Positions 1-64,000 of a stretch of 64,000 nt of DNA are shown here, in pieces (within the stretch, counting starts at the first letter, position 1; the number at the start of each line of letters is the position of its first letter). The stretch is from positions 54,908-118,907 of the forward strand of contig UQST01000005.1 in the NCBI GenBank assembly GCA_900543815.1. The letters are read 5' to 3'. The position numbers were made by a program, and so were the translations under genes. Under the pieces are notes generated by a model. The model saw only the letters and a list, made by a program, of their open reading frames with translations, ran no database searches and had not been told where the DNA came from. Source of the stretch: an uncultured Prevotellaceae bacterium (GTDB lineage Bacteria; Bacteroidota; Bacteroidia; Bacteroidales; Bacteroidaceae).

Positions 1-110
1 TTTGTGCCCATGTCGTTGAACGTGCGGTATTCACCGTACGACCACATTCCGCCCACAGCGGCTATGCATGCCATTATTGCCCACAGGGTAGCTTCGGTTC
101 TTTTCTTCAT
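1..110 (-). CDS. Start of a minus-strand gene running off the window edge (ATG at 110; MKKRTEATLWAIMACIAAVGGMWSYGEY...); hydrophobic N-terminus, likely small membrane protein or signal peptide
   Basis: Manual translation of the minus strand from 110 downward; the ORF is open to position 1; not in the ORF track because it is truncated. Confidence 0.3.
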   Translation of the reverse strand, partial: MKKRTEATLWAIMACIAAVGGMWSYGEYRTFNDMGT

Positions 111-361
111 TGTGTTGTCTTTATCGTTTCCTTGTCCTCTGTCTTCGCCTTGTCTGCAAGCTTTTGGCCAATGCTTTTGAGCTGTTTGCGCGGCTTGGAT
201 GTGGCTTATATACTTTCGGTTTGTAAAGGTAAGGCATTTGGCTGGTTCCCACAAGTCTTTTGGCTTTTTTCCCTCCCGGAACGGCGTTTTTTGTGCTTCG
301 AAGCGGACTTGGATGGTTTTTTGAGTCAAATGATGTGTACGTTGGAGCTTTCTGTCCCACA

Positions 362-450
362 AAGCGCACTGCGCTGCGAAGCCTGATGCAGCGTGCTGCG
401 ATGGCCGTTGCAATGCGCTGCGGAGACTGGTGCAGCGCACTGCGTCATCC
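362..450. repeat. Dispersed GC-rich palindromic repeat, copy A (built from GCAGCGYRCTGCG hairpin modules)
   Basis: aagcgcactgcgctgcgaagcctgatgcagcgtgctgcgatggccgttgcaatgcgctgcggagactggtgcagcgcactgcgtcatcc; shares blocks with copies at 37602-37676 (same orientation) and 49176-49255 (inverted). Confidence 0.6.
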
Positions 451-616
451 ACTCCTTATGCCGCTCGGAAGGGCTGCCGGCCGGCTTCTGTGCGGCTTTT
501 CCCAGGCTTCTTCTTTGCTTCCTGCGGGCTTGGGCGGGCTGCAAAAGGTGCTGGGTGCCGCCTGCTGGTGGTTTGCGAGGCGGGAGCTTGTGTAGTGCGA
601 GGTCAGAAAACATCAA

Positions 617-650
617 GCGGGAAGGCTGTCGTGACGGCATTCCTTCCCGC
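617..650 (-). terminator. Candidate intrinsic terminator downstream of nrdG
   Basis: Stem GGGAAGG/CCTTCCC (7 bp, 16-nt loop); on the minus strand a U-rich run (cuugauguuuucug) follows; about 55 bp downstream of the nrdG stop. Confidence 0.35.
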
Positions 651-705
651 TTGTTGCTTTATCTTGTCTGGCTTGCATGCTTGTGCACCAGGCGTTTCGG
701 CTGGT

Positions 706-1212
706 CTATAAGTCCCAGCAAGGTCTCTCCCAATGCACGGGTTCGCCTTTGAGGGCGCTCTCGCGTGCCATCAGAATGCGCTGGTTGGTGCTTCCCCTGA
801 ACAGAGCCTCCTCGCTGCGCTTGCTTGCTATGAAGGGTCCATCCACCAGCACATCTATATTGCAGAGCAGTTCCCTGCTGCTCCCGTCTCTGAGTAACTG
901 CTCCAGAGTGAATCCCGTATAGCACCAGATGGTCTTCTCTGACCGGCTCTTGATGAGTTTGGCCAGTTCTGCGAAGGCTTCGGCTTGGTAGAAGGGATCT
1001 CCCCCGGTGAAGGTGACATCGGCAAAGGGGTCGGCCAATATCTCCTCCAGAAGTTCCTCCGTGGTGGTGTCTGTGCCGCTGCCGAATGCCCACGACTGTG
1101 GGTTGTGGCATTGCGGACACTCGTGGCGGCAGCCTGCACAGTAGATGCTCGTGCGCAGGCCGGGGCCATCCACGGTGGTATCATGCAGTACCTTCAGAAC
1201 ATTAATTGTCAT
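706..1212 (-). CDS. nrdG: Anaerobic ribonucleoside-triphosphate reductase activating protein (radical SAM)
   Basis: 168 aa; CxxxCxxC-like cluster CAGCRHECPQC near the N-terminus; directly downstream of nrdD and overlapping it by 11 nt, typical nrdDG coupling. Confidence 0.85.
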   Translation of the reverse strand: MTINVLKVLHDTTVDGPGLRTSIYCAGCRHECPQCHNPQSWAFGSGTDTTTEELLEEILADPFADVTFTGGDPFYQAEAFAELAKLIKSRSEKTIWCYTGFTLEQLLRDGSSRELLCNIDVLVDGPFIASKRSEEALFRGSTNQRILMARESALKGEPVHWERPCWDL

Positions 1213-3412
1213 GTATCACGCGGTCATTCAGTTCAGACAACTTCGCCTTGTTCCATCTGTCGGTGGTTCCCACCAGGTAGCCGGTGATGCGCTGCAGTCT
1301 GTCTATGTTGGTGCTGCCGCACTTCGGGCACACTTCCAGATGCTTGTCGGCATTCTCGTAGCCGCAGTCCATGCAACGGTTGCGGGTGTGGTTGACACTT
1401 CCGTAGCCGATGTTGTACTTGTCCATCATATCTACGATGCGCATTACAGCCTCGGGGTTGTGGGTTGCATCGCCGTCTATCTCCACGTAGAAGATGTGTC
1501 CGCCGCGTGTGAGATCGTGGTAGGGAGCCTCCACCTGTGCCTTGTGCAGGGCTGTGCAGTGGTAATATACGGGTACGTGGTTGCTGTTGGTATAGTACTC
1601 GCGGTCGGTAATGCCGGGCAGCGAACCGAACTTCTTGCGGTCGTTCTTGGTGAATCGGCCCGAGAGTCCCTCGGCTGGTGTGCCCAGTATGCTGTAGTTG
1701 TGCTGGTACTGCTCGCTGTATTCGTTGGCTCTGTCACGCATGTAGGTGACAATCTTCAGACCCAGTTTCTGGGCTTTCTCGCTCTCTCCGTGGTGCTTGC
1801 CAACCAGTGCCACCAGACATTCTGCCAGTCCGATGAAGCCGATGCCAAGTGTTCCCTGGTTGATGACAGAGGCGATGGTGTCGTTGGGCTTCAGGTTCTC
1901 GCTGCCCAGCCAGAGACCCTTCATGAGCAGGGGGAACTGCTTGGCGAAGGCTGTCTTCTGGAATTCGAAGCGGTCGTGAAGCTGCTGTGCGGTGATCTGC
2001 AGCAGGTTGTCGAGCTTGGCAAAGAAGGCGTCGATGCGCTCCTCTTCGTTCTCTATGCCCATGCACTCGATGGCCAGCTTGACGATGTTGATGGTACTGA
2101 AGCTCAGGTTGCCGCGTCCGATGCTCGTCTTCGGGCCGAAGCGGTTCTCGAACACACGTGTACGGCAGCCCATCGTAGCGCACTCCCACTTGAATCGCTC
2201 CGGGTCGTCGGCCTTCCAGTTCTCGTTTTGGTTGAAGGGCGTATCCAGGTTGATGAAGTTGGGGAAGAAACGTCGTGCCGTCACCTTGCACGCATACTGG
2301 TACAGGTCATAGTTCCTGTCGGTGGGCAGATAGCTGATGCCGCGCTTCTTCTTCCATATCTGTATGGGGAAGATGGCTGTTTCGCCGTTGCCCACACCCT
2401 CGTAGGTGCTCTTGAGGATCTCTCTGATGACGCATCGTCCCTCGGCACTGGTGTCCGTTCCATAGTTGATGCTGCTGAACACCACCTGGTTTCCGCCGCG
2501 GCTGTGTATGGTGTTCATGTTGTGGATGAATGCCTCCATTGCCTGGTGCACCCGGCCTACGGTCTTGTTGATGGCGTGCTGCTTGATGCGCTCACGTCCC
2601 TCAAATCCGGCCAGAGGTATGTTGAGGTAGTCGTCGATGGGTGCATTGTAGAGTTCGCTATAGTCTTCGGCGTTGAGGTCTTCCAGCACCTTCACCTCTT
2701 CTATATATGATGCGCGCACGAAGGGGGCCAGATAGAAGTCGAAGGCAGGAATGGCCTGACCGCCGTGCATCTCGTTCTGCACGGTCTCCATGCTGATACA
2801 TCCCAGTATGCTGGCCGTCTCTATGCGCTTGGCAGGACGGCTCTCTCCGTGTCCGGCCTGGAATCCGTACTTCAGGATACGGTCAAGCGGGTGCTGTATG
2901 CAGGTGAGTGACTTGGTGGGGTAGTAGTCCTTGTCGTGGATGTGCAGATAGTTGTTCTTCACAGCGTCACGTGCATCTTCGCTCAGCAGATAGTCATCCA
3001 CAAAGGGTTTTGTGGTCTCGCTGGCGAACTTCATCATCATTCCTGCGGGCGTGTCGGCGTTCATGTTGGCGTTCTCACGCGTCACGTCATTGTTCTTGAT
3101 GTTGATTATCTCCAGGAAGATGTCGGTGGTCTTTGCCTTACGCGCTACGCTTCGTGCGTTGCGGTACTTGATATAGGCTTTCGCCACATCCTTTCGCGAA
3201 CTCTTCATCAGTTCGTTCTCCACCATGTCTTGGATAGCCTCCACGGTCATCTGAGGCTTTCCCTTCATGGATATCCTGTCGGCTATCTGGCCTATCAGAG
3301 CCTCGTCCTCACCCTCTTCGGTGGCGAGCATAGCCTTGCGGATAGCAGCAGCTATCTTCTGTTCGTTGAATCCAACGATGCGTCCATCTCTCTTCTTAAC
3401 GGTCTGTATCAT
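1202..3412 (-). CDS. nrdD: Anaerobic ribonucleoside-triphosphate reductase, class III
   Basis: Track ORF 1202..3613; I place the real start at the internal ATG at 3412 (MIQTVKKRDGRIVGFNEQKI..., ATP-cone-like N-terminus); C-terminal Zn ribbon CMDCGYENADKHLEVCPKCG and glycyl-radical motif RITGYLVG. Confidence 0.9.
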   Translation of the reverse strand: MIQTVKKRDGRIVGFNEQKIAAAIRKAMLATEEGEDEALIGQIADRISMKGKPQMTVEAIQDMVENELMKSSRKDVAKAYIKYRNARSVARKAKTTDIFLEIINIKNNDVTRENANMNADTPAGMMMKFASETTKPFVDDYLLSEDARDAVKNNYLHIHDKDYYPTKSLTCIQHPLDRILKYGFQAGHGESRPAKRIETASILGCISMETVQNEMHGGQAIPAFDFYLAPFVRASYIEEVKVLEDLNAEDYSELYNAPIDDYLNIPLAGFEGRERIKQHAINKTVGRVHQAMEAFIHNMNTIHSRGGNQVVFSSINYGTDTSAEGRCVIREILKSTYEGVGNGETAIFPIQIWKKKRGISYLPTDRNYDLYQYACKVTARRFFPNFINLDTPFNQNENWKADDPERFKWECATMGCRTRVFENRFGPKTSIGRGNLSFSTINIVKLAIECMGIENEEERIDAFFAKLDNLLQITAQQLHDRFEFQKTAFAKQFPLLMKGLWLGSENLKPNDTIASVINQGTLGIGFIGLAECLVALVGKHHGESEKAQKLGLKIVTYMRDRANEYSEQYQHNYSILGTPAEGLSGRFTKNDRKKFGSLPGITDREYYTNSNHVPVYYHCTALHKAQVEAPYHDLTRGGHIFYVEIDGDATHNPEAVMRIVDMMDKYNIGYGSVNHTRNRCMDCGYENADKHLEVCPKCGSTNIDRLQRITGYLVGTTDRWNKAKLSELNDRVIHDN

Positions 3413-3588
3413 TGTCGGTATTATTGTGGTAAATGTTTTACTTCTGTTCGCAGGCTCGCTGTTTCCTCTCGGGCGGTATGCTGGCATCCCAGCATCATTG
3501 CACTGGCATGTTGGTGTCAGCGTGTTGTAATTCCCATGGCAATGTGCTTGTATCTCTCTGGCTGTGTGCTGGAGTTCTTCTGGCAGTA

Positions 3589-3640
3589 TGCTGAAAAGAA
3601 ATTGCGAGGCCATTTCCTCTTGTGGAATGACCTCGCAAAG
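3589..3640 (-). terminator. Candidate intrinsic terminator on the minus strand between the GH31 gene and nrdD
   Basis: Inverted repeat TTGCGAGG...CCTCGCAA (8-bp stem); on the minus strand it is followed by UUUCUUUUC. Confidence 0.4.
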
Positions 3641-3830
3641 TTATGTAATCGGTTGCATATACGCAACGATTCTGCGGATTAAATTGCCTATTTTGGAATA
3701 TTTTTCTTGCTCGTGTAGCGTAAAGTTTTCCGTTTCTCAATATAATGTACTGATATTCAGCATTACTTTAACTTCACTTAAAGAAAAAGTTTTCCAAAAC
3801 GTATCTCTGTGTTTCTGAAGCGGTGTAATA

Positions 3831-6800
3831 TCAGAAGGTTAGCGCCTTGTTATACCTGCTTACCAGCATTCCATCGGTCATCTGGCCGCTCCACTTCATG
3901 CTTCGACGTGCCTTGAAGGTGATGCGCATGAGTTCCACATCGCCTTCGATGAGGTTCTGCATACCCAGGTTGACGAATGTGGGGTAGAGTGCCTTCTGTC
4001 CGTTGGTGTGCAGGCGGTCGTAGGTCATGTTGTACATCTCCTTCACGGCCAGTGCTTCCACACCCTGGTACTCCATCTCGGTGGCGTCATAAGGCAGGCA
4101 CATGCTCAGAGCGTTCACGTTCTGCAGGCCTTTTCCCTTGACTGTCAGCGTCACTGTCTCGCCGGCAGCATACTGCTTCTTGTCGGCTTCTACAGTCACC
4201 GAACCCTTCAGTTCGCCCTTCTGCTCGCCCCAGATTCCGCCTTCAAGCTCAGTTGCCACAGCGCTGATATCGTAGGCATCGATGAGTCCGTTGTTGTTGA
4301 GGTCGCCCTTGCTGATATATCCGGCAAAGTCGCCATCGCCCTGGCGCAGGCCGGTATAGTTCATATAGCTGGTCAGGTCATTCTCGTCTATCTTGCCGTC
4401 CTGGTTGATGTCGCCGGGGATGTACCATGGTGTGTTGGGCTGGCGGAATACGTATATCTGTACGCCGCTGCCGTAGTTGCCGGTGGCTGCAGATACGTGC
4501 AGGCGAACGTAGCGCCAAGCCTTGTCGGCATGCTTGAGCAGGTCGAAGTTCTTCTCCTCGCCGTTGCGCTCCCAGTTGAATGTACCTGCTTCGGTCCAGT
4601 TCTCGCCGTCCTGGCTCAGACTCACGCTACCCTGAAGCAGAGTGCCGTTGCCTGCATCGGTACGTGGAATATAGCGCAGGCTCTCCAGATGGCTCATGCT
4701 GCGGGTGTCGATGGTGAGGTCGAAGGGAACAGCCTGCTGGCTCCATGCGGTGTGCCAAACACTTCCCTCGTCGAAGTCGAACAGGTGATCCACCTTCTGA
4801 CCGGGCTGGTTGGGACAGGTGGTGCTGCCTCTCATGCCGCGGATGGCATACTTGAGGGGATCTTCGGTGGTGGTGGCATAGATGTCGGTCCAGTCTGAAA
4901 CGCCATCGGCATTCACCGCTCTCACCTTTATCTCGTAGTCACCCTTGGGCTGCAGGCCGTCTATCGTGTAGCGTGTCTGCTGTATGGTGGAGTAGAGCTG
5001 GCCTTCAAACTGCAGCTCGTAGTAGTCTGCCCCCTGCACGGCATCCCATGAGGGAGTGAGCGTGTAGGCCTGCAGATCCTCGTCGGCTATGCGGCAAACG
5101 GGCTTCTGCAGCTGGCCTTCGGTCTTGAGCAGATGGTTGGTGGTGTCGATGGTAGCCTGTGTGAGCAGGGTCACAGCATTCTGTGTCACATCGGTCTTGG
5201 CGATGTTGACCATCAGCGCAGGCACCTTGCGGTAGGCATCCTCGCTGGTTCCGTAGTAATATGAGTTGGCAGTCTGCTTCCATGTGGCGTAGTCCTCCAC
5301 GCGGATCAGCTGCTGCTTGCGGTTGCCCACCTTCACAGTCACCTTCTTGGGTTCCTGCTGGCAGTAGATGCGCAGCTGTGTGCTCTTCTCGGCGGTGAAG
5401 CCTTCGTAGTGGCCGGTAGTCTTCTCGATGGTCACGGTGAGCATACCCTTCTTGTCGCTCTGCTGCTTGATGGCGGTGTGGGTAGCCTGCCCGTTGAGGT
5501 AGGCATCCGTGCGTCCGTCGTCGTCGTATTCGGTAAACGAGTGTTCGCCCAGTGTGGGATAGATGTCGTAGCAGCGCAGCGAGTAGTCTATCTCGGCAGG
5601 TGTGTTGGTGGCTTTGTGTGTGGGTATGATGGCACCCAGGCGTACCAGCACGGGCAGTTTCCACAGGGGTGCTGGGAAGTCGTTGATGATGCGTCCGCCC
5701 TGATAAACCTCTCCTGTGAAGTAGTCCATCCACTGACCCTGGGGCAGATAGATGCCGTCGCGCACATCGTCGCCGTTTTCCTTCGCGCGCGTTTCCTTAT
5801 ATATAGGTGCCACCAGAATGCTGGGACCGTAGAGGAACTGGTAGTCGGCACGCTTGCTGCGTGTGTAGTCGTTCTCCTCGTCCAGCATCATAGCACGCAT
5901 CATGGGCTTGCCATCCACAGACTCGCGGGCTATGCTGTAGGCATAAGGCAGCAGCCGGCTCTTGAGCTTCAGGTAGTAGCGGTTGATGCTTGCAGCTGGT
6001 TCGCCCAGCGCTTGCGGGTACTTGGGGTTGCTGCCCCAGCCGTCCATGTTGAGCTGCATGGGTGTGAAGGCCTTCCACTGGAAATCGCGCACGTTGACAG
6101 GCACGTTCTTTCCACCGAAGATGCCGTCCATATCGCTGGTGATATTGGGCTGGCCCGACAGTCCGCTGCCGATATAGGTGGGGATGTGGAAACGTATGTA
6201 CTCCCACTGGCCGCCGGTCTGGTCGCCTGTCCAGATGGTGGCGTAGCGCTGTGTGCCGGCCCAACCGTCCAGACTGATGATGAAGGGACGTGCCTGGGCA
6301 CCGTAGTAAGGCATCACCTGAGCCACGTCAGCCACACCGTTGAGGCCGAAACTGTAGCCGGCTCCCACCCATGCTACGTCGGTCTTCAGCACTCTCACGC
6401 CGGCATCGCGTACCTCTCCCACGATGTCTCTCTGCAGCAGAGCCTCCACTCCCTCCTTGGGATGCAGGTCGCTCTGAGTCCACAGTCCTATCTCCACACC
6501 ACGCTTGCGGGCGTAGTCGCCAAACTCTTTCAGGTTCTGTATATTGCCCTTCAGAGTCTCTGTCTGTCCGTATCCGGCTCCGTAGCCATCGTTGGGCAGG
6601 AACCATCCCAGGGGGAAGTCATTGTCCAGATAGCGGTCAATGGCTGCGCGGGCACTGAACTGGTAGTTGTTCTTCTCGCCGTTGAGGCTCTCCTTGATGC
6701 CGCCGTTGTCCTTCTGGCTCTCGTTGTATTGCTTGCCGTCCTCATAGGTCATGAATCCGTTCTTGCCTGCTTCGGCCTCCTTCCAGTAGTCGCGGTTGTA

Positions 6801-7562
6801 GGCGTTCAGATGGCCTTCGTAGAAACCGAACTTGGGCAGAAGCACGGGGTTGCCGGTCAGCTGGTAGAAGTCGTTGAGCAAGGCCACAGCGCCGTTATCC
6901 ACCATCACGAAGAGGTCCAGATACTTCGTCTCATGGCTCAGTCGGGTTTCTCCGGCTTCCGACTTGCCAAAGTCGTAGGTGCCGGGTGCAAACGTGTGCC
7001 ACATGATGCCGTAGCCTCGTGTGCTCCAGTAGAATGGTGTGGGGCTGGCAACGCCTCCATCCACCCAGTTGTTGGTGTTGCGGATGTCGATGGACTGTCC
7101 TTTGTGGCTGAAGCGTCCGTTCTGCACGCCGCCTCCATAGAACCAGTCGTTCGCACTCTGCTCGAATGTGAGCGTCACGTTGCTGCGTCCGAAGTCGGTG
7201 GCTGCAGTCTGCTTCACCACCTCCTGTCCGTTGCGCTTCACGCATATTTCGCCCTGCTTGCCCAGGGTAACCTGCAAGTCGCCCACGCTGATGGTGTTAC
7301 CCTCCACCTTGAGGCCTTCCACCTGGCGGCGGGGATTATCTACCAGTATCTGTGCTGGCGGGTTGGCTTTGGGGTCGCGGATGATTCCTCCCTGTGGGTC
7401 TTGGAACAGACGGAAGATGTGAGGTCCGTAGAAATCGACGTAGAGCGACTGCCCGTTGTCGAGTGTAGCCTGCACGGTGGTTGCGTTCATCCGTGTGAGC
7501 TTCTGTGCTCCTGCCGTCATGGTGATGGCCAGAAGCAGTACCGATGTTAAGGTTTTCTTCAT
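3831..7562 (-). CDS. Secreted multidomain glycoside hydrolase, GH31-like catalytic core, with F5/8 type C (discoidin) domain, dockerin-like Ca-binding repeats and a C-terminal beta-sandwich domain
   Basis: Track ORF 3831..7919 begins at GTG; the likely real start is the internal ATG near 7562 (MKKTLTSVLLLAITMTAGAQ signal peptide). GH31-like motifs: KTDVAW (nucleophile region) and WTGDQTG (acid/base region). Tandem dockerin-like repeats GDINQDGKIDENDL and GDLNNNGLIDAYD. Confidence 0.65.
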   Translation of the reverse strand: MKKTLTSVLLLAITMTAGAQKLTRMNATTVQATLDNGQSLYVDFYGPHIFRLFQDPQGGIIRDPKANPPAQILVDNPRRQVEGLKVEGNTISVGDLQVTLGKQGEICVKRNGQEVVKQTAATDFGRSNVTLTFEQSANDWFYGGGVQNGRFSHKGQSIDIRNTNNWVDGGVASPTPFYWSTRGYGIMWHTFAPGTYDFGKSEAGETRLSHETKYLDLFVMVDNGAVALLNDFYQLTGNPVLLPKFGFYEGHLNAYNRDYWKEAEAGKNGFMTYEDGKQYNESQKDNGGIKESLNGEKNNYQFSARAAIDRYLDNDFPLGWFLPNDGYGAGYGQTETLKGNIQNLKEFGDYARKRGVEIGLWTQSDLHPKEGVEALLQRDIVGEVRDAGVRVLKTDVAWVGAGYSFGLNGVADVAQVMPYYGAQARPFIISLDGWAGTQRYATIWTGDQTGGQWEYIRFHIPTYIGSGLSGQPNITSDMDGIFGGKNVPVNVRDFQWKAFTPMQLNMDGWGSNPKYPQALGEPAASINRYYLKLKSRLLPYAYSIARESVDGKPMMRAMMLDEENDYTRSKRADYQFLYGPSILVAPIYKETRAKENGDDVRDGIYLPQGQWMDYFTGEVYQGGRIINDFPAPLWKLPVLVRLGAIIPTHKATNTPAEIDYSLRCYDIYPTLGEHSFTEYDDDGRTDAYLNGQATHTAIKQQSDKKGMLTVTIEKTTGHYEGFTAEKSTQLRIYCQQEPKKVTVKVGNRKQQLIRVEDYATWKQTANSYYYGTSEDAYRKVPALMVNIAKTDVTQNAVTLLTQATIDTTNHLLKTEGQLQKPVCRIADEDLQAYTLTPSWDAVQGADYYELQFEGQLYSTIQQTRYTIDGLQPKGDYEIKVRAVNADGVSDWTDIYATTTEDPLKYAIRGMRGSTTCPNQPGQKVDHLFDFDEGSVWHTAWSQQAVPFDLTIDTRSMSHLESLRYIPRTDAGNGTLLQGSVSLSQDGENWTEAGTFNWERNGEEKNFDLLKHADKAWRYVRLHVSAATGNYGSGVQIYVFRQPNTPWYIPGDINQDGKIDENDLTSYMNYTGLRQGDGDFAGYISKGDLNNNGLIDAYDISAVATELEGGIWGEQKGELKGSVTVEADKKQYAAGETVTLTVKGKGLQNVNALSMCLPYDATEMEYQGVEALAVKEMYNMTYDRLHTNGQKALYPTFVNLGMQNLIEGDVELMRITFKARRSMKWSGQMTDGMLVSRYNKALTF

Positions 7563-7964
7563 TTTGTGGATGTGAAAGTCCGCTTTCGGGCGCAGTGAGG
7601 TGGTCTCCGCACGCCCGCGCGTTACCATTTTTTTATTTAGGGTTTCTTCTGGCTGCAAATATACGACATTTCTCTCAAGTGCGAAATGCTTTTTGCCGGG
7701 CAAGCGCCACCTGCCTGCATCCTTTTCCCCAATTTGCCCCGATTTCTCCCGTCTTCGGCCTTTGCCGGACTGCGAATCGGCTGCTTCAGTTGGGAATTTG
7801 TTTTTTCTTAGTTGGAAAAATATTTTGAGGCACTTCGGGAGACGGCTTCTTTCGGCGGATGGAATCCGCTCTTGGGGCGTGAAGAACCCTTTCGGGAGAC
7901 TCCTGAAGCAGTATGGCACTCATTCAAAAGCATTTCTGAGGGCCGTAGTGAGCCTTTTTCCTCT

Positions 7965-8141
7965 GCCCAAGAAAGGCTTTTCGCGCTTGGCAGAAAGGCG
8001 TTTCATCTTTGGCTTAAAGTCATTTTGCGTTTGGCGGAAAGTCGTTGTGTCTTTTGCCGAAAGTCCGTTCGCGTTCCGTCGAAAGCCACTCCTACTTGCC
8101 CGGAAACCCTTTTTCTCGAGCAAGAAAAACCGAAGCGGGGC
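7965..8141. repeat. Degenerate tandem repeat, about 22 bp x 8, core TTGGC-GAAAG-C-TT, in a 675-bp divergent intergenic region
   Basis: Units read directly: tgcccaagaaaggcttttcgcgc / ttggcagaaaggcgtttcatc / tttggcttaaagtcattttgcg / tttggcggaaagtcgttgtgtc / ttttgccgaaagtccgttcgcg / ttccgtcgaaagccactcctac / ttgcccggaaaccctttttctcg / agcaagaaaaaccgaagcgggg. Confidence 0.55.
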
Positions 8142-8238
8142 AAATGAAATGCATTTCATGGGTGGCATTCCAGACTTTATGCTTAACTTTGCAGGGTAAT
8201 TTGCGTTTTTCAGAAATAGAATAAAATACACCAAGGAT

Positions 8239-9117
8239 ATGAGCAAGAAACAAACCATCATGCTGTCGGTAGCTGTGGCAGCTGTACTTGTAGCGGTAAT
8301 CGTATTTCTCGGCTTCCGCATGCACAAGCAGAATGAGAAGAACAAACAGATGCTTGAGCTGGCCGAGATGGACAAGCGCGAGATGGAGAACGAGTATGAG
8401 CAGTTTGCCATGCAGTACAATGAGATGAAGATGAAAATCAACAACGACTCACTGGTGGCACAACTGGATCAGGAGCAGCAGCGCACCGAGGAACTCCTCG
8501 AAGAGCTCAGGAGGGTGAAGAGCAGCAATGCTGCCGAGATCATGCGACTGAAGAAGGAGCTGGCCACACTGCGTAAGGTGTTGCGCAGCTACGTGCTGCA
8601 GATTGACTCCCTCAACCGCATGAACCAGGAACTGGCGCAGGAGAATAACAGCCTGAAGGACAAGAACCAGCAGGCCCAGCAGCATATCTCCAACCTCAGC
8701 AGCCAGAATGAGTCGCTCTCCGAGAAGGTGGAGATAGCCAGCCAGCTGGATGCAACAGGCATCCGCATCGAGGCACGCAACAAGAAGGGACGTGAAGCCA
8801 GAAAGGTGAAGGACGTGAAGAAGTTTGCCATCAGCTTCAACATCTCACGCAACGTGACCACCAGCACCGGACTGCGAAGCATCTATCTGCGCATCTCCAC
8901 ACCCATGGGCAGCGTGCTCACCTCGGGTGGCACCTTCCAGTATGAGAACCGCCAGCTGGAGTACAGCATACGCAAGGACATCGAATACACAGGTGAGGAG
9001 CAGAGTGTAACCGTATATTGGGACGTGAACGAGACACTCAGCACCGGCACCTACCGTGTTGACATCTTTGCCGACGGGCAGAACATCGGCACCGCCTCAT
9101 ACACTATCAACAAGTAG
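8239..9117 (+). CDS. Hypothetical membrane-anchored coiled-coil protein
   Basis: 292 aa; N-terminal TM helix ([20 protein letters not shown]); long Q/E/K-rich heptad-like region; C-terminal beta-rich domain; no recognisable catalytic motif. Confidence 0.6.
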
Positions 9118-9119
9118 GC

Positions 9120-9887
9120 ATGGGCAAGGGAAAGCTGGCTAAGTTTGCCGACATGGCAGCCAATCCGCTGGTGGTGGAGTGCCCATTTGCGGTTCTCCAG
9201 GCCGACGGGTTTGACCTGAAGGGGAAGTGGAACACCGACTTCTTCCACAACGACAAGCCCATCGTGCTCGAGTTGGGCTGCGGACGAGGCGAATACACGG
9301 TGGGGCTGGGACGGATGTTCCCCGACAAGAACTATATCGGAGTGGATATCAAGGGAGCACGCATGTGGACAGGAGCCCAGGAGGCAGTGGCTGCAGGCAT
9401 GCAGAATGTGGGCTTCCTGCGCACCAACATCGAGTTCATCGACCGCTTCTTTGCCCCTGGCGAGGTGAGCGAGGTGTGGCTCACCTTCTCTGACCCGCAG
9501 ATGAAGAAGGTGACCAAGCGCCTTACGGGCACCGCCTTTCTGCAGCGCTATCGCGCATTCATGCAGCAGGACGGACTGGTGCATCTCAAGACCGACAGCA
9601 ACTTCCTATATACATACACGCGCGAGATGCTTTCTGCCAACGGCATCCAGCCCATTGCCGAGACGCGCAATCTCTATGCCGAACCGGCCCAGGGGATGAT
9701 AGCAGTGGCACAGTCGATACAGACCTACTACGAGAGCATGTGGCGTGGCAGAGGCATCGACATCAAGTATCTGTGCTTCCACTTGCCGCTCGAGGGACAG
9801 CTGACAGAGCCTGACGTGGAGATTCCGCTCGATGAGTACCGCTCCTACAGCCGGCAGAAGCGCTCGAGTCTGGAGGTCAGCAAGTAG
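9120..9887 (+). CDS. trmB: tRNA (guanine46-N7)-methyltransferase
   Basis: 255 aa; SAM-binding [10 protein letters not shown] motif; overall TrmB-like layout. Confidence 0.8.
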
Positions 9888-10024
9888 GCGGGAGCACAGG
9901 AGAAGCAGGAACATGGAATTATGAATGGATTGGGAATCCGATGGGGGAGGGCAGATGCAGGCATCTTCGGTATGCCGCCGGGCCGACCCGCCATCCGTGG
10001 TTTCCAGTCTGAAAACAATAGCAG

Positions 10025-11125
10025 ATGGAACTATATCCTAAACTGATAACAGACGCACTCTCCACCGTGCGTTATCCTGGAACAGGAAAGAATGTGGTGG
10101 AGATGAAGATGCTGGAGGACGACTTGCGCATCGCAGGCATGCACGTCAGCTTCACACTCATCTTCGACAAGCCCACCGACCCCTTTATGAAGAGCATGGT
10201 GAAGGCTTGCGAGGCTGCCATACACGCTTATGTGAGCAAGGATGTGGAGGTTGAGGTGAAGACCAAAGCCTTGCAGGCTCCCCGTCCAGACCTCCCCGAT
10301 CTGCTTCCCGGCGTGAAGAACATCATAGCCGTAAGCAGTGGCAAGGGCGGAGTGGGCAAGAGCACAGTGGCTGCCAATCTGGCTGTGGCACTGTCCAAGA
10401 TGGGCATGAAGGTGGCTCTGCTCGATTGCGACATCTTCGGTCCTTCAGTACCCAAGATGTTCCATATAGAGGATGCCCGTCCCTATAGCGAGCGCATCAA
10501 CGGCCGCGACCTCATCATGCCCGTGGAGAAGTACGGAGTGAAGGTGCTCAGCATCGGCTTCTTCGTCAATCCCGACCAGGCAACGCTCTGGCGTGGAGGT
10601 ATGGCATGCAATGCCCTCAAGCAGCTCATAGGTGATGCCAACTGGGGCGACATCGACTATTTTGTCCTCGATACTCCTCCCGGAACCTCTGACATCCACC
10701 TCACCCTGGTGCAGACATTGCCCATCACAGGTGCTGTCATCGTGAGCACACCCCAGCAAGTGGCACTGGCCGATGCACGCAAGGGCATCAACATGTACCA
10801 GAACGACAAGGTGAATGTGCCTATTCTCGGACTGGTGGAGAACATGTCATGGTTCACTCCAGCCCAGCATCCCGACGAGCGTTACTTCCTCTTCGGGCAG
10901 GAAGGTGTGAAGCACCTGGCCGAGGAGATGAATGTGCCTCTCCTGGGACAGATTCCTGTGGTGCAGGATATCTGCCAGAGTGGCGACGAAGGAACGCCTG
11001 CAGCCCTCGACCCAACTACTACCACCGGCCATGCCTTCATGCAGTTGGCTGCCCGTGTAGTTACCGAGACCGACCGACGCAACTCGCAACTCCCTCCCAC
11101 CACCATAGTGGGTACCCACAAGTAA
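10025..11125 (+). CDS. mrp: Fe-S cluster carrier ATPase, Mrp/ApbC/NBP35 family
   Basis: 366 aa; N-terminal DUF59-like domain; deviant Walker A SGKGGVGKST; CxxC-containing C-terminal region. Confidence 0.9.
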   Translation: MELYPKLITDALSTVRYPGTGKNVVEMKMLEDDLRIAGMHVSFTLIFDKPTDPFMKSMVKACEAAIHAYVSKDVEVEVKTKALQAPRPDLPDLLPGVKNIIAVSSGKGGVGKSTVAANLAVALSKMGMKVALLDCDIFGPSVPKMFHIEDARPYSERINGRDLIMPVEKYGVKVLSIGFFVNPDQATLWRGGMACNALKQLIGDANWGDIDYFVLDTPPGTSDIHLTLVQTLPITGAVIVSTPQQVALADARKGINMYQNDKVNVPILGLVENMSWFTPAQHPDERYFLFGQEGVKHLAEEMNVPLLGQIPVVQDICQSGDEGTPAALDPTTTTGHAFMQLAARVVTETDRRNSQLPPTTIVGTHK

Positions 11126-11290
11126 GCAACCTATAGATAAGCAAATCCCTAACTGGCCTATGGCCTTACCAAGGAAGCCGCTGACAAATAAGCAACCTAC
11201 TGGCTTATGGCCTTATTAAGGATGCCGCTGACAAATAAGCAACCTACTGGCCTATGGCCTTACCAAGGGAACCGCTGAGAAATAAGCAAC
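11126..11290. repeat. Tandem repeat, about 47 bp x 3 (TAAGCAACCTACTGGCCTATGGCCTTACCAAGGAAGCCGCTGACAAA), starting at the mrp stop codon
   Basis: Three consecutive near-identical units read directly; the first unit has a roughly 19-bp insertion; a fourth partial unit (taagcaacctatacaaacaac) follows. Confidence 0.6.
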
Positions 11291-11306
11291 CTATACAAAC
11301 AACAAG

Positions 11307-11342
11307 TCCCTGTGGAATGACTCTCCACAGGGATTTTTTGTT
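11307..11342 (+). terminator. Intrinsic terminator downstream of mrp
   Basis: tccctgtgg-aatgactct-ccacaggga followed by ttttttgtt. Confidence 0.6.
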
Positions 11343-11699
11343 ATCGTATGCTCGGCATGAGCATTGTCTAACGGGTGCAAGTCCCAGGGAAAGGGCTATT
11401 TGCGAGTGTAAAGCAGTTATCTCATGTGCAGGATTCATTTTGCCTCCAGGGCGGGTATGCCGTACATCTCCACCGTCCAACCCAAGGCTGGACGGTCAGA
11501 GAATATATATTACTTTGCCAAGTAAGCAAGCTTCATCCACCGTCCAGCCTAGGGTTGGACGGTCAAGGGCAACTTCTTTCCTGATGTGAAGACACACAGG
11601 AAGTGCCGAAGAAGCCTACATCTCCCTGTTCACCAATCGGCTTCCCTTGTACAGCCTCGGAATCACAACCATCCGTTACTCTGTATTTACAGGGTGGTT

Positions 11700-14686
11700 G
11701 TTGCGCTATGTCCTCTTTCATCACCAAACCACAACCTCAAGGTGGTTCTCTGCGGATATAGTATGTTGCGTTATATCCTCTTTCATCACCAAACCACAAC
11801 CTCGGGATAGTAAGTCTTGCCGTCGGCATCGTTGCGTTATATCCTCTTTCATCACCAAACCACAACAGGTGCGTGTAATGCCCATGCCTTTGCCTGTTGC
11901 GTTATATCCTCTTTCATCACCAAACCACAACTAGGGCTGATAGGTTTTTGTGTGTGATTGAGTTGCGTTATATCTTCTTTCATCACCAAACCACAACCTT
12001 ATGACTGGTTTGATGGTTTATGGTACGTTGCGTTATATCTTCTTTCATCACCAAACCACAACCCTCCTGCTGCTACTAAGCCTAATCAAATGTTGCGTTA
12101 TATCTTCTTTCATCACCAAACCACAACAGTTACGGCAAATAATTGCTTTTGTTGTTGTTGCGTTATATCTTCTTTCATCACCAAACCACAACCTTTTTGC
12201 TTATTATAAAGCGTGGTTCGATGTTGCGTTATATCTTCTTTCATCACCAAACCACAACATGGCACTAAGGATAATTATTTGGGGATGGTTGCGTTATATC
12301 TTCTTTCATCACCAAACCACAACCTGCGTCTGATGTTCTTACCTTTATTAAGGTTGCGTTATATCTTCTTTCATCACCAAACCACAACCCAGCTGGGGAC
12401 ATAAAGTAACATTATACAGTTGCGTTATATCTTCTTTCATCACCAAACCACAACCAACAATGAAACAAGTAACATTAAAATCCAGTTGCGTTATATCTTC
12501 TTTCATCACCAAACCACAACCCGATTGACTCGCATAAGAGTCCTTTCTTGGTTGCGTTATATCTTCTTTCATCACCAAACCACAACCAATTCGTGCAGGA
12601 TTGTGTTTCTTTGGGGTTGCGTTATATCTTCTTTCATCACCAAACCACAACTTGGTGAGTGTGATATCGCCGCTAAGACTGGTTGCGTTATATCTTCTTT
12701 CATCACCAAACCACAACTCAAGGACGACCGCTTTCCACTGGATAACGTTGCGTTATATCTTCTTTCATCACCAAACCACAACTTTTTCATGCGTTTGTCC
12801 GCTCGTACTTGGTTGCGTTATATCTTCTTTCATCACCAAACCACAACCTTGAATGGGATTTGGTAAAGGACAATTAGTTGCGTTATATCTTCTTTCATCA
12901 CCAAACCACAACCTTTTTCCTCTGTTCCTCGTGTGCTTGGTTGTTGCGTTATATCTTCTTTCATCACCAAACCACAACAACTCGAGTATGAAAATCAGCG
13001 TAATGCAGTTGCGTTATATCTTCTTTCATCACCAAACCACAACGCAGGGCGGCTTCCCCGTCTCAAGACACCAGTTGCGTTATATCTTCTTTCATCACCA
13101 AACCACAACTTACCGCTTCGGATAGTGGCATAATGATGAGTTGCGTTATATCTTCTTTCATCACCAAACCACAACTCCAAGGTTCTGACTATGACGTATT
13201 TATAAGTTGCGTTATATCTTCTTTCATCACCAAACCACAACATGACCTTAGTTCTTTTTCTCGTTCAAATAGTTGCGTTATATCTTCTTTCATCACCAAA
13301 CCACAACCCGAAATCTCTTCTGATGTTGTGCGTGTATGTTGCGTTATATCTTCTTTCATCACCAAACCACAACTTTTGTATGATGCTTCACGGCCTGATA
13401 AAGGTTGCGTTATATCTTCTTTCATCACCAAACCACAACCTATAGCAAGAGAGCATAACGCTAATGCAGGTTGCGTTATATCTTCTTTCATCACCAAACC
13501 ACAACTTGATTTGAGTGCTTTGTGCCGTTCTAACAGTTGCGTTATATCTTCTTTCATCACCAAACCACAACATCGCCCGGCTGGTACATCTTTCTTTGTT
13601 GTTGCGTTATATCTTCTTTCATCACCAAACCACAACGTCAAGTCTCTGCAAATGAATCCATTGCTCGTTGCGTTATATCTTCTTTCATCACCAAACCACA
13701 ACTGCAAGATGCTGCTTTTCGTACTCGCGAACGTTGCGTTATATCTTCTTTCATCACCAAACCACAACCTGAGATGGAGGCTATACGTGCCAATATTGTT
13801 GCGTTATATCTTCTTTCATCACCAAACCACAACTTGTTACCATATTTGCGCAACACGGTATTTGTTGCGTTATATCTTCTTTCATCACCAAACCACAACT
13901 GGTTGGTGAATTGCTTACGCTTGGTGTTGTTGCGTTATATCTTCTTTCATCACCAAACCACAACTGCGCGCTACTCCTATGGCTGGTGTCGGTTGTTGCG
14001 TTATATCTTCTTTCATCACCAAACCACAACTCCAGTATGTCTAAATCTCGTTATTTCCGGTTGCGTTATATCTTCTTTCATCACCAAACCACAACGCGCT
14101 GCTCTTGCTCCTTTTGTTAAGTAGGTTGCGTTATATCTTCTTTCATCACCAAACCACAACTGCGTGATTATCATTCACCTATACAACAAGTTGCGTTATA
14201 TCTTCTTTCATCACCAAACCACAACTATGGTGCTTATCGTGGTATCCGTGGTTCTGTTGCGTTATATCTTCTTTCATCACCAAACCACAACTGTTACATT
14301 GTATTATTGCTATTGCTTGTGTTGCGTTATATCTTCTTTCATCACCAAACCACAACGCAGGGCGGCTTCCCCGTCTCAAGACATAAGTTGCGTTATATCT
14401 TCTTTCATCACCAAACCACAACCGGTATCGGAATGTAATTTAACATAGAAATGTTGCGTTATATCTTCTTTCATCACCAAACCACAACGCCCGCTTTGAT
14501 GGTTGCAAATATATACATGTTGCGTTATATCTTCTTTCATCACCAAACCACAACCCCTTGCAGATGGTTCTGCTCCTGCGACTGGTTGCGTTATATCTTC
14601 TTTCATCACCAAACCACAACTCCCCGAGAAGTTTTGAACGTGATTGGGTAGTTGCGTTATATCTTCTTTCATCACCAAACCACAAC
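11700..14686 (-). CRISPR. CRISPR array, 46 repeats of 36 nt with 45 spacers of 29-30 nt. Plus-strand repeat: GTTGCGTTATATCTTCTTTCATCACCAAACCACAAC. crRNA orientation (minus strand): GTTGTGGTTTGGTGATGAAAGAAGATATAACGCAAC
   Basis: Repeat starts counted by eye at 11700, 11765, 11831, 11896, 11962 ... 14585, 14651, period 65-66 nt. The four cas-distal repeats are degenerate (11700 copy GTTGCGCTATGTCC...; next three ATATCC instead of ATATCT). Lies directly downstream of cas2 on the same strand. Confidence 0.95.
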
Positions 14687-14770
14687 CTGTATTCCTTATG
14701 TGCTGTAATATTATACAGTTACAAGGCGTATATAGTACAGAAAATGGAATGGCGAGTTCCTTATCTATGG

Positions 14771-14778
14771 CAAAATTA
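14771..14778 (-). promoter_or_regulatory. Candidate leader promoter -7 element (TAATTTTG on the minus strand), immediately after the cas2 stop codon, about 85 nt upstream of the leader-proximal repeat
   Basis: Matches the Bacteroidetes TAnnTTTG -7 consensus; the -33 TTTG element is not clear. Confidence 0.3.
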
Positions 14779-15117
14779 CTAAAAAAACTCAAGTTGCACA
14801 GGCTTCTTTTGTACTTTTTGTTCTATCTCTCCCCATATATTGATGATGTTGGAGTATTGTTTGTCGGTTATCGTGATTATACTAAGTCTTCCCTTGCTGG
14901 GCATGAAGAGTTTTACCCGCTTGACGTGTACATCCCTTGATTCGAGTGAAGCACAGAAACGAATGTACACACTATATTGGTGCATTACGAATCCGTCGCG
15001 TTCAAGGCTCTTGCGGAAAACTGCATAATCATGTTTCTCCTTCTTGCTGACGGTTGGTAGGTCGAACATAACAACAATCCACATTATCTTATATGCATTG
15101 AGACGTGTTTCGCTCAT
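14779..15117 (-). CDS. cas2: CRISPR-associated endoribonuclease Cas2
   Basis: Track ORF 14779..15237 has an N-terminal extension overlapping cas1. Likely start at the internal ATG at 15117 (MSETRLNAYKIMWIVVMFDLPT..., about 112 aa, Cas2 size), overlapping the cas1 stop by 4 nt. Confidence 0.8.
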   Translation of the reverse strand: MSETRLNAYKIMWIVVMFDLPTVSKKEKHDYAVFRKSLERDGFVMHQYSVYIRFCASLESRDVHVKRVKLFMPSKGRLSIITITDKQYSNIINIWGEIEQKVQKKPVQLEFF

Positions 15118-16001
15118 TTGAGGGTAGGCAATGACAGTTTCTTCTGTTCCCCTGCATAGCATTTGGCAAGTGATGCCATGGTCATGGACAATCCTATTTG
15201 TAGCGGGCGGGTGACTTTGGGATAGTAAGTGTCGCACGATAGGCAGGATAACAGCTCAAACTTTGTATCTTTGTTCAGTTGAAGTTTGCCTTCTTCGCAG
15301 AGATTATAGACTATTTCATCCACGAAGGGGCGGAAAGGCTCCATCAGATCATCGGCAAGCGGAAAAGCGTTTCCTCTGTTGTGATGGAATATACCCAGGG
15401 AAGGAGTCAATCCTGCAGCCACTAACGCGCGGGCTGTTGCTGCACGCAGGATGGTGTAGCCGTAATTCAGAAGCGAGTTAATTCCGTCCTCATTGCGGTC
15501 TCTGAAGAAGTCTTTGCCAAACAGTTCTGTCCAATAAAGTTTTGCAGCTATCCCTTCTCGGTTGTCAACGTCTCCACTCTTTACGTTGGAGTATAGTGGC
15601 TTGAGGATATCTCCTCTGCCGTGCAACTTGTCTAATAATGCTGCTTGGTTGTTGATTTTGGATTCTATTATCTGTTTCCACAGTTGTTTCTTCTGCACTT
15701 CTCCTACGTTGATTTGATTGCGCAGAAATTCCCCTTGAAGGTTGTTGGCATCCAAATTCTGTAGCATGGCATGTGGCATGCCTTTCCTATCGCAGAGGAT
15801 TACAGCCACACCATTATCAACAAGTTCGTTGAGAAGTGGCATTGTCACACTGACCATTTGGTTCTCAATGATAATCATGCCAGTGTCCTCAATCGGGACT
15901 GTACGCACTTCGTCAGGAATGCCCTTGATAGTTATTACCAGTTGGGCATTCTTGAGCGAAAGTTGCGCAGGGGAGGTGAAGCAAAGTGTGCGTTTAAGCA
16001 T
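15114..16001 (-). CDS. cas1: CRISPR-associated endonuclease Cas1, type II
   Basis: 295 aa; sits between cas9 and cas2; acidic/His-containing C-terminal half (GIFHHNRGNAFPLADDLMEPFRP) typical of Cas1. Confidence 0.85.
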   Translation of the reverse strand: MLKRTLCFTSPAQLSLKNAQLVITIKGIPDEVRTVPIEDTGMIIIENQMVSVTMPLLNELVDNGVAVILCDRKGMPHAMLQNLDANNLQGEFLRNQINVGEVQKKQLWKQIIESKINNQAALLDKLHGRGDILKPLYSNVKSGDVDNREGIAAKLYWTELFGKDFFRDRNEDGINSLLNYGYTILRAATARALVAAGLTPSLGIFHHNRGNAFPLADDLMEPFRPFVDEIVYNLCEEGKLQLNKDTKFELLSCLSCDTYYPKVTRPLQIGLSMTMASLAKCYAGEQKKLSLPTLK

Positions 16002-16006
16002 ACTGA

Positions 16007-19000
16007 TTATTTTAGCTTGATTTCACCAATTGGTGTGATTTCAAAATCTACACCTTCTACTAAGGCCTTGAACTGGGTATGGTAGAGAAAAATAGATGCT
16101 CGTATCGGGTCTGTGTTCTTGTATGCTCCCTTTGTTATCTGTACGTCCTTGGCACTTCTAGCCTCACTGTGATGTCGTAGCGTGATTGTTCCATACCAAG
16201 TGCCTACAGGCAGGTAGCTTAGCCCTACTATCTTGTATAGACGTTTTGAGACGTCATTGACGTCTTTGAAGTCTATCTCCGTTGCACTGTTTTCGTACAA
16301 AAGAACCATCTGCCCAATCTTCAGCAAGTACTTGAGAGCGTAGCCCTTGGAACTTTTCTCTGGCACTATTGCAGGATAGTCATTTCTGTCGGTACTCTTC
16401 TTATAATAAGCCGCAGCATCAAGATTGTTCACAATCTCGTACTCTCGTTTTGTCTTACCTTTAACCATACCTTCGTAGATGGCGAGACAGTAGTTGCCGT
16501 CGTTAGCCACGTTGAATGTCTGCTTGTATTCTTTGGTGCTGGCATCCCGATGATGACGAATGTGAAGTGGAGTCTTAACAGATGGGGTATAGCAACGTAC
16601 CTTCTTAATCTCAATTCCTTTCTCTTCGTTCATGAATACGGGCTGGAGCACATTGTTCACAAAGGCAGCTTTCACTTTTTCTCTGACTACTTCATCCACA
16701 ATCTTATCTACATCGCTGAACTTGAAAGTGCAGTCAAGTGTCCTGCGAACCACATATTTTACGTCTCCATCCTGCTCTATGGCTCCATAGTAGGTATCCT
16801 GATGCAGGCTACCACGGGCACAATCTCCCTTGGCCTGTTTCTTACCATGGGGAGTGTCTATCATGCGGCAGGCTTTCTTGGGCATGTTGTCAGGAGTGTC
16901 GTGTACGACAAGCAACTCTTCGCTTATCTGCTTGAGGTCTTGGGTAAACGTGCTCCAGGGTTTGGGGAATATGGGCTTTTCGCCTTTGCCCTCTGTATAG
17001 TCATACATCTCATGATGATATCTGCTCATCTGGTTGAGCTCGTTCTTGCCGATGCAGGCTATGACTATAGCATCGATGCAATGGTGCGTGTGGCTGTCAC
17101 GTGACTTCTTTTCGTACTCTTCCTGTATCCCCCACATCTTGCGGAACTCTGCTGTGATGGGACCTTTGATGCTGAATACCTGTCGGCGTTCAGGGTGTAC
17201 CACATCGTGGAAGTAGCTCTTCAGATAGAGGGCAGCATACTTGGAGATGAGGCCGATGCCAGCTCCCTGACGCAGTGCAAAGCCTTCGGGCACTTCCTCC
17301 ATAGTGAAGCGCTGGTATTTGCCATGCCAGTAATCGCGCTCTATCTTCAGGCGGTTCTTCTTGCGTATGAGAGTGTCCTTGGTAGTTTTGTCCCAAACAC
17401 CTCGCGTGCTTATCTTGTCTATCTGTTTCGTGAGTTCTTCTACCTTCTTCTTCCAAGGCTCGATGCGAACAAGAATCTGTTCGTAATCAGGGAGCTTGGA
17501 AGGCAGTTGGGCTTTCTTGACAAAGCGGTTGTAATGGCTGTCACACAGGGTCATATTCTCCTGGGTGCTGTCACCTCCCACGCTGCGAGGTATGGTGTGC
17601 TCAATGTCAAAGGGAGTGCCTGCACCGACGAAATCAGTGATGCCGATATTCTTGCCTGTGTAAAGGCACACGTGGTCCTGTTCCTCCCACAATTGGAACT
17701 TGAGTATGTCGGTCTCTGTCGGCTCGATATCGCGGTTGGTCTGCTCTCTGTACAGCTTCTTCAGCTCCTCTGCATATTCCTTGTGCTTCTTGTCCAGTGT
17801 CCTCTGATGTTCGTTTATAGCGGCACGCATATTGGCATTGTTCAGTGAACGGGCATACTCGACGTGCACTTCTGTGTCGGGTCCAATCTTCCCTTCTTTG
17901 ATAAGGGTGTTCACTACCTTGCGTATTTCATGCAGAGAACGCATAGCCATGGGGTTGCGCACAGCATTGGTACGCGGGCTGCCCAGAAGGACAACTCCAT
18001 CATGGTTGGGCTTTGCATCCGGATAAGTCTCTATCATCGATGGGTGATAAAGCTTCTCCAACGCTTTCTCGCAGACGCCAAATTCCTCGTGCAGGAAATC
18101 CTTGATACAGAATTCGAGTGTGGAACGTTGGTCTCTCACTTCGTCAAGTGGTGCTGTTGCCATCTTGTTCACCTGGTCAAGGATTCGTTCACGCTTCTCT
18201 GGGTCGTTCCATATGTCGGCACCCACCAGTTTGGGAATGTTGCCCATAAACACAGCATGACTGTAGAGCATGCCCATCCTCAGGAAAGGAAGGACGTTGC
18301 GGATGGCCTTGAGCGAGAGTGATGAGAAGTTGTGGCTCAGGCGTATCTTGGCAAATTTCTCGGCATGTTCCTCGTCGAGTTGCAGGTGGTTGATGCCAAA
18401 CTCTTTCAGTTTGTCCTTGCTGTCGAAGAAATAGAGCACGTTCCAGATGTCGCATGCCATCTCTTCGGCAGTCTTTTGTCTGCCGTCCTTGCATTGGTTC
18501 ATGTCGAATGTCTCGGCTATTCCTTCCATCCAGTTGTCACCAAAGACGGTACGGAGCTGGGCTATCGTATGACATCCAGGCACACCTTGCGTCATGCGGA
18601 AGTTGAACTTGTATGGCTTTTTGCCAGCCTCCTTCGCATACTGGTAGTTGCCTTTTCCTGCTATCTTCTTGGCTATCTCTTCAAAGTCAAAGTTGGCCTT
18701 GCTCACTCGATAGAAGAGAGGCTTAATCTTGTACAACTCCACTTCGTTCAGGGGACGAGGTTCCATGTCATAAGGGTCTTCGATGCGCACGTTGTTGAGG
18801 AAGGACAACATGCGGAACTCCTCATACAGCGGATGAGAATCACTGCATCGTGGTTTGTTCTTCTCGAAGGTACATTTGCCCACGCTTTGACGTTGGCTTT
18901 TGAGCGGACGCTGGAAGTAAAGAGCGCGTTCCAGTTCATGCCTTATCTCTTGGCTTAATCCCTGTTTGTCGCAGATGGCATGGAACTCTTTCTTGTAATG

Positions 19001-19663
19001 CTCTTCGCGGTCGATGTATCTTGTTCGTATGCGCACTTTGTTTCCCTGTTGCGTGTATAGCATGTAGAAGTATTCGCCCAGGTATTCGCACCCGGCTTTC
19101 TCCATCTCTTGGCTCAACTCCGAAATGCCTTGCTTTACGGCTCCGCTTTCTTTTTCCTCATTGGCATCCAAACGATTGCTCATGAATCCTCTGCGCTGTG
19201 CCAGATGATAAAGGGCTCTTCCCAGAGTATAGCGGTCAGCCTGTTTGTTGAGGTCGAACTTTTCCGTCAGGCAGATGTGGCGACTGTGGTAGGGGTTGAT
19301 GCCTTTGTTCTCATCTGTGCGCTGCCACTGCATGAATTCATCCTTTCTGGGATAAATCTTGCGCGTATGCCACAGCTTCAGATCCTCTTCTGTCAATGCT
19401 GGACACAGATTGTGCTTGACAAGCACCTTGAGCACTTCTATCTTGCGCAGTCTGCGTCGGAAGTATTGGCGTCGCAATGCTCTGTGGGCAGTTCGATCTG
19501 CTGCCTTGCTGGACTCTATGCCCTTCTCTATCTTGACTCCTTCCTGAAAGATGAGTGTTCCTTTGTCCACCAATGTCTGTTCACCGCTTTCTTCGCGGTC
19601 AACAATGGCCCATCCGAGGCTGTTGGAGCCAGTATCAAGGCCTAAAACACGCTTTTTTGCCAT
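16007..19663 (-). CDS. cas9: Cas9, type II-C, compact at 1218 aa
   Basis: RuvC-I LGLDTGSNSLGWAIV (Asp at position 10); Arg-rich bridge helix RTAHRALRRQYFRRRLRK; RuvC-II VHVEYARS; HNH FDIEHTIPRSVGGDSTQENMTLCDSHYNRFVKK; RuvC-III HHCIDAIVIA. No csn2 or cas4 in the locus, hence II-C. Confidence 0.95.
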   Translation of the reverse strand: MAKKRVLGLDTGSNSLGWAIVDREESGEQTLVDKGTLIFQEGVKIEKGIESSKAADRTAHRALRRQYFRRRLRKIEVLKVLVKHNLCPALTEEDLKLWHTRKIYPRKDEFMQWQRTDENKGINPYHSRHICLTEKFDLNKQADRYTLGRALYHLAQRRGFMSNRLDANEEKESGAVKQGISELSQEMEKAGCEYLGEYFYMLYTQQGNKVRIRTRYIDREEHYKKEFHAICDKQGLSQEIRHELERALYFQRPLKSQRQSVGKCTFEKNKPRCSDSHPLYEEFRMLSFLNNVRIEDPYDMEPRPLNEVELYKIKPLFYRVSKANFDFEEIAKKIAGKGNYQYAKEAGKKPYKFNFRMTQGVPGCHTIAQLRTVFGDNWMEGIAETFDMNQCKDGRQKTAEEMACDIWNVLYFFDSKDKLKEFGINHLQLDEEHAEKFAKIRLSHNFSSLSLKAIRNVLPFLRMGMLYSHAVFMGNIPKLVGADIWNDPEKRERILDQVNKMATAPLDEVRDQRSTLEFCIKDFLHEEFGVCEKALEKLYHPSMIETYPDAKPNHDGVVLLGSPRTNAVRNPMAMRSLHEIRKVVNTLIKEGKIGPDTEVHVEYARSLNNANMRAAINEHQRTLDKKHKEYAEELKKLYREQTNRDIEPTETDILKFQLWEEQDHVCLYTGKNIGITDFVGAGTPFDIEHTIPRSVGGDSTQENMTLCDSHYNRFVKKAQLPSKLPDYEQILVRIEPWKKKVEELTKQIDKISTRGVWDKTTKDTLIRKKNRLKIERDYWHGKYQRFTMEEVPEGFALRQGAGIGLISKYAALYLKSYFHDVVHPERRQVFSIKGPITAEFRKMWGIQEEYEKKSRDSHTHHCIDAIVIACIGKNELNQMSRYHHEMYDYTEGKGEKPIFPKPWSTFTQDLKQISEELLVVHDTPDNMPKKACRMIDTPHGKKQAKGDCARGSLHQDTYYGAIEQDGDVKYVVRRTLDCTFKFSDVDKIVDEVVREKVKAAFVNNVLQPVFMNEEKGIEIKKVRCYTPSVKTPLHIRHHRDASTKEYKQTFNVANDGNYCLAIYEGMVKGKTKREYEIVNNLDAAAYYKKSTDRNDYPAIVPEKSSKGYALKYLLKIGQMVLLYENSATEIDFKDVNDVSKRLYKIVGLSYLPVGTWYGTITLRHHSEARSAKDVQITKGAYKNTDPIRASIFLYHTQFKALVEGVDFEITPIGEIKLK

Positions 19664-19673
19664 ATTCTTATGA

Positions 19674-19710
19674 TTTGTTTTGCTCGTTATTTATATATTC
19701 CTTATATTTG
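19674..19710 (+). promoter_or_regulatory. Candidate tracrRNA promoter: TTTG at 19674-19677 and 19679-19682 (-33-like), TATATTTG at 19703-19710 (-7)
   Basis: Bacteroidetes sigma-A consensus TTTG...TAnnTTTG with about 21-nt spacing; predicted TSS near 19717-19720. Confidence 0.5.
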
Positions 19711-19716
19711 CAACAT

Positions 19717-19796
19717 AAAATTCATCACCTTATCACAATAAGGCTATATGCCGAAGGATGAATTCCTAGCGCCTCTCTTCGGAGAGGCTTTTTTTG
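19717..19796 (+). ncRNA. tracrRNA: Predicted tracrRNA, about 80 nt, divergent from cas9
   Basis: Anti-repeat UUCAUCACCUUAUCACAAU (19721-19739) pairs with crRNA repeat 5'-GUUGUGGUUUGGUGAUGAA: 9 perfect bp, a 2-nt mismatch bulge, then 8 bp including two G·U pairs. Followed by a nexus-like CAAUAAGGCUAUAUGCC (compare CAAUAAGGCCG in the Neisseria tracrRNA), a small hairpin AGGAUGAAUUCCU, and terminator GCCUCUCUUCGGAGAGGC plus U7 (19771-19795). Confidence 0.65.
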
Positions 19797-20190
19797 TATC
19801 CTTGCCCGTCTGTGGGTTTGCTCGGACGATATGTGTGTTAAAGCCTGATGTTTCCATGCTACTGTCTTTGTTTGTTAGCGAAGTTATAACAAAAATGATG
19901 GTGAGCCAACAAAAAAGAGAAAAAGCTATGGATGAGCGAATGGAATCGTCTGTTTCCCGCACCATTTTGACCCAGATGCTTCATGAAAACCGCTTCTCGC
20001 ATCGTTTGTAAGTCTCAAAAGCCACCCTGAGAGCATACTTGCGTTCTTATGATAGTAGGTTTGATGGCCTTATCTGGGTACTGTGTCTTGATTGTTGCAG
20101 CCCCACACATCAATCCGGGAAGAAGATTGTGGGGCGGTGGGGATGGATATCGGGAGAAAAGGTGTTATCTTTGTCTTCGGACTTTAATGT

Positions 20191-20478
20191 ATGGATAGGA
20201 TAAGGAGGATAGTGATTCTATCGATGGAGATAAAGGATTGTCATCCGTGTGACAAGGTTCTCTGTACGGATGCTGAGTATGCCGAGATGGCGGGAGAACT
20301 GGCTACGATAATCTGGGAAGAGAAGCTGGGTGATATGGACGATGTGATGTTCATCATCTGGAACACCCTGCATGTCTTTCTTGCTACCTTATATATAAGG
20401 ATAGGCAAAAGGTTTTGGGCGTTTGGGCTAAAGTGTTGGCGTGGAAATCTGCTTGGTATAGCGTTCGATGGCCAATAG
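20191..20478 (+). CDS. Hypothetical small protein, 95 aa, in an otherwise ORF-free 950-bp block next to cas9/tracrRNA
   Basis: ATG-initiated ORF MDRIRRIVILSMEIKDCHPCDKVLCTDAEYAEMAGELATIIWEEKLGDMDDVMFIIWNTLHVFLATLYIRIGKRFWAFGLKCWRGNLLGIAFDGQ; no recognisable motif; coding status uncertain. Confidence 0.25.
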   Translation: MDRIRRIVILSMEIKDCHPCDKVLCTDAEYAEMAGELATIIWEEKLGDMDDVMFIIWNTLHVFLATLYIRIGKRFWAFGLKCWRGNLLGIAFDGQ

Positions 20479-20550
20479 CGATAGTCCTAAGGTTTATGGT
20501 CATTGGTAAACAGGCTTGGCTGAATGGCTTGGCCGAAGAAACATGCTGCT

Positions 20551-20596
20551 GAACGGAAACAAACGAGCCGAACCTCCTGATGGGGAAGTTCGGCTC
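20551..20596 (-). terminator. Intrinsic terminator downstream of ilvE
   Basis: Minus-strand hairpin GAGCCGAAC-(loop)-GUUCGGCUC followed by GUUUGUUUCC. Confidence 0.6.
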
Positions 20597-20632
20597 GATT
20601 GTGTATGATGGGCTGTGCAGCCCGTTTGACTC

Positions 20633-21655
20633 TTATTCGATGACCACGTGAGTCCATCCGTGGGTGTCGGGAAGTACACCGTACTGGATGTCGCGCAGCA
20701 TGTGGTAGAGCTTGGTACTGATGGGACCAGGCTGACCATCCTTGCTGATGACGTAGCTCTTCTTGTTCTCCAGGTCGTCGATACGCTCGATGGGGGAGAT
20801 GACAGCAGCGGTGCCGCATGCGCCGGCCTCTTCAAAGGTGGCCAACTCTTCCTCGGGTATCTGGCGACGCTCCACCTTGAGGCCAAGATCCATAGCCAGC
20901 TGCATCAGGCTCTTGTTGGTGATGCTGGGCAGGATAGAGGTGCTCTTGGGAGTCACATAGGTGTTGTCCTTGATGCCGAAGAAGTTGGCTGCTCCGCACT
21001 CGTCGATGTATTTCTTCTCCTTGGCATCCAGATAGAACTCGCAACTGTAGCCCAAGTCGTGTGCCATCTTGTTGGCCTTCAGGCTGGCTGCATAGTTGCC
21101 GCCCACCTTGTAGATACCGGTGCCCAAGGGGGCGCTGCGGTCATATTCGCGGATGATGACGTATGGGTTGGTGGCAAAACCACCCTTGAAATACGGTCCC
21201 ACTGGGGTAACGAAGATGAGGAAGAGGTATTCCTCAGAAGGGTGAACGCCTACCTGTGCGCTTGTACCTATGAGCAGTGGGCGCACGTAGAGGGTTGCTC
21301 CGCTCTCATAGGGCGGAATGAAGCGTTCGTTGAGGCGCACCACCTTCTCTACCATCTCGATGAACTTCTCGGTGGGAAGTTCGGGCATGAGGATTCCACG
21401 GCAGGTGCTCTGCAGGCGGGCAGCATTCTCGTCGGGACGGAACACACGTACCTTGCCGTCGGGACAGCGATATGCCTTGAGTCCCTCGAAGGCTTCCTGA
21501 CCGTAGTGAAGGCATGTGGCTGCCATGTGCAGGGGGATAGTCTCCTCGCTGCACACCTCTATTTCGCCCCACGCACCGTTGCGGTAGTAGCAACGCACGT
21601 TGTAATCAGTCTTCATGTAACCGAATGAAAGGTTACTCCAGTCTATTTCTTTCAT
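20633..21655 (-). CDS. ilvE: Branched-chain amino acid aminotransferase
   Basis: Track ORF runs to 21697; likely start at MKEIDWSNLSFGYMKTDY (21655); PLP fold class IV features (EGLKAYR, VGGNYAASL). Confidence 0.85.
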   Translation of the reverse strand: MKEIDWSNLSFGYMKTDYNVRCYYRNGAWGEIEVCSEETIPLHMAATCLHYGQEAFEGLKAYRCPDGKVRVFRPDENAARLQSTCRGILMPELPTEKFIEMVEKVVRLNERFIPPYESGATLYVRPLLIGTSAQVGVHPSEEYLFLIFVTPVGPYFKGGFATNPYVIIREYDRSAPLGTGIYKVGGNYAASLKANKMAHDLGYSCEFYLDAKEKKYIDECGAANFFGIKDNTYVTPKSTSILPSITNKSLMQLAMDLGLKVERRQIPEEELATFEEAGACGTAAVISPIERIDDLENKKSYVISKDGQPGPISTKLYHMLRDIQYGVLPDTHGWTHVVIE

Positions 21656-21721
21656 ATTGTAATGAGTTATAGTCCTTTTGTTACAAGCTGTAGGCAAAAT
21701 GTCGGCAGCGTTGGTGCAAAG

Positions 21722-21925
21722 TTACTCCTTTTCGTTGACATCTAACAGGGAATTGCAATTTTTTTCCGCTTCATACAGTTGCTCGCGGCATTGCTTCATC
21801 CACTTCTGTGCCTGGCGCAGGCTTTCGGCCATCCGGTCAACGGTGATTTCACCGTTCTCCATGCGCTTGGTCAGGTCTTCCAACCGCTGCATGGCTTCTT
21901 CGTAGGTCAGTTTTTCTTCTTGCAT
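21722..21925 (-). CDS. xseB: Exodeoxyribonuclease VII small subunit
   Basis: 67 aa; LTYEEAMQRLEDLTKRMENGEITVDRMAESLRQAQKWMKQCREQL; overlaps the end of xseA. Confidence 0.8.
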   Translation of the reverse strand: MQEEKLTYEEAMQRLEDLTKRMENGEITVDRMAESLRQAQKWMKQCREQLYEAEKNCNSLLDVNEKE

Positions 21926-23160
21926 GATGTTACTGTGCTATTGATTTCTCCTTCCAGCGTGATGGTGCGCAGCGTGTCGCCTGGCTTCAGGCAGGACAGG
22001 TCGGTGAGCATCCTTCCCTGGTGTGTGGTGATGGTAAAGCCGCGTCGTAGGAGCAGGGAAGGGTCAGAGGCTTTGAGCCTTTGCTCCATGAGCTCCATGC
22101 GATGCCGCTCGCGCTCGAAGCGCTGTATGGTGACGGTGCGCAGCGAGGTGAGCATCTGGTCGAGGCGAACCTGCATGCGGTCGGTCTTCCGACGTATGAG
22201 CAGGGGCAACAGGGAAGCCTGCATGTCCAGCCGTTTGCGCTCACGCAGCAACCGCTCCTGTGCCGAATGTGCGATGCGGCGGTAAAGGTCGTCGAGCAGA
22301 GCCGCTTCCTGAGCCTGATGGTCGATGATGAAGGCGGCAGCGGCAGTGGGTGTCTTCACGCGTGTATGCGCTACATAATCCAATACCGTCTCGTCGCGCT
22401 CGTGGCCGATGCCTGTAATCACGGGCAGGGGAAACTGTGCGATGCAGGATGCCAGCAGATAGCTGTCGAAGTCGCTTAGGTCTCCTGTGGCTCCTCCGCC
22501 GCGTATGATGACCACTATATCCCATCTTTCTGCCTCGTCGGCAATGGCTTGCAGGGCTGCCGAAACAGTCTCCTCCACCCGTGCTCCTTGCATGACGGCA
22601 GGGAAGAGGCGGGTGGTGAAGGCAAGCCCATAGTCGTTGCCGGCCAACTGGTTGCAGAAGTCGCCGTAGCCGGCAGCGCCTGCGGCCGACACCACAGCTA
22701 TACGCTTGAGCAGGCGGGGCAGTTTGAGTGTCTGGTTGTCATGCAGTATGCCGTCGCGCTCCAGCTGCTCCAGAATCTCGCGCCGGCGCTTTGCCATGTC
22801 GCCCAGAGTGAAGTTGGAGTCGGCATCCAGCATGTTGAGTGCATACCCGTATTGCTCGTGGAAGGTGACTCTGACCAGCAGTCGCACCTTCATGCCGGCA
22901 TGTAGCGTCTGCCCCGTATCGCGCTGGAAGCGCAGGCTGAGCAGATTGTAGGTACGTGCCCAACAGGTCACTCTGGCGCGGGCAAGTATCCTCTTGCCGT
23001 CCTCCTCCTTCTCGATGAGTTCGCCATAGAAGTGTCCGCCGTAGCCCTGGGTGGCATCACTCAGTTCGCCCACCACCCAGTACTCCTCGTCGAGACTGGA
23101 TTCGAGCACCGAGCGCACCATCCTGTTGAGCTCATACAGCGTGTAGTCATTGCCTGTCAT
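21907..23160 (-). CDS. xseA: Exodeoxyribonuclease VII large subunit
   Basis: 417 aa; N-terminal OB-fold region and a long C-terminal coiled-coil segment typical of XseA; followed by xseB. Confidence 0.85.
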   Translation of the reverse strand: MTGNDYTLYELNRMVRSVLESSLDEEYWVVGELSDATQGYGGHFYGELIEKEEDGKRILARARVTCWARTYNLLSLRFQRDTGQTLHAGMKVRLLVRVTFHEQYGYALNMLDADSNFTLGDMAKRRREILEQLERDGILHDNQTLKLPRLLKRIAVVSAAGAAGYGDFCNQLAGNDYGLAFTTRLFPAVMQGARVEETVSAALQAIADEAERWDIVVIIRGGGATGDLSDFDSYLLASCIAQFPLPVITGIGHERDETVLDYVAHTRVKTPTAAAAFIIDHQAQEAALLDDLYRRIAHSAQERLLRERKRLDMQASLLPLLIRRKTDRMQVRLDQMLTSLRTVTIQRFERERHRMELMEQRLKASDPSLLLRRGFTITTHQGRMLTDLSCLKPGDTLRTITLEGEINSTVTSCKKKN

Positions 23161-23185
23161 GTGTGCTGGCTTTGGGTTGGAAAGG

Positions 23186-24493
23186 TCAGTTGCGGGCGTT
23201 CTCCAGTTTGCTGATATAGTAGGCTCTGAGGTCTTCCCAGCGGTAGTAGGGGAACTTCACAGGCTTCACGGGCAGCGTCATCTCGTGCTCCTGCAGCAGA
23301 GCCTTCACCAGGATATCGCCTTGGCGTCCCTTCTTGGGACGGTAGAAGATGAGCTGGATGTTGCCTGCCATGGGGAAGATGTTGGAACCCACCCACACAC
23401 GGTCCAGCGTATCCAGGTTCTCCACCGTCTCTCCTGTATTGCCCAGTTCCATCAGCGTGGCCAGTGGCATGAGGAACACTTCGTGTCCGAAGCGCAGAGT
23501 GGCTCCGTGATAATCTTTCTGGTTCACGATGGTATCGGCAGTCTCGATGACGTTGCGGAGCAGAGTCTCCACCTTGAAAGGTGCTTTCTTGCGCGTATAG
23601 TTAGAGGCTCCAAACTCGGCGTAGAACCTCATGTTGTACAGTTTCCACAGGTCGTAGGCTTCATCCTCGGTGAAGTAATGCCACAGGTCAGGTGCTCCGT
23701 AGTGGCTCTGCATGTTGCCGCACACCTCGAACACCCGTCTCATCAGGCGCTCGCAGTTGACTTCGTCGCGTGCGTAAGCCTCGTCGTTGAACAGGAGTTT
23801 GCCGAAGCGCTCGGGATGCACCAGCTCTTTGCGCCACTTCTGCTCCAGTCCATTGCGGCCTTCTTCAGCCTCCTTCACGTAGTCGGGTGGGTTGGGTGCC
23901 AGATACCACTGGTATGTGGTGCTCACGTCATTGTGCATGAGCAGGTTGGGGAAGTGGCGTGTCAGCTCCTCACACTCGGCTTCCATGCTCAGGATGCAGC
24001 GTATGACCACGGTGCTTCGTGCATCCACCCGCGAGTTCTTGGCGTTGAACACCTGGGGGAAGTTCCTGGCCATGCGTCTGCCTATGCCGTGATGCTGGTC
24101 TTCACCCTTGGTGGTGAGTTCGCCTATGCGCCCTTTGGCACCCTTGTAAAACTCCTCCACTGCGCTGAGCAGTTGCTCTCCCTCGGCGGTCAGTTTGCCC
24201 TTCTCGCGTGCTGCCTGCAGGGGTTTCATCACATCCTGGTACTGCCCATCGCCACACAGCCAGCGGCTTCCGTGGCGGGCATAATTGGTGAGATAAAAGG
24301 GTTCGTAGCCTTTGGGAGCCGGTGTGAGCTTCTCGGTGGGAGTGGGGTAGGCGGTGTAATTGCTTCCGCACAGGTTTCTGTCGCGGTGGATAGCCTTGCG
24401 TGCTTCTGTCCAATTGTCGCTCTGGGCAGAAACAACGCTGGCAGCACCAATGGCTGCCAGCATTATGAATGTATAGAGTCTGTTGCTCTGCAT
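23186..24493 (-). CDS. Secreted histidine acid phosphatase, MINPP-like phytase family
   Basis: 435 aa; signal peptide; RHGSR signature in YARHGSRW; size matches Bacteroides MINPP-type enzymes. Confidence 0.7.
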   Translation of the reverse strand: MQSNRLYTFIMLAAIGAASVVSAQSDNWTEARKAIHRDRNLCGSNYTAYPTPTEKLTPAPKGYEPFYLTNYARHGSRWLCGDGQYQDVMKPLQAAREKGKLTAEGEQLLSAVEEFYKGAKGRIGELTTKGEDQHHGIGRRMARNFPQVFNAKNSRVDARSTVVIRCILSMEAECEELTRHFPNLLMHNDVSTTYQWYLAPNPPDYVKEAEEGRNGLEQKWRKELVHPERFGKLLFNDEAYARDEVNCERLMRRVFEVCGNMQSHYGAPDLWHYFTEDEAYDLWKLYNMRFYAEFGASNYTRKKAPFKVETLLRNVIETADTIVNQKDYHGATLRFGHEVFLMPLATLMELGNTGETVENLDTLDRVWVGSNIFPMAGNIQLIFYRPKKGRQGDILVKALLQEHEMTLPVKPVKFPYYRWEDLRAYYISKLENARN

Positions 24494-24667
24494 GTGTCTT
24501 TTGTTTGATTGGGTCGGCCTTTTGGGCTTTCTCCTTATTTATATTATAGGTGCTTCAATAGAGGGTTCTGTGCGGTGCGGCAGTTCTTCCTGTTTGCTTC
24601 AAATGGGTTTCCTGTATCGTCCGTCAGTACTCTCTGTCTGCTTCCATGTAGTCCGGTGTGCTCTGTC

Positions 24668-25951
24668 TTAGCCCAGGAAGCTGAGCAGGATACCTGCTGC
24701 AACAGCCGAACCAATCACGCCTGCCACGTTGGGACCCATAGCGTGCATAAGCAGGAAGTTGTGAGGATCTGACTTCTGCCCCTCTACCTGGCTTACGCGG
24801 GCTGCCATGGGAACAGCACTCACGCCGGCCGAACCGATAAGCGGATTGATCTTCTCCTTCATGAAGAGGTTCATCAGCTTGGCCAGCAATACGCCGCCGG
24901 CAGTTCCCACGCCGAATGCCACGATGCCTACACACAGGATGCTGAGTGTCTGCCAGTTGAGGAAAGCCTCTGCTGTGGCTGTAGCACCCACGGTGGTACC
25001 CAGGAAGATGACCACTATGTTGTTCAACTCATTCTGTGCAGCCTTGCTCAGACGCTCCACTACACCGCTCTCCTTCATCAGGTTGCCCAGCATGAGGCAG
25101 CCAATCAGAGTGGCGGCAGAAGGCAGTATGAGTGACACCAGAATAGCCACTACGATGGGGAAGATGATCTTTTCCTTCTTGCTCACAGTACGCAGCTGCT
25201 TCATGCGAATCATGCGCTCCTTCTTGGTGGTGAGCATTCGCATGATGGGCGGCTGTATCACAGGCACGAGTGCCATATAGCTGTAAGCGGCCACAGCGAT
25301 GGGACCCAGCAAGTGGGGAGCCAGCTTGGTGGTGAGGAAGATGGCAGTGGGACCGTCGGCACCACCGATAATACCGATAGAAGCAGCCTCCTGGGCGTTG
25401 AAACCGAAGAAGTCAAGCTGTGTAACGATAAAGGTGGCGAAGATGCCCAACTGTGCTGCTGCACCCAGAAGAAGGCTCTTGGGGTTGGCAATCAGCGGAC
25501 CGAAATCGGTCATGGCACCTACTCCCAGGAATATCAGACAGGGATAGATGCCAGCCTTCACTCCTATGTAGAGCACATCGAGCAGTCCTCCCTCGGCCAT
25601 CACATGACGATAGCTGTGGTAGTAGGGGCTGTCTGGGTTGAGGAACTCATCATTCCACATCTCGGTGTGGAACAGGCCTGCACCGGGCAGGTTGGTGAGT
25701 ATCATACCAAAGGCAATGGGGAGCAGGAGCAGAGGCTCATACTCTTTCTTGATAGCCAGATAGAGCAGCACGCAGCCAACGGCCAGCATGACCAGGTTCT
25801 TCCAGCCTGTTCCGATGAAGAAGGATGTGAATCCCATCTCGCTGTAGAACTTCTCAAGGGCGGTGCCCAAGTTGAAATCTCCGGCCATCATAGGAGTGGC
25901 CACCAGCAAAAGCAATGCCATGAGGCACATGGCGCGCAGATGTTTCTTCAT
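24668..25951 (-). CDS. mmdB: Na+-translocating methylmalonyl-CoA/oxaloacetate decarboxylase, beta subunit
   Basis: 427 aa polytopic membrane protein; OadB/MmdB-like; last gene of a four-gene decarboxylase operon. Confidence 0.85.
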
Positions 25952-25955
25952 GTCT

Positions 25956-26666
25956 TCAAGCCATTTCTATCAGTACGTCACCGCCCTGTACCTGGGCACC
26001 TTTCTGAACTCTTACGGCCTTCACAGTGCCGGCGCTTTCGGCTGTGATGCAGTTCTCCATCTTCATGGCTTCGAGTTTGAGTACGTTCTGACCAGCACTT
26101 ACCTTGTCGCCCACCTTCACCAACACCTCGGTGACAGTACCTGGCAGAGGAGCCACTACGCAGTTGGCACCTGCAGCAGGCTGGGGGGCTGGTGCGGGAG
26201 CAGCAGGAGCGGGTGCAGGAGCTGCGGAAGCAGGCTGTGCATCGGCTACGAACTCTATCAGAATCATACCCTGGTTGACGCTCTGTCCCTGGCTCACGCA
26301 CACGTTCTTGATGGTTCCGTCGGCCTCGGCGGTAATGTCATTGGCCATCTTCATGGCCTCCATTACCAGCAGCACATCGCCTTTCTTCACCTTCTGGCCC
26401 TTCTTCACCTTCACGCTGGTGATGGTGCCGGGCAGGGGAGCCACTACATTACCGGGTGCAGCAGCTGCCGGACGTGCCACTGCAGGTGCACCTGCTGCGG
26501 CTGATACTGCAGGTCTCACCATGGGACGAGTGCAGTGGTGTGCCTTTTCGGGCAACTCCACCTGGTAGGTTTTGCCGTTGACGGTCACGTTGAGAGTGCC
26601 GTTGTCCTGCTCTTCCACGCTGGCGGCATAGTCCTGACCATTGATCTTGAACTTATAGTCTTTCAT
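25956..26666 (-). CDS. mmdC: Biotin carboxyl carrier subunit of the decarboxylase, with two biotinyl/lipoyl-like domains
   Basis: 236 aa; two EAMKM motifs ([20 protein letters not shown]) separated by an Ala/Pro-rich linker. Confidence 0.85.
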
Positions 26667-26699
26667 CTTTTGTCGAATCGTTTGGTTGTTTGATAATGT

Positions 26700-27026
26700 T
26701 TAGAGAGAGGGGTTCAGCTCGCTGTGCCAGGCAGTCTCTGTGGGATGCCAGGTGAGTACTCCGCTCTCGTAGTCATGCTGATCATTCTGGTACAGATGTA
26801 CTGCGGTGGCCACTGCAGCCAGGTCGGCCTCTGAAGCCTCTGCCTCGCCACAGCCGCAGGGGCAGCCATCGGCAGCGGCCTGAGCCTTCTTGCTGCCCAT
26901 GGTGCGTGCGTTGATGTTGCCCATGAACTGCAGTATGAGCACCAGGATAATCAGTATGCAGAAGACTATGCCTACGCCCATGCCGGTCATCAACCATACA
27001 GTGGGCCAGTTTGTAAGTAATGTCAT
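26700..27026 (-). CDS. mmdD: Decarboxylase small membrane-anchor subunit, OadG/MmdD-like
   Basis: 108 aa; single N-terminal TM helix; lies between the alpha and biotin-carrier subunits. Confidence 0.6.
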   Translation of the reverse strand: MTLLTNWPTVWLMTGMGVGIVFCILIILVLILQFMGNINARTMGSKKAQAAADGCPCGCGEAEASEADLAAVATAVHLYQNDQHDYESGVLTWHPTETAWHSELNPSL

Positions 27027-27054
27027 AATGCTTCCTTATATTATATGTGAGCGA

Positions 27055-28626
27055 TTACAGAGGGATGTTTCCGTGCTTCTTGGCGGGATTCTGCTGCTTC
27101 TTGCCAGCCAGCTGCTCCAGTGCGCGTATGATGCGGAAACGTGTGTTGCGTGGCTCGATCACATCATCGATATAGCCGTACTTGGCGGCCTGGTAAGGTG
27201 TGGCGAAGAGCTTGGTGTACTCCTCCTCCTTCTCCTTGATGAATGCCTTTGCCTCCTCGGCCTTTCCCTCTTCCTTGAGAGCCTTTGCCTCCTTGGCATA
27301 GAGCACGCTGGCAGCGCCGCTGGCACCCATCACTGCGATTTCGGCAGAAGGCCAAGCGTAGTTGAGGTCGCCGCGAAGTTGCTTACAGCTCATCACAATG
27401 TGGCTGCCGCCATAAGACTTACGCAGGGTGACTGTCACCTTGGGTACAGTAGCCTCTCCGTATGCGTAGAGCAACTTGGCTCCGTGCAGAATCACGGCAT
27501 TGTACTCCTGAGCGGTACCGGGAAGGAATCCGGGTACATCCACAAGAGTCACGATGGGGATGTTGAATGCGTCGCAGAAGCGCACGAAGCGTGCAGCCTT
27601 GCGGCTTGAATTGCAGTCCAGTACGCCTGCCAGCTGCTTGGGCTGGTTGGCCACGATACCCACGCTCTCGCCGTTGAAGCGTGCAAAGCCCACGATGATG
27701 TTCTTTGCGAAGTTGGGCTGAACCTCGAAGAACTCGCCGTTATCCACGATACCGCCGATTACCTCATACATATCATAAGGCATGTTGGGGTTCTCGGGGA
27801 TGATTTCATTGAGGCTGTCCTCCAGACGGTCAATGGGGTCGGTGCATTCCACACGGGGAGTCTTCTCCAGGTTGTTCTGAGGTATGTAGGTCATCAGCTG
27901 CTTGATCATAGCGATGCACTCCTCCTCGGTAGTGGCTGTGAAGTGTGTTACGCCCGACTTGCTGCCGTGCACACTTGCACCACCCAGCTGCTCCTGTGTG
28001 ACCACCTCACCCAGCACTGCCTTCACGGGACCAGGTCCTGTGAGGAACATGTAAGAGGAGTTCTCCACCATGAAAGTGAAGTCGGTGAGTGCGGGGCTAT
28101 ATACTGCGCCGCCTGCGCAGGGGCCCATGATGGCGCTGATCTGAGGTATCACGCCGCTTGACATGATGTTGCGCTGGAAGATTTCGGCATATCCTGCCAG
28201 AGCGTTGATGCCCTCCTGCAGTCGTGCACCACCCGAGTCGTTGAGTCCGATGACGGGTGCACCCACGCGCATGGCGATATCCATCACCTTGCATATCTTG
28301 CTTGCCAGCATCTCGCTCAGTGAGCCGGCGCTCACGGTGAAGTCCTGTGCGAAGACATACACGAGGCGTCCGCCGATGGTTCCGCTACCTGTGACAACGC
28401 CGTCACCCAGGTAGTGCTTCTTTTCCATACCGAAGTTGGTGCAGCGGTGCTGTACGAACATGTCCATCTCTTCGAATGAACCTTCGTCCAGCAACATGGC
28501 AATGCGCTCGCGCGCTGTGTACTTGCCCTTTGCATGCTGCTTGTCGATGGCCTTCTCGCCACCGCCCATGCGGGCTTTGGCACGGAGCTCAACCAGCTCC
28601 TTGATCTTTTCTGCTTGTGTACTCAT
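27055..28626 (-). CDS. mmdA: Methylmalonyl-CoA decarboxylase alpha subunit (carboxyltransferase, propionyl-CoA carboxylase beta-chain family)
   Basis: 523 aa; carboxyltransferase N- and C-domain layout; the -7 TAACTTTG motif on the minus strand lies about 45 nt upstream of its ATG. Confidence 0.85.
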
Positions 28627-29063
28627 TGTGTACTATTGTATGTTTAGAGTTTACGTATTTCCTTGCAAAGTTAGCCAATTTATATTAGCCATGCGTCCTT
28701 TTTTCTCCTTTTTTTATTATAGAGTGCTTTTCGTGGGCTTATGTCTGGTGGCGGGAAATAGCCTCCCGGGTGCTGCCCAACCTATTGCCAGCCTGCCTTC
28801 AGCCTGCGTGCAAGGGGCTGTAGGCTGGCTTCTCGCTTGGAGCCATAGTGCTGCGGGGGCAATCCCAGCGTGCTTCGACGGGCTGGTCAGCGCGCTGAAA
28901 ACGGGAATGAAGCGTGCTGCCTCTTGGGGGCAAAGGAATCGGGCGGAGAACCGGATTGGTTTTCTTTGGAAAAAGAAAGAAGCCTGAGCGTTGGCACTCA
29001 GACTTCTATGTCATTTCTCCTGCTTCCCTGCATGCGCTTGGCATGTGCGGTGGGGGAGGGCGG

Positions 29064-29867
29064 TCAGCGTACTGTGATGTGGAAACAACCCTGCTTGCGC
29101 TCGTGCTTCACGTAGCAGGCGCTGTCGGCGCGGAGGTCTCTCAACACCTGGCTGAGCACCCATTTCAGCGTATCGTTCCTGACTGCACGGCATTCGGGAC
29201 CGTCTGGATGCGAAACCGTAGAGTATCGGTTGTAGGCGATGTCGAAGGTGGTGCCGTAGCGGTGGCAGCTTTGCTCGCTGGCGTTGCCGTTGCGCCTCCT
29301 GAGCCTCTGCACGTCATCTTCGGTGCGCAGGATGCTTGATACGATGATGCGGTGCAGGGGAATTCCCTTCACATACAGGCTGTCCAGGAAGTTGCGGCCT
29401 ATGTCGCTCAGCAAATCATGTGCTCTGGGCACCAGATAGGGTATGCTGTGCGTCATGTTCTTATCTATACAGAAGTAAGGGTCAGCACCCACATACACCA
29501 GTTCGTTCTTTCTCCTTTCGGCCTCCTCCCGGTTTGCCACAGGCGTTACGCCGTGTTGCTGGGCGGCCAGAATCTGCACATCCTGCAGGTCGGGGAAGCA
29601 AGCCTGGTAGCTGTGCACTCCTCCCAGTTTGTGCCACGGTATGCTGTCGCCGTCGGGATAGCATATTGTGGAACTGGTGCGGTTGCTTGGCTGCACAACA
29701 GGAAGCGCTGCGATGGTGTCGGCCATTGCAACGCTTTCGCTCTCAGGCTCTTCTTCGCTGGTGGGGGAAGTGGGCATTACCGATGGATGGCACATTCTCA
29801 CCACTCCGAGTGTGCCCACGATGGAGCCACACAGAGCCAAATAAATTCGTTTCTTCAGTCTTCTCAT
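29064..29867 (-). CDS. Hypothetical secreted protein with a LAS/VanY-like metallopeptidase motif
   Basis: 267 aa; signal peptide; SCHRYGTTFD resembles the SxHxxGxAxD motif of D-Ala-D-Ala carboxypeptidases; tentative. Confidence 0.45.
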   Translation of the reverse strand: MRRLKKRIYLALCGSIVGTLGVVRMCHPSVMPTSPTSEEEPESESVAMADTIAALPVVQPSNRTSSTICYPDGDSIPWHKLGGVHSYQACFPDLQDVQILAAQQHGVTPVANREEAERRKNELVYVGADPYFCIDKNMTHSIPYLVPRAHDLLSDIGRNFLDSLYVKGIPLHRIIVSSILRTEDDVQRLRRRNGNASEQSCHRYGTTFDIAYNRYSTVSHPDGPECRAVRNDTLKWVLSQVLRDLRADSACYVKHERKQGCFHITVR

Positions 29868-29950
29868 CTCGTTTCGGGAACAAAGTTATGCATTTATGCC
29901 GTAAAACTCAAATTTGTGTAGTAAATTTGCAGGAGAATAAGAGAAATTGG

Positions 29951-30928
29951 ATGATAGAGAAGCATATAGTCGTTGAGGACATCGACCCAGTGGCATTGTA
30001 TGGGGTGAACAATGCAAACATGCAGATAATAAAAGCCTTGTACCCCAAATTGCGTATCGTAGCACGCGGCAATGTCATACATGTTATGGGTGATGAGCTG
30101 GAGATGTGCGCGCTGGAGGAGAATATCCAAAGGCTTCAGGAACATATACATAGGTACAACACGCTCAGCGAGGAGGATGTGCTGCACATCCTGCGTGGTG
30201 AGCAGACCAACCGCCAGGGCGGCGGCGATGTGATAGTCTTCAGCGTGACGGGCAAACCCATTGCTCCGCGCACGCCAGGACAGAAGGAGTTGCTCGATGC
30301 CTATGAGCAGAACGATATGGTGTTTGCTGTGGGACCGGCCGGAACGGGAAAGACCTATACGGCCATTGCGCTTGCGGTTAGGGCACTGAAGAACAAGCAT
30401 GTGCGCCGCATCATACTCTCCCGTCCGGCTGTAGAAGCCGGCGAGAAGCTGGGATTCCTGCCTGGCGACATGAAGGAGAAGATTGACCCCTATCTGCAAC
30501 CCCTCTATGATGCGCTCGAGGATATGATTCCCCCTGTGCGCCTAAGGGAGATGATGGAGCAGAACATCATACAGATAGCACCATTGGCATTCATGCGCGG
30601 ACGCACGCTCAACGATGCTGTGGTCATTCTGGACGAGGCTCAGAACACCACAGTGGCACAGTTGAAGATGTTCCTCACCCGTATGGGTATGAGCACCAAG
30701 ATGATTGTCACAGGTGATATGACGCAGGTCGATTTGCCACGCAACGTGCGCTCTGGTCTGGCCGATGCTCTTGAGGTGCTGCACGGAGTGAAGGGAATAG
30801 GCTTTGTGCAGCTGACCCAGAAGGACATCGTGAGGCACAAGCTGGTGACTCGCATCGTGGAGGCTTATCGCAGCAGGGATGCTGAGGCCGACCGCAAAGC
30901 CAGACAACAATCAGACATTAACTTATAA
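29951..30928 (+). CDS. phoH: PhoH-family ATPase
   Basis: Track ORF 29420..30928 carries a spurious 177-aa extension antisense to the upstream gene. Real start MIEKHIVVED at 29951; Walker A GPAGTGKT. Confidence 0.85.
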   Translation: MIEKHIVVEDIDPVALYGVNNANMQIIKALYPKLRIVARGNVIHVMGDELEMCALEENIQRLQEHIHRYNTLSEEDVLHILRGEQTNRQGGGDVIVFSVTGKPIAPRTPGQKELLDAYEQNDMVFAVGPAGTGKTYTAIALAVRALKNKHVRRIILSRPAVEAGEKLGFLPGDMKEKIDPYLQPLYDALEDMIPPVRLREMMEQNIIQIAPLAFMRGRTLNDAVVILDEAQNTTVAQLKMFLTRMGMSTKMIVTGDMTQVDLPRNVRSGLADALEVLHGVKGIGFVQLTQKDIVRHKLVTRIVEAYRSRDAEADRKARQQSDINL

Positions 30929-30934
30929 AACTAA

Positions 30935-32692
30935 ATGATAATGAGAAGAACTTTACTCACTTTGGCTGTCCTGATAGCTGCGGCAACGGTGCTGCAGGCA
31001 GCCGACAAGTATGTCAAGCGCGAGGTGCGAGGAGTATGGCTCGCAACAGTCTTTAATATCGACTGGCCAAGCAAACAGGGCAGCACCATTGCCATCAGGC
31101 GCGAGCAGCAGAACGAAATGAAGAAGTATCTCGACATCCTGCAGGCTTCGGGACTCAACGCAGTCTATTTCCAGACCCGTCCCATGGCGGATGCGTTCTA
31201 CAAGTCAAGCTATGAACCCGTCTCGCATTACTTTACCGGCACACGAGGTTCCAGGCTGCCTTGGGATCCTCTTGAGTTTATGGTGGAAGAGTGTCACCGC
31301 CGCGGCATGGAATGTCATGCGTGGGTCAACCCCTACCGATGGAAGAAGTCAAGCAATCCAGAGTGGAATACCAAGCAGGACAAGGAGCTCAAGGACAACA
31401 ATATGCTCATCTCCCACAACGGTGAGGTTATCTTCAATCCTGCACTCAAGGCCACCCGTGAGCGTATAGTCAACGTTTGCCGCGAGATGATAGAGGGTTA
31501 TGACATCGACGGCATTATCTTTGACGACTACTTCTATCCCAGTGGAATGCCCACCTCAGATGCTGCCGAGGACTACGATGACTGGAAGAGCTCGGGCACC
31601 AATCTGTCCTTCGGCGACTGGCGCAGAGAGAATGTCAATGCCATGGTGGCTGATGTATATAATATGATACAGGAGCTCGATCCCAGCATCAAGTTCGGTA
31701 TCTCACCCGCAGGAGCAGCTTGCTCCGACCCCGCTGTGGCCAAGAAGCACGGGGTAGATCCCATTCCCAAGGGCAGCGACTGGCAGTACAACGGCATCTT
31801 CTCTGACCCCGTAGCCTGGCTCAAGGCCGGTACTGTGGATTACATATCGCCTCAGTTGTACTGGAAGACCGACCACAAGACCAATCCCTTTGGCCCTATG
31901 ACGCTCTGGTGGTCGAAGATAGCCAAGAAGTTTGGCCGCCATCATTATGCCAGCCATTCGCTTACGTTCCTCCAGTCAAGCAACACACTCGAAGACTGGA
32001 AGGAGGTGGGCAAACAGTTGCAGTACTCTCGTGCCTACACCAAGACGGCTGCTCCTGGCGCCATCTACTACTCGGCTTGCGATATCGACGGCAAGAAGGT
32101 GCAGGGGTTGGGCGACTGGCTCAAGCAGAACAAGTATGCTCATCCCGCTCTCACACCGGCCATCAGTTGGAAGGAGCACGCTGAGATGGGAACCGTAGAT
32201 AGTCTTGTGTGCGACGGCAAGCAGCTCATGTGGAAGGCCGAAGACCGTATGCGCTACACCGTATATGCCATTCCTGCCGAACTCACAGCTACCGATGTGG
32301 AGAAGAGCACTACGGGTGGCATCCTGGCCGACTACCTTCTGGGTATGACTTATACCAACTCCTATGAGATTCCCGCCGAGTATGCCGAGGGCTATCAGTT
32401 CGCTGTGTGCATCCTCGACCGCTATGGCAACGAGTTCCAGCCCATGTATATCGACATAGCCAATGCCATCGACGTGATAGGCGAGGATGCTGTGACCATC
32501 GAGTTCGACGGCTGGCAGCTCACCACCACCAAGCCTGTGGAGCGCCTGCAGATATTCAACGCGATGGGACAGATGATGCAGGAGGCCACCGACACCGATG
32601 CTATCGACGTGAGCGGAATGCCCACAGGCATCTATATAGTGAAGGCTCTCACGGGCCGACAGACGGCTGTCAAGAAGATATATATCCGATGA
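30935..32692 (+). CDS. Glycoside-hydrolase-like family 10 (GHL10/YngK-like) secreted protein with T9SS C-terminal sorting domain
   Basis: 585 aa; signal peptide; TIM-barrel-like N-terminal region ([16 protein letters not shown]); C-terminal ...[21 protein letters not shown] typical of Por-secretion CTDs. Confidence 0.65.
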
Positions 32693-32736
32693 CAGACCGC
32701 ACGGAGTGCATAAACATTTTCAAACAACATAATTGT

Positions 32737-33690
32737 ATGAAAGCTCTAACCAGAACAGAATTCAACCTGCCAGGGCAGGTGAGCGTGTACCACGGTAAGG
32801 TGCGCGACGTGTATGACATCAATGACGACCTGATGGTAATGGTTGCTACCGACCGCATCTCTGCCTTCGATGTGGTTTTGCCCAAGGGTATCCCCTTCAA
32901 GGGACAGGTGCTCAACCAGATTGCAGCAAGCTTCCTCGATGCCACTGCCGACATTGTACCCAACTGGAAGCTGGCTACCCCCGACCCCATGGTCACTGTG
33001 GGACTCAAGGCCGAGGGCTTCCGCGTGGAGATGATCATACGTGGCTACCTCACCGGTTCGGCTTGGAGAGAGTATCAGAACGGCTGTCGTGAGCTGTGTG
33101 GAGTGAAGCTCCCCGAGGGGATGAAGGAGAACCAGAAGTTCCCGGAGCCTATTATCACCCCCACCACAAAGGCTGACGAGGGACATGATGAGAACATCAG
33201 CCGCGAGGAGATTATTGCCCAGGGCATCGTGAGCAAGGAAGACTACGAGCAGATGGAGCAATACACACGTGCTCTCTTTGCCCGTGGAACGGAGATCGCA
33301 GCACAGAAGGGGCTCATCCTGGTAGATACCAAGTACGAGTTTGGCAAGCGTGACGGCAAGGTGATACTCATTGACGAGATTCACACACCCGACAGCAGCC
33401 GCTACTTCTATGCCGACGGCTACGAGGAGAAGTTCGCTCAGGGACTCCCCCAGAAGCAGTTAAGCAAGGAGTTTGTGCGCCAGTGGCTCATCGAGCACAA
33501 CTTCATGAACCAGCCCGGACAGGTGATGCCCGAGATTACCGACGAATATGCCCAGAGCGTGGCTGACCGCTACATCGAGCTCTATGAGCACATCGTGGGC
33601 AAGAAGTTCCAGCCTGCAGAGACCGATGGAGACATTGCCGCCCGCATCGAGAAGAACGTGACCGACTGGCTCAACCAGCACGGAAAGTAA
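32737..33690 (+). CDS. purC: Phosphoribosylaminoimidazole-succinocarboxamide synthase
   Basis: Track ORF 32407.. has a spurious extension; real start [26 protein letters not shown] at 32737; SAICAR synthetase motifs ([21 protein letters not shown]). Confidence 0.9.
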
Positions 33691-33774
33691 GCGCAGATAG
33701 CATTTGGGGACACGGATGGCCGTCTGGCTGCCCGTGTCCCTTCTGCTTGTTTCATACAAACAGCTATATATATA

Positions 33775-34506
33775 ATGTATAAGGCCGAGAAAGTAAAGCC
33801 CTATCAGTCGGGTGACAAGGGGCAGCAGGTGGAGCGCATGTTCAACAGCATCGCACATTCCTACGACCTGCTCAACCATAGTCTGTCGCTGGGAATAGAC
33901 CGCCGTTGGCGTCGCAAAGCCATTGATGCGCTGGGGAAGTTTGCTCCTCAGGAGGTGCTGGATATTGCCACAGGCACAGGCGACCTGGCAATCATGAATG
34001 CGCAGCGCAATCATCCGCGCCGCATAGTGGGTGCCGACATCAGCGAAGGCATGATGGATGTAGCGCGCAAGAAGGTTGCCAAGGCTGGATTGAGCGACAT
34101 CATCACCTTCCAGCGCGAGGATTGCACGCACATGTCATTTGCCGACAATTCCTTTGATGCCGTGACATCTTCCTACGGAGTGCGCAATTTCAGCGACCTC
34201 GATGCTGGCTTGCGTGAGATGTGCAGGGTGCTGCGTCCGGGCGGGCATCTTCTTATCGTGGAGCTCAGTACGCCGGTACGTTTCCCCATGAAGCAGCTTT
34301 TCGGCATCTACGCACATGTGGTCATGCCTCTCCTGGGGCGGCTCATCAGCCACGATGACAGCGCCTACACCTACCTGCCCATGAGCATGGAGGCATTCCC
34401 GCAGGCCGAAGAGATGGAACAGATACTCCACAAGAACGGCTTCTCCAGCGTGCAGTGGAAGCGCTTCTGCGGCGGTATCAGCACCATGTATCTGGCCACC
34501 AAGTGA
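33775..34506 (+). CDS. ubiE: Demethylmenaquinone / ubiquinone C-methyltransferase
   Basis: 243 aa; SAM motif LDIATGTGD; UbiE/MenG-family layout. Confidence 0.85.
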
Positions 34507-34609
34507 TAGGGGAGTCGGTTGCTTGCACCTTGGAAACTTGTTGTGGCAGGCAGAGAAAAGGCAAAAGATTGTAGAAGAATAACGAGAAAAGGACATAAGG
34601 AGACAGATT

Positions 34610-35338
34610 ATGGACAAATATGGAATCATTGGCTACCCTCTGGGACACAGTTTCAGTCGTGCTTTCTTTACAGAGAAATTCCAGCGCGAGCACATTGATG
34701 CCGAGTATGTCAACTTTGAGATACCCTCTGCCGACATGCTTCCCGGCATCGTGCAGGCCAATCCCAACCTGCGCGGACTCAATGTCACCTTGCCTCACAA
34801 GGAGGCTGTCATCCCCATGCTCGACGAGTTGAGTGATGAGGCGAAGGAGATAGGGGCGGTCAATGTGATACGTGTGAGTGACGGTCGCCTGAAGGGTTTC
34901 AATAGCGATATCATCGGTTTCATGGACAGCATCAGGCCGCTCCTGAAGCCTTGGCACCAGCATGCACTCGTCCTGGGAACAGGTGGTGCCAGCCGTGCCA
35001 TTAGAGTGGGATTGCAAAGGTTGGGCATCGAATGGACCTATGTCAGCCGCACACCAGCGCCTGGCCGGCTCACTTACGCCGACCTCACACCCGAACTCAT
35101 GGAGCATTATCAGGTCATTGTCAACTGCAGTCCGGTGGGCATGTTCCCTCGTGTGGATGCCTGTCCCGACATCCCTTACCAGTTTCTCACCGGCCGCCAT
35201 CTGCTCTACGACCTCGTCTATAACCCGCAGGAAACTCTCTTCCTCAAGCGTGGAGCCGAGCGTGGAGCCGCTGTGAAGAACGGTTTGGAGATGCTTCACC
35301 TGCAGGCATTGGCCAGCTGGCGTTTCTGGAACGAATAG
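34610..35338 (+). CDS. aroE: Shikimate dehydrogenase
   Basis: 242 aa; GIIGYPLGHSFS, NVTLPHK and GTGGASRA motifs. Confidence 0.85.
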   Translation: MDKYGIIGYPLGHSFSRAFFTEKFQREHIDAEYVNFEIPSADMLPGIVQANPNLRGLNVTLPHKEAVIPMLDELSDEAKEIGAVNVIRVSDGRLKGFNSDIIGFMDSIRPLLKPWHQHALVLGTGGASRAIRVGLQRLGIEWTYVSRTPAPGRLTYADLTPELMEHYQVIVNCSPVGMFPRVDACPDIPYQFLTGRHLLYDLVYNPQETLFLKRGAERGAAVKNGLEMLHLQALASWRFWNE

Positions 35339-35359
35339 TTGTTCCCACGCTGACAGACA

Positions 35360-35410
35360 GGCAAAGGGACGAACGGAGTACATTCTCTGTTCGTCCCTTT
35401 GCCGTTTCTA
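35360..35410 (+). terminator. Strong hairpin terminator downstream of aroE, in a convergent region
   Basis: 15-bp perfect stem GGCAAAGGGACGAAC / GTTCGTCCCTTTGCC with a 14-nt loop, followed by GTTTCTATCCC. Confidence 0.6.
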
Positions 35411-35502
35411 TCCCTTGGGAAGATGTTTTTCGGAATTTCTGAAGGCCTTTCCGATAGGTTTCCAGATGCTCTTCAAAAAGGGTTCGTTGTGCTCCTCCGC
35501 CT

Positions 35503-35665
35503 TATGCAGTCTTTCTGAACAGCGATGGAGTCATGCCGGCACGGGCTTTGGAGAAGCGAACGAAATGCTGCGGAATCACCTCACTACGGTCACCTGCGGG
35601 TGCAGAGTTTCAAACCCATAGTAGTCGTTGAACTCCTGCACGGAGTTGAATCTTACTTCTTCCAT
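35503..35665 (-). pseudogene. Remnant of an AraC-family HTH regulator with an internal deletion or frameshift
   Basis: On the minus strand, ATG (~35665, overlapping the dxs stop codon) gives MEEVRFNSVQEFNDYYGFETLHPQVTVVR*, like Bacteroidetes AraC N-termini. Immediately after the stop, a shifted frame reads IPQHFVRFSKARAGMTPSLFRKTA*, a classic AraC C-terminal HTH tail. The two pieces are about 90 and 75 nt. Confidence 0.45.
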
Positions 35666-37419
35666 AGTATATTCATGATGTCTTCGGCTATCTGGTTGTC
35701 GAGCAGACGGTTGTCGGCAAGCAGCTCATCCACCTTGAATCGGTCGTAGAGTCCCTTCTTCACTCCGCCCACCAGCACTTTCATGTCCGATGTGCTGTAG
35801 TACGATGCTATTCTCTCGCCGAATCCTCCGTCCTTGCAGCCGTCTTCCAGCGTCACCACCAGGCGGTGGTTCTTCTTCAGAGCCTCCAGCGTGCTGGCAT
35901 CCACGGCATTCAGGTAGCGCGGGTTGATGAGTGTGGCATCCACTTCGTGCTCTTTCAGCAAGTTGGCCACGCGCTCGCCCTTCTGGTAGAAGGAGCCAGC
36001 GGCGATGATGGCCACCTGCTTTCCCTCGTGTGTTACCTTGTAGCTGGGTTCGTAGGAGAAGTCTGTCTCCACCTCTTCAGCAGAGTGGTTCACGCCGTTG
36101 CTGGGCACACGTATGGCTATCGGCTTCCTGTCCTGCATCACCGCCCACCTTAGCATGGCAAAGTATTCCTCGCAGGTGGTGGGAGCCAGATAGATGAGGC
36201 CGGGTATGCTGCACAGCATGGGTATGTCGAAAAGGCAGATGTGCGTGATGTCGTTCATCGTGCCTGTACCGCCCCACATCACATTGATTACCGCAGGATT
36301 GGAGTTGATGCACAGGTCTTGTGCTATCTGGTCGTAGGTGCGCTGTATGAAGGTGCTATACACAGTCCACACCGGGCGCAGTCCACCCTTGGCCATTCCC
36401 GAAATCATGGCCACTGCCTGCTCTTCGGCAATGCCCATGTCGATGTGCTGCTTGCCTGCTTGGGCACGCTTCTTGGGCGTGAAACCGCCTGCCGCAGGTG
36501 TGCCCGCTGTGACGGCTATCAGTGTGGGGTCGCTCTTCATGTGGTGCAGCATCCAGTCGCTGAAGAGCTGCTCGTAGGTCTCCACCGCGTTGCCCTTGGG
36601 GCGGCTGCCGTCTGTGATGCAGAAGGGTGCACCATAGTGCCAGGCTTCCTTGTTGGCTACGGCGGGTGCAAAACCATGCCCCTTCTCCGTGTGGATATGC
36701 ACTACGGTGGGCTTCTGTGTGTCCTTCACGCTCTGGAACAGCTCGATGAGGCGCTCCACATCATTGCCTTCCTCCAGGTATTTATACTCAAATCCCCAGG
36801 CGCGGAACCAGTTGTGCTCGCATGTTCCATGACTTTCCCTCAGCGCACGCAGGTTCTTGTAGATGCCGCCGTGGTTTTCTGCGATGGACATCTCATTGTC
36901 GTTGACCACGATGATGATGCCCGTTCCCAGTTCCGACGCTTCGTTGAGTCCTTCGAATGCCTCGCCGCCTGAGAGCGAACCGTCACCTATGATGGCGATG
37001 ATGTTCTCGTGGGTGCCTTTGATGTCGCGCGCCTTTTGCAGTCCTGTGGCAAGGCTTATCGAGGTGGAGGTATGGCCGACTTCAAAGTTGTCATACACAG
37101 GACTTTCGGCGGGAGAAGAGTAGCCCGAGATGGCATTCATGTCCTCCACGTCGCCCAGGAATCCTGCTGCTCGTCCCGTGAGAACCTTGTGCGGGTAGCA
37201 CTGGTGGCTCACGTCGAACACGAACTTGTCCTTTGAAGCGTCGAACACATAGTGCAGCGCTACGGTGGCCTCCACGAATCCCAGGTTGGGTCCAACATGC
37301 CCGCCGTGCTTGCTCACACGGTTGAGTACGGCTTTGCGTGTCTCTTCGGCAACGGCTCTGAGAGCCTCCATGTCCAGTCCCTTCAGGTCGGCTGGCGATT
37401 TAATGTTCTCTATATACAT
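35653..37419 (-). CDS. dxs: 1-deoxy-D-xylulose-5-phosphate synthase
   Basis: 588 aa; GGHVGPNLGFVEATVALHYVF (TPP-binding N-terminus), IIGDGSLSGGEAFEGLN, VVNDNEMSI. Confidence 0.85.
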   Translation of the reverse strand: MYIENIKSPADLKGLDMEALRAVAEETRKAVLNRVSKHGGHVGPNLGFVEATVALHYVFDASKDKFVFDVSHQCYPHKVLTGRAAGFLGDVEDMNAISGYSSPAESPVYDNFEVGHTSTSISLATGLQKARDIKGTHENIIAIIGDGSLSGGEAFEGLNEASELGTGIIIVVNDNEMSIAENHGGIYKNLRALRESHGTCEHNWFRAWGFEYKYLEEGNDVERLIELFQSVKDTQKPTVVHIHTEKGHGFAPAVANKEAWHYGAPFCITDGSRPKGNAVETYEQLFSDWMLHHMKSDPTLIAVTAGTPAAGGFTPKKRAQAGKQHIDMGIAEEQAVAMISGMAKGGLRPVWTVYSTFIQRTYDQIAQDLCINSNPAVINVMWGGTGTMNDITHICLFDIPMLCSIPGLIYLAPTTCEEYFAMLRWAVMQDRKPIAIRVPSNGVNHSAEEVETDFSYEPSYKVTHEGKQVAIIAAGSFYQKGERVANLLKEHEVDATLINPRYLNAVDASTLEALKKNHRLVVTLEDGCKDGGFGERIASYYSTSDMKVLVGGVKKGLYDRFKVDELLADNRLLDNQIAEDIMNILWKK

Positions 37420-37601
37420 CTTCTTAACCTTTATTGTGCTGCAAAGTTAAGCACTTTTCTGGTATGCACAATAACCAGAAATGCGGAAGAAAATACCCTT
37501 GTGCGGCATCTGCATCCGCCAGCTCCGCATTCCGCAGTTTGCTCCTCTCCAGCTTGCAGTTACACATTATATATAATAGAGAGTTCTTCCTTCGTTTTTC
37601 C

Positions 37602-37676
37602 AGTGCGCTGCATCAGCCGTCGCAGTACGCTGCGTCAGCCTGTGCAGCATGCTGCGACGGTCATCGCAGCGCACTG
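37602..37676. repeat. Dispersed GC-rich palindromic repeat, copy B
   Basis: cagtgcgctgcatcagccgtcgcagtacgctgcgtcagcctgtgcagcatgctgcgacggtcatcgcagcgcactgg. The ends CAGTGCGCTGC / GCAGCGCACTG form an inverted pair. The internal block cagcctgtgcagcatgctgcgacgg matches copy A aagcctgatgcagcgtgctgcgatgg. Confidence 0.6.
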
Positions 37677-38172
37677 GCTTTTCTGCATCCATGGTTTCGT
37701 GTTTTTCTGGCAGCAGTCTCTTTTTGTCCTCGCAGCCTTTTTCATTTATGTTCCCTGCCTGGTGAAATCTCCATACCAAGGTTGCGTATGGCCGTACAAA
37801 GCCTTCTGATGTACATCCAAAGGCTGCGTATGGCCATCCAAAGGCTGCAAACGGAGATTTTGGCAAGCTCTTTTCGTAATATTATCTGGCTTTTTGAAGA
37901 AGTCAGGATTGTTGGATGAAGAACGGGAGCAAGGCTACTGGGCTGCCGTAGCAGTCGGCTTTTGTCAGAAAGAATGCGTGCTGCTCTTGGGAAAGGATGA
38001 TGGCGTGGGGCTGTCAAAAGTAAGTTTTGGATGGAGAAGCAGGCAGCAGGGACGCTTGTAAAAAAGTAAAAGTTTGCCCTACGCAGCCCGAATGCTCGGG
38101 ACGGACGTAAGCCAAACTTATGGAATATGTAGTGTAAGGTTTGTCGCTTAGTGCTGTGCGGGCGCTCTTTGC

Positions 38173-40605
38173 TTAGAGCCTCAGGCGGATATCAACGCCA
38201 AGCTGCAGTGGAGCACCCTTCTGGCTGAAGCCGCGGTTCATGCTCTCGAAGTAGAAGGAGCGGTAGTGCTGGTTGGTGAGATTCTTGCCCCACAGCCCCA
38301 GGTCTGCCTTTCCGTGCGAGAACGACAGGCGTGCGTCCAGCGTGCCATAGAACTGCTCGCTCGTGTTATTGTCCTCTGTCCAATAAATTTTACCCCGTCC
38401 GTTCCAGTCGGCCTGCAGGGTGATGCGCTCGAGCCACTTGCTCAGAGTCCAGCTGTAGCGCGCTCCGGCATTGAAGGTATGCAGGGGAACAAACGGCACG
38501 TAGTGGCCTCGGTAGGAGATGCCTGCCTGCGGACTGTAGGTGCGGAAGGTGCTGTGGGTGAAGCCATAGGCGGTATGTGCCGAGAGCGCATCCGTTATCT
38601 GTGCGCTGGCTGCCAGTTCGCATCCCACAGCGCGGCTTCGTCCGGCATTCACCGTGATACGGCCCAGTCCGTTTTCCGCCATGCGTGATACCTGCTGGTC
38701 GCGCACTTCGGTGAGGAACACGGCCATGTCCAGGTGCAGGCGATGGTTGATGAGGTTGCAGTGCGAACCTATCTCGTAGTTCCACGCATACTCGGGCTTG
38801 TACTGGCTCAGCGAGCGAGGGTCGATGTTGGGCTTCTGTGCCATTCCCTGCATCAGGGCGCTTACCCGGTCCTTGACGTCTTGTGGCACCATCGGTTGAC
38901 TTTGCAGGATGGGCAGAGTCACGTTGGCCACATCCTGCATGATGTCGGCTTGCATCATGCGCTGAAGTGCGCCGCTGAACTGCTGGATGTTGAATCCGCC
39001 GCTGCGGTAACCGCGTGAAACGGTGGCATACACGTTGCTGCTTCCTATGCGGTATTGCAGCGAGAAGCGGGGAAGAAGCTGCAGATAGTCGTGGCTCAGG
39101 CGGCCCTGCAGCGCATTCTTGGCCTGGTAGGTGGCTGCTGGCACCATCGTGATGTCGCGTTCCATGCCGGGCATGGTGAGATGCCTCATGAGGCTGTATT
39201 CGTGCTCGAAGTCATATCCCGTGTGGTAGTCTATCTTCATCTTCTCGTAGTCGAGCCTCAGTCCCAGTGTCAGGTCAAGTCCCTTGGCACCCAGCAGGTC
39301 GGTGATGGTGCTCTGGTGATATACGGCTCCGCTGCCTGTGGGAGTACTGAAGCGACCGCTGAAGAGCAGGCCGTCACCCTGGATGGCATCGCTGAAGAGC
39401 ATCTGCATCTTCATGGGTCCTTGGGTGATGGCAGGCATGTGTGCATTGGCGTTCTTATTCATGTTGGCGTTTATCCACTGCACTCCCTCACTCCGGAAAG
39501 TGACAGGCCCGTTGGTGTCCAGCCACTGTCGGAACCCGCTCACACCCATGCTCCATTCCCAGTGACGCCAGGCTCCCGGGCGGTTCTTGATGGCTATCTC
39601 CTGGCTCAGCACACGGCTGTTCTGCCGCTGCAGGAGCGTGTAGATGTCGGCCGAAGTGAAATCTTGGTCCATGTTCATGCGGTCGCGCAGATATTGGAAA
39701 CCAGCCACGTAGCTCATCACCGCCTTTTGCCAGTTGTGCTCGGCCTTGAAGCCCAGGTTGAGCAGATGCCGCTCGTAGTCGTTCTTGCGGTTGTAGTTCA
39801 CCTGGCCCACCGAAGTGGAGATGGTGGGGTAGAAGTAGTCGCTCTCCTGCACAGACTCCAGCTTGTAGGGGAAAGCGCCCTGGCGGCTGTACTCGTAGTT
39901 GGCATGGAAGTCCAGGCGAACCACCTCCGAGGGTTTGGCCACCAGTCTGAAGCGTGTGCTGGCATCGTCGTCGCGTGCAGCCTTCTTGCCAGTGTAGGCG
40001 TTGGTGAAGAAACCTTCGGAGTGCGCGTAGCTGACGCCGCTCGAGAAACCCAGCTTGGGTGAGAGGCGGTGGTAGTGTGTGGCACTGGCGCGGGCAGTGC
40101 CGTAGGTGGCACCTTGCAGACTGATGTCGGTACCCTGGTAGTCCAGCGGATTCTTGGTGTGGATGCGTATGAGTCCGCCCATCGCATTCCTTCCGTAGAG
40201 CGTGCTCTGTGGTCCGCGCAGGATATCTATGCTCTGCACGTCGCTCAGGTCGAAGTCGTAGGCGCTCTTATCCACCCATGGGATGTCATCTACATACAGC
40301 CCCACGGCAGGAGTGTTGATGCGGCTTCCCACTCCGCGCATGTATATCGAGGTGGTCTGACGGCTGCCGTATGAGGGGATGTAAAGGCCTGGCACGAGTG
40401 ATGCAAAATCCTTCATGCTGCTTATCTGCTTGCTCTTGAGCAGATGGGTGTCTATAATGGTGGCAGCCAAAGGCTGTTCTCTGAGCGCCCGGTTGTCCTT
40501 GGCGCTGCTCACGGTCACCTCCTGCATGAGGGTCGTGTCGGTCTTCTCCTGGGCATAGACTGTGCTCATGCAGATGGCCAGAAGCGGTACGAGTGTTATC
40601 TTCAT
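38173..40605 (-). CDS. TonB-dependent outer-membrane receptor (not SusC-type)
   Basis: Track ORF to 40644; signal-peptide start MKITLVPLLAICMSTVYAQ near 40605; plug domain; C-terminal beta-barrel ending with an aromatic residue (..RLRL); substrate unknown. Confidence 0.8.
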   Translation of the reverse strand: MKITLVPLLAICMSTVYAQEKTDTTLMQEVTVSSAKDNRALREQPLAATIIDTHLLKSKQISSMKDFASLVPGLYIPSYGSRQTTSIYMRGVGSRINTPAVGLYVDDIPWVDKSAYDFDLSDVQSIDILRGPQSTLYGRNAMGGLIRIHTKNPLDYQGTDISLQGATYGTARASATHYHRLSPKLGFSSGVSYAHSEGFFTNAYTGKKAARDDDASTRFRLVAKPSEVVRLDFHANYEYSRQGAFPYKLESVQESDYFYPTISTSVGQVNYNRKNDYERHLLNLGFKAEHNWQKAVMSYVAGFQYLRDRMNMDQDFTSADIYTLLQRQNSRVLSQEIAIKNRPGAWRHWEWSMGVSGFRQWLDTNGPVTFRSEGVQWINANMNKNANAHMPAITQGPMKMQMLFSDAIQGDGLLFSGRFSTPTGSGAVYHQSTITDLLGAKGLDLTLGLRLDYEKMKIDYHTGYDFEHEYSLMRHLTMPGMERDITMVPAATYQAKNALQGRLSHDYLQLLPRFSLQYRIGSSNVYATVSRGYRSGGFNIQQFSGALQRMMQADIMQDVANVTLPILQSQPMVPQDVKDRVSALMQGMAQKPNIDPRSLSQYKPEYAWNYEIGSHCNLINHRLHLDMAVFLTEVRDQQVSRMAENGLGRITVNAGRSRAVGCELAASAQITDALSAHTAYGFTHSTFRTYSPQAGISYRGHYVPFVPLHTFNAGARYSWTLSKWLERITLQADWNGRGKIYWTEDNNTSEQFYGTLDARLSFSHGKADLGLWGKNLTNQHYRSFYFESMNRGFSQKGAPLQLGVDIRLRL

Positions 40606-40746
40606 CTTATCCTGAAAACGTCTAAAATATGTCTGACTTGTCACAAACCTGTGTCAAAAGTGGTGCAAAAGTACATATTTTTATTCATAAAGTGGGTTGC
40701 ATGTGCGTGTAAATTTGCGTGTGACACAGAAATGTAATAACTTTGC

Positions 40747-41949
40747 ATGGATAATAAGAGAACTATTTCAATAAAAGGACCGATGAGCAACCAACGTTAC
40801 ATGATGCGCGGAGTGAGCGCGGCTAAGGAAGATGTGCACAACGCAATCAAGAACATCGACAAGGGAGTGTTCCCGCAGGCTTTCTGCAAGATAATCCCCG
40901 ATATACTGGGAGGCGACCCCGAGTACTGCTGCATCATGCATGCCGACGGCGCAGGTACCAAGAGCAGTCTGGCCTATACCTACTGGCGCGAGACAGGCGA
41001 CCTGTCGGTGTGGAAGGGTATAGCGCAGGATGCACTCATCATGAACACCGATGACCTGCTGTGCGTGGGTGCTGTGGATAACATCCTTGTGAGCAGTACC
41101 ATCGGACGCAACAAGATGCTTATCCCCGGTGAAGTGATAAGCGCCATCATCAACGGCACGGACGAACTGATGCAGGAGATGCGTGAGATGGGCATCGGAA
41201 TCTATGGCACCGGCGGTGAGACTGCCGATGTGGGCGACCTGGTGCGCACCATCATCGTAGATAGCACAGTGACCTGCCGCATGAAGAGGGCCGATGTGAT
41301 AGACAACGCAAACATCCGTCCGGGCGACGTGATAGTGGGTCTGTCCAGCTGCGGGCAGGCTACCTACGAGAAAGAATACAACGGTGGCATGGGCAGCAAC
41401 GGACTGACCAGCGCCCGTCACGATGTCTTTGCCAAGTATCTGGCAGAGAAATATCCCGAGAGCTATGACAAGGCAGTGCCCGAGGAACTGGTATATAGCG
41501 GCAGCTACCGCCTGGACGATGCCGTGGAAGGCAGTCCGGTGTGTGCCGGCAAACTGGTGCTCTCACCCACACGCACCTATGCTCCCATCATCAAGAAGAT
41601 GCTCGATGAGATGCGTCCGGCCGTTCACGGTATGGTGCACTGCACAGGTGGTGCGCAGACCAAGGTGCTTCACTTCGTGGGCGAAAACTGCCGCGTGGTG
41701 AAGGACAACATGTTCCCAGTACCTCCCCTGTTCCGTGCCATTCAGGAGCAGAGCGGCACAGACTGGGCAGAGATGTACAAGGTGTTCAACATGGGACACC
41801 GCATGGAGATCTACGTTTCACCTGCTGACGCACAGCGCGTGATAGACTTGAGCCGCTCGTTCAATGTGGATGCCCAGATTGTGGGACACATTGAGGAAGG
41901 AAAGAAGAGCCTTGTCATCAAGAGCGAATACGGTACTTTTGAATATTGA
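40747..41949 (+). CDS. purM: AIR synthase-related protein, Bacteroidetes-type phosphoribosylformylglycinamidine cyclo-ligase
   Basis: 400 aa; PurM-like N- and C-domains (DALIMNTDDLLCVGA, GGETADVGD); the alternative start MSNQRY at 40783 is possible. Confidence 0.75.
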   Translation: MDNKRTISIKGPMSNQRYMMRGVSAAKEDVHNAIKNIDKGVFPQAFCKIIPDILGGDPEYCCIMHADGAGTKSSLAYTYWRETGDLSVWKGIAQDALIMNTDDLLCVGAVDNILVSSTIGRNKMLIPGEVISAIINGTDELMQEMREMGIGIYGTGGETADVGDLVRTIIVDSTVTCRMKRADVIDNANIRPGDVIVGLSSCGQATYEKEYNGGMGSNGLTSARHDVFAKYLAEKYPESYDKAVPEELVYSGSYRLDDAVEGSPVCAGKLVLSPTRTYAPIIKKMLDEMRPAVHGMVHCTGGAQTKVLHFVGENCRVVKDNMFPVPPLFRAIQEQSGTDWAEMYKVFNMGHRMEIYVSPADAQRVIDLSRSFNVDAQIVGHIEEGKKSLVIKSEYGTFEY

Positions 41950-41950
41950 T

Positions 41951-43051
41951 ATGGAGATACTCGAAAGACTGGACGGACTTGTGAGCCGCTTCGAAGAGGT
42001 ATCGACGCTCATCACCGATGTGCATGTCATTGCCGACCAGAAGCGTTACGTGAAGCTCACAAAGGAATATAAGGATCTGGGCAAACTGATGGAGGTACGC
42101 AAGGAATATATAGGCTGCCTGCAGAATGTAGAGGATGCCAAGGAGATGTTGGCTATGGAGGAGGATGCAGAGACCAAGGCAATGCTGCGCGAAGAACTCT
42201 CGGCCAGCGAAAAGAGGATACCCGAACTGGAAGAGGAAATCAAGCTCCTGCTCGTGCCAGCCGACCCCGAGGACGGCAAGAACGTCATCATGGAGATACG
42301 TGGAGGCACTGGAGGCGACGAAGCGGCACTCTTTGCCGGCGACCTCTTCCGCATGTATAGCCGTTACATCGAACTTAAGGGATGGAAGATGAGCGTGAGC
42401 AGCAGCAGCGAGGGAGCGGCTGGCGGCTTCAAGGAAATCATCTTCAGCGTCACTGGCGAAGGGGTGTATGGCATCCTGAAGTATGAATCGGGTGTGCACC
42501 GGGTGCAGCGTGTGCCCGCTACCGAGACACAAGGAAGGGTGCACACGAGTGCTGCCACTGTGGCTGTATTGCCCGAGGCCGAGGAGTTTGATGTGGAAAT
42601 CAATGAAGGTGCAATCAAGTGGGATACCTTCCGCAGTAGCGGTGCCGGTGGACAGAACGTGAATAAGGTGGAGTCGGGAGTGCGTGCACGCTACATGTGG
42701 CACAACCCTTTCACCAACGAAGATGAGGAGATTCTCGTGGAGTGTACCGAAACTCGTGACCAACCTAAAAATAAGGAACGCGCGCTTGCACGCCTGCGTA
42801 CCTTTATATATGATAAGGAGCACCAGAAGTATCTGGACGATATCGCCAGCCGCCGAAAGACGATGGTGAGCACAGGTGACCGCAGTGCGAAGATCAGAAC
42901 ATACAACTATCCCCAAGGCCGCATTACCGACCACAGGATAGGTTATACTATATATAACTTGCCGGCCTTTATGGATGGACAGATACAGGACTGCATCGAC
43001 CATCTCATTGTAGCCGAGAATGCAGAACGCTTAAAAGAATCAGAGTTATGA
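41951..43051 (+). CDS. prfA: Peptide chain release factor 1
   Basis: Real start [10 protein letters not shown] at 41951, one nt after the purM stop. PAT tripeptide in [15 protein letters not shown] marks RF1; GGQ in [10 protein letters not shown]. Confidence 0.9.
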
Positions 43052-43875
43052 CCAGAAAAGAACTCATAGCCAGTATCCAGAGGAAGAGAAGTTTCCTCTG
43101 TGTGGGCCTTGATACGGATCTCAAGAAGGTTCCCGCCCACTTGCTGCAGGAAGAAGATCCCGTGTTTGCCTTCAACAAGGCCATTATCGATGCTACAGCA
43201 CCTTACTGCGTAGCCTATAAACCCAACCTTGCATTCTACGAGAGCATGGGTGTCAAGGGCTGGATAGCCTTTGAGAAGACCGTTGCCTATCTGAGGGAGA
43301 ACTACCCCGACCAGTTCATCATCGCCGATGCCAAGCGTGGTGACATAGGCAATACCAGTGCCATGTATGCACGTACCTTCTTCGAGGAAATGGACCTGGA
43401 TGCTGTCACAGTGGCACCTTACATGGGTGAGGACAGCGTTACACCCTTCCTCGGATATGAAGGCAAGTGGGTCATCCTGCTGGCTCTTACCAGCAACAAG
43501 GGCAGCCACGATTTCCAGCTCACCGAGGATGCTCAGGGCGAGAAGCTCTTTGAGAAGGTGCTCCGCAAGAGCCAGGAGTGGGCTGGCAACGACCAGATGA
43601 TGTATGTGGTAGGCGCCACACAGGGTAAGGCATTCGAGGATATCCGCCGTATCGCACCCAATCACTTCCTGCTCGTACCGGGCATCGGTGCACAGGGAGG
43701 TTCGCTGGAAGAGGTGTGCAAGTATGGTATGACCAGCGAGTGCGGACTGATTGTTAACAGCAGCCGGGCCATTATCTATGCCGACGCAACAGAGCGCTTT
43801 GCCCAGGTGGCAGGCGAGAAGGCGCGTGAGGTGCAGGCTCAGATGGCTCAAGAATTGGATAAATATGGAATTTAG
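43048..43875 (+). CDS. pyrF: Orotidine-5'-phosphate decarboxylase, type 2
   Basis: 275 aa; FLCVGLDTD and [13 protein letters not shown] motifs; 4-nt overlap with the prfA stop. Confidence 0.85.
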
Positions 43876-44911
43876 TGCACAGATGATAGCCGGACTCATT
43901 GGGGGAACCATTGAGGGTAATCCGGATGCGAAGGTCAACAACTTTGCCAAGATCGAGGAGGGAAAGCCTGGTTGTATCAGCTTCCTTGCCAATGACAAGT
44001 ATGAGCATTACATCTACGAGACACTGAGCAGCGTGGTGCTCGTCAACAATAACTTCGAACCCAAGGCTCCTGTAAGCGCTACTCTCATCAGGGTTCCTGA
44101 CGCTCGCGAGGCGGTGGCAAAGCTGCTGCAGGCGTATGAGAGCATGAAGCCCAAGCGCACGGGCATCAGTGACATGGCATTCATCGACTCTACTGCCAAG
44201 GTGGGCAAGGACTGCTACATCGGTCCCTTTGTCTCTATTGCCGAAGGTGTGGAGATAGGTGAGGGCTGCGTGCTTCACCCCCATGTTTGCCTGGGCAAGA
44301 ATGTGAAGGTGGGCGACAATACGGAAATCTACAGCAATGCAGTGGTCTATCACGACTGCAAGATAGGCAGCCGCTGCATCCTGCATGCCGGTTGTGTGAT
44401 AGGTGCAGACGGCTTCGGCTTCCAGCCCACAGAGACTGGGTACGACAAGATACCGCAGATAGGTGTGGCCATCATCGAGGACGATGTGGAGATAGGAGCC
44501 AATACCTGCGTGGATAGAGCCGTTATGGGAGCTACTGTAGTGCACTCCGGTGTCAAGTTGGACAACCTGGTACAGATAGCCCATAATGATGAAATCGGCA
44601 GTCACACCGTGATGTCGGCTCAGGTGGGCATAGCCGGCAGCACCAAGGTGGGCGAGTGGTGTATGTTTGGCGGACAGGTGGGTATCGCCGGTCATGCCAC
44701 TATTGCCAACCGCACAATGGCTGGTGCACAGTCGGGCATCCCCAATACCATCAAGAAGGAAGGAACTGCCATCCAGGGTTCACCCGCCATCGATGGCCGC
44801 AACTTCTGGAAGTCAAGCGCCATCTTCAAGCACCTGCCCGACATGTGGAGCGACCTCAATCGCATGAAGAAGGAGATTGAGGCGCTGAAAGAACAACTGG
44901 AAAACAAGTAA
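43865..44911 (+). CDS. lpxD: UDP-3-O-(3-hydroxyacyl)glucosamine N-acyltransferase
   Basis: Real start [14 protein letters not shown] at 43865 (the track ORF starts at 43751 inside pyrF); left-handed beta-helix hexapeptide repeats. Confidence 0.9.
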
Positions 44912-44918
44912 AGAAGAC

Positions 44919-46298
44919 ATGTTAAAACAGAATACACTCAAGGAGCAATTCTCACTCAGCGGCAAAGGACTGCACACTGGACTCAACCTCACAGTGACCT
45001 TCATGCCGGCTCCTCCCGACCACGGATACAAGATACAGCGCATCGACATGCCCGGTCAGCCCATCATGGATGCCATTGCCGAGAACGTGATAGACACCCA
45101 GCGTGGAACAGTATTGGGCAAGGGCGAGATGCGTTGCAGCACTGTGGAGCACGCTATGGCCGCTCTCTATGCTCTGGGACTGGACAATGTACTGATACAG
45201 GTGGATGGTCCGGAGTTCCCCATACTGGACGGAAGTGCCGAACTCTATGTGAATGCCATCCAGCGTGTGGGCATTCTGGAGCAGGATGCACCCAAGGACT
45301 TCTACTATATCAACAAGAAGATGGAGTTCCGCGATGAGGCTACAGGTGCATGCATCACTCTGCTGCCCGACGAGGATTTCTCCATCACCAGTATGATCTC
45401 ATTCGAGAGCTCGGTGCTCAGCAGCCAGTTTGCCACCCTCGACAATATGGATAAGTTTGCCACCGAAGTGGCAGCCGCACGCACCTTCGTGTTCGTTCGT
45501 GAGATAGAGCCACTGCTCATGGCAGGACTCATCAAGGGAGGTGACCTTGACAACGCAATTGTCATCTACGAGCACAAGACCACACAGGAAAACCTCGACA
45601 AGCTGTGTCAGCTCACTGGTGCAGAGCGTCATGAGGCATCCGAACTGGGCTATCTGCAGCACAAGCCACTGGTTTGGGACAACGAGCCTGCACGTCACAA
45701 GCTGCTCGACATCATCGGTGACATGGCGCTCATAGGCAAGCCCATCAAGGGTCGTATCATCGCCACCAAGCCTGGTCATACCATCAACAATAAGTTTGCA
45801 CGCATGATGCGCAAGGAGATACGCAAGCATGAAGTGCAGGCTCCATACTATGACCCCAACAAGGAACCCCTCATGGATGTCAACTGCATCCGTCAGATAT
45901 TGCCCCACCGTTACCCCATGCAGCTGGTGGATAAGGTAATCGAGATGAAGGAGCAGAGCATTGTGGCCATCAAGAATGTTACCAGCAATGAGCCTTTCTT
46001 CCAGGGTCATTTCCCCTCCGAACCCGTAATGCCCGGTGTGCTTCAGATAGAGGCAATGGCACAGGCAGGCGGTTTGCTCGTGCTGAGCAAGGTGGATGAT
46101 CCCGAGAAATACAGCACCTACTTCCTGAAGATAGACAACGTGAAGTTCCGCCAGAAGGTGGTGCCCGGCGATACACTTATCTTCAAGGTGGAGATGGCAT
46201 CACCTCTCCGTCACGGAATAGGTACCATGCAGGGTTATGCCTTCATAGGTGAGAACTGCGTGGCAGAGGCTACCTTCACAGCGCAGATAGCCAAGTAA
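44919..46298 (+). CDS. lpxC-fabZ: Bifunctional UDP-3-O-acyl-GlcNAc deacetylase / 3-hydroxyacyl-ACP dehydratase (LpxC-FabZ fusion)
   Basis: 459 aa; N-terminal LpxC (HTGLNLTVTF, zinc-ligand region); C-terminal FabZ hot-dog fold (FFQGHFPSEPVMPGVL); this fusion is the common Bacteroidetes arrangement. Confidence 0.9.
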   Translation: MLKQNTLKEQFSLSGKGLHTGLNLTVTFMPAPPDHGYKIQRIDMPGQPIMDAIAENVIDTQRGTVLGKGEMRCSTVEHAMAALYALGLDNVLIQVDGPEFPILDGSAELYVNAIQRVGILEQDAPKDFYYINKKMEFRDEATGACITLLPDEDFSITSMISFESSVLSSQFATLDNMDKFATEVAAARTFVFVREIEPLLMAGLIKGGDLDNAIVIYEHKTTQENLDKLCQLTGAERHEASELGYLQHKPLVWDNEPARHKLLDIIGDMALIGKPIKGRIIATKPGHTINNKFARMMRKEIRKHEVQAPYYDPNKEPLMDVNCIRQILPHRYPMQLVDKVIEMKEQSIVAIKNVTSNEPFFQGHFPSEPVMPGVLQIEAMAQAGGLLVLSKVDDPEKYSTYFLKIDNVKFRQKVVPGDTLIFKVEMASPLRHGIGTMQGYAFIGENCVAEATFTAQIAK

Positions 46299-46345
46299 GA
46301 GGCGCAACGGCAGGCTCCCGAACGGCAAAAAGGCAGTTTCGGAAA

Positions 46346-46560
46346 GCCATTCTGCTCATCGGCTCCGCTGAGGGATGTGGCTCCCAAAAGCCATCCAGCT
46401 CATTGGCTCCGCTGATGGAAACGACTCCAGAAAGTCATTCGGCTCATTGGCTCTGCTGAGGGATGTGACTCCCAAAAGCTTTTGAGCTTATCGGCTCCGC
46501 AGAGGGAAGCGACTTCTGGAAACCGTTCTGCCAACTGGCTCCTACGTGGAACCCCATTCC
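46346..46560. repeat. Tandem repeat, about 44-45 bp x 4.5 (GCCATTCNGCTCATYGGCTCCGCTGAGGGATGTGRCTCCCAAAA), inside the lpx operon between lpxC-fabZ and lpxA
   Basis: Units read directly: gccattctgctcatcggctccgctgagggatgtggctcccaaaa / gccatccagctcattggctccgctgatggaaacgactccagaaa / gtcattcggctcattggctctgctgagggatgtgactcccaaaa / gcttttgagcttatcggctccgcagagggaagcgacttctggaaa / partial. Confidence 0.6.
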
Positions 46561-46758
46561 TGCCGAGGCAGGAGCAATGAAAGGCAGGCTTGTGAGCCTG
46601 TTTCGATAGACAAAATAGTGATAACAATGGGACTCTCTCAGGGCTGTGCATGCACATTCTTTCCCCCTTGGGGATACATGAGAGAACCCTTAGCCGCACA
46701 AGAACCCCCACTTAGAATGCGGCTCCTCCCCAATGGGGCAGGCGGGGGTAGAGCATCT

Positions 46759-47532
46759 ATGAGTAAAATCAGTCCATTGGCCTACATCCACCCGGAGGCA
46801 AGGATAGGCGAGAATTGCGAGATTGGTGCTTTCTGCTACATCGACAAAGGTGTGGTGATAGGCGACAACAACACGCTGATGAACAGTGTGACGGTGCTCT
46901 ATGGAGCACGCATCGGCAACGGAAACATCTTCTTCCCCGGCGCTGTCATCAGCGCTATTCCCCAGGATCTGAAGTTCAGGGGTGAGGATACAACTGCCGA
47001 GATAGGCGACAACAACAAGATTCGTGAGAACGTGACTATCAACCGCGGAACAGCTGCCAAGGGCAAGACTGTGGTGGGCAGCAACAATCTCCTGATGGAG
47101 GGAGCGCACGTGGCTCACGACGCTAAGGTAGGTAATGAGTGCATCATAGGCAACAGCACCAAGTTGGCAGGCGAGATTGTCATCGATGACAAGGCTATTC
47201 TCAGCGCTTCGGTGCTCATGCACCAGTTCTGCCGAGTAGGCAGCTACTGCATGGTAGGCGGTGGTACACGCTTCAGCCAGAACATTCTCCCCTTCAGTCT
47301 GGTTGCCCGCGATCCCGCCAGCTTCTGCGGTCTGAACGTGGTGGGACTGCGTCGTCGTGGCTTCAGCCGTGAGCTTATCGACAATATCCACCAGGCTTAC
47401 CGCATCATCCTGCAGGATACCGGCAAGCTCAACGACCTGCTGCAGCGCGTGGAGAACGAGATTCCCATGAGTCCCGAAATCCAGTATATCCTCGACTTCA
47501 TCCGCACCAGCGAGCGCGGCTTTATCCGTTAA
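46759..47532 (+). CDS. lpxA: Acyl-ACP--UDP-N-acetylglucosamine O-acyltransferase
   Basis: Real start MSKISPLAYIHPEARIGENCEIG at 46759 (the track ORF starts at 46546 inside the repeat block); hexapeptide-repeat beta-helix. Confidence 0.9.
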   Translation: MSKISPLAYIHPEARIGENCEIGAFCYIDKGVVIGDNNTLMNSVTVLYGARIGNGNIFFPGAVISAIPQDLKFRGEDTTAEIGDNNKIRENVTINRGTAAKGKTVVGSNNLLMEGAHVAHDAKVGNECIIGNSTKLAGEIVIDDKAILSASVLMHQFCRVGSYCMVGGGTRFSQNILPFSLVARDPASFCGLNVVGLRRRGFSRELIDNIHQAYRIILQDTGKLNDLLQRVENEIPMSPEIQYILDFIRTSERGFIR

Positions 47533-47554
47533 GGCTGGCTTAAACCTCATTCCT

Positions 47555-48085
47555 ATGACACTCAGACTTACCCTCTTCAGCCAAGAAGTAGAGGACTTCG
47601 TGGTGGAGATAAAGATTGATGCCGAGGCTACATTCGCCGACCTTCATCGTCTCATACTGGCCGACTGCGGCTATCAGGAGATAGACGGACAGAAGTTCCT
47701 GCTCTGCGATGAGGATTGGCGTGTGGAGAAACAGGTGTGCATGCGTGATGCAGATGCCCGTTCAGAGGAGGATGTCTATCTGATGGAGCATACTGTCATC
47801 GGCGAGCTGATGGATGATGAGGGCCAGCGTCTGGCATATGTCTTCGACCCTGAAGCCAAGCGTTTCTTCCTGATGGAACTCACTGAGAACCTCTTTGGCC
47901 AGCCTGAACCAAAGCCTCGGGTAAGCCGTCGTCACGGCAAAGCCCCTCTGCAGTCGGTGCAGGATGAGGATGAGGCTGCTCCCGCAGCCAATGCCGGTGG
48001 TGCCGAGTCGGGCGAGAGTTTCTACGGAGAGGACGGTTTCGAGGACGAAGAACTTGACCTCGAAGGATTTGAAATCAGTGAGTGA
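47555..48085 (+). CDS. Conserved hypothetical acidic protein
   Basis: 176 aa; highly acidic C-terminal tail (EDEELDLEGFEISE); no recognisable catalytic motif. Confidence 0.55.
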   Translation: MTLRLTLFSQEVEDFVVEIKIDAEATFADLHRLILADCGYQEIDGQKFLLCDEDWRVEKQVCMRDADARSEEDVYLMEHTVIGELMDDEGQRLAYVFDPEAKRFFLMELTENLFGQPEPKPRVSRRHGKAPLQSVQDEDEAAPAANAGGAESGESFYGEDGFEDEELDLEGFEISE

Positions 48086-48101
48086 ACCGGCACCCAGGCA
48101 G

Positions 48102-48998
48102 ATGAACCTGGTGGTGCTCATTGGTCCCACGGCGGTGGGCAAGACGGATGTGGCCCTACATTTGGCCACTTCCCTGTCGTGCCCAGTGCTCAATTGTGAC
48201 AGTCGTCAGATATATCGTGGGATGGATATAGGCACTGCCGCTCCCACGGCAGAAGAGGTGGCACGTGTGAAGCACTACTTCGTGCGCGAACTCGAATTGG
48301 GTCAGGACTACAGCGCAGCCCGCTATGAGCAGGATGCGCTGGCTGTCATCAGCAGCCTCTCAGGCACCCATCACCATGCGGTGCTGTCGGGTGGAAGCAT
48401 GATGTATGTGGATGCCGTGTGCCAGGGCATTGATGATATTCCCACGGTGGATGCCCAAGTGCGTGCCGACCTGAAAGCCCGCTTCGAGCAGGAGGGGCTG
48501 GAGCCTTTGCTCAGGGAGCTGGAACGCCTTGACCCCGAATACTTCAGGATAGTGGATCACAAGAACCACAAAAGGGTCATCCACGCGCTTGAAATCTGCC
48601 ACACGGCAGGTTGCCCCTACAGCCGTTTCCGTGTGCGAGTCACCCGCCAGCGTCCCTTCAACATCATCAAGGTGGGGCTTCGGCGCGAGCGTGAGGAACT
48701 CTTTGCCCGCATCAATGCCCGTGTGGATAGGATGATGGAGCAAGGATTTCTCGAAGAAGCCCGCCGGCTCTATCCACTGCGCCACCTCAATGCGCTCAAC
48801 ACCATCGGCTACAAGGAGATGTTCCGCGTGCTGGATGGCGAATGGGAGTTGCCTATGGCGGTGGAACGGATGAAGAAGAACACGCGCGTGTATGCCAAGA
48901 AGCAGATGACTTGGTATCAGCGCGACGAGAGCATCACTTGGTTTCACCCCGATGACGGGCAGGCTATCCTGCAGCATGTGTTGAACTGCAGCCGGTAG
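48102..48998 (+). CDS. miaA: tRNA dimethylallyltransferase
   Basis: Real start MNLVVLIGPTAVGKTDVALHLA at 48102; P-loop GPTAVGKT. Confidence 0.85.
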   Translation: MNLVVLIGPTAVGKTDVALHLATSLSCPVLNCDSRQIYRGMDIGTAAPTAEEVARVKHYFVRELELGQDYSAARYEQDALAVISSLSGTHHHAVLSGGSMMYVDAVCQGIDDIPTVDAQVRADLKARFEQEGLEPLLRELERLDPEYFRIVDHKNHKRVIHALEICHTAGCPYSRFRVRVTRQRPFNIIKVGLRREREELFARINARVDRMMEQGFLEEARRLYPLRHLNALNTIGYKEMFRVLDGEWELPMAVERMKKNTRVYAKKQMTWYQRDESITWFHPDDGQAILQHVLNCSR

Positions 48999-49175
48999 GG
49001 TAGCACATTGCTCTGCCGGAACAAGCATACAGAAAGACAGAAGCAGTACTGTTGGTTTCCGTTTCCAAGCCTATTGGCCAATTCGTGCCGGTATGCTTGC
49101 ACGTGAAGCCCACAGTACTGCTTTTCTTTTGAGAAAAGGGTAGAGCCGGCACGGGTTGTACAGTTGGGCTGTTGG

Positions 49176-49255
49176 CACAATGCGGTGCGTCGGCCATCGC
49201 AGCGTGCTGTGCTTGTCCTCGCAGCACGCTGCATCGGGCATCGCAGCATAGTGCG
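49176..49255. repeat. Dispersed GC-rich palindromic repeat, copy C, inverted relative to A and B
   Basis: The reverse complement of copy A contains ggccatcgcagcacgctgcatcaggc; copy C contains ggccatcgcagcgtgctg...cgcagcacgctgcatcgggc. Confidence 0.6.
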
Positions 49256-49515
49256 TTTTCGGCATCTCCCATTTGCTGTGTTCGCTGTCACCGCTTGTGT
49301 GGGAATGTTTGCCGTGCCTGCTTGTTCGCGTCGGTCGGCAGCCCCGAGCCGTTTGACATCCTTTCTGCGCCGCTCTCTGCTGTTCTTTCCGTCCCGGATT
49401 GCGTCATTTTAGGGTCTTGGAATTCACTTCCCGGCCCCTTTGGATAGCTTCAGAATGAGCATAAGCAAAAATAGTTGGGCAGAAAGGGCTGTCTGTCCCA
49501 CAAGTTTTATTACTT

Positions 49516-51996
49516 TTGCAATTGGATAGAACCAAAAAGGCAAAAGAAAACATGATAGCTGTCCCAATCAGGCGTAAGCTGAAGATCGCGCTGCGCAAAA
49601 TATATGGTGGCCCCTGGTACAAGAAACTGGCGGTGTGGCCATGCACCTTTGTGCTGCTTCTCATACTGGGTCTGGGAGCGGTGGATTGCAATTTCCTCTA
49701 TCTCTTCGGGCGCTCACCGGGCTTCAAGGATATTGAGAATCCCGTGGTGAGCGAGGCTTCCGAGGTGTATAGTGCCGACAGCGTGCAGCTCGGACGCTTC
49801 TTCAGCGAAAACCGCACACCGGTGGAGTACAACGAGATATCGCCTGTGCTCATCCACACACTGATAGATACCGAGGACGAACGCTTCTATCATCATCATG
49901 GTGTAGATTTCAAAGGGCTCTTTGCAGCCGTCAAGGATATGGCCCGCGGGCGGGCTCGAGGTGCCAGCACCATCACTCAGCAGTTGGCCAAGAACCTCTT
50001 CCGCGTACGCACCCAGTATTCTACAGGACTGCTCGGATACATTCCCGGGGTGAGGCTCTTGGTGATGAAAGCCAAGGAATGGATAGTTGCCATCAAGCTG
50101 GAGATTATATTCAATAAGGAGGAGATACTCACCATGTATCTCAATACGGTGGATTTCGGCAGCAACTCTTTTGGCATCAAAACTGCCGCGCGCTCCTATT
50201 TCGGCACCACGCCGGATAAGTTGACCCACGAGCAGGCTGCTGTGCTGGTGGGACTTCTCAAGGCAACCAGCAGCTACAATCCACGCATCAACCCCCGCAA
50301 CAGCCTCTCGCGCCGCAACACGGTACTCGATCTGGTATATGCACATGGGCACCTCACCGTGGACGGCAAAGTGGCCACACGCGGGCAGCTGGACTCCATC
50401 AAGGCACTGCCTATCCAGTTGGCCAGCCGCCACACAGCCAGCAGCTATGACGGCCAGGCTCCTTACTTCCGTGAGCAACTGGTGGATTACATCAATGACT
50501 TATGCGAGCAGGGGCTTGTGCCAGGCTATGACGGAGACAACAAACTGGACCTCTATGCCGACGGACTGACCATCTATACTTCGCTGGACAGCCGCATGCA
50601 GGCTTATGCCGAGCAGGCTGTGCTCAAGCAGATGAAGGTCATACAGCAGCGCTTTGACAATCATTGGGGCAGTACGCCACCTTGGCAAGACCGCCAGCAC
50701 AGGGAGATTCCGCACTTCATAGAAGACTTGGCCAAGCGTACTACACATTATAAATATCTGAAGGAACGCTTCCCCGACCAGCCCGACTCCGTGGAGTATT
50801 ACCTCAACCAGCCGCATTCCGTGCAGGTGTTCACCTATGACGGGATGCAGGAGAAGGAGTTGAGTACGATGGACTCCATACGCTATATGGTGCGGTTTAT
50901 GCACTGCGGTTTTGTGGCCATCGAACCAGACACCCGCCAGGTGAAGGCTTGGGTGGGCGATATAGACTTCAAGCCGTGGAAGTATGACAAGGTGACGGCC
51001 ATGCGCCAGCCTGGTTCCACCTTCAAGCTCTTCGTCTATGCCGAGGCGATGAACCAAGGACTGACACCTTGCGACAAGCGCTTGGATGCCTATGTAGCTT
51101 ATCCCGATACGATTGACGACAAGCCCACCGTGTGGGCACCACATAATGCCAACGGCTACTTCACCGGTGCACAGATGCCGCTCAAGAGCGCTTTTGCACA
51201 GAGTATAAATAGTGTGGCTGTTCGTCTGGGCATGGAAGTGGGCATCCCCAATGTAGCCCGCACAGCTCATGCAATGGGCATCCAGTCGCCCCTGCATGAG
51301 ACCAAGTCGCTCAGTCTGGGCAGCAGCGATGTCAATCTGCTCGAGTTGGTCAACAGTTATTGCACGGTGATAGATGACGGCAAGTACAACATGCCCATCC
51401 TGGTGACGAAGATTCTCGACCGGGACGGCAAGGTCATCTATGATGCCCAGTTGCATGAGAGTCAGGCTATTCCTTACCGCTCGGCCTACCTCATGCAGAC
51501 GATGCTTCGTGCCGGACTTACTGAGAGGGGCGGAACAACAGCCGCTCTGTGGGAATACATCCATCCCGTGCTGCAATACACTGAGTTTGGTGGCAAGACG
51601 GGAACCAGCAACAACCACTCCGATGCCTGGTTTGTGGGCGTTACACCCAAACTGGTGGGTGGCGCCTGGGTAGGTGGCGAGTATCGAAGCATACACTTCC
51701 GCACGGGAGCTTTAGGCCAAGGCAGTCGCACCGCACTTCCCATCTTTGGCTATTTCATACAGGATGTGCTCAAGGACGAACGCTTCAGCAAGTACCGCCA
51801 GAAGTTCGCTCCTCCACGCGACTTGGATGCCAGCCTCTGGACGTGCAGCGGCTATTATGCCCAGCCCAATGACAGTACGGATACCGACTCACTCGACATC
51901 GAGACCGAACTCGGTGTGGAACAGGATTTGGAGAACGGTGCCGTGCAGGAAACAGAAGACGTGAATTCCACACCTGAGGAAGTGCTGGATGAGTAG
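49516..51996 (+). CDS. mrcA: Class A penicillin-binding protein 1A (transglycosylase + transpeptidase)
   Basis: 826 aa; N-terminal TM helix; GT51 motifs (EDERFYHHHGVD, RGASTITQQ); transpeptidase SXXK-like STFK, SxN (SIN), KTG (KTGT). Confidence 0.85.
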   Translation: MQLDRTKKAKENMIAVPIRRKLKIALRKIYGGPWYKKLAVWPCTFVLLLILGLGAVDCNFLYLFGRSPGFKDIENPVVSEASEVYSADSVQLGRFFSENRTPVEYNEISPVLIHTLIDTEDERFYHHHGVDFKGLFAAVKDMARGRARGASTITQQLAKNLFRVRTQYSTGLLGYIPGVRLLVMKAKEWIVAIKLEIIFNKEEILTMYLNTVDFGSNSFGIKTAARSYFGTTPDKLTHEQAAVLVGLLKATSSYNPRINPRNSLSRRNTVLDLVYAHGHLTVDGKVATRGQLDSIKALPIQLASRHTASSYDGQAPYFREQLVDYINDLCEQGLVPGYDGDNKLDLYADGLTIYTSLDSRMQAYAEQAVLKQMKVIQQRFDNHWGSTPPWQDRQHREIPHFIEDLAKRTTHYKYLKERFPDQPDSVEYYLNQPHSVQVFTYDGMQEKELSTMDSIRYMVRFMHCGFVAIEPDTRQVKAWVGDIDFKPWKYDKVTAMRQPGSTFKLFVYAEAMNQGLTPCDKRLDAYVAYPDTIDDKPTVWAPHNANGYFTGAQMPLKSAFAQSINSVAVRLGMEVGIPNVARTAHAMGIQSPLHETKSLSLGSSDVNLLELVNSYCTVIDDGKYNMPILVTKILDRDGKVIYDAQLHESQAIPYRSAYLMQTMLRAGLTERGGTTAALWEYIHPVLQYTEFGGKTGTSNNHSDAWFVGVTPKLVGGAWVGGEYRSIHFRTGALGQGSRTALPIFGYFIQDVLKDERFSKYRQKFAPPRDLDASLWTCSGYYAQPNDSTDTDSLDIETELGVEQDLENGAVQETEDVNSTPEEVLDE

Positions 51997-54013
51997 TCGG
52001 GAGATAGATACATCGAGCGCGGAGTTCCAAAACGCGCTCTCTCTGATACACTTCACGCATCAGTCAGTATTTTTGACTGGCAAGGCAGGAACGGGTAAAA
52101 GCACGTTTCTCAGGTACGTGTGCAAGAATGTGAAGAAGAAACATGTGGTGCTTGCACCCACGGGCATCGCGGCTATCAATGTAGAAGGTAGTACGTTGCA
52201 TAGTTTCTTCAAGCTTCCTTTCTATCCGCTCATCCCCGATGATCCCAAGTTTTCTCCGCGCAAGATACGCGACTTTCTCAAGTATAGGAAAAGTCACATA
52301 AAATTGCTTCAGCACGTGGAACTCATCATCATAGACGAGATTTCCATGGTGCGGGCCGATATCATCGACTTCATCGACCGTGTTCTGAGAGTCTATTGTC
52401 ACAACATGCGTGAACCGTTCGGCGGCAAGCAGATGCTCTTTGTGGGCGATGTGTTCCAGTTGGAACCTGTGGTGAAGGCCGACGAGCGCGATATTCTCTC
52501 ACGCTATTATCCCAACCCCTATTTCTTCTCGGCGCGTGTGTTCCGTGAGATGAACCTTGTAAGCATCGAGCTTCAGAAGGTCTTCCGCCAGAGTGACAGA
52601 GCGTTTATCTCCGCCCTCGACCATATACGCGAGAACCAGGTGAGCGAACTGGAATTGCAGTTGCTCAATACCCGCTATTCGGAGCAAGAAGTGGGGGAGA
52701 AGGGCGACAGCACATCGGACTACAATATCGTGCTTGCTACCAGGCGCGACAATGTGGATTTCACCAACCAGAACGAACTGGACAAACTGCCCGCCAAGTC
52801 GGTGATCTTCGACGGAAAGATACGTGGCGAGTTTCCCGAAGCATCCTTGCCCACCCTGCTTCACCTGGAGCTGAAGGAAGGTGCGCAGGTTATCTTCGTG
52901 AAGAATGACCCAGAGAAGCGCTGGGTCAACGGCACACTGGGCAGTATCACCGAGATAGACGAGGAGCACAATACGCTGGATGTGGTGACCGAAGACGGCT
53001 TGCCCGTGACGGTCTGCCCGGAATCCTGGAGCAACGTGCGCTATACGCTCAACGAGAAAGAGCATAAGATAGAGGAAGAGGAGATAGGCACCTTCACCCA
53101 GTTTCCGCTCCGTCTGGCATGGGCCATCACCATCCACAAGAGCCAGGGACTCACTTTCCGCAACGTAACAGTGGATTTCACCGGCGGCACCTTTGCGGGC
53201 GGGCAGGCTTATGTGGCACTCAGCCGATGCACCTCACTGGACGGGCTTACCCTCAAGAGGCGGCTCACCCGCTCCGATATCTTCGTCCGGCCCGAGATAG
53301 TCAACTTCGCCCGGCAGTTCAATGACCAGCAAGCTCTGGAGCATGCACTGCGCTTTGCCAAGGCCGACAATGAGTATCGTGCCTGCTGCAAAGCCTTTGA
53401 CAGGGGTGATATGCAGGAATGTCTCGACCACTTCTTTGTGGCCATCCACACCCGCTACGACATAGAACGGCCACAGGCCAAAAGGCTCATCCGACGCAAG
53501 TTGAACGTCTTCAGGAAGCTTAGGGACGACAGGGATGAGATGCGCAGGCAGCTCGACAGCCAGAATGAGAAGTTGGAGCGGCTTGCCAAGGAGTTTGTGT
53601 CGCTGGGAGACCAGTGTGTGACAGAAGCCCACAACGTGAAAGCCGCTCTTGCCAATTACAACAAAGCCATCGACCTAAGTCCGCGTCTGCTCATTGCCTG
53701 GGTGCGCAGGGGAGTCACTTTGGCCGACTCCGGCAAGTTGGATGACGCTCTGCGCGACCTCAATCAGGCAGTTGTCCTCTCACCGCGTTCCTTCAAAGCC
53801 ATCTACAACAGGGGACGTGTATTCATGCAGAAGCAACTTTGGGCGGAAGCCATAAGCGACCTCACACGTGCTACCAGCCTGAAGGAGAAAAATCCCAAGC
53901 CGTATCATCTGCTCGGGGATGCCTACTCGCGTATGGGCGATGAAGAAAAGGCATTGCTCTACTGGGAACTTGCCCGAAGGCTCGAAAAAGGCTCCTCGGA
54001 CAACGTTTCTTAG
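51989..54013 (+). CDS. PIF1-family SF1B DNA helicase with C-terminal TPR repeats
   Basis: 674 aa; Walker A GKAGTGKST; DEISM (Walker B); C-terminal TPR-like repeats (AIDLSPR..., AISDLTRATSL...); start overlaps the mrcA stop by 8 nt. Confidence 0.8.
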   Translation: MSSREIDTSSAEFQNALSLIHFTHQSVFLTGKAGTGKSTFLRYVCKNVKKKHVVLAPTGIAAINVEGSTLHSFFKLPFYPLIPDDPKFSPRKIRDFLKYRKSHIKLLQHVELIIIDEISMVRADIIDFIDRVLRVYCHNMREPFGGKQMLFVGDVFQLEPVVKADERDILSRYYPNPYFFSARVFREMNLVSIELQKVFRQSDRAFISALDHIRENQVSELELQLLNTRYSEQEVGEKGDSTSDYNIVLATRRDNVDFTNQNELDKLPAKSVIFDGKIRGEFPEASLPTLLHLELKEGAQVIFVKNDPEKRWVNGTLGSITEIDEEHNTLDVVTEDGLPVTVCPESWSNVRYTLNEKEHKIEEEEIGTFTQFPLRLAWAITIHKSQGLTFRNVTVDFTGGTFAGGQAYVALSRCTSLDGLTLKRRLTRSDIFVRPEIVNFARQFNDQQALEHALRFAKADNEYRACCKAFDRGDMQECLDHFFVAIHTRYDIERPQAKRLIRRKLNVFRKLRDDRDEMRRQLDSQNEKLERLAKEFVSLGDQCVTEAHNVKAALANYNKAIDLSPRLLIAWVRRGVTLADSGKLDDALRDLNQAVVLSPRSFKAIYNRGRVFMQKQLWAEAISDLTRATSLKEKNPKPYHLLGDAYSRMGDEEKALLYWELARRLEKGSSDNVS

Positions 54014-54254
54014 CATTTCACATTGCACAGATGTGCCAATTTATGCAATTATTAACTTTTATTTGTTAAATTTAGTTAAATGGATACTAATCTACTTTGG
54101 CAAGGTTAGGTAGTCCCTAAGAATTGATGTAAATTTGCTTTGTTAAGTGTCACCAAACGCCAAGATGGATGCCATAAACGACGCAAACCGGCAGAAATCT
54201 GGGAACACGTAGGGAACAAGAACAAAATAATAAACTAAATAATAACACTAAAAA

Positions 54255-57200
54255 ATGCGTATGACTAACCGTTTAAGCAAATGGAGCAGGCGTTCATCAC
54301 AAGTGGTGTGCCTGCTGGCAGCGTGCGGCCTGATGTATGCTTGTAAGGATGAGTTCACGCTGGACGATGAAAAGCCCAGTTGGCTCAACTCCAGCATCTA
54401 CGAGAGTCTGCAGAATCGCGGTAATTTCAAAACGTACTTGCGGCTTCTGTCTGACAAGGACGTCAATTCCGCCAATGCACGTCCTCTTTCGGAGGTGTTG
54501 AGCAGAACAGGCTCCAAGACTGTGTTCGTGGCTAATGACGAGGCTTGGCAGAAGTTCTTCGAGCACAATGCAACACTGCCGGAGGCAAACCCATGGCACT
54601 CAGCCACAAGTTATGAAAACCTGAGCCAGGCTCAGAAGAAGTTGCTCATACATACAAGTATGCTCAACAACTCAATCGTGATGGAGAACCTGGCCAGCAG
54701 TGAGGCTTCTGGTTCCAACTCTCCTGTTCGCGGTGAGTATATGCGCAGATACACCGACGTGGTGGTGACTGACTCTATTACCTATGTTCCTTCCAATCAG
54801 CTGCCCGTAAGCTACAGCCCCGTGGATAAGGACTACTGGTGGCGCTTCCGTGAGGAGAATGGTGGTAAGGGACTCTACATGGTGACCGATAACACTCCCT
54901 CTATGATGCTGCACTTCACCAGCGAGCATCTGACCAAGAACACAGTGACAGATGAGGACTTCGCTATCTTCATGGGTCAGGAACGCGTAACAAGCGACGT
55001 GCATATCTATGGCTCTAAGCTGATAGAGAAAGACGGTGTGTGTGAGAACGGTTATGTGAACGTGACTGATGCTCCCCTCTGCCCCGTAGCAAGTATGGCA
55101 GAAGTGATCCGCACCAATGGCAAGACCAACATCTTCAGCCACATGCTCGACCGCTACAGTGCACCTTTCTACGACAAGACGCTCTCTGAGTCTTACCACG
55201 ACTTGCACCAGGAGTTCGAGGATTCTATCTTTATTAAGAGATATGTGTCTGACAACGGTTATGGTCATAGAAAGTGGGCTTATGAGCCTGGTCCTCTGGG
55301 AACCACCGACAAGTACATGCCCTATAAGGACGATACCAGCAAGGATATTATTCCCAGCCTGAAGTTCGACCCCGCATGGAACGGCCTTTATGATGAGGTA
55401 CGCGTGGAGAAGGATATGGCTTCTATGTTCATCCCCAGCGATGAGGCACTCTGGAAGTACTTCACACAGGGTGGTGGTCTGCAGCTGATTGAGACCTATG
55501 GTGATCCCAATATGGTATATGAGTCAGTGGATGACCTCTACAAGAACATCGACAATATTCCTTTGGGTACTCTGCAGAGCCTTATCAACATCATCATGAT
55601 CCGCTCATTCGTGGGTAGTGTACCCAGCAAGATGACCAAGCTTCGTGATGATGCCCAGGAGCAGCTCTTCTATGCCGAGGACATCGAAAAGATTGATACC
55701 TGTCTGCTGGCCAGCAACGGTGCTGTATATATAATGAGTGATATCTACGGTCCTGCCGACTATACCTCTGTTACATCACCTGCCTACATCAGTAAGACAA
55801 ACAACATCATCAAGTGGGCTATCTATGACCAGACTTACATGGGTCTGAACTACTACGCCTACCTGAAGGCTATGCAGAGTGAGTTCACATTCTTCCTGCC
55901 TTCTGACTCTGCTCTTCTTTATTATTATGATCCCACCAGTATGAAGAGCCGCACACCTCGTGTGATGCAGTTGTCATACAAGAACAAGACATTCCCCATC
56001 GAGGCTCGTAACTACAACTACTATGGTCTCTACAACTCTACTGCAGACAACCCCGTAGGTACTATTGGCCGTGCTATTACAGGTCAGGGTGGTACCGTGC
56101 AGCAGGGTGAGATTACCAACCGTCTGAAGGATATTCTGGAGAGCCACACCATCGTGCACGACGGAACCAATCCTATCGATGGTGAGGACGAGTACTTCCT
56201 CTCCAAGAACGGTAACGCCATCAAGGTGGTTCGCGATGAGAACGGTCATGTAATCAAGGCTATGGGTGGCTTCCAGCTGGAGAATCAGCGTCAGCATGTC
56301 GATACAGAGACTATCGGTGTGACCGAGTGTGATGTGACAAAGCCTTTCGAGGGTCTGAAGAACGGACAGACATACGTGATGGACTCTCCCCTGGTGCCCA
56401 CATTCCGTAGTGTATATAGTATCCTGACCAACGATGATGACCAGAACAGATGGGACGAAGAGGCTTGGGCGAACAACCCCTATGCTGAGTTCTACTACCT
56501 CTGTCAGGCTGATGCCTATGATGACATCATCAAGGGTTGCGGTCTGGTAGATGAGCGCTGGTCAAGCAGCGAGCAGAAGTCTGCTATGAAGAAGTTCCAC
56601 GTATTTGTCAACGACAACGGTCCTGACTACAACGTGCAGTTCTTCAACAACTACCGTTATACTATTTTCGTTCCTACCAACGACGCTGTGCGTGCTGCCA
56701 TTGCTGCCGGTCTGCCCACATGGGAGCAGATTGAGGAGGACTACAAGGCTCACCGCAAGAAGGAGTGGGATCCCGAAACCAACGACTGGAAGCAGAGCCC
56801 CGACTCACGTCCAGACTCTATCGTGTATGAATATACTGACTCTCTGGAGACCACAGAGGACAGCTTGCGTATCGCTACAAAGATCACTTATCTGACCAAC
56901 TTCATCCGTTATCACTTCGCCGACAACTCTGTGTTTGCCGACAAGTCTCCTTTGGCTGACAATGAGATGGTGACATCAAGCTTCGATAGCGAGCTCGGAC
57001 TGTTCTGCAAGATACATGTGGATCGCATCCCCAACGGTGATGAGACTGTTCTGCGTGTATGTGACGACCAGACTTACAAGGTGAACCCCAACCAGAAGAT
57101 GGAGATAGTGGGCGAGAAGAACGTGATTGCACGTGATATGGCTTGCTCTAAGCGCCCTGTGGGTGTCGTGATGACCGGTATCAGCCTGGATGCTTCCAGT

Positions 57201-57329
57201 GCTGCCGTGATACACCAGATTGATGGCGTACTCAACCACACTGCACTTGTAAATGGCAGATATGACTCCACTTGGGCTACTCCCCAGGCTGCCAAGAAAT
57301 ATCTTAAGAGATACGGTACTATCAAGTAA
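54255..57329 (+). CDS. Fasciclin (FAS1) domain-containing lipoprotein
   Basis: 1024 aa; lipoprotein signal (LLAACGLMYAC); FAS1 H1/H2-like motifs KTVFVANDEAW, YTIFVPTNDAVRAAI, IHQIDGVLNH. Confidence 0.75.
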   Translation: MRMTNRLSKWSRRSSQVVCLLAACGLMYACKDEFTLDDEKPSWLNSSIYESLQNRGNFKTYLRLLSDKDVNSANARPLSEVLSRTGSKTVFVANDEAWQKFFEHNATLPEANPWHSATSYENLSQAQKKLLIHTSMLNNSIVMENLASSEASGSNSPVRGEYMRRYTDVVVTDSITYVPSNQLPVSYSPVDKDYWWRFREENGGKGLYMVTDNTPSMMLHFTSEHLTKNTVTDEDFAIFMGQERVTSDVHIYGSKLIEKDGVCENGYVNVTDAPLCPVASMAEVIRTNGKTNIFSHMLDRYSAPFYDKTLSESYHDLHQEFEDSIFIKRYVSDNGYGHRKWAYEPGPLGTTDKYMPYKDDTSKDIIPSLKFDPAWNGLYDEVRVEKDMASMFIPSDEALWKYFTQGGGLQLIETYGDPNMVYESVDDLYKNIDNIPLGTLQSLINIIMIRSFVGSVPSKMTKLRDDAQEQLFYAEDIEKIDTCLLASNGAVYIMSDIYGPADYTSVTSPAYISKTNNIIKWAIYDQTYMGLNYYAYLKAMQSEFTFFLPSDSALLYYYDPTSMKSRTPRVMQLSYKNKTFPIEARNYNYYGLYNSTADNPVGTIGRAITGQGGTVQQGEITNRLKDILESHTIVHDGTNPIDGEDEYFLSKNGNAIKVVRDENGHVIKAMGGFQLENQRQHVDTETIGVTECDVTKPFEGLKNGQTYVMDSPLVPTFRSVYSILTNDDDQNRWDEEAWANNPYAEFYYLCQADAYDDIIKGCGLVDERWSSSEQKSAMKKFHVFVNDNGPDYNVQFFNNYRYTIFVPTNDAVRAAIAAGLPTWEQIEEDYKAHRKKEWDPETNDWKQSPDSRPDSIVYEYTDSLETTEDSLRIATKITYLTNFIRYHFADNSVFADKSPLADNEMVTSSFDSELGLFCKIHVDRIPNGDETVLRVCDDQTYKVNPNQKMEIVGEKNVIARDMACSKRPVGVVMTGISLDASSAAVIHQIDGVLNHTALVNGRYDSTWATPQAAKKYLKRYGTIK

Positions 57330-57341
57330 TACACTTTCACT

Positions 57342-60300
57342 ATGAACAAACTTATCAAGCTTATATTGCTTTGGGTGATAGCCATGATGGCTTTGCCCGC
57401 AAGTGCACAGCAACGGCGTATCTCCGGTACCGTATCGGATGAGATTGATGTCATCATGGGTGCCAACGTTGTGGAGAAAGACAAGAACAACCGTATTGTC
57501 AGCCAGACTGTGACGGATATGAATGGTAACTTCACCATGAATATCAAGGATCCCAACAACACACTGATTATCTCCTTCATGGGTTACAAGAGTTTCTCAC
57601 AGAAGGTGGGTAGCAAGAATGTGTTCAAGGTAACTCTGCAGGACAATGTGAAGACCATGAAGGAGGTTGTGGTAAAGGGTAAGCAGAATGCACCTACCAC
57701 AGGTCTTGAGATTCCTGCACGTGAGTATGCAGGTGTGGCACAGAAGTTCAGCATGGATGATGTGGCTGGCCTGTCATTCGAGTCTGTTGACCAGGCTCTG
57801 CAGGGACAGATTGCCGGTCTGGACATCGTGCCAAACTCTGGTAACCTGGGTTCTGGTACTACCATGCGTCTGCGTGGTACCACCACTATCAATGGTAACG
57901 CACAGCCTCTGATTGTTGTGAACGACCACATCTTTGAGTTGCCCGAGGACGCTCAGAACGTCAACTTCGAGACAATGGATAACGAGGAGCAGTTCTCTAC
58001 ACTGTTGAACGTTAACCCCGAGGATATCGAGAGCATCACCATCCTGAAGGATGCTGCTTCTGCTGCCAAGTGGGGTATGAGAGGTTCAAACGGTGTTATC
58101 GAGATCAAGCTGCGCCGTGGTCATAAGGGCCCCACCAACGTGGCATTCAACTACAAGTTTGATGGCACATGGCAGCCCGATGGCTACAAGATGCTGAACG
58201 GTGACGGTTACACCATGATGCTGAAGGAGGCTTACTACAACCCCAACCAGGTGCCCACAAGCATCACCGAGTTGGACTACAACATGGAGTATCCCTTCAT
58301 CTACAACCACTACAGCCACAACACCGATTGGGTGGATGCAGTGACAAAGTTCGGTAAGCAGCACAAGTACTATGTGTATCTCTCTGGTGGTGGCGAGAAG
58401 GCTACATTCCGTATCAGTGCCGGTTATGACAAGAGCACAGGTACCATCATCGGTCAGAAGCTCGACCGTTTCAGCACCACTTCTGCATTGGACTACTACG
58501 TGAGTGACCGTATCAAGTTTAGCAGTAACATCAGCTTGACCTTCACCACAAACCACAAGAACTATGGTAACGACATTCTGGCTCGCGCATACAATGCAAT
58601 GCCTAACATGAGCATCTATGAGTATGACGTGAACGGAAACGTAACTGGTAACTACTTCAACATGCTGCCTCTGGCTGCCACTTACAGCACTTCTGGCACT
58701 TACAGACTTCCTCAGAACGGCTATCGCACCTCTTATGAGTTGAGAGACCAGTTTGTGAACGGTAACCCCGTAGCACGTGCCATGAAGGCTTGGTGGAAGC
58801 AGAAACAGTACAACCTGACTCCTCAGTTCAGCGTTGAGTACAAGCTCCTGGGTAAGGAGAACGACCAGCACCGCTTGAACTATGTGGGTGACGTTCAGCT
58901 GAACATCTACAACACCAGCAATGACAACTATTGCCCCAGCGAGCTCAAGCCTATGGACTGGGTATGGGGAGGCGACAACAAGGCCGCTCTTACCTCTAAC
59001 GAGCGTAACGTTGTAAGTAACGATGAGTACAAGTCACTCGAGTTCACCACTCGTCACGACTTGCGTTACTACTCTGCATTCAAGAATAAGGATCACAGTT
59101 TGAGCGGCTTGGTTCGTTTCGAGATGGCAACAGGTAGCAGCAGCAGCCAGAATCTGGGTCTGTGGAATGCTCCCGACGGTATCACCGATCCTACAGTGGT
59201 AGCTCTGCTTCAGAGTGCCGGTTCTAACAACAGCGAGTGGAGAAGCCACAGCTTCTACGAGCAGATTCACTACGCTTACAAGGGTAAGTATAATCTGGAT
59301 GCCACTCTGCGTACCGATGGTAGCACCAGTTTCGGTGCCGGTCACAAGTATGGCACATTCCCCTCAGTAGGTGCTCGTTGGAACATCAGCGATGAGGGTT
59401 TCATGCAGTGGAGTAAGAAATGGCTGAGCATGCTGGCCTTCCGTCCCACATGGGGTATCACTGGTAACACCGGTGGTAGCGGTTCCGACCAGTACAACAA
59501 GTACTCAACCAGCGGTTACTATGCAGGTCACCAGGTGATCAAGCCCGAGAACCTGTCTCTGACACAGCTGAAGTGGGAGAAGACCAAGCAGTGGAACTTA
59601 GGTTTCAACTTGGGTCTGCTCAACGACCTGTTGAACTTCGAGCTCGAGGTTTACAACAAGAAGACCACCGACCTGCTGATGAACAATCTGCGTATTGCCA
59701 GTGCCAATGGTTTCACCAGCCTGTCAAAAGCTAACGTAGGTGTTCTCCGCAACAAGGGTTGGGAGTTGAATGCTTACACATCTAAGTTCGCTAGGGTTGG
59801 CAAGTTCTCAATGAAGCTGCGTGGTAACATCGCTCAGAACTTCAATGAGGTAGAGGAAATGGATCCCCTGATTCTGGAGGCTCTGAATGGCGCCGAGACT
59901 TATCAGCCTGGCAACCTCTCCTATAACAACCGTGTACAGATCGGCAATGCTCTGGGTTCTATCTACGGCTTGCGCTACAAGGGTGTTTACCGTTATGACT
60001 ACGACCACAACGGCTACACCACAGCTTCTATCAGCTCTTATGGTTATGCCGAGGTGAACAACACTGGTTATGATGCACAGGGCAACCCCATCAACACTGC
60101 AGCTGCAGCTCAGCGCCGTCATGAGAACTTCACTTGTCCTATCGCTTATGATGCTGATGGCAACATGCTGACCGATGCAAAGGGTATTCCCTTGCCAATG
60201 TATTACTGCTACAATGAGAGCTACCGCAAGCAGTTCCAGGGTGGTGACGCTATCTACGAGGATGTGAACCACGACGGACAGATTGACCGCTATGATATGG

Positions 60301-60821
60301 TTTACCTGGGTAACTCTAACCCCAAGTGCAATGGTGGTTTCGGCTTCACATTGTTCTACGGAAGATTCTCTCTGAACACTGGTTTCAACTTCCGTATGGG
60401 TAACAAGATCATCAACCTGGCACGTGCCAACTACGAGAGCATGCGCTCTAACACCAACCAGAGCTACGCTACTACATGGCGCTGGCGCAAGAATGGTGAT
60501 GAGACAGTCATTCCTCGTGCTCTGACCAACGTCAACGGTTATGAAAGCTACAACTCTCTGCCCAGCGACCGCTACGTGGAGAATGGTAACTACCTGCGTC
60601 TGCAGTATGTGCAGTTGCGCTATGAGTTCAATCCTCAGAAACTTAAGAAATATGGTATCCGCCAGTTGACTCTGTCTGCTTCTGCCAACAACGTGTGGTG
60701 CTGGTCTAAATATACAGGTGTGGATCCTGACGTATCTCCTCAGGGCTTCTCTGTATCTACTGATAACAGCAGAACACCGCGTACTAAGTCATTTACATGC
60801 AGTGCAAACCTCAGTTTCTAA
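57342..60821 (+). CDS. SusC/RagA-family TonB-linked outer-membrane transporter
   Basis: 1159 aa; signal peptide; N-terminal carboxypeptidase-regulatory-like domain (ISGTVSDE...GANVV); plug; large barrel; C-terminal ...ANLSF. Confidence 0.9.
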   Translation: MNKLIKLILLWVIAMMALPASAQQRRISGTVSDEIDVIMGANVVEKDKNNRIVSQTVTDMNGNFTMNIKDPNNTLIISFMGYKSFSQKVGSKNVFKVTLQDNVKTMKEVVVKGKQNAPTTGLEIPAREYAGVAQKFSMDDVAGLSFESVDQALQGQIAGLDIVPNSGNLGSGTTMRLRGTTTINGNAQPLIVVNDHIFELPEDAQNVNFETMDNEEQFSTLLNVNPEDIESITILKDAASAAKWGMRGSNGVIEIKLRRGHKGPTNVAFNYKFDGTWQPDGYKMLNGDGYTMMLKEAYYNPNQVPTSITELDYNMEYPFIYNHYSHNTDWVDAVTKFGKQHKYYVYLSGGGEKATFRISAGYDKSTGTIIGQKLDRFSTTSALDYYVSDRIKFSSNISLTFTTNHKNYGNDILARAYNAMPNMSIYEYDVNGNVTGNYFNMLPLAATYSTSGTYRLPQNGYRTSYELRDQFVNGNPVARAMKAWWKQKQYNLTPQFSVEYKLLGKENDQHRLNYVGDVQLNIYNTSNDNYCPSELKPMDWVWGGDNKAALTSNERNVVSNDEYKSLEFTTRHDLRYYSAFKNKDHSLSGLVRFEMATGSSSSQNLGLWNAPDGITDPTVVALLQSAGSNNSEWRSHSFYEQIHYAYKGKYNLDATLRTDGSTSFGAGHKYGTFPSVGARWNISDEGFMQWSKKWLSMLAFRPTWGITGNTGGSGSDQYNKYSTSGYYAGHQVIKPENLSLTQLKWEKTKQWNLGFNLGLLNDLLNFELEVYNKKTTDLLMNNLRIASANGFTSLSKANVGVLRNKGWELNAYTSKFARVGKFSMKLRGNIAQNFNEVEEMDPLILEALNGAETYQPGNLSYNNRVQIGNALGSIYGLRYKGVYRYDYDHNGYTTASISSYGYAEVNNTGYDAQGNPINTAAAAQRRHENFTCPIAYDADGNMLTDAKGIPLPMYYCYNESYRKQFQGGDAIYEDVNHDGQIDRYDMVYLGNSNPKCNGGFGFTLFYGRFSLNTGFNFRMGNKIINLARANYESMRSNTNQSYATTWRWRKNGDETVIPRALTNVNGYESYNSLPSDRYVENGNYLRLQYVQLRYEFNPQKLKKYGIRQLTLSASANNVWCWSKYTGVDPDVSPQGFSVSTDNSRTPRTKSFTCSANLSF

Positions 60822-60833
60822 AATTAAGTTGAC

Positions 60834-62720
60834 ATGAAAAGAAAGATTTATATATCACTGTCTTCCTGCCTGCTTGGGGTGTTGGCCTTCACTGCCACAT
60901 CCTGTGAGGATTGGCTGACTGTTTATCCTCAGAACAAGGTTGTGGAAGAGGAATTCTGGGAGGACAAGAACGACCTTGAGGGTGTTCGCTATGGCGCTTA
61001 CCATCAGATGGCGAGCACAGTACAGAGGCTGGCAGTGTGGGGAGACCTTCGTTCGGACAGCTACAACCTGAACCGTACCCGCACCTCCGATATGGGAAGT
61101 TATGATACCTATAATGAGATCATGAAGGGTATGCCCGACTCCAGTATGACTATATTTGACTGGGGACCAGTATATAACACCATCAACCTCTGTAACAAGG
61201 TTCTTGCTCATGGTGAGGAAGTGCTTGAGAAGGACGCTCAGTTCACCACTACCGAGTGGTATCAGATGCGTGCAGAGATGAAGTCTCTCAGAGCATTGAA
61301 CTACTTCTATCTGCTGCGTGCTTTCAAGGATGTACCTTATACTACTAAGGTTATCAACAAGGACGCCGAAGTGGAGTCTTTCCCACAGACCAACCAGTTG
61401 GCTGTTCTTGACTCTATTATCCTCGATTGTGAGAGTGTGAAGGGTCAGGCTCGCAACCGCTTCGTCAGCAACTCTGACTCAAAGGGCTTGATTACCAACT
61501 GTGCTATCTTCGCCATGTTGTCTGACATGTACCTCTGGAGAGCTTCATTGCACCAGGGACGTGGCATGCTGGAGGATACAGTGAAGGTTGACACAGGTTA
61601 TGTGGCTCACACTGTGAATGGTGACTACCAGAAGGCTGCTGACTATGCTGACCTTGCTCTGGCTTCTCTTGCAAAGCAGAATCAGGACCGTTTCTCCAGT
61701 TCGTTCAATCCCACTCTTGTTGACACTGAGAACTACGGCTTGACCAACTGCGATATGATTGAGAATGATTTCGACGGTGCTTACCAGACTACAGCACCTG
61801 CACTCGAGGCTCAGACCCTGATTTTCAGATCTGGCAACAGCATCGAGAGCATGCTCGAGCTGCAGTACTCAAGCGGTGAGCAGGAGAATGGCGTTGCCAA
61901 TCATCTCTATGGTTACACCAATGGTTCTCACCTCGAGGTGAGCACCGATGCTCTCGGACAGTGCTATGGCGGTTGGGGCAATGCCAAGTATGATTCACGT
62001 ATGTGGGTTGGTGTGCAGAACCTGATTGCTACTGGTAGCAGCAGTTCCAGCAGCACAGCATTGAGTGGTTACTACTGCATCAAGTGGCAGAGACCCGAAA
62101 TCAACTGGGAAGGCCAGCAGACCAATCGTGAGATCAAGAATGTGGAAGTTGAGACCTACAAGTGGAACAACTGGATTCTCTACCGCATGACCGATGTGAT
62201 GCTCATCAAGGCTGAGGCACTTGCCTGCATAGGTGGCGCTGCCAACAACACAATGGCCAAGAACATCGTGAATGCCATTCACCGTCGTTCTTTCTGTAAC
62301 TACAACGAGTCTAAGCCCGTTTCTACAGACCTGAACTCTGGTTCTACCAACGGTAACGCTGCCACCAACTCAGACATCGTGCGTATGGTAATGAACGAGC
62401 GTCAGATTGAGCTTATCGGTGAGGGCAAGCGCTGGTTTGACCTGGTTCGCTATGCTGAGCGTAATTCTGATTCAGCTGCCGAGGCAGCCGATGAGCGCGA
62501 GAGCACCGACGAGCGTCATGTAGGTAATGGCCAGAAGGGTATGATCAAGATGGTGGATACCTTCTTGAGAAATGCCTACTCCAACTATTACACTACTCTG
62601 AAGAACAGATTCAAGAACCGCTACGGACTCTATTGCCCCATCTATTATATGGATGTGAAGGCCAGCCATGGCATGTTGCAGCAGAATCCCGTGTGGAACA
62701 AGTCTAAGTATGATCAGTAA
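60834..62720 (+). CDS. SusD/RagB-family nutrient-binding outer-membrane lipoprotein
   Basis: 628 aa; lipoprotein signal (AFTATSCED); TPR-like helical SusD fold region; immediately downstream of the SusC-like gene. Confidence 0.85.
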   Translation: MKRKIYISLSSCLLGVLAFTATSCEDWLTVYPQNKVVEEEFWEDKNDLEGVRYGAYHQMASTVQRLAVWGDLRSDSYNLNRTRTSDMGSYDTYNEIMKGMPDSSMTIFDWGPVYNTINLCNKVLAHGEEVLEKDAQFTTTEWYQMRAEMKSLRALNYFYLLRAFKDVPYTTKVINKDAEVESFPQTNQLAVLDSIILDCESVKGQARNRFVSNSDSKGLITNCAIFAMLSDMYLWRASLHQGRGMLEDTVKVDTGYVAHTVNGDYQKAADYADLALASLAKQNQDRFSSSFNPTLVDTENYGLTNCDMIENDFDGAYQTTAPALEAQTLIFRSGNSIESMLELQYSSGEQENGVANHLYGYTNGSHLEVSTDALGQCYGGWGNAKYDSRMWVGVQNLIATGSSSSSSTALSGYYCIKWQRPEINWEGQQTNREIKNVEVETYKWNNWILYRMTDVMLIKAEALACIGGAANNTMAKNIVNAIHRRSFCNYNESKPVSTDLNSGSTNGNAATNSDIVRMVMNERQIELIGEGKRWFDLVRYAERNSDSAAEAADERESTDERHVGNGQKGMIKMVDTFLRNAYSNYYTTLKNRFKNRYGLYCPIYYMDVKASHGMLQQNPVWNKSKYDQ

Positions 62721-62767
62721 ACCACGAATCTACATACAGTATCATATTGTATAAATTCAAGAGAATT

Positions 62768-64000
62768 ATGGCAAACAAGAAATTAAACAAATACATCGGA
62801 ACAGTAATCCTGGGAACAGCCATCTTGGCTGTACCCGGATGTTCCGACACATGGGACGACCATTATGAGGTTGGTGATAGCGGCAACGTAGCCACCAAGA
62901 CTCTGTGGGAGCAGATTACAAGCAACCCAGACTTGAGCCGGTTTGCTGAGATTGCTAAGCGTACAAAGTTCTATCGTGACGAGAAGCATCCTCAAAGCAC
63001 TTACACCTATGCCGACATCCTCAATGGCGGTCAGGTAAACACCGTATGGGCTCCCGAGAACAGTGCCATCAGTGATGAGGACTATGAGAAGTATCTCGAG
63101 ATGGCTGAGAATGATGGTTTCAACCTGCAGCAGCAGTTTATGGGCAACCACATCGCTCTGTGGAGACGTATCTATGCTGGTACAGACATTGATACCGTAA
63201 AGGTTCTCAATGGCAAGAACATGATCTTCGATAAGGGTCAGGGTACGTTCCAGAACGAGGTGATCAACCTGAAGAACATTCCCGCTGTGAATGGTACACT
63301 GCACACACTGAAGGGTATCGCAGAGTTCAAGTACAACCTCTACGAGTACATCAAGTTCGGTGGCACTACCAACACATTCCACGATTATCTGGTAGCCAGA
63401 GACACCACTTACTTCTCTGCTGGTTCCAGCATCGAGGGTCGTCCCGACGAGAATGGTAACCCCACATACGTTGATAGTGTGTATTTCACTTCAAACCGTA
63501 TGCTGAGCAACAGTTGGTATCTGCCCAACACAGGTGCTGACAGTTGGATGATGGCTGAGAGAAGCTTCGGTGAGGGTATCGACCGTGAGGACTCTTCTTA
63601 TGTGATGGTTATTCCTACCGATGAAGGTTGGTCGGCTGCTTACAACAAGTTGAAGCCCTACTACAAGTACTCTACCTCTTATGAGGATAAGACTAAGGGT
63701 ACTCAGGGTACAACACTTGTGTATAGCGGTCTGAATGCCGACTCTCTGGCAGAGATGAGCATCAACATGGATATCGTTACTCCTCTGGTGTTCAATGTGC
63801 ACAAGATTGGTAAAGCTGATGGCGACAAGTCAAGCAAGATTTGGGAACTGGAGACCTTCGCTCCCACCAAGGCTGCTTCTGCTGAGTACTACCTCAACTC
63901 TGTAGGTGACACTCTGCGCAGCACCGACACATGGGAGAAGACATCTCTCTTCGAGGGTGAGCCTGTGAAGATGAGTAACGGTCTGGCCTACATGTCCAAT
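62768..64000 (+). CDS. Second fasciclin (FAS1) domain lipoprotein; 3' end beyond the window
   Basis: ATG at 62768, lipoprotein signal (ILAVPGCSD), FAS1-like motif NTVWAPENSAI; open to the window end; not in the ORF track because no stop is reached. Confidence 0.65.
   Translation, partial: MANKKLNKYIGTVILGTAILAVPGCSDTWDDHYEVGDSGNVATKTLWEQITSNPDLSRFAEIAKRTKFYRDEKHPQSTYTYADILNGGQVNTVWAPENSAISDEDYEKYLEMAENDGFNLQQQFMGNHIALWRRIYAGTDIDTVKVLNGKNMIFDKGQGTFQNEVINLKNIPAVNGTLHTLKGIAEFKYNLYEYIKFGGTTNTFHDYLVARDTTYFSAGSSIEGRPDENGNPTYVDSVYFTSNRMLSNSWYLPNTGADSWMMAERSFGEGIDREDSSYVMVIPTDEGWSAAYNKLKPYYKYSTSYEDKTKGTQGTTLVYSGLNADSLAEMSINMDIVTPLVFNVHKIGKADGDKSSKIWELETFAPTKAASAEYYLNSVGDTLRSTDTWEKTSLFEGEPVKMSNGLAYMSN

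Follow-up and report, generated by a model that had tools for sequence, protein, structure and literature searches.

Repeat arrays in the window

We have analysed a stretch of 64 kb from an uncultured Prevotellaceae bacterium (hereafter the window), in which three GC-rich palindromic repeat copies, E1, E2 and E3, lie close to nrdG/nrdD, dxs and miaA, respectively. These copies had been noticed in the original prediction and they are real and were correctly positioned, with all the sequence blocks quoted there present and the flanking genes confirmed. Their non-coding surroundings, described as unusually long, are indeed the longest intergenic regions of the window (588, 753 and 553 bp for E1, E2 and E3, compared with a median of 84 bp). 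What that first description lacked is the architecture of the copies, each of which is a tandem of four units with a period of 22 bp (the period found also by TRF).

E1 (358..450) has the common orientation of the family on the minus strand, with the cores of its four 22-bp units at 365-378, 387-400, 409-422 and 431-444 and, on that strand, a terminus reading ...GCAGTGCG-CTTTGTG. It is located 262 nt 3' of the nrdG stop, and the next minus-strand gene is found ca. 244 nt downstream of it. E2 (37599..37682, plus strand; four units with cores at 37599-37612, 37621-37634, 37643-37656 and 37665-37678) comes closest of the three to a perfect palindrome and its units are directly followed by TTTT (37679-37682). 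It is antisense to both neighbours, with the start of dxs 180 nt away and the stop of a TonB-dependent receptor gene 494 nt away. E3 (49176..49259, plus strand; four units with cores at 49176-49189, 49198-49211, 49220-49233 and 49242-49255) also has TTTT directly after its units (49256-49259) and is placed 177 nt past the miaA stop and 296 nt ahead of the PBP1A start, with a separate hairpin and T-run (ca. 49040-49134) between miaA and the array. For E2 and E3, folding predicts stable hairpins with UUUU immediately 3' (z = -7.6 and z = -3.0 against shuffles, respectively).

The last copy had been taken as the inverted one, but it is the first: E2 and E3 are direct repeats of each other and E1 matches both best as a reverse complement. 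Since the elements are quasi-palindromic, they align in both orientations. Pairwise similarity among the three is 71-73% over 82-89 nt and ends at the element edges; outside the arrays, comparison of the three intergenic regions revealed no similarity and no shared flanks. To the three copies originally counted a fourth, degenerate one has to be added (E4, 28842..28921, without assignable orientation), within a 437-bp intergenic region, in which four core remnants (…AGTGCTGCG…CAGCGTGCTTCG…CAGCGCGCTGA…AGCGTGCTGC…) keep the exact 22-bp register and the predicted fold is no better than that of shuffles. Chance does not produce such chains: four-unit chains in exact 22-bp register were found four times in the 64-kb window and never in 60 shuffles, the two-unit pattern gave 6 matches vs. 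none in shuffles, and the core motif CGCAGCRYGCTGCG had 10 matches with up to two mismatches, where 1.37 were expected, 8 of them inside E1-E3.

Unit and array structure

Across the family the unit is a 22-bp module made of a 14-nt dyad core (CGCAgYRYgCTGCg) and an 8-nt linker, and modules follow each other head-to-tail. The logo of 191 units reads CGCAgCGCgCTGCg followed by tnnGCcnn (unit consensus CGCAgCGCgCTGCgtnnGCcnn), with the information maxima at GCA and TGC. These two arms, separated by six nucleotides, are nearly invariant and the centre is variable; on average ca. 10 of the 14 core positions are self-complementary. Arrays contain from 3 to 14 units in strict 22-bp register, the commonest type being that of four modules (ca. 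85 bp), and in some genomes there are up to 13-14 nearly identical modules in a row. Units are found in both orientations and the register is kept whatever the orientation of the unit centre. The tetranucleotides preceding the cores vary (CATC, CGTC, CCTC, CTTC, TGTG, CAAC). Frequently an A-rich run borders the array at one end and ...GTGCGTTTTT at the opposite end, and the family consensus with borders is ...A.A-[units]-GGTGCGTTTTT.

Direct identity between units exceeds their cross-complementarity, i.e., the arrangement is mainly a direct tandem. Selection for hairpins between specific partner units was considered and rejected: complementarity is approximately equal for all unit pairs, below direct identity, and covariation counts are flat. 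Any array can nevertheless fold as a long hairpin or cruciform because every unit is near-palindromic.

The original prediction had offered, as one of two readings, a small structured RNA family. Each copy would in that case be an independently transcribed sRNA gene of ca. 90-120 nt, which we consider very improbable. The copies do sit in long non-coding gaps, with an orientation independent of the neighbouring genes, and the hairpin plus U-run at the 3' end resembles an sRNA terminator. However, the covariation expected of an RNA family is absent for the long hairpin and only marginal for the unit dyads. In 29 four-unit elements the long hairpin was 72.7% paired vs. 72.6% after shuffling (217 of 500 shuffles reached the observed value). 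For the unit dyads the figures were 83.9 and 82.0% (8 of 500 shuffles), with a covariation score that was reached by 13 of 500 shuffles and falls within the stated false-positive range of the tool. The substitutions that distinguish strains in E2 are not compensatory either, and the number of units, from 3 to 14, also speaks against such a gene. Rfam searches with the whole window at the gathering score, and with the three intergenic regions at a permissive E-value, retrieved no family at threshold, only sub-threshold eukaryotic miRNA hairpin and lncRNA models. A candidate sRNA gene was discarded, with no Bacteroidetes-type TAnnTTTG promoter upstream and no small ORF of note; over 28 elements, this promoter motif was located within 130 nt upstream in only one.

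Placement relative to genes

All of the 50 arrays checked were intergenic. Gene calls for this analysis came from our own codon-usage caller, which reproduces the annotated genes of the window. The copies favour neither a type of gene end nor a gene direction. Arrays were found in 22 tandem, 6 divergent and 5 convergent contexts, matching the 133, 31 and 23 of all intergenic gaps, without depletion between divergent genes, and the gene ends facing them were three-prime in 43 cases and five-prime in 40. An enrichment between convergent genes that appeared with crude ORF calls vanished with the codon-usage caller; shadow ORFs and starts set too far upstream had made the crude calls untrustworthy. 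The positions and orientations of the arrays are random relative to genes.

Many arrays end in a run of T. With a T-run defined as at least four T in the first six outward bases, 38 of 54 arrays carry one or more (9 of them at both ends), which amounts to 47 of 108 array ends vs. ca. 2.4% expected. It is conceivable that selection maintains the arrays as transcription terminators, as insulators or as protectors of RNA 3' ends, in which a hairpin plus U-run (with an A-run opposite in some copies) would stop or buffer read-through between transcription units in either direction. A GC-rich hairpin followed by a T-run is what E2, E3 and the family consensus with its borders present, and two strains carry a change in E1 that moves it in the same direction (see below). 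However, the T-runs are short (3-6 bases) and do not lie on the sense strand downstream of a gene more often than chance would place them: their direction agrees with the upstream gene in 20 cases and disagrees in 17, and in arrays with a single T-run between co-directional genes it is consistent in 7 and inconsistent in 7. Besides, E2 is directed against both of its neighbours, divergent gene pairs are not avoided, and E1 and E3 follow separate hairpin-plus-T-run signals of nrdG and miaA (signals that we read from the sequence and that a simple scan did not pick up). We therefore regard selected termination or insulation as a doubtful explanation.

Stability within the species

E1, E2 and E3 were each present in all 10 other strains examined, always with four units and without a single indel in the 11 genomes available per locus (the window plus 10 strain contigs). 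By way of comparison, unrelated 44-bp repeats in the same strains vary in length in 44-bp steps. Nucleotide diversity was also lower in the elements (pi of 0.024-0.034) than in the flanking non-coding DNA (0.043-0.058), with pooled segregating sites of 30/270 and 222/1451, respectively. Between species the situation is different. A related MAG with an 88% identical nrdD region lacks E1 at the orthologous site, and among 80 dxs loci E2 was present only in L101, which belongs to the same species, and absent from the 78 loci of other species. The three copies, fixed and stable in length within the species of the window, have no counterparts at orthologous sites of other species.

Some of the polymorphisms are of a conversion type. 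In two strains, unit u2 of E1 has become the reverse complement of u3, which creates a 13-bp perfect u2/u3 stem, and the T-run is longer owing to a C>T change. In another case (L190), three nucleotides of E2 have changed to match the complement of the central loop.

These data bear on another interpretation, that of arrays of phased protein-binding sites in double-stranded DNA. A putative dimeric protein would sit on each GCA-N6-TGC dyad, and the 22-bp spacing (approximately two helical turns) would set successive dimers on one face of the helix, providing platforms for a nucleoid-associated, topology-related or silencing protein. The BIME-2 arrays of E. coli, which bind gyrase and IHF, would be a parallel. 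Two invariant trinucleotide arms around a variable 6-nt centre with no pairing covariation are what such sites would look like, and the same can be said of a register that is independent of the orientation of the unit centre, of positions that are independent of gene direction and of copies that are fixed, free of indels and less diverse than their flanks. On the other hand, no candidate protein was found, decayed copies exist, and the patchy presence in Prevotellaceae and the absence at orthologous sites of sister species would be odd for a chromosome-organising system. The strict register is also the automatic outcome of slippage of a 22-bp unit, and lower diversity could stem from conversion or base composition. 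On balance, we think that a protein-binding role is possible but rather unlikely.

Distribution

A scan over 185,579 species, with a search pattern that demands a unit spacing of 21-23 nt, detected at least 94 loci, in agreement with the suggestion that three copies in one window belonged to a genome-wide family. Among the loci listed, 51 of 94 were from Bacteroidales, mostly Prevotellaceae MAGs, and four MAGs contributed 18, 13, 6 and 5 loci among the matches listed. JBNMJN01 and CAJOLZ01 are MAGs rich in arrays. The hosts are some gut and rumen Prevotella-like bacteria, with a patchy presence among Prevotellaceae. At least 10 arrays lie no further than ca. 100 nt from the end of a contig, as would be anticipated if a multicopy repeat interrupts the assembly. 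We have discarded the matches outside Bacteroidales, which were either isolated matches in genomes of high GC content or repeats of 21-23 nt whose unit has another sequence (in Treponema, Actinoplanes and Nocardia), retrieved because the search pattern itself requires that spacing. Carriage by mobile elements was likewise rejected: no matches to the family were found in plasmids or phages, and viral contigs gave only 4 single matches, at chance level. In one related MAG the arrays are flanked by a different GC-rich hairpin repeat in inverted orientation (CCTCCCCC..GGGGGAGG), which is absent from the window and for this reason has not been included in the definition of the family. The family is apparently undescribed so far: it did not appear in our search of the literature on Prevotella repeats, REP, RAYT/REPIN and Bacteroidales minisatellites.

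Comparison with known repeats

REP/BIME, the other reading originally proposed, is the one that has survived, in the sense of a dispersed intergenic palindromic repeat. Like the REP/BIME elements of Enterobacteriaceae and Pseudomonas (including RAYT-mobilised REPINs), the sequences studied here are short, GC-rich imperfect palindromes, extragenic, multicopy and lineage-specific, arranged in arrays with fixed linkers, in either unit orientation and in variable number (as in BIME-2), and with hairpin potential in the absence of RNA-type covariation. REPs are hairpins of 20-40 bp, usually paired head-to-head, which accumulate after genes and are scarce between divergent ones. Here the dyad core has only 14 nt and the arrangement is mainly a direct tandem, neither 3'-end enrichment nor divergent-gene depletion is observed, neither GTAG nor CGTC is consistently present as a tag, and none of the loci inspected revealed a RAYT gene, the IS200/IS605-like Y1 transposase that the repeats flank in REPIN-RAYT systems. 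Several defining features fail, and the REP/BIME label holds by analogy only.

The mycobacterial MIRU and intergenic VNTR minisatellites are also head-to-tail tandem intergenic units present at many loci. MIRU units measure 46-101 bp and are located inside operons, and their copy number differs from strain to strain. Such strain polymorphism is not found here, E1-E3 being invariant in length in the 11 genomes per locus. The superfamily of CGTC-tagged REPs, to which the dRS3 of Neisseria and some repeats of Bacteroidetes belong (Di Nocera et al., 2013; PMC3733652), is defined by stems of 8-9 bp that start with A/T pairs, loops of 4-5 nt and CCA tails (PMC3733652). Some of our units are preceded by CGTC or CATC (e.g., CCGTCGCAG in E2), and that superfamily, too, has no known transposase of its own. 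However, the tag is inconsistent in our family (CATC, CGTC, CCTC, CTTC and TGTG all occur) and the characteristic stems, loops and tails are not present. On these structural grounds we have rejected assignment to the GTAG or CGTC superfamilies.

A parallel within the same order, Bacteroidales, is BrickBuilt, a minisatellite/MITE of Porphyromonas gingivalis (Klein et al., 2015; PMC4596501), with a 23-nt unit (AGACCATAGTATCCTCTCATATG), from 1 to 22.8 units per locus, and leader and tail segments that carry IS5-like terminal inverted repeats (GAGACCTTTGCA) (PMC4596501). Both families are always intergenic, separated from the genes on either side by tens to hundreds of nt and often beyond the own terminator of the upstream gene, and both consist of head-to-tail units without spacers (23 vs. 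22 nt) with long predicted stem-loops and no Rfam match. A spacer-less tandem unit in variable number (1-22.8 per locus in BrickBuilt, 3-14 here) is what we see between loci, but not between strains, since E1-E3 have four units in every strain examined whereas BrickBuilt varies. In addition, our unit, unlike that of BrickBuilt, is itself a dyad and is found in both orientations. Homology was rejected: the BrickBuilt unit is unrelated in sequence (no matches in the window with up to three mismatches), and matches to its terminal repeats in the window were below chance, none of them beside an element.

Many unrelated intergenic tandem repeats of Prevotellaceae have periods of ca. 22, 44 or 88 nt, and repeats of 22, 23 and 41 nt have been published in P. 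gingivalis. A period of ca. 22 nt may not be peculiar to the GCA-N6-TGC family, and might reflect a molecular ruler shared in Bacteroidales, a speculation that we consider improbable. The ruler could be an abundant DNA-binding protein reading sites phased every two helical turns, or a replication or repair process that would duplicate DNA in steps of ca. 22 nt, and the GCA-N6-TGC arrays would be its best-defined substrate.

Possible origin of the arrays

The interpretation that we favour, with moderate confidence, is that of a lineage-restricted intergenic repeat family of some Prevotellaceae, REP/BIME-like or BrickBuilt-like by analogy and unrelated in sequence to either. In our best reading, the copies behave like passenger repeat DNA, as for example the REP elements of E. 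coli, and not like an RNA gene. The family would spread, or be created anew, in intergenic DNA, and replication slippage of the 22-bp unit would lengthen the arrays. Conversion and intrastrand template switching would then keep the units alike and make them locally more palindromic, a process suggested by those differences between strains in which several nucleotides at once reproduce the adjacent unit, directly or as its reverse complement. Slippage and template-switch conversion have probably shaped the arrays. An RNA polymerase reading through a copy that ends in a T-run might meet a terminator-like barrier, which we take to be a by-product of the element and not the reason for the location of the copies.

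There are observations that do not sit easily with passenger DNA. No mechanism of dispersal emerged: in the loci inspected we found neither a transposase beside the copies nor a target-site duplication, and the copies in the window share no flanks. A RAYT or transposase between closely spaced arrays was also dismissed, as the ORFs found there in the loci inspected encode part of an outer-membrane beta-barrel and two proteins that have no match in Pfam. The lower diversity of the elements and their fixation in all strains are a hint of some constraint, hence of a host function. A purely neutral model does not explain the excess of T-runs at array ends, and the invariant GCA and TGC arms, the free centre and the repeat of two helical turns fit a phased protein-binding array as well.

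Implications

In practical terms, the family breaks short-read assemblies of abundant uncultured Prevotellaceae from gut and rumen and inflates their intergenic regions, and its copies can be expected to be miscalled as spurious ORFs or, by motif finders, as "structured RNA". The family consensus provides a simple marker of a clade. With this family, repeats of the REP/BIME and BrickBuilt type are now known from Prevotellaceae as well, and it offers a clean natural example of quasi-palindrome conversion, in which multi-nucleotide polymorphisms copy a neighbouring unit or its complement. If it were true that the arrays bind a protein, or block transcription both ways, they would supply parts for the engineering of Bacteroidales, and if the period of ca. 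22 nt across unrelated repeats is real, it would point to an unrecognised mechanism.

Anatomy of the Repeat in the Window

All three stretches that the original prediction had described as a dispersed, GC-rich palindromic repeat were found in the window sequence, and the observation of a repeat family was a good one. Each is a modular tandem array of four 22-bp units, namely E1 (358-450, minus strand), E2 (37599-37682, plus strand) and E3 (49176-49259, plus strand). Tandem Repeats Finder gave a period of 22 for E1 and E2, and the start-to-start spacings returned by the repeat finder (window repeat family D5) were 22 and 22. The unit consists of a near-palindromic 14-nt core, CGCAGYRYRNTGCR, followed by an 8-nt linker. 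With up to two mismatches, this core matched 10 times in the window (1.37 expected), eight of the matches falling within E1-E3, and the two-unit pattern matched six times, against none in shuffles. Chains of four cores in exact 22-bp register, each core being allowed up to three mismatches, numbered four in the window, whereas 60 dinucleotide shuffles produced none. There is also a fourth, decayed copy, E4, at 28842-28921. E1-E3 are 71-73% identical in pairs over 82-89 nt and the likeness stops at the element edges. The last copy had been thought to be inverted, but the best alignments give E2 and E3 the same orientation and E1 the opposite one, i.e., it is the first copy that is inverted; weaker alignments appear in both orientations because the units are near-palindromic. 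The flanking genes are those predicted (nrdG/nrdD, dxs and miaA), together with a TonB-dependent receptor and a class A PBP. The gaps are unusually long, as had been claimed: by our own gene calls they measure 588 (E1), 753 (E2), 553 (E3) and 437 bp (E4), against a median intergenic gap of 84 bp.

The Family Outside the Window

The window's species, an uncultured Prevotellaceae, is common in human gut metagenomes, and hundreds to thousands of assembly blocks, samples from the Hadza and other cohorts among them, encode proteins identical to those of the window. One genome from each of 185,579 species was scanned with the two-unit pattern, which by design favors 21-23-nt spacing; this yielded at least 94 loci, and 51 of the 94 listed were from Bacteroidales. 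Among the matches listed, these were distributed over the MAGs JBNMJN01 (18), CAJOLZ01 (13), DCCS01 (UBA1075; 6) and a Paraprevotella MAG (5), plus nine singletons, including Prevotella conceptionensis. The further copies predicted beyond the window thus exist, and the family is multicopy in several genomes. The non-Bacteroidales loci listed were either lone matches in genomes of high GC content or repeats of 21-23 nt that differ in sequence. A 23-nt tandem repeat, GCGGGACACTCCCGCAGCATAAT, common to two Treponema gut MAGs (L013 3695-3777, L038 4918-5045), was rejected as a member, being a different family that matched the search pattern by chance. The family was not found in plasmid and phage collections, and viral contigs gave four single matches and no more. 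In P. conceptionensis (L067 769-892 and 3952-4053) there are AT-richer 22-nt tandem repeats with GCA/TGC motifs, TGCGTTTTGGTGCATATTGCAA and CTAAACGCAGTGCAATATGCTG, that may be distant relatives of the family; this is a cultured species and could be used for experiments.

Arrays in the Bacteroidales loci have 3-14 units, most commonly four, in strict 22-bp register. At least 10 are found ca. 100 nt or less from the end of a contig, where a multicopy repeat that breaks assemblies is expected to lie. The consensus over 191 units is CGCAgCGCgCTGCg-tnnGCcnn, with information maxima at GCA (positions 2-4) and TGC (positions 11-13) and a much freer center and linker. Conserved arms around a free center, repeated every two helical turns, are what phased protein-binding arrays on duplex DNA would look like, and the somewhat reduced diversity of the elements relative to their flanks (see below) is likewise not explained by purely passive DNA; still, we consider such a binding role unlikely.

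Placement and the Terminator Question

When set in one orientation, many elements have the layout ...AAAACGCAC-[units]-GGTGCGTTTTT, and 47 of 108 array ends carry a T-run (a run of four or more T among the first six bases outward), against ca. 2.4% expected from base composition. These T-runs, with crude ORF calls, first hinted at a terminator of the neighboring gene, an idea dropped after gene calling by codon usage, with a caller that reproduces the window's annotated genes. By these calls the arrays are restricted to non-coding DNA (50 of 50 intergenic) and indifferent to gene direction. Their contexts (22 co-directional, 6 divergent and 5 convergent) match those of all gaps (133, 31, and 23). 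Separate hairpin-plus-T-run signals, read by eye and not listed by a simple scanner restricted to loops of 3-8 nt, follow nrdG (ca. 612-655) and miaA (ca. 49040-49134), and E1 and E3 lie beyond them. The arrays could alternatively be selected bidirectional terminators or insulators, for which the strong T-run at their ends, unexplained by a purely passive model, is an argument. However, the direction of the T-run is independent of that of the gene behind the array (20 agree, 17 disagree; 7 vs. 7 where the array is one-sided and its neighbors are co-directional), arrays are faced by 43 three-prime and 40 five-prime gene ends, and E2 is oriented against both of its neighbors, all of which makes this role quite improbable.

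Folding and Covariation

The original prediction had suggested either a REP/BIME-type element, a likeness that holds by analogy, or a small structured RNA family, which is not borne out. Rfam gave nothing at gathering score, permissive searches returning eukaryotic miRNA and lncRNA models alone, far below threshold. Folding against shuffles was very good for E2 (z = -7.6), moderate for E3 (z = -3.0) and no better than shuffles for E1 on its common strand. In an ungapped alignment of 29 four-unit elements the full nested hairpin showed no covariation of the kind that had been proposed as a check, with 72.7% paired against 72.6% when partners were shuffled (217 of 500 shuffles as high). The unit-level dyads were 83.9% paired vs. 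82.0% shuffled (8 of 500 as high), a value inside the range stated by the tool for related sequences under no constraint. Units match each other directly (10.3-12.3 of 14) better than any two of them match as complements (9.8-10.8 of 14), with no exceptional pair, so the folding potential derives from the palindromic consensus of each unit and not from selected pairings. Besides, a Bacteroidetes -7 promoter motif was present within 130 nt upstream of only 1 of 28 elements. An sRNA family is very unlikely.

Turnover between Species and Stability within Them

The arrays turn over between species. In JBNMJN01, the gap downstream of nrdG retains both terminator and downstream promoter region and has no array (the nrdD region is 88% identical). 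Among 80 metagenome loci encoding dxs relatives, E2 is present only in L101 (96% protein and 97% gap DNA identity), with two non-compensatory substitutions relative to the window; 78 loci with at most 86% identity lack an array within 2.5 kb. The remaining one, L100 (98% identical protein), turns into unrelated AT-rich sequence at the end of its contig, ca. 10 nt from the edge of E2 (L100 1-110); a rearrangement or an insertion may have broken the sequence at the element.

Within the species the elements are stable. E1 was found in each of 10 further strains, and a different set of 10 all carry E2 and E3; the copies always have four units and no indels. Nucleotide diversity was 0.034 for E1 (flanking non-coding 0.043-0.044), 0.030 for E2 (0.045) and 0.024 for E3 (0.050-0.058), with ca. 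0.022 in neighboring coding sequence; pooled segregating sites (30/270 in elements vs. 222/1451 in flanks) give a consistent but modest deficit. Several polymorphisms of the elements change more than one nucleotide and reproduce the sequence of a different unit or of its complement. Three adjacent bases of the second unit of E1 have changed, in two strains, to the reverse complement of the third, giving a 13-bp perfect stem, and the tail has gone from CTTTG to TTTTG. In another strain the first unit of E1 became identical to the second, and the E2 of L190 has three changes that reproduce the complement of the central loop. Such changes are characteristic of conversion and of template switching at quasi-palindromes, as established in E. 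coli mutation studies, and are not RNA-type compensation.

Unlike E1-E3, unrelated 44-bp tandem repeats vary in unit number among the same strains. One of them (46342-46542, ca. four units, consensus AAAGCCATTCAGCTCATCGGCTCCGCTGAGGGATGTGACTCCCA) separates the lpxC/fabZ fusion gene from its neighbor; across 10 strains the end of the upstream gene takes four positions 43-44 bp apart (8744, 8788, 8832, and 8875, locus coordinates), which makes it a true VNTR. In the gap before a GDSL-lipase gene past the left end of the window (L180-L189, ca. 9300-10540), strains differ in length by ca. 24, 46, 133, and 154 bp, and 44-bp (L187 10226-10413, 4.3 units) and 44/22-bp (9408-9493) repeats are found; the orthologous gap of JBNMJN01 has an array of the 22-bp family instead (L029 6998-7055). 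Within the window, the E2 gap holds a second repeat (37765-37860, 3.7 units of 21 bp, CCATACAAAGGCTGCGTATGG) that forms a 53-nt overlapping palindrome and is conserved in L101. Further intergenic tandem repeats lie in the divergent gap upstream of a GH31 gene (7980-8075, period 44/22, 2.2 units) and at 11152-11293 (three units of period 47, 88% matches), directly ahead of the CRISPR array of a type II CRISPR-Cas9 locus (11696-19663). In this array (11696-14686) a 36-nt repeat, GTTGCGTTATATCTTCTTTCATCACCAAACCACAAC, recurs ca. 46 times, once every 65-66 bp; it has no relation to the 22-bp family. Cas9 (1218 aa) is at 16007-19663 on the minus strand, and two smaller ORFs between them (14779-15237 and 15114-16001) are likely cas2 and cas1.

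Origin and Relationship to Known Repeats

Hallmarks of mobile elements were sought at the arrays. The three intergenic regions of E1-E3 share no sequence outside the arrays, no target-site duplication was seen at the elements, and where arrays stand close together in CAJOLZ01, the ORFs between them are ordinary genes, with no transposases. JBNMJN01 (L016, L025, L054, L056, L077, L079, L087) has a different GC-rich hairpin repeat, CCTCCCCCAAGGGGGAGG / AGCCCCCTCCCNGCCTCCCCCAAGGGGGAGG, sometimes in 22-nt tandem, that is absent from the window; it flanks several JBNMJN01 arrays in inverted orientation as a MITE-like composite.

The closest published case is BrickBuilt of Porphyromonas gingivalis, present as tandem 23-nt repeats (1-22.8 units) at 19 intergenic loci, with long predicted stem-loops and with leader and tail segments that have IS5-like ends (PMC4596501). 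Neither its unit nor its terminal repeats are present in the window. Like REP/BIME, the 22-bp family is palindromic, extragenic and clustered, but it differs in lacking the location bias and end tags of REP; in the loci inspected it was not accompanied by a RAYT gene. Our literature search found no description of it. It is apparently undescribed, and we place it in no named family and regard it as an unsurprising type of bacterial repeat.

Most likely, in our view, it is a lineage-restricted family of intergenic repeats of REP/BIME or BrickBuilt type. Arrays would grow by slippage, their units would be homogenized by conversion and template switching, some route would spread them between sites, and hairpin or terminator-like effects would be incidental, arising when they are transcribed. 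The end T-runs, the reduced diversity and the conserved-arm, free-center pattern every two helical turns are unexplained by a purely passive model, which keeps the protein-binding and terminator/insulator alternatives alive.

A period near 22 nt also recurs among unrelated repeats. In the window and the 80 Prevotella dxs loci, which were not chosen for repeats, distinct tandem-repeat families have periods of 21-22 (17), 44 (4) and 88 (1). Repeats outside the 22-bp family in the Bacteroidales loci of the pattern scan (L006-L096) peak at 22 (7), 43-46 (5) and 88-89 (2). Control loci from outside Bacteroidales (308 kb) had periods that were mostly multiples of three, with 22 twice and 42-46 once. 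Parts of the P. gingivalis literature mention 22-, 23- and 41-nt repeats. As the bins were set post hoc on small samples, this clustering at ca. 22/44/88 nt in Prevotellaceae is a lead and not a result. It is doubtful that the family reflects a 22-bp “ruler” or some phased DNA-binding system of Bacteroidales; the period clustering could matter more than the 22-bp family itself.

What the first reader, a model, noticed from the sequence alone, without database searches (positions are those of the whole stretch)
14779..19796. Complete type II-C CRISPR-Cas module with a compact 1218-aa Cas9 and a divergent predicted tracrRNA
cas9, cas1 and cas2 are contiguous on the minus strand with no csn2 or cas4, which defines subtype II-C. 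Cas9 shows all catalytic signatures: D10-type RuvC-I, bridge helix, HNH and RuvC-III. At 1218 aa it is small for Bacteroidota Cas9 proteins, which are commonly larger. Together with the predicted tracrRNA this would give a complete effector definition, but the PAM is unknown.
Basis: partly seen in the sequence, partly recalled or inferred. Interest (0 to 1): 0.6.

Follow-up and report, generated by a model that had tools for sequence, protein, structure and literature searches.

The report
Ordinary type II-C CRISPR-Cas9 locus
This is a complete, apparently functional but ordinary CRISPR-Cas9 immune locus of an uncultured gut Bacteroidales bacterium; its only unexpected feature is that every traceable spacer matches the same strand of small single-stranded DNA phages.

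Summary
cas9 (1218 aa), cas1 and cas2 lie on the minus strand. They are followed by a 92-nt leader and an array of 46 repeats and 45 spacers. A divergent tracrRNA gene sits upstream of cas9. All Cas9 catalytic residues are present. No csn2 or cas4 is nearby, so the subtype is II-C.

The tracrRNA is well supported. It has a Bacteroidetes-type promoter and an intrinsic terminator. It is conserved in nine related loci, and its anti-repeat covaries with the repeat.

The locus is not unusual. More than 120 homologues measure 1203-1247 aa, and its 90%-identity cluster has 529 members. The biochemically characterised RspCas9 (1213 aa, Gasiunas 2020, clade VIII) shares 55% identity over the 399 residues available. 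It also has the same repeat type and the same guide-RNA fold.

- Protospacers give a PAM of about 5'-N5TTR-3'.
- The PAM-interacting domain is a swapped allele compared with near-identical Cas9s.
- 24 of the 45 spacers match Microviridae. All of them give guides complementary to the packaged, mRNA-sense strand (p about 1e-7).

That strand bias is unexplained and is the most interesting lead. Verdict: a new member of a known kind, of modest interest.

The parts
11700..14686 (-). CRISPR array: 46 repeats of 36 nt (crRNA sense GTTGTGGTTTGGTGATGAAAGAAGATATAACGCAAC) and 45 spacers of 29-30 nt. The degenerate repeats are at the 11700 end, which is the old end of the array.
   Evidence: Orientation is set by four things: the anti-repeat complementarity, homology with the validated Rsp repeat, the degenerate distal repeats, and a conserved motif found only in the 3' flanks of the protospacers.
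14687..14778 (-). Leader, with a Bacteroidetes-type -7 promoter box (TAATTTTG on the minus strand, 14771-14778) directly after the cas2 stop codon.
   Evidence: A TAnnTTTG box sits at the same place in 10 of 10 related loci. The motif occurs only 34 times in the 64-kb window, counting both strands. Promoter function is inferred.
14779..15117 (-). cas2, 112 aa from the ATG that overlaps the cas1 stop codon. The longest ORF runs to 15237.
   Evidence: Pfam CRISPR_Cas2 3.5e-16. The gene call in the identical locus L004 is 112 aa.
15114..16001 (-). cas1, 295 aa.
   Evidence: Pfam Cas_Cas1 1.4e-37.
16007..19663 (-). cas9, 1218 aa. Catalytic residues: RuvC-I D10, RuvC-II E602, HNH H689/N703/N712, RuvC-III H861/D864. 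The arginine-rich bridge helix is at about residues 57-80. The variable PAM-interacting region is at about residues 1101-1180 (nt 16124-16363).
19679..19710 (+). tracrRNA promoter: TTTG (19679-19682), 20 nt, then TATATTTG (19703-19710). This fits the Bacteroidetes -33/-7 consensus.
   Evidence: Read from the sequence. The same arrangement is present in related loci. Promoter function is inferred from the known Bacteroides consensus TTTG-N19-21-TAnnTTTG.
19714..19795 (+). tracrRNA; the 5' end is approximate. It comprises the anti-repeat (19721-19739), the nexus hairpin GGC-UAUAU-GCC (19742-19752), a second hairpin (19755-19767), and a terminator hairpin (19771-19788) with a U7 tail.
   Evidence: Co-folding with the repeat gives -45.9 kcal/mol and the same architecture as the validated Rsp and Ghe sgRNAs. 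The terminator was found. The gene is conserved in 9 loci. Covariation is shown.

Best explanation
This is a canonical type II-C CRISPR-Cas9 adaptive immunity locus from an uncultured gut Bacteroidales bacterium. Only 'Bacteroidaceae bacterium' MAG names were recovered for the organism.

Proposed mechanism. The pre-crRNA is transcribed on the minus strand from a conserved promoter at the head of the leader. The tracrRNA is transcribed divergently from its own promoter. Its anti-repeat pairs with the first 19 nt of each repeat, as an 8-bp stem, a 2x2 U/U internal loop and a 9-bp stem. The Cas9:crRNA:tracrRNA complex then recognises DNA carrying a 3' PAM of about N5TTR and cuts it with the HNH and RuvC domains. 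Cas1-Cas2 add new spacers at the leader end.

Targets. More than half of the immune memory (24 of 45 spacers) is directed at gut Microviridae.

What is shown: gene content, catalytic residues, the repeat/anti-repeat duplex (by covariation), array orientation, spacer targets, and the flanking motif.

What is inferred: transcription start sites, RNase III processing, nuclease activity, and that the flanking motif is the functional PAM.
For: - Gene content: Pfam domains. The best solved-structure relatives are 1082-1095-aa Cas9s, which I recognise as II-C enzymes of the Geobacillus/Neisseria type. No csn2 or cas4 lies among the flanking ORFs.
- Catalytic residues are present and invariant.
- tracrRNA: on an alignment of 13 repeat+tracrRNA sequences, 93.5% of cells pair and 9 pairs show changes on both sides. 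No shuffle out of 500 reached these values, and slid controls paired only 33-60%. This includes a change specific to this locus: repeat A12 to G with anti-repeat U to C.
- Guide scaffold: it is homologous to the validated sgRNAs of RspCas9, Ghe and Cme3 (PMC7606464, Supplementary Data 2).
- Promoter boxes are conserved in relatives.
- Spacer targets: 60 spacer-to-microvirus matches, against 0-3 for shuffled spacers.
- PAM: in the 21 best protospacer flanks, +6 is T in 19, +7 is T in 14, and +8 is A or G in 18. The upstream flanks carry no signal. Three further spacers, representing two further protospacers, agree.
Against: - There are no expression or activity data.
- No consensus promoter for cas9 itself was found in 19664-20300.
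- The PAM rests on protospacers with 1-7 mismatches in related phages, not the actual ones. Some flanks have TT at +5/+6, and the flanks for spacer 38 lack the motif.
- The PAM-interacting domain is a variable allele, so the PAM cannot be transferred from relatives.
Confidence: 0.9

Rival explanations
1. The locus is a decaying or inactive remnant. The genes are present, but the system no longer acquires spacers or interferes.
For: No direct expression data exist. The distal repeats are degenerate. Most spacer matches to known phages carry mismatches.
Against: All three cas ORFs are intact and all catalytic residues are conserved. Forty-two of the 46 repeats are identical. The array is long. 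Spacers 5 and 25 record two acquisitions at the same protospacer. The promoters and the tracrRNA are conserved. Degenerate distal repeats are normal in active arrays.
Confidence: 0.05
2. In vivo this Cas9 acts mainly on single-stranded targets, either the incoming or progeny (+) ssDNA of microviruses or their mRNAs. On this view dsDNA cleavage is not its only activity. Spacers whose guides pair with that strand are the ones retained by selection.
For: All 24 mapped spacers (23 protospacers) give guides complementary to the gene-sense strand of the microvirus genomes. By established knowledge of Microviridae, this is also the packaged strand. The candidate PAM TTR is about equally frequent on both strands, with 46% on the strand used. 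The binomial p is 9e-8 for the first 21 spacers. Vink 2021 reports the opposite bias, towards the template strand, for type II-A and II-C overall (PMC8482600). From my recollection of Clarke 2018 (bioRxiv 10.1101/300962 was listed but not read), RNA polymerase dislodges Cas9 when the guide anneals to the template strand, which also predicts the opposite bias. Cas9 enzymes are reported to cleave ssDNA, and II-A and II-C enzymes to cleave ssRNA without a PAM (Ma 2015 and Zhang 2015, as cited in Strutt 2018, PMC5796797).
Against: This rests on a single array. The 197 spacers of related arrays had essentially no database hits, so the bias could not be replicated. A PAM-like motif is still conserved next to the protospacers, so dsDNA recognition is at least used during acquisition. 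An unknown acquisition bias on rolling-circle intermediates is not excluded. No biochemistry exists for this enzyme.
Confidence: 0.35

Closest known systems
RspCas9 (Rikenellaceae sp., 1213 aa, clade VIII of Gasiunas et al. 2020, PMC7606464)
   Same: Almost the same length. Identity is 55% over the 399 N-terminal residues available. The 36-nt repeat begins GUUGUGGUUUG. The sgRNA architecture is identical: an 8-bp stem, a UU/UU internal loop, a 9-bp stem, an AAGGC nexus hairpin, a small second hairpin and a terminator.
   Different: The reported PAM is NVNDCCY, against N5TTR inferred here. The C-terminal part of Rsp was not available for comparison. At about 55% identity it is not a close orthologue.
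Nme1/Nme2Cas9 and GeoCas9 (structurally solved II-C Cas9s)
   Same: The cas9-cas1-cas2 operon has no fourth gene. The domain order and catalytic motifs match. These are the best PDB matches, at E 8e-38 to 1e-29. The PAM sits 5-8 nt downstream of the protospacer. Near-identical enzymes carry swapped PAM-interacting domains, as described for N. meningitidis Cas9 orthologues in Gasiunas 2020 (52% identity in the PAM-interacting domain versus 98% elsewhere).
   Different: This Cas9 is about 130 aa longer. Only local alignments are found, to residues 5-470 and 563-976. Transcription appears to start from a leader promoter. No promoter motif was seen inside the repeat, whereas my recollection is that Neisseria and Campylobacter arrays carry repeat-embedded promoters. 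That comparison was not tested further.
Prevotella histicola Cas9 (Phi, 1380 aa, clade X, Gasiunas 2020)
   Same: It comes from the same host order and is also a type II system with a tracrRNA ending in a similar AAGG nexus.
   Different: It belongs to a different clade, has a 47-nt repeat, is 160 aa longer, and has a different PAM.

Membership tests
Type II CRISPR-Cas (Cas9 systems) | A single large effector with a split RuvC domain (motifs I, II, III) and an inserted HNH domain, with the catalytic Asp/Glu/His/Asp and His/Asn residues | tested here: met
   Pfam RuvC_III, HNH_4 and Cas9_a. D10, E602, H689, N703, N712, H861 and D864 are present and invariant in 10 homologues.
Type II CRISPR-Cas (Cas9 systems) | A tracrRNA with an anti-repeat that pairs with the CRISPR repeat | tested here: met
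   Co-fold energy is -45.9 kcal/mol. Across 13 loci or sgRNAs, 9 pairs show compensatory changes, and no shuffle out of 500 reached the observed values.
Type II CRISPR-Cas (Cas9 systems) | An adaptation module (cas1, cas2) and an adjacent CRISPR array | tested here: met
Type II CRISPR-Cas (Cas9 systems) | A PAM on the 3' side of the protospacer | tested here: met
   A T/T/R signal at +6 to +8 appears in the 3' flanks only. It is inferred from mismatched protospacers and has not been shown biochemically.
Type II CRISPR-Cas (Cas9 systems) | RNA-guided dsDNA cleavage | not testable with these tools
   This needs in vitro cleavage or in vivo interference assays.
Subtype II-C | No csn2 (which defines II-A) and no cas4 (which defines II-B) in the locus | tested here: met
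   cas9, cas1, cas2 and the array are contiguous. The flanking ORFs are an Mrp/NUBPL-type ATPase, an aminotransferase IV, and two small ORFs with no family match.
Subtype II-C | The Cas9 groups with II-C Cas9s | tested here: inconclusive
   The best PDB matches are 1082-1095-aa Cas9s that I recognise as II-C. No formal phylogeny was built.
Gasiunas clade VIII (Rsp-like Bacteroidales Cas9) | Cas9 sequence relatedness, plus the clade's repeat and sgRNA type | tested here: met
   Identity to Rsp is 55% over 399 aa. The repeat prefix and the predicted sgRNA fold are the same. Tree placement was not computed, and the C-terminus of Rsp was not available.

The most novel reading that the evidence does not exclude
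The array's complete bias towards guides complementary to the packaged, mRNA-sense strand of Microviridae (23 of 23 protospacers) reflects natural selection for Cas9 action on single-stranded phage DNA or on phage mRNA. If so, it would be in vivo evidence that the PAM-independent ssDNA and ssRNA cleavage seen in vitro for II-C Cas9s has a real role in defence against ssDNA phages.
Probability: 0.3. Interest if true: 0.65.

Novelty: new member of a known kind. Interest (0 to 1): 0.3.

Why it matters
As a Cas9 locus it adds little. The clade is abundant, and one member is already characterised together with its guide scaffold.

Its practical value is a fully defined effector: the protein, the crRNA orientation, a covariation-supported tracrRNA or sgRNA design, and a T-rich N5TTR PAM. 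That PAM differs from the characterised relative's CC-rich PAM.

It also gives a natural example of PAM-interacting-domain swapping among otherwise 97-99% identical enzymes.

The strand-biased targeting of ssDNA phages would speak to an open question if it proves general: whether the single-strand nuclease activities of II-C Cas9s have any biological role.

Tried and rejected
- Rfam. No family reached its gathering score anywhere in the window. Permissive scans around the tracrRNA gave only chance-level hits, so no Rfam family covers this tracrRNA.
- Species identification. Names from homologues stop at 'MAG: Bacteroidaceae bacterium'.
- IMG/VR. Exact scans with spacer 1 and with the core shared by spacers 5 and 25 found nothing. 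VP1-based scans returned only distant microviruses.
- Generalising the strand bias. None of the 197 spacers from related arrays matched the 18 microvirus genomes in hand. The two BLAST runs on them against the phage collection returned a repeat-level match of the L036 array to one fragment (MT838156.1) and a single spacer match to crAss-like Bacteroides phages. The bias therefore could not be replicated.
- Repeat-embedded promoters of the Neisseria or Campylobacter kind. No TAnnTTTG box lies in the repeat, and a conserved leader promoter exists instead.
- PAM abundance as the cause of the strand bias. TTR and TTRA are about equally frequent on both strands.
- Literature. Searches for a characterised Prevotella orthologue of this clade, or for a prior report of strand-biased Cas9 spacers against Microviridae, found none in the held library. 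This is absence in that library only.
Full report
**What is there.** ORF listing and translation confirm three contiguous minus-strand genes at the reported coordinates. They are cas9 (16007-19663, 1218 aa), cas1 (15114-16001, 295 aa) and cas2 (ORF ending at 14779). The most plausible cas2 start is the ATG at 15117, which gives 112 aa and overlaps the cas1 stop codon. The identical locus L004 is called this way. Pfam assigns RuvC_III, HNH_4 and Cas9_a to the large protein, Cas_Cas1 to the second and CRISPR_Cas2 to the third.

Downstream, outside the finding's interval, lies the array at 11700-14686. It has 46 repeats of 36 nt and exactly 45 spacers of 29-30 nt. The three or four repeats at the 11700 end are degenerate. 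The leader is therefore the 92 nt between cas2 and the array. The flanking genes are an Mrp/NUBPL-type ATPase (10025-11125) and a class IV aminotransferase (20633-21697). The two small ORFs between the tracrRNA and the aminotransferase match no family. There is no csn2 or cas4, so the subtype is II-C.

**Cas9.** The best relatives with solved structures are 1082-1095-aa Cas9s, with E-values of 8e-38 to 1e-29. I recognise these as II-C enzymes. The alignment to the best one (9ar4) superposes LGLD10 on IGLD, VHVE602 on IHIE, DIEH689 on EVDH, and HHCID864 on HHAVD. D10, E602, H689, N703, N712, H861 and D864 are invariant in ten homologues at 60-93% identity.

**tracrRNA.** On the plus strand, divergent from cas9, the sequence reads as follows:
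- TTTG at 19679-19682, then 20 nt, then TATATTTG at 19703-19710. This fits the Bacteroidetes -33/-7 promoter consensus.
- An anti-repeat at 19721-19739.
- AAGGCUAUAUGCC, a nexus-type hairpin.
- A small second hairpin.
- The terminator GCCUCUC-UUCG-GAGAGGC followed by U7.

Co-folded with the repeat, it forms an 8-bp stem, a UU/UU internal loop and a 9-bp stem. This is the same fold as predicted for the validated sgRNAs of RspCas9 and Ghe Cas9.

The same element, with the same promoter boxes, sits upstream of cas9 in nine related loci fetched through homologous Cas9 proteins. I aligned the repeat plus tracrRNA from these loci with three published sgRNA systems, 13 sequences in all. In that alignment 93.5% of cells pair and nine pairs change on both sides. 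No shuffle out of 500 reached these values, and slid controls pair only 33-60%. One compensatory change is private to this lineage: repeat position 12 is G instead of A, and the anti-repeat has C instead of U. Rfam has no family that covers this RNA.

**crRNA transcription.** A TAnnTTTG box lies directly after the cas2 stop codon in all ten loci. In the window it is at 14771-14778 on the minus strand. The motif occurs only 34 times in the 64-kb window. There is no such box inside the repeat. The array is therefore most likely transcribed from the leader and processed through the tracrRNA duplex. This is inferred. No consensus box for cas9 itself was found.

**How ordinary is it?** The protein search returned more than 6000 hits. 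The best 120 are 1203-1247 aa long (median 1216) and 60-93% identical. Its own 90%-identity cluster has 529 members, all unnamed. The named relatives are 'Bacteroidaceae bacterium' MAGs and Prevotella sp. oral taxon 376.

The Gasiunas 2020 catalogue (PMC7606464, Supplementary Data 2) contains RspCas9 from a Rikenellaceae sp. It is 1213 aa, clade VIII, with PAM NVNDCCY. Its repeat is GUUGUGGUUUGAUGUAGAA..., and its tracrRNA is clearly homologous to this one. The 399 N-terminal residues held in the stored supplement are 55% identical to this Cas9. The only Prevotella Cas9 in that catalogue, from P. histicola, is 1380 aa, has a 47-nt repeat and belongs to clade X, which is a different lineage. 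So 1218 aa is small compared with some Bacteroidota Cas9s but standard for its own clade. The clade already has a characterised member, though not a close one.

**Targets and PAM.** BLAST of the array against 50,697 phage records hit mainly Microviridae from pig faeces. I fetched 12 of those genomes and scanned them with all 45 spacers, ungapped, allowing up to 7 mismatches. This gave 60 matches involving 21 spacers, against 0-3 matches for shuffled spacers. A metagenomic microvirus concatemer (L038/L039) added spacers 5, 25 and 29.

Taking the best hit for each of the first 21 spacers, in crRNA sense, the 3' flank has T at +6 in 19, T at +7 in 14, and A or G at +8 in 18. The 5' flank shows nothing. 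The PAM is therefore about 5'-N5TTR-3'. The caveats are that the protospacers carry 1-7 mismatches, that a few flanks have TT one position earlier, and that the flanks for spacer 38 lack the motif.

**PAM-interacting domain.** Against the commonest allele of its own 90% cluster (P0001 type, 1223 aa), this Cas9 is 97-99% identical over residues 1-1100. Over residues 1101-1180 it is only 42-47% identical. At least three alleles occur in the 14 cluster members examined. This is the same kind of domain swapping that Gasiunas 2020 describes for N. meningitidis Cas9 orthologues. It means the inferred PAM applies to this allele only.

**The unexpected part.** All 24 mapped spacers, representing 23 distinct protospacers, match the strand opposite to the genes of the microvirus genomes. 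In those records every gene is on one strand, and one record is deposited reversed. The guides are therefore complementary to the mRNA-sense strand. By established knowledge of Microviridae, that is also the packaged strand.

TTR sites are about equally frequent on the two strands, with 46% on the strand used. The binomial p for the first 21 spacers is 9e-8. Vink 2021 reports the opposite tendency, towards the template strand, for type II-A and II-C in general (PMC8482600). From my recollection of Clarke 2018 (bioRxiv 10.1101/300962 appeared in the results but was not read), the RNA-polymerase dislodging effect also predicts the opposite. Cas9 enzymes are reported to cleave ssDNA, and II-A and II-C enzymes to cleave ssRNA without a PAM (Strutt 2018, PMC5796797, citing Ma 2015 and Zhang 2015). 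Selection for guides that can attack the incoming or progeny single strand, or the mRNA, is therefore a plausible cause.

It remains a single-array observation. The 197 spacers of related arrays had essentially no database matches. An acquisition bias is not excluded either. The 21 unmapped spacers have the same A-over-T skew as the mapped ones, which is compatible with the same origin but proves nothing. I found no earlier report of this bias in the held library.

**Verdict.** The observation and its interpretation are correct. The locus is a well-formed, probably active II-C system and a new member of a known, abundant clade. As a Cas9 discovery its interest is modest. The strand-biased targeting of microviruses deserves a systematic survey.

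Noticed in passing
window 11700-14686 (spacers), against loci L005-L016 and L038/L039: 24 of the 45 spacers match Microviridae genomes. All of them give guides complementary to the gene-sense (packaged) strand. TTR sites are equally available on both strands (p about 1e-7). This is opposite to the template-strand preference reported for type II systems in general.
   Followed up: partly
window 16124-16363 (Cas9 residues 1101-1180): Mosaic PAM-interacting domain. Identity to the commonest allele of the same 90% cluster is 97-99% elsewhere but 42-47% here. At least three alleles occur among 14 cluster members.
   Followed up: partly
window 14357-14386 and 13044-13073: Spacers 5 and 25 are identical except for the first three nt at the PAM-distal end. 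Both map to the same microvirus protospacer (L038), so they record two separate acquisitions at one site.
   Followed up: partly
window 11152-11293 and 11469-11565: Between the Mrp-type ATPase gene and the old end of the array lie three tandem 47-nt repeats and, further on, a long near-perfect hairpin. Rfam gives only chance-level miRNA-like hits to the hairpin. Their function is unknown.
   Followed up: no
L030 1532-7217 and L031: A related locus has cas9 followed directly by its array, with no cas1 or cas2. A WYL-domain gene abuts the tracrRNA. L036/L037 also have the WYL neighbour.
   Followed up: no
window 19664-20300: No Bacteroidetes-type -7 box for cas9 itself was found on the minus strand. 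The tracrRNA -33 box lies only 16 nt from the cas9 start codon. The cas9 promoter is therefore either non-consensus or lies beyond or within the tracrRNA gene.
   Followed up: partly
MT838156.1 5510-5623: A 5.6-kb 'Bacteriophage sp.' record from human faeces ends in sequence that matches the CRISPR repeats of the related array L036. It could be a phage-borne repeat, a mis-binned fragment or an assembly artefact.
   Followed up: no
L012 (MG945255.1), around 6852 (+) and the opposite strand near the record start: This microvirus record carries the spacer-8 protospacer on both strands, and its VP4 is truncated. That suggests an inverted duplication or an assembly artefact in the deposited genome.
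   Followed up: no

Follow-up and report, generated by a model that had tools for sequence, protein, structure and literature searches.

A short plus-strand element that lies next to cas9 and diverges from it very probably encodes the tracrRNA of a type II-C CRISPR-Cas9 system from a Prevotella-like bacterium of the Bacteroidales, and its predicted transcript would be ~80 nt long, occupying ~19715-19795 of the 64,000-nt stretch of DNA that was analysed (the window). The in silico support for this assignment consists of the pairing of the element with the CRISPR repeat, its co-evolution with that repeat, the conservation of its promoter box, nexus, hairpins and terminator, and its position in the locus. 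Its expression and the exact place of its 5' end are predicted from sequence signals, and its binding by Cas9 is suggested by analogy with known guide RNAs. The initial annotation had put a tracrRNA upstream of cas9, and every part of it can indeed be found in the sequence, with small corrections of position; the element recurs in all 15 distinct relatives whose cas9 5' flank is available.

The element and the locus that carries it

The CRISPR-Cas genes occupy the minus strand in the order cas9, cas1, cas2, leader and array, with no other cas genes:

16007..19663, minus strand: cas9 (1218 aa; TIGR01865, 448 bits)
15114..16001, minus strand: cas1, type II, NMENI class (TIGR03639, 289 bits)
14779..15120, minus strand: cas2 (TIGR01573, 69 bits)
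14687..14778, minus strand: CRISPR leader of 92 nt, carrying TAATTTTG directly after the cas2 stop codon
11634..14686, minus strand: CRISPR array, 46 repeats of 36 nt (GTTGTGGTTTGGTGATGAAAGAAGATATAACGCAAC) with spacers of 29-30 nt

The three genes are contiguous (19663-14779) and neither csn2 nor cas4 is present at the locus, which makes the system type II-C by gene content: its components are cas9, cas1 and cas2 only, an array and a tracrRNA, and relatives list this trio of genes too. Upstream of the tracrRNA lies an aminotransferase gene, which is not a cas gene. The nearest solved structures to the cas9 product are Cas9 chains, and columns D10, H689, N712, H860/H861 and D864, which we take to be the RuvC and HNH catalytic positions, are invariant in an 8-sequence alignment. 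In the array, 42 repeats on the cas2-proximal side are exact copies and the four at the far end (about 11.70-11.95 kb) are degenerate, three of them with one substitution and the last with several; a very degenerate terminal copy lies at about 11634-11669. With 42 identical repeats and Cas9 catalytic columns that are invariant among relatives, the system looks active. The family to which this Cas9 belongs is a very frequent one in gut and rumen metagenomes: the 90%-identity cluster of the window's Cas9 alone has 529 members. A search over 1 kb of the cas9 strand of the window gave no consensus promoter for cas9, and one is present in some relatives only.

The element lies next to cas9 and outside the repeat-spacer array, which is 5 kb off. 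Its parts are as follows:

19679..19682, plus strand: -33-like TTTG belonging to the predicted tracrRNA promoter, with 20 nt between it and the -7 box downstream
19703..19710, plus strand: -7 box TATATTTG, of Bacteroidetes type (consensus TAnnTTTG), read directly
19715..19795, plus strand: predicted tracrRNA transcript, bounded by promoter and terminator
19721..19739, plus strand: anti-repeat UUCAUCACC-UU-AUCACAAU (19 nt), which pairs with repeat bases 1-19
19740..19752, plus strand: nexus, AA followed by a GGC-UAUAU-GCC hairpin (the hairpin itself at 19742-19752)
19755..19767, plus strand: hairpin 2, AGGA-UGAAU-UCCU (AGGATGAATTCCT), a member of the RNAalifold consensus
19771..19795, plus strand: intrinsic terminator, GCCUCUC-UUCG-GAGAGGC followed by U7, from a terminator pattern scan

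The 5' end of the transcript was set from the -7 box (±3 nt) and its 3' end was placed within the U-tract. As DNA, the anti-repeat reads TTCATCACCTTATCACAAT, that is TTCATCACC-TT-ATCACAAT (19721-19739, read directly), and CAATAAGGCTATATGCC follows immediately on its 3' side. The nexus is contained in a core, CAAUAAGGCUAUAUGCCGAAG, at 19736-19756, and the terminator is made of a stem-loop (19771-19788) and a T7 tract (19789-19795). A nexus, a small hairpin and a terminator with U7 had all been named in the initial annotation; they are read at 19740-19795 and the terminator scan agrees. Polarity and order are those of a tracrRNA: lower stem, AAGGC nexus, hairpin 2 and terminator with U7. Between the anti-repeat and the start codon of cas9 (19661-19663), which is on the other strand, there are 57 nt; the distance of 54 nt originally given matches position 19718, near the likely transcript start, but not the anti-repeat.

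Bacteroidetes promoters reportedly follow a -33/-7 consensus, and the -7 box described at the outset as perfect is just that, TATATTTG at 19703-19710 conforming to a TAnnTTTG that is conserved in relatives. This motif, of which the two strands of the 64-kb window together contain only 34 copies, precedes the anti-repeat by 9-14 nt in 14 of the 15 distinct related loci (by 28 nt in L002), and the bases around it differ among these loci despite the conserved box. A -33-like TTTG is likewise present as claimed, but the better candidate is the one at 19679-19682, which has the 20-nt spacing seen in relatives, and not the one at 19674-19677, which lies 25 nt before the -7 box. Of the 15 distinct loci tabulated, 10 have a TTTG at a spacing of 19-20 nt, those of the window's own clade among them. 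The transcript is expected to begin a few nucleotides past the box, at about 19714-19718, which would give an RNA of ~80 nt with the anti-repeat 3-7 nt from its 5' end.

Another TAnnTTTG box, TAATTTTG, is found in the leader at 14778-14771 (minus strand). Its start precedes the first repeat by 90-92 nt, in the window as in 15 of the 16 array-bearing relatives checked (the exception is L009), and it is likely to be the pre-crRNA promoter. Both this box and the degenerate distal repeats indicate that the array is transcribed from the minus strand, which is the strand that the anti-repeat requires. Since these three separate lines agree, the crRNA can be taken to be read from the minus strand, as was initially claimed, with GUUGUGG... 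at the repeat's 5' end.

Pairing with the repeat and conservation among related loci

In both RNAduplex and RNAcofold, the minus-strand repeat GUUGUGGUUUGGUGAUGAA and the anti-repeat form 8 bp, a 2x2 U/U mismatch and 9 perfect bp. Repeat bases 1-8 pair with AUCACAAU, with wobbles at G1·U and G7·U, bases 9-10 (UU) are opposite UU in the anti-repeat, and bases 11-19 (GGUGAUGAA) are perfectly paired with UUCAUCACC. The duplex, which is interrupted, comprises 17 bp over 19 nt and engages 19 of the 36 repeat bases, with an energy of -24.2 kcal/mol (-45.9 kcal/mol for the repeat with the entire RNA). The geometry is the one first described, namely 9 bp, a 2-nt mismatch and 8 bp with two G·U pairs, although the 2-nt 'bulge' is not conserved across the family. 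Co-folding of repeat and anti-repeat, which had been suggested as a check, gives the predicted duplex in RNAcofold, and adding the repeat to the 80-nt stretch 19717-19796 yields a fold in which the anti-repeat is taken up in the duplex and three hairpins stand 3' of it. Between the 5' end of the tracrRNA and the repeat 3' half there is no extra pairing, and A·A mismatches lie beyond the 9-bp stem.

How exceptional this complementarity is was assessed by scanning all 30-nt windows on both strands, with the array excluded (n=60,740). The thermodynamic scan of the window used the repeat in both orientations and returned numerous chance duplexes rich in GC; with the repeat in its plus-strand orientation, the top sites are all coding and none is near cas genes, and this orientation was rejected. 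The cas9-proximal site ranks second, the single better distinct site being 56536-56555 on the minus strand, whose -27.6 kcal/mol is 3.4 kcal/mol better. Pairing energy alone therefore does not single out the cas9-proximal site, and to say that the window holds no better anti-repeat would not be strictly true on energy, though right in every other respect. Since the scan contains one other site as good, complementarity of such quality arises ~1 time per 60 kb, and at about one occurrence per 60 kb of single-strand sequence a chance placement within ~150 nt of cas9 has a probability of <1%. Taken together, position, context and conservation put the cas9-proximal element far beyond chance.

Relatives of the locus were collected from genomes, which yielded two only (L001, a Paludibacteraceae MAG with a 54% identical Cas9, and L002, a Bacteroidetes MAG with 45%), from metagenomes (L003-L013, Cas9 60-98% identical) and by a Cas9 protein search (contigs L014-L023, including Prevotella sp. 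oral taxon 376, the source of the P0109 locus L014, and a Bacteroidaceae MAG). The element occurs at the same place and in the same orientation in 15 of 15 distinct relatives that include the cas9 5' flank (Cas9 45-98% identical), and the core CAAUAAGGCUAUAUGCCGAAG is invariant in 14 of 14 aligned relatives, the Ghe guide RNA discussed below included. The RNAalifold consensus of 14 sequences contains a nexus hairpin, hairpin 2 and a terminator hairpin. Being invariant, the nexus hairpin is uninformative on pairing. Seven sequences have A-U and five have U-A at columns 23/31 of hairpin 2, the loop of which varies (this hairpin is absent from L001), and the terminator stem co-varies among relatives, several of its pairs being changed on both sides. 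An IMG/VR contig with the same cas locus also has the element. A viral-contig match to the nexus core (L024/L029) was discarded as a candidate phage-borne tracrRNA or sgRNA since the contig bears the entire cas9-cas1 locus, and four viral-contig matches to a shorter 16-nt pattern, all lacking an anti-repeat context, were put down to chance. L030 has a cas9 relative, and a pattern search found no tracrRNA-like element or repeat array there.

Covariation of the duplex was tested on 20 nt of repeat, GAAA and 20 nt of anti-repeat, from 10 loci and one published pair. Standard pairs are formed in 88% of the cells of the repeat/anti-repeat sets, compared with 29-57% in controls in which the partner was slid by 1-3 columns, and 7 of the 20 pairs show changes in both partners. 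Covariation scores 0.220, compared with 0.095 ± 0.019 for shuffled sets (0 of 500 shuffles reach 0.220), and cognate duplexes have a mean energy of -23.4 kcal/mol versus -16.8 for non-cognate ones. Matching segments are, for example:

Window: repeat segment GGUGAUGAA, anti-repeat segment UUCAUCACC
L018: repeat segment GAUGAUGAA, anti-repeat segment UUCAUCAUC
L001: repeat segment GAUGUAGAUU, anti-repeat segment AAUCUACAUC
L009: repeat segment GAUGUAGAAA, anti-repeat segment UUUCUACAUC
L014: repeat segment GUUGCGG, anti-repeat segment UCGCAAU
L022: repeat segment GUUGCGG, anti-repeat segment CCGCAAU

The anti-repeat tracks its own locus's repeat wherever array and element are both present. It is not only complementary to the repeat but also kept by selection.

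These comparisons weigh on two other ways of reading the element. The true anti-repeat could be the minus-strand site at 56536-56555 (CUCAUCUACCAGACCGCAAC), which is the best in the window by RNAduplex (-27.6 versus -24.2 kcal/mol), and the element adjacent to cas9 would then be incidental. That site, however, lies 37 kb from cas9, on the antisense strand of a 1024-aa ORF that has a fasciclin domain, and no AAGGC nexus, 3' hairpins or U-tract come after it, whereas the element beside cas9 shows conservation and covariation with the repeat in every relative. The distant site has so little credibility left as the anti-repeat that this proposal is close to refuted. Alternatively, the element might be a decayed solitary repeat, left over from an array or from the evolution of tracrRNAs and now neither transcribed nor used, a view that draws on the idea that tracrRNAs derive from degenerate repeats (Chylinski 2013) and on the restriction of the match to the repeat 5' half. 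Yet a relic would lose its promoter box, nexus, hairpin and terminator, all of which are kept here down to 45% Cas9 identity, and would not vary in step with the repeat of its own locus. Together with an active-looking system (42 identical repeats and invariant catalytic columns), this makes decay highly improbable, and a tracrRNA gene remains the preferred interpretation.

Likeness to known guide RNAs

In the tracrRNA of Streptococcus pyogenes an anti-repeat is followed by a nexus of AAGGCU type, whose hairpin has 3 bp, and then by 3' hairpins and a terminator; this RNA pairs with the repeat and loads Cas9. Its module order is that of the window's element, but the S. pyogenes system is of type II-A with csn2, the anti-repeat is longer and the tracrRNA promoter is of sigma-70 type, whereas the window's is of the Bacteroidetes TAnnTTTG type. 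Neisseria meningitidis (Nme1/Nme2) has in common with the window a cas9-cas1-cas2-array layout, a tracrRNA adjoining cas9, a repeat that starts GUUGU... and a Cas1 of the NMENI class. The resemblance to the Neisseria nexus that was initially pointed out is real: the Nme2 tracrRNA has ACAAUAAGGCCGUC and reads ...GUUGCUACAAUAAGGCCGUC..., sharing with the window the 10 nt ACAAUAAGGC that span the junction of anti-repeat and nexus. However, the Nme anti-repeat is longer (about 24 nt or more) and has another internal loop, the Nme nexus stem-loop is long and the Cas9 proteins are distant (PDB matches of 1e-31 to 1e-38 over the HNH/RuvC part). In addition, repeat-internal promoters initiate the Nme crRNAs, and array and cas operon are read in opposite directions there (Chylinski 2013), whereas in the window a conserved putative leader promoter is oriented as the cas genes.

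Among described guide RNAs the closest relative, and one that has already served in vitro, is that of Ghe, which is ortholog 64 (clade IX, 1525 aa) and comes from an Elkhorn Slough microbial-mat metagenome (Gasiunas et al. 2020, Nat Commun 11:5512, PMC7606464). The Ghe repeat begins GUUGUGGUUUGAUGUAA... (given as GUUGUGGUUUGAUGUAAAUUC...) and its tracrRNA reads ...UUACAUCUUAUCACAAUAAGGCUAUAUGCCGAAGGAUGUAAAUCCUAU... (...UUACAUCUUAUCACAAUAAGGCUAUAUGCCGAAGGAUGUAAAUCCUAUACUCCCGCUUCGGUGGGAG...), then a terminator hairpin (PMC7606464, Supplementary Data). The Ghe sgRNA joins 16 nt of repeat, GAAA and the anti-repeat, including ...CAUCUUAUCACAAUAAGGCUAUAUGCCGAAGGAUGUAAAUCCUAU..., every ortholog in the catalogue having been given an sgRNA built likewise and put through cell-free screens for PAM and guide-RNA requirements; the PAM reported from the Ghe cell-free screen is NARWAC (PMC7606464). 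The lower stem, the UU/UU mismatch, the 21-nt nexus core (which is identical), the placement of hairpin 2 and the overall plan are the same in Ghe and in the window. The upper stem is different (UUACAUC in Ghe, UUCAUCACC in the window), hairpin 2 of Ghe has a GUAA tetraloop, unlike the window's, and Ghe Cas9 is much larger, with large insertions, and ~31% identical to the window's Cas9 over the N-terminal 390 residues available. Since the two guide modules are nearly the same, this class of tracrRNA is already known and has been used as a working guide, short duplex included. That an sgRNA with 16 nt of repeat has a reported PAM argues that such a short duplex is sufficient, and that a near-identical module served as the sgRNA of Ghe Cas9 lends indirect support to a role of the predicted tracrRNA with Cas9.

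A full-text search for the core sequence in the literature covered returned no paper with it in the main text, and the core turned up only in a supplementary table. No Rfam family (release 15) matches anywhere in the window at gathering thresholds, and at E <= 10 the interval 19600-19900 gives only chance-level matches, driven by the terminator; this says nothing on function since the curated models do not cover the present tracrRNA class. Prevotella ruminicola has been listed among loci with only 'weak' anti-repeats (Chylinski et al. 2013), a score that a short, start-limited anti-repeat like that of the window would explain.

Proposed guide RNA assembly and implications

In the mechanism that we propose, a plus-strand RNA of ~80 nt would start a few nucleotides after the TATATTTG box and end at the U7 terminator, and pre-crRNA would be produced from the minus strand by the conserved promoter at the cas2-proximal end of the leader. 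The 19-nt anti-repeat would pair with the first 19 nt of every pre-crRNA repeat, and RNase III would cut at the duplex, with trimming assumed to follow. Cleavage and trimming are assumptions because the duplex, limited by the start of transcription, spans only the repeat 5' half. The lower stem GUUGUGGU:AUCACAAU would then adjoin the spacer and be followed by the nexus, the second hairpin and the terminator hairpin of the tracrRNA; Cas9 would bind this scaffold and the spacer would guide the search for DNA targets.

It is conceivable, if rather unlikely, that the tracrRNA is real and the crRNAs arise by a non-classical route, in which promoters inside the repeats are used or the 3' end is trimmed by different nucleases; independence of RNase III is seen in Neisseria and has been proposed for Flavobacterium. 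With 17 bp in two blocks the duplex is short, and it stops at the tracrRNA's start, the unpaired repeat 3' half retains an AGAUA/A-rich/CAAC pattern among relatives, and repeat-internal promoters have been reported in other II-C systems, those of Neisseria and Campylobacter, and proposed in Flavobacterium (PMC10309648). Against this, no TAnnTTTG is present inside the repeat, and the one conserved at a constant 90-92 nt from the first repeat speaks for a promoter in the leader; these same two observations favour the classical RNase III route. In any case, a non-classical route would concern processing only and leave the identity of the element unaffected.

The free tracrRNA might, in addition, mask itself. 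Folded alone, 19715-19796 has an energy of -23.2 kcal/mol (z = -3.2 against shuffles), and the lowest-energy fold of the free RNA sequesters the anti-repeat's 5' half. Within the window's clade this half, AAUUCAUC, is perfectly complementary to a hairpin 2 strand, GAUGAAUU, which imitates the repeat. The corresponding pair in the independently diverged Ghe RNA is UUACAUC:GAUGUAA, and L009, L014, L022 and L024 have another 5' hairpin (UAAGAU...AUCUUA) over the middle of the anti-repeat. We regard self-masking as improbable. If masking were selected, the lower-stem part AUCACAAU would be left accessible as a toehold and opening of the RNA would require a true repeat, a built-in guard that would limit pairing with cellular RNAs; combined with the start-limited 19-nt anti-repeat, this would amount to a distinct control of crRNA:tracrRNA assembly.

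A tracrRNA upstream of cas9 is the rule in type II-C systems, and the element is an ordinary, expected component that changes no concept. Nevertheless, the predicted tracrRNA completes the parts list of this Cas9 system, and an sgRNA can be designed from it directly, for example GUUGUGGUUUGGUGAU-GAAA-AUCACCUUAUCACAAUAAGGC... or, in a variant, a 20-24-nt spacer followed by GUUGUGGUUUGGUGAU, GAAA and AUCACCUUAUCACAAUAAGGCUAUAUGCCGAAGGAUGAAUUCCUAGCGCCUCUCUUCGGAGAGGCUUUUUUU, which is of practical value for users of an abundant Cas9 family. The element also shows that Prevotella-type loci once scored as 'weak' can have a genuine anti-repeat, one that is short and co-evolves with the repeat.

Predicted self-pairing of the free tracrRNA and pairing with the repeat

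The lowest-energy fold of the window's free tracrRNA (-23.2 kcal/mol, z = -3.2) is one in which AAUUCAUC, the anti-repeat's 5' half, is paired with the hairpin 2 segment GAUGAAUU, which is an imitation of the repeat.

Segments paired with each other in the lowest-energy fold of the window's tracrRNA
19719-19726 with 19758-19765, plus strand: anti-repeat side and hairpin 2 side of the self-pairing

The same self-pairing is also entered in the related cas9 loci L008, L016, L018, L021 and L023, and in the published tracrRNA of Ghe, a metagenomic Cas9 (Gasiunas 2020, PMC7606464), where it is formed by other bases (UUACAUC:GAUGUAA). In L009, L014, L022 and L024 an alternative is found, namely a 5' hairpin (UAAGAU...AUCUUA) that covers the middle of the anti-repeat, in which a G-C/A-U exchange is seen between L022 and L014. 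As modelled by folding, this self-pairing may represent a masking of the anti-repeat by the tracrRNA itself, or else be a coincidence.

The 2x2 UU/UU bulge that interrupts the window's repeat:anti-repeat duplex was compared across loci. The window, L001, L009, L014, L018 and L022 were set against L012, L016, L020, L021 and L023, which have AA at the bulge position and a fully paired duplex. Cas9 identity to that of the window is 63-66% for four of these AA loci (L016, L020, L021 and L023) and ~70% for L012, the latter over a partial match only. The bulge is apparently not needed by this Cas9 family.

Surroundings of the tracrRNA gene

Only 16 nt separate the cas9 start codon from the -33 element of the tracrRNA in the window, and no TAnnTTTG box (the Bacteroidetes -7 consensus) was found on the cas9 (minus) strand within 1 kb upstream of cas9 (19664-20700). 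In some relatives (those listed are L011, L014, L016, L020 and L023), such a box is found on the cas9 strand at a distance of 148-246 nt from the ATG, just past the terminator of the tracrRNA, and their cas9 mRNA would run antisense across the entire tracrRNA gene.

Features beyond the tracrRNA terminator
19797-20632: gap of ~835 bp from the terminator to the aminotransferase gene
20633-21697, minus strand: class IV aminotransferase gene

There is no convincing gene in this gap; it has two small ORFs, of 87 and 95 aa, neither of them with a Pfam match. Directly 3' of the terminator, the first bases of the window match those of L003, L004 and L006 and not those of L005.

On a 26.6 kb contig classed as viral in IMG/VR (L024/L029, IMGVR_UViG_3300035644_000148), this Cas9 family is represented by a complete cas9-cas1 locus with its tracrRNA. 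The contig may be host DNA beside a prophage, the product of a binning error, or a mobile element bearing the system.

Spacers and leader

Spacers discussed
14489-14518, minus strand: spacer 3 counted from the leader, atgtatatatttgcaaccatcaaagcgggc
14357-14386 and 13044-13073, minus strand: near-identical pair, 1.3 kb apart

Spacer atgtatatatttgcaaccatcaaagcgggc has 12 nt, TATATTTGCAAC, in common with the tracrRNA promoter region (19703-19714). A match of this length is too short to allow self-targeting; most likely, the protospacer also bore a Bacteroidetes -7 promoter box. The paired spacers ttatgtcttgagacggggaagccgccctgc and tggtgtcttgagacggggaagccgccctgc are the same at 27/30 bases, with mismatches confined to the first three positions, which suggests that variants of one target have been acquired repeatedly.

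The leader is of constant length (90-92 nt in the window, 14687-14778, and in L003-L023) and, besides the TAnnTTTG box, keeps blocks such as ccacttcttat and, immediately ahead of the first repeat, acaccata(t/g)ag. Both length and blocks persist across Cas9 proteins of only 60-70% identity, and may reflect spacer-integration signals or a structure of the leader RNA.
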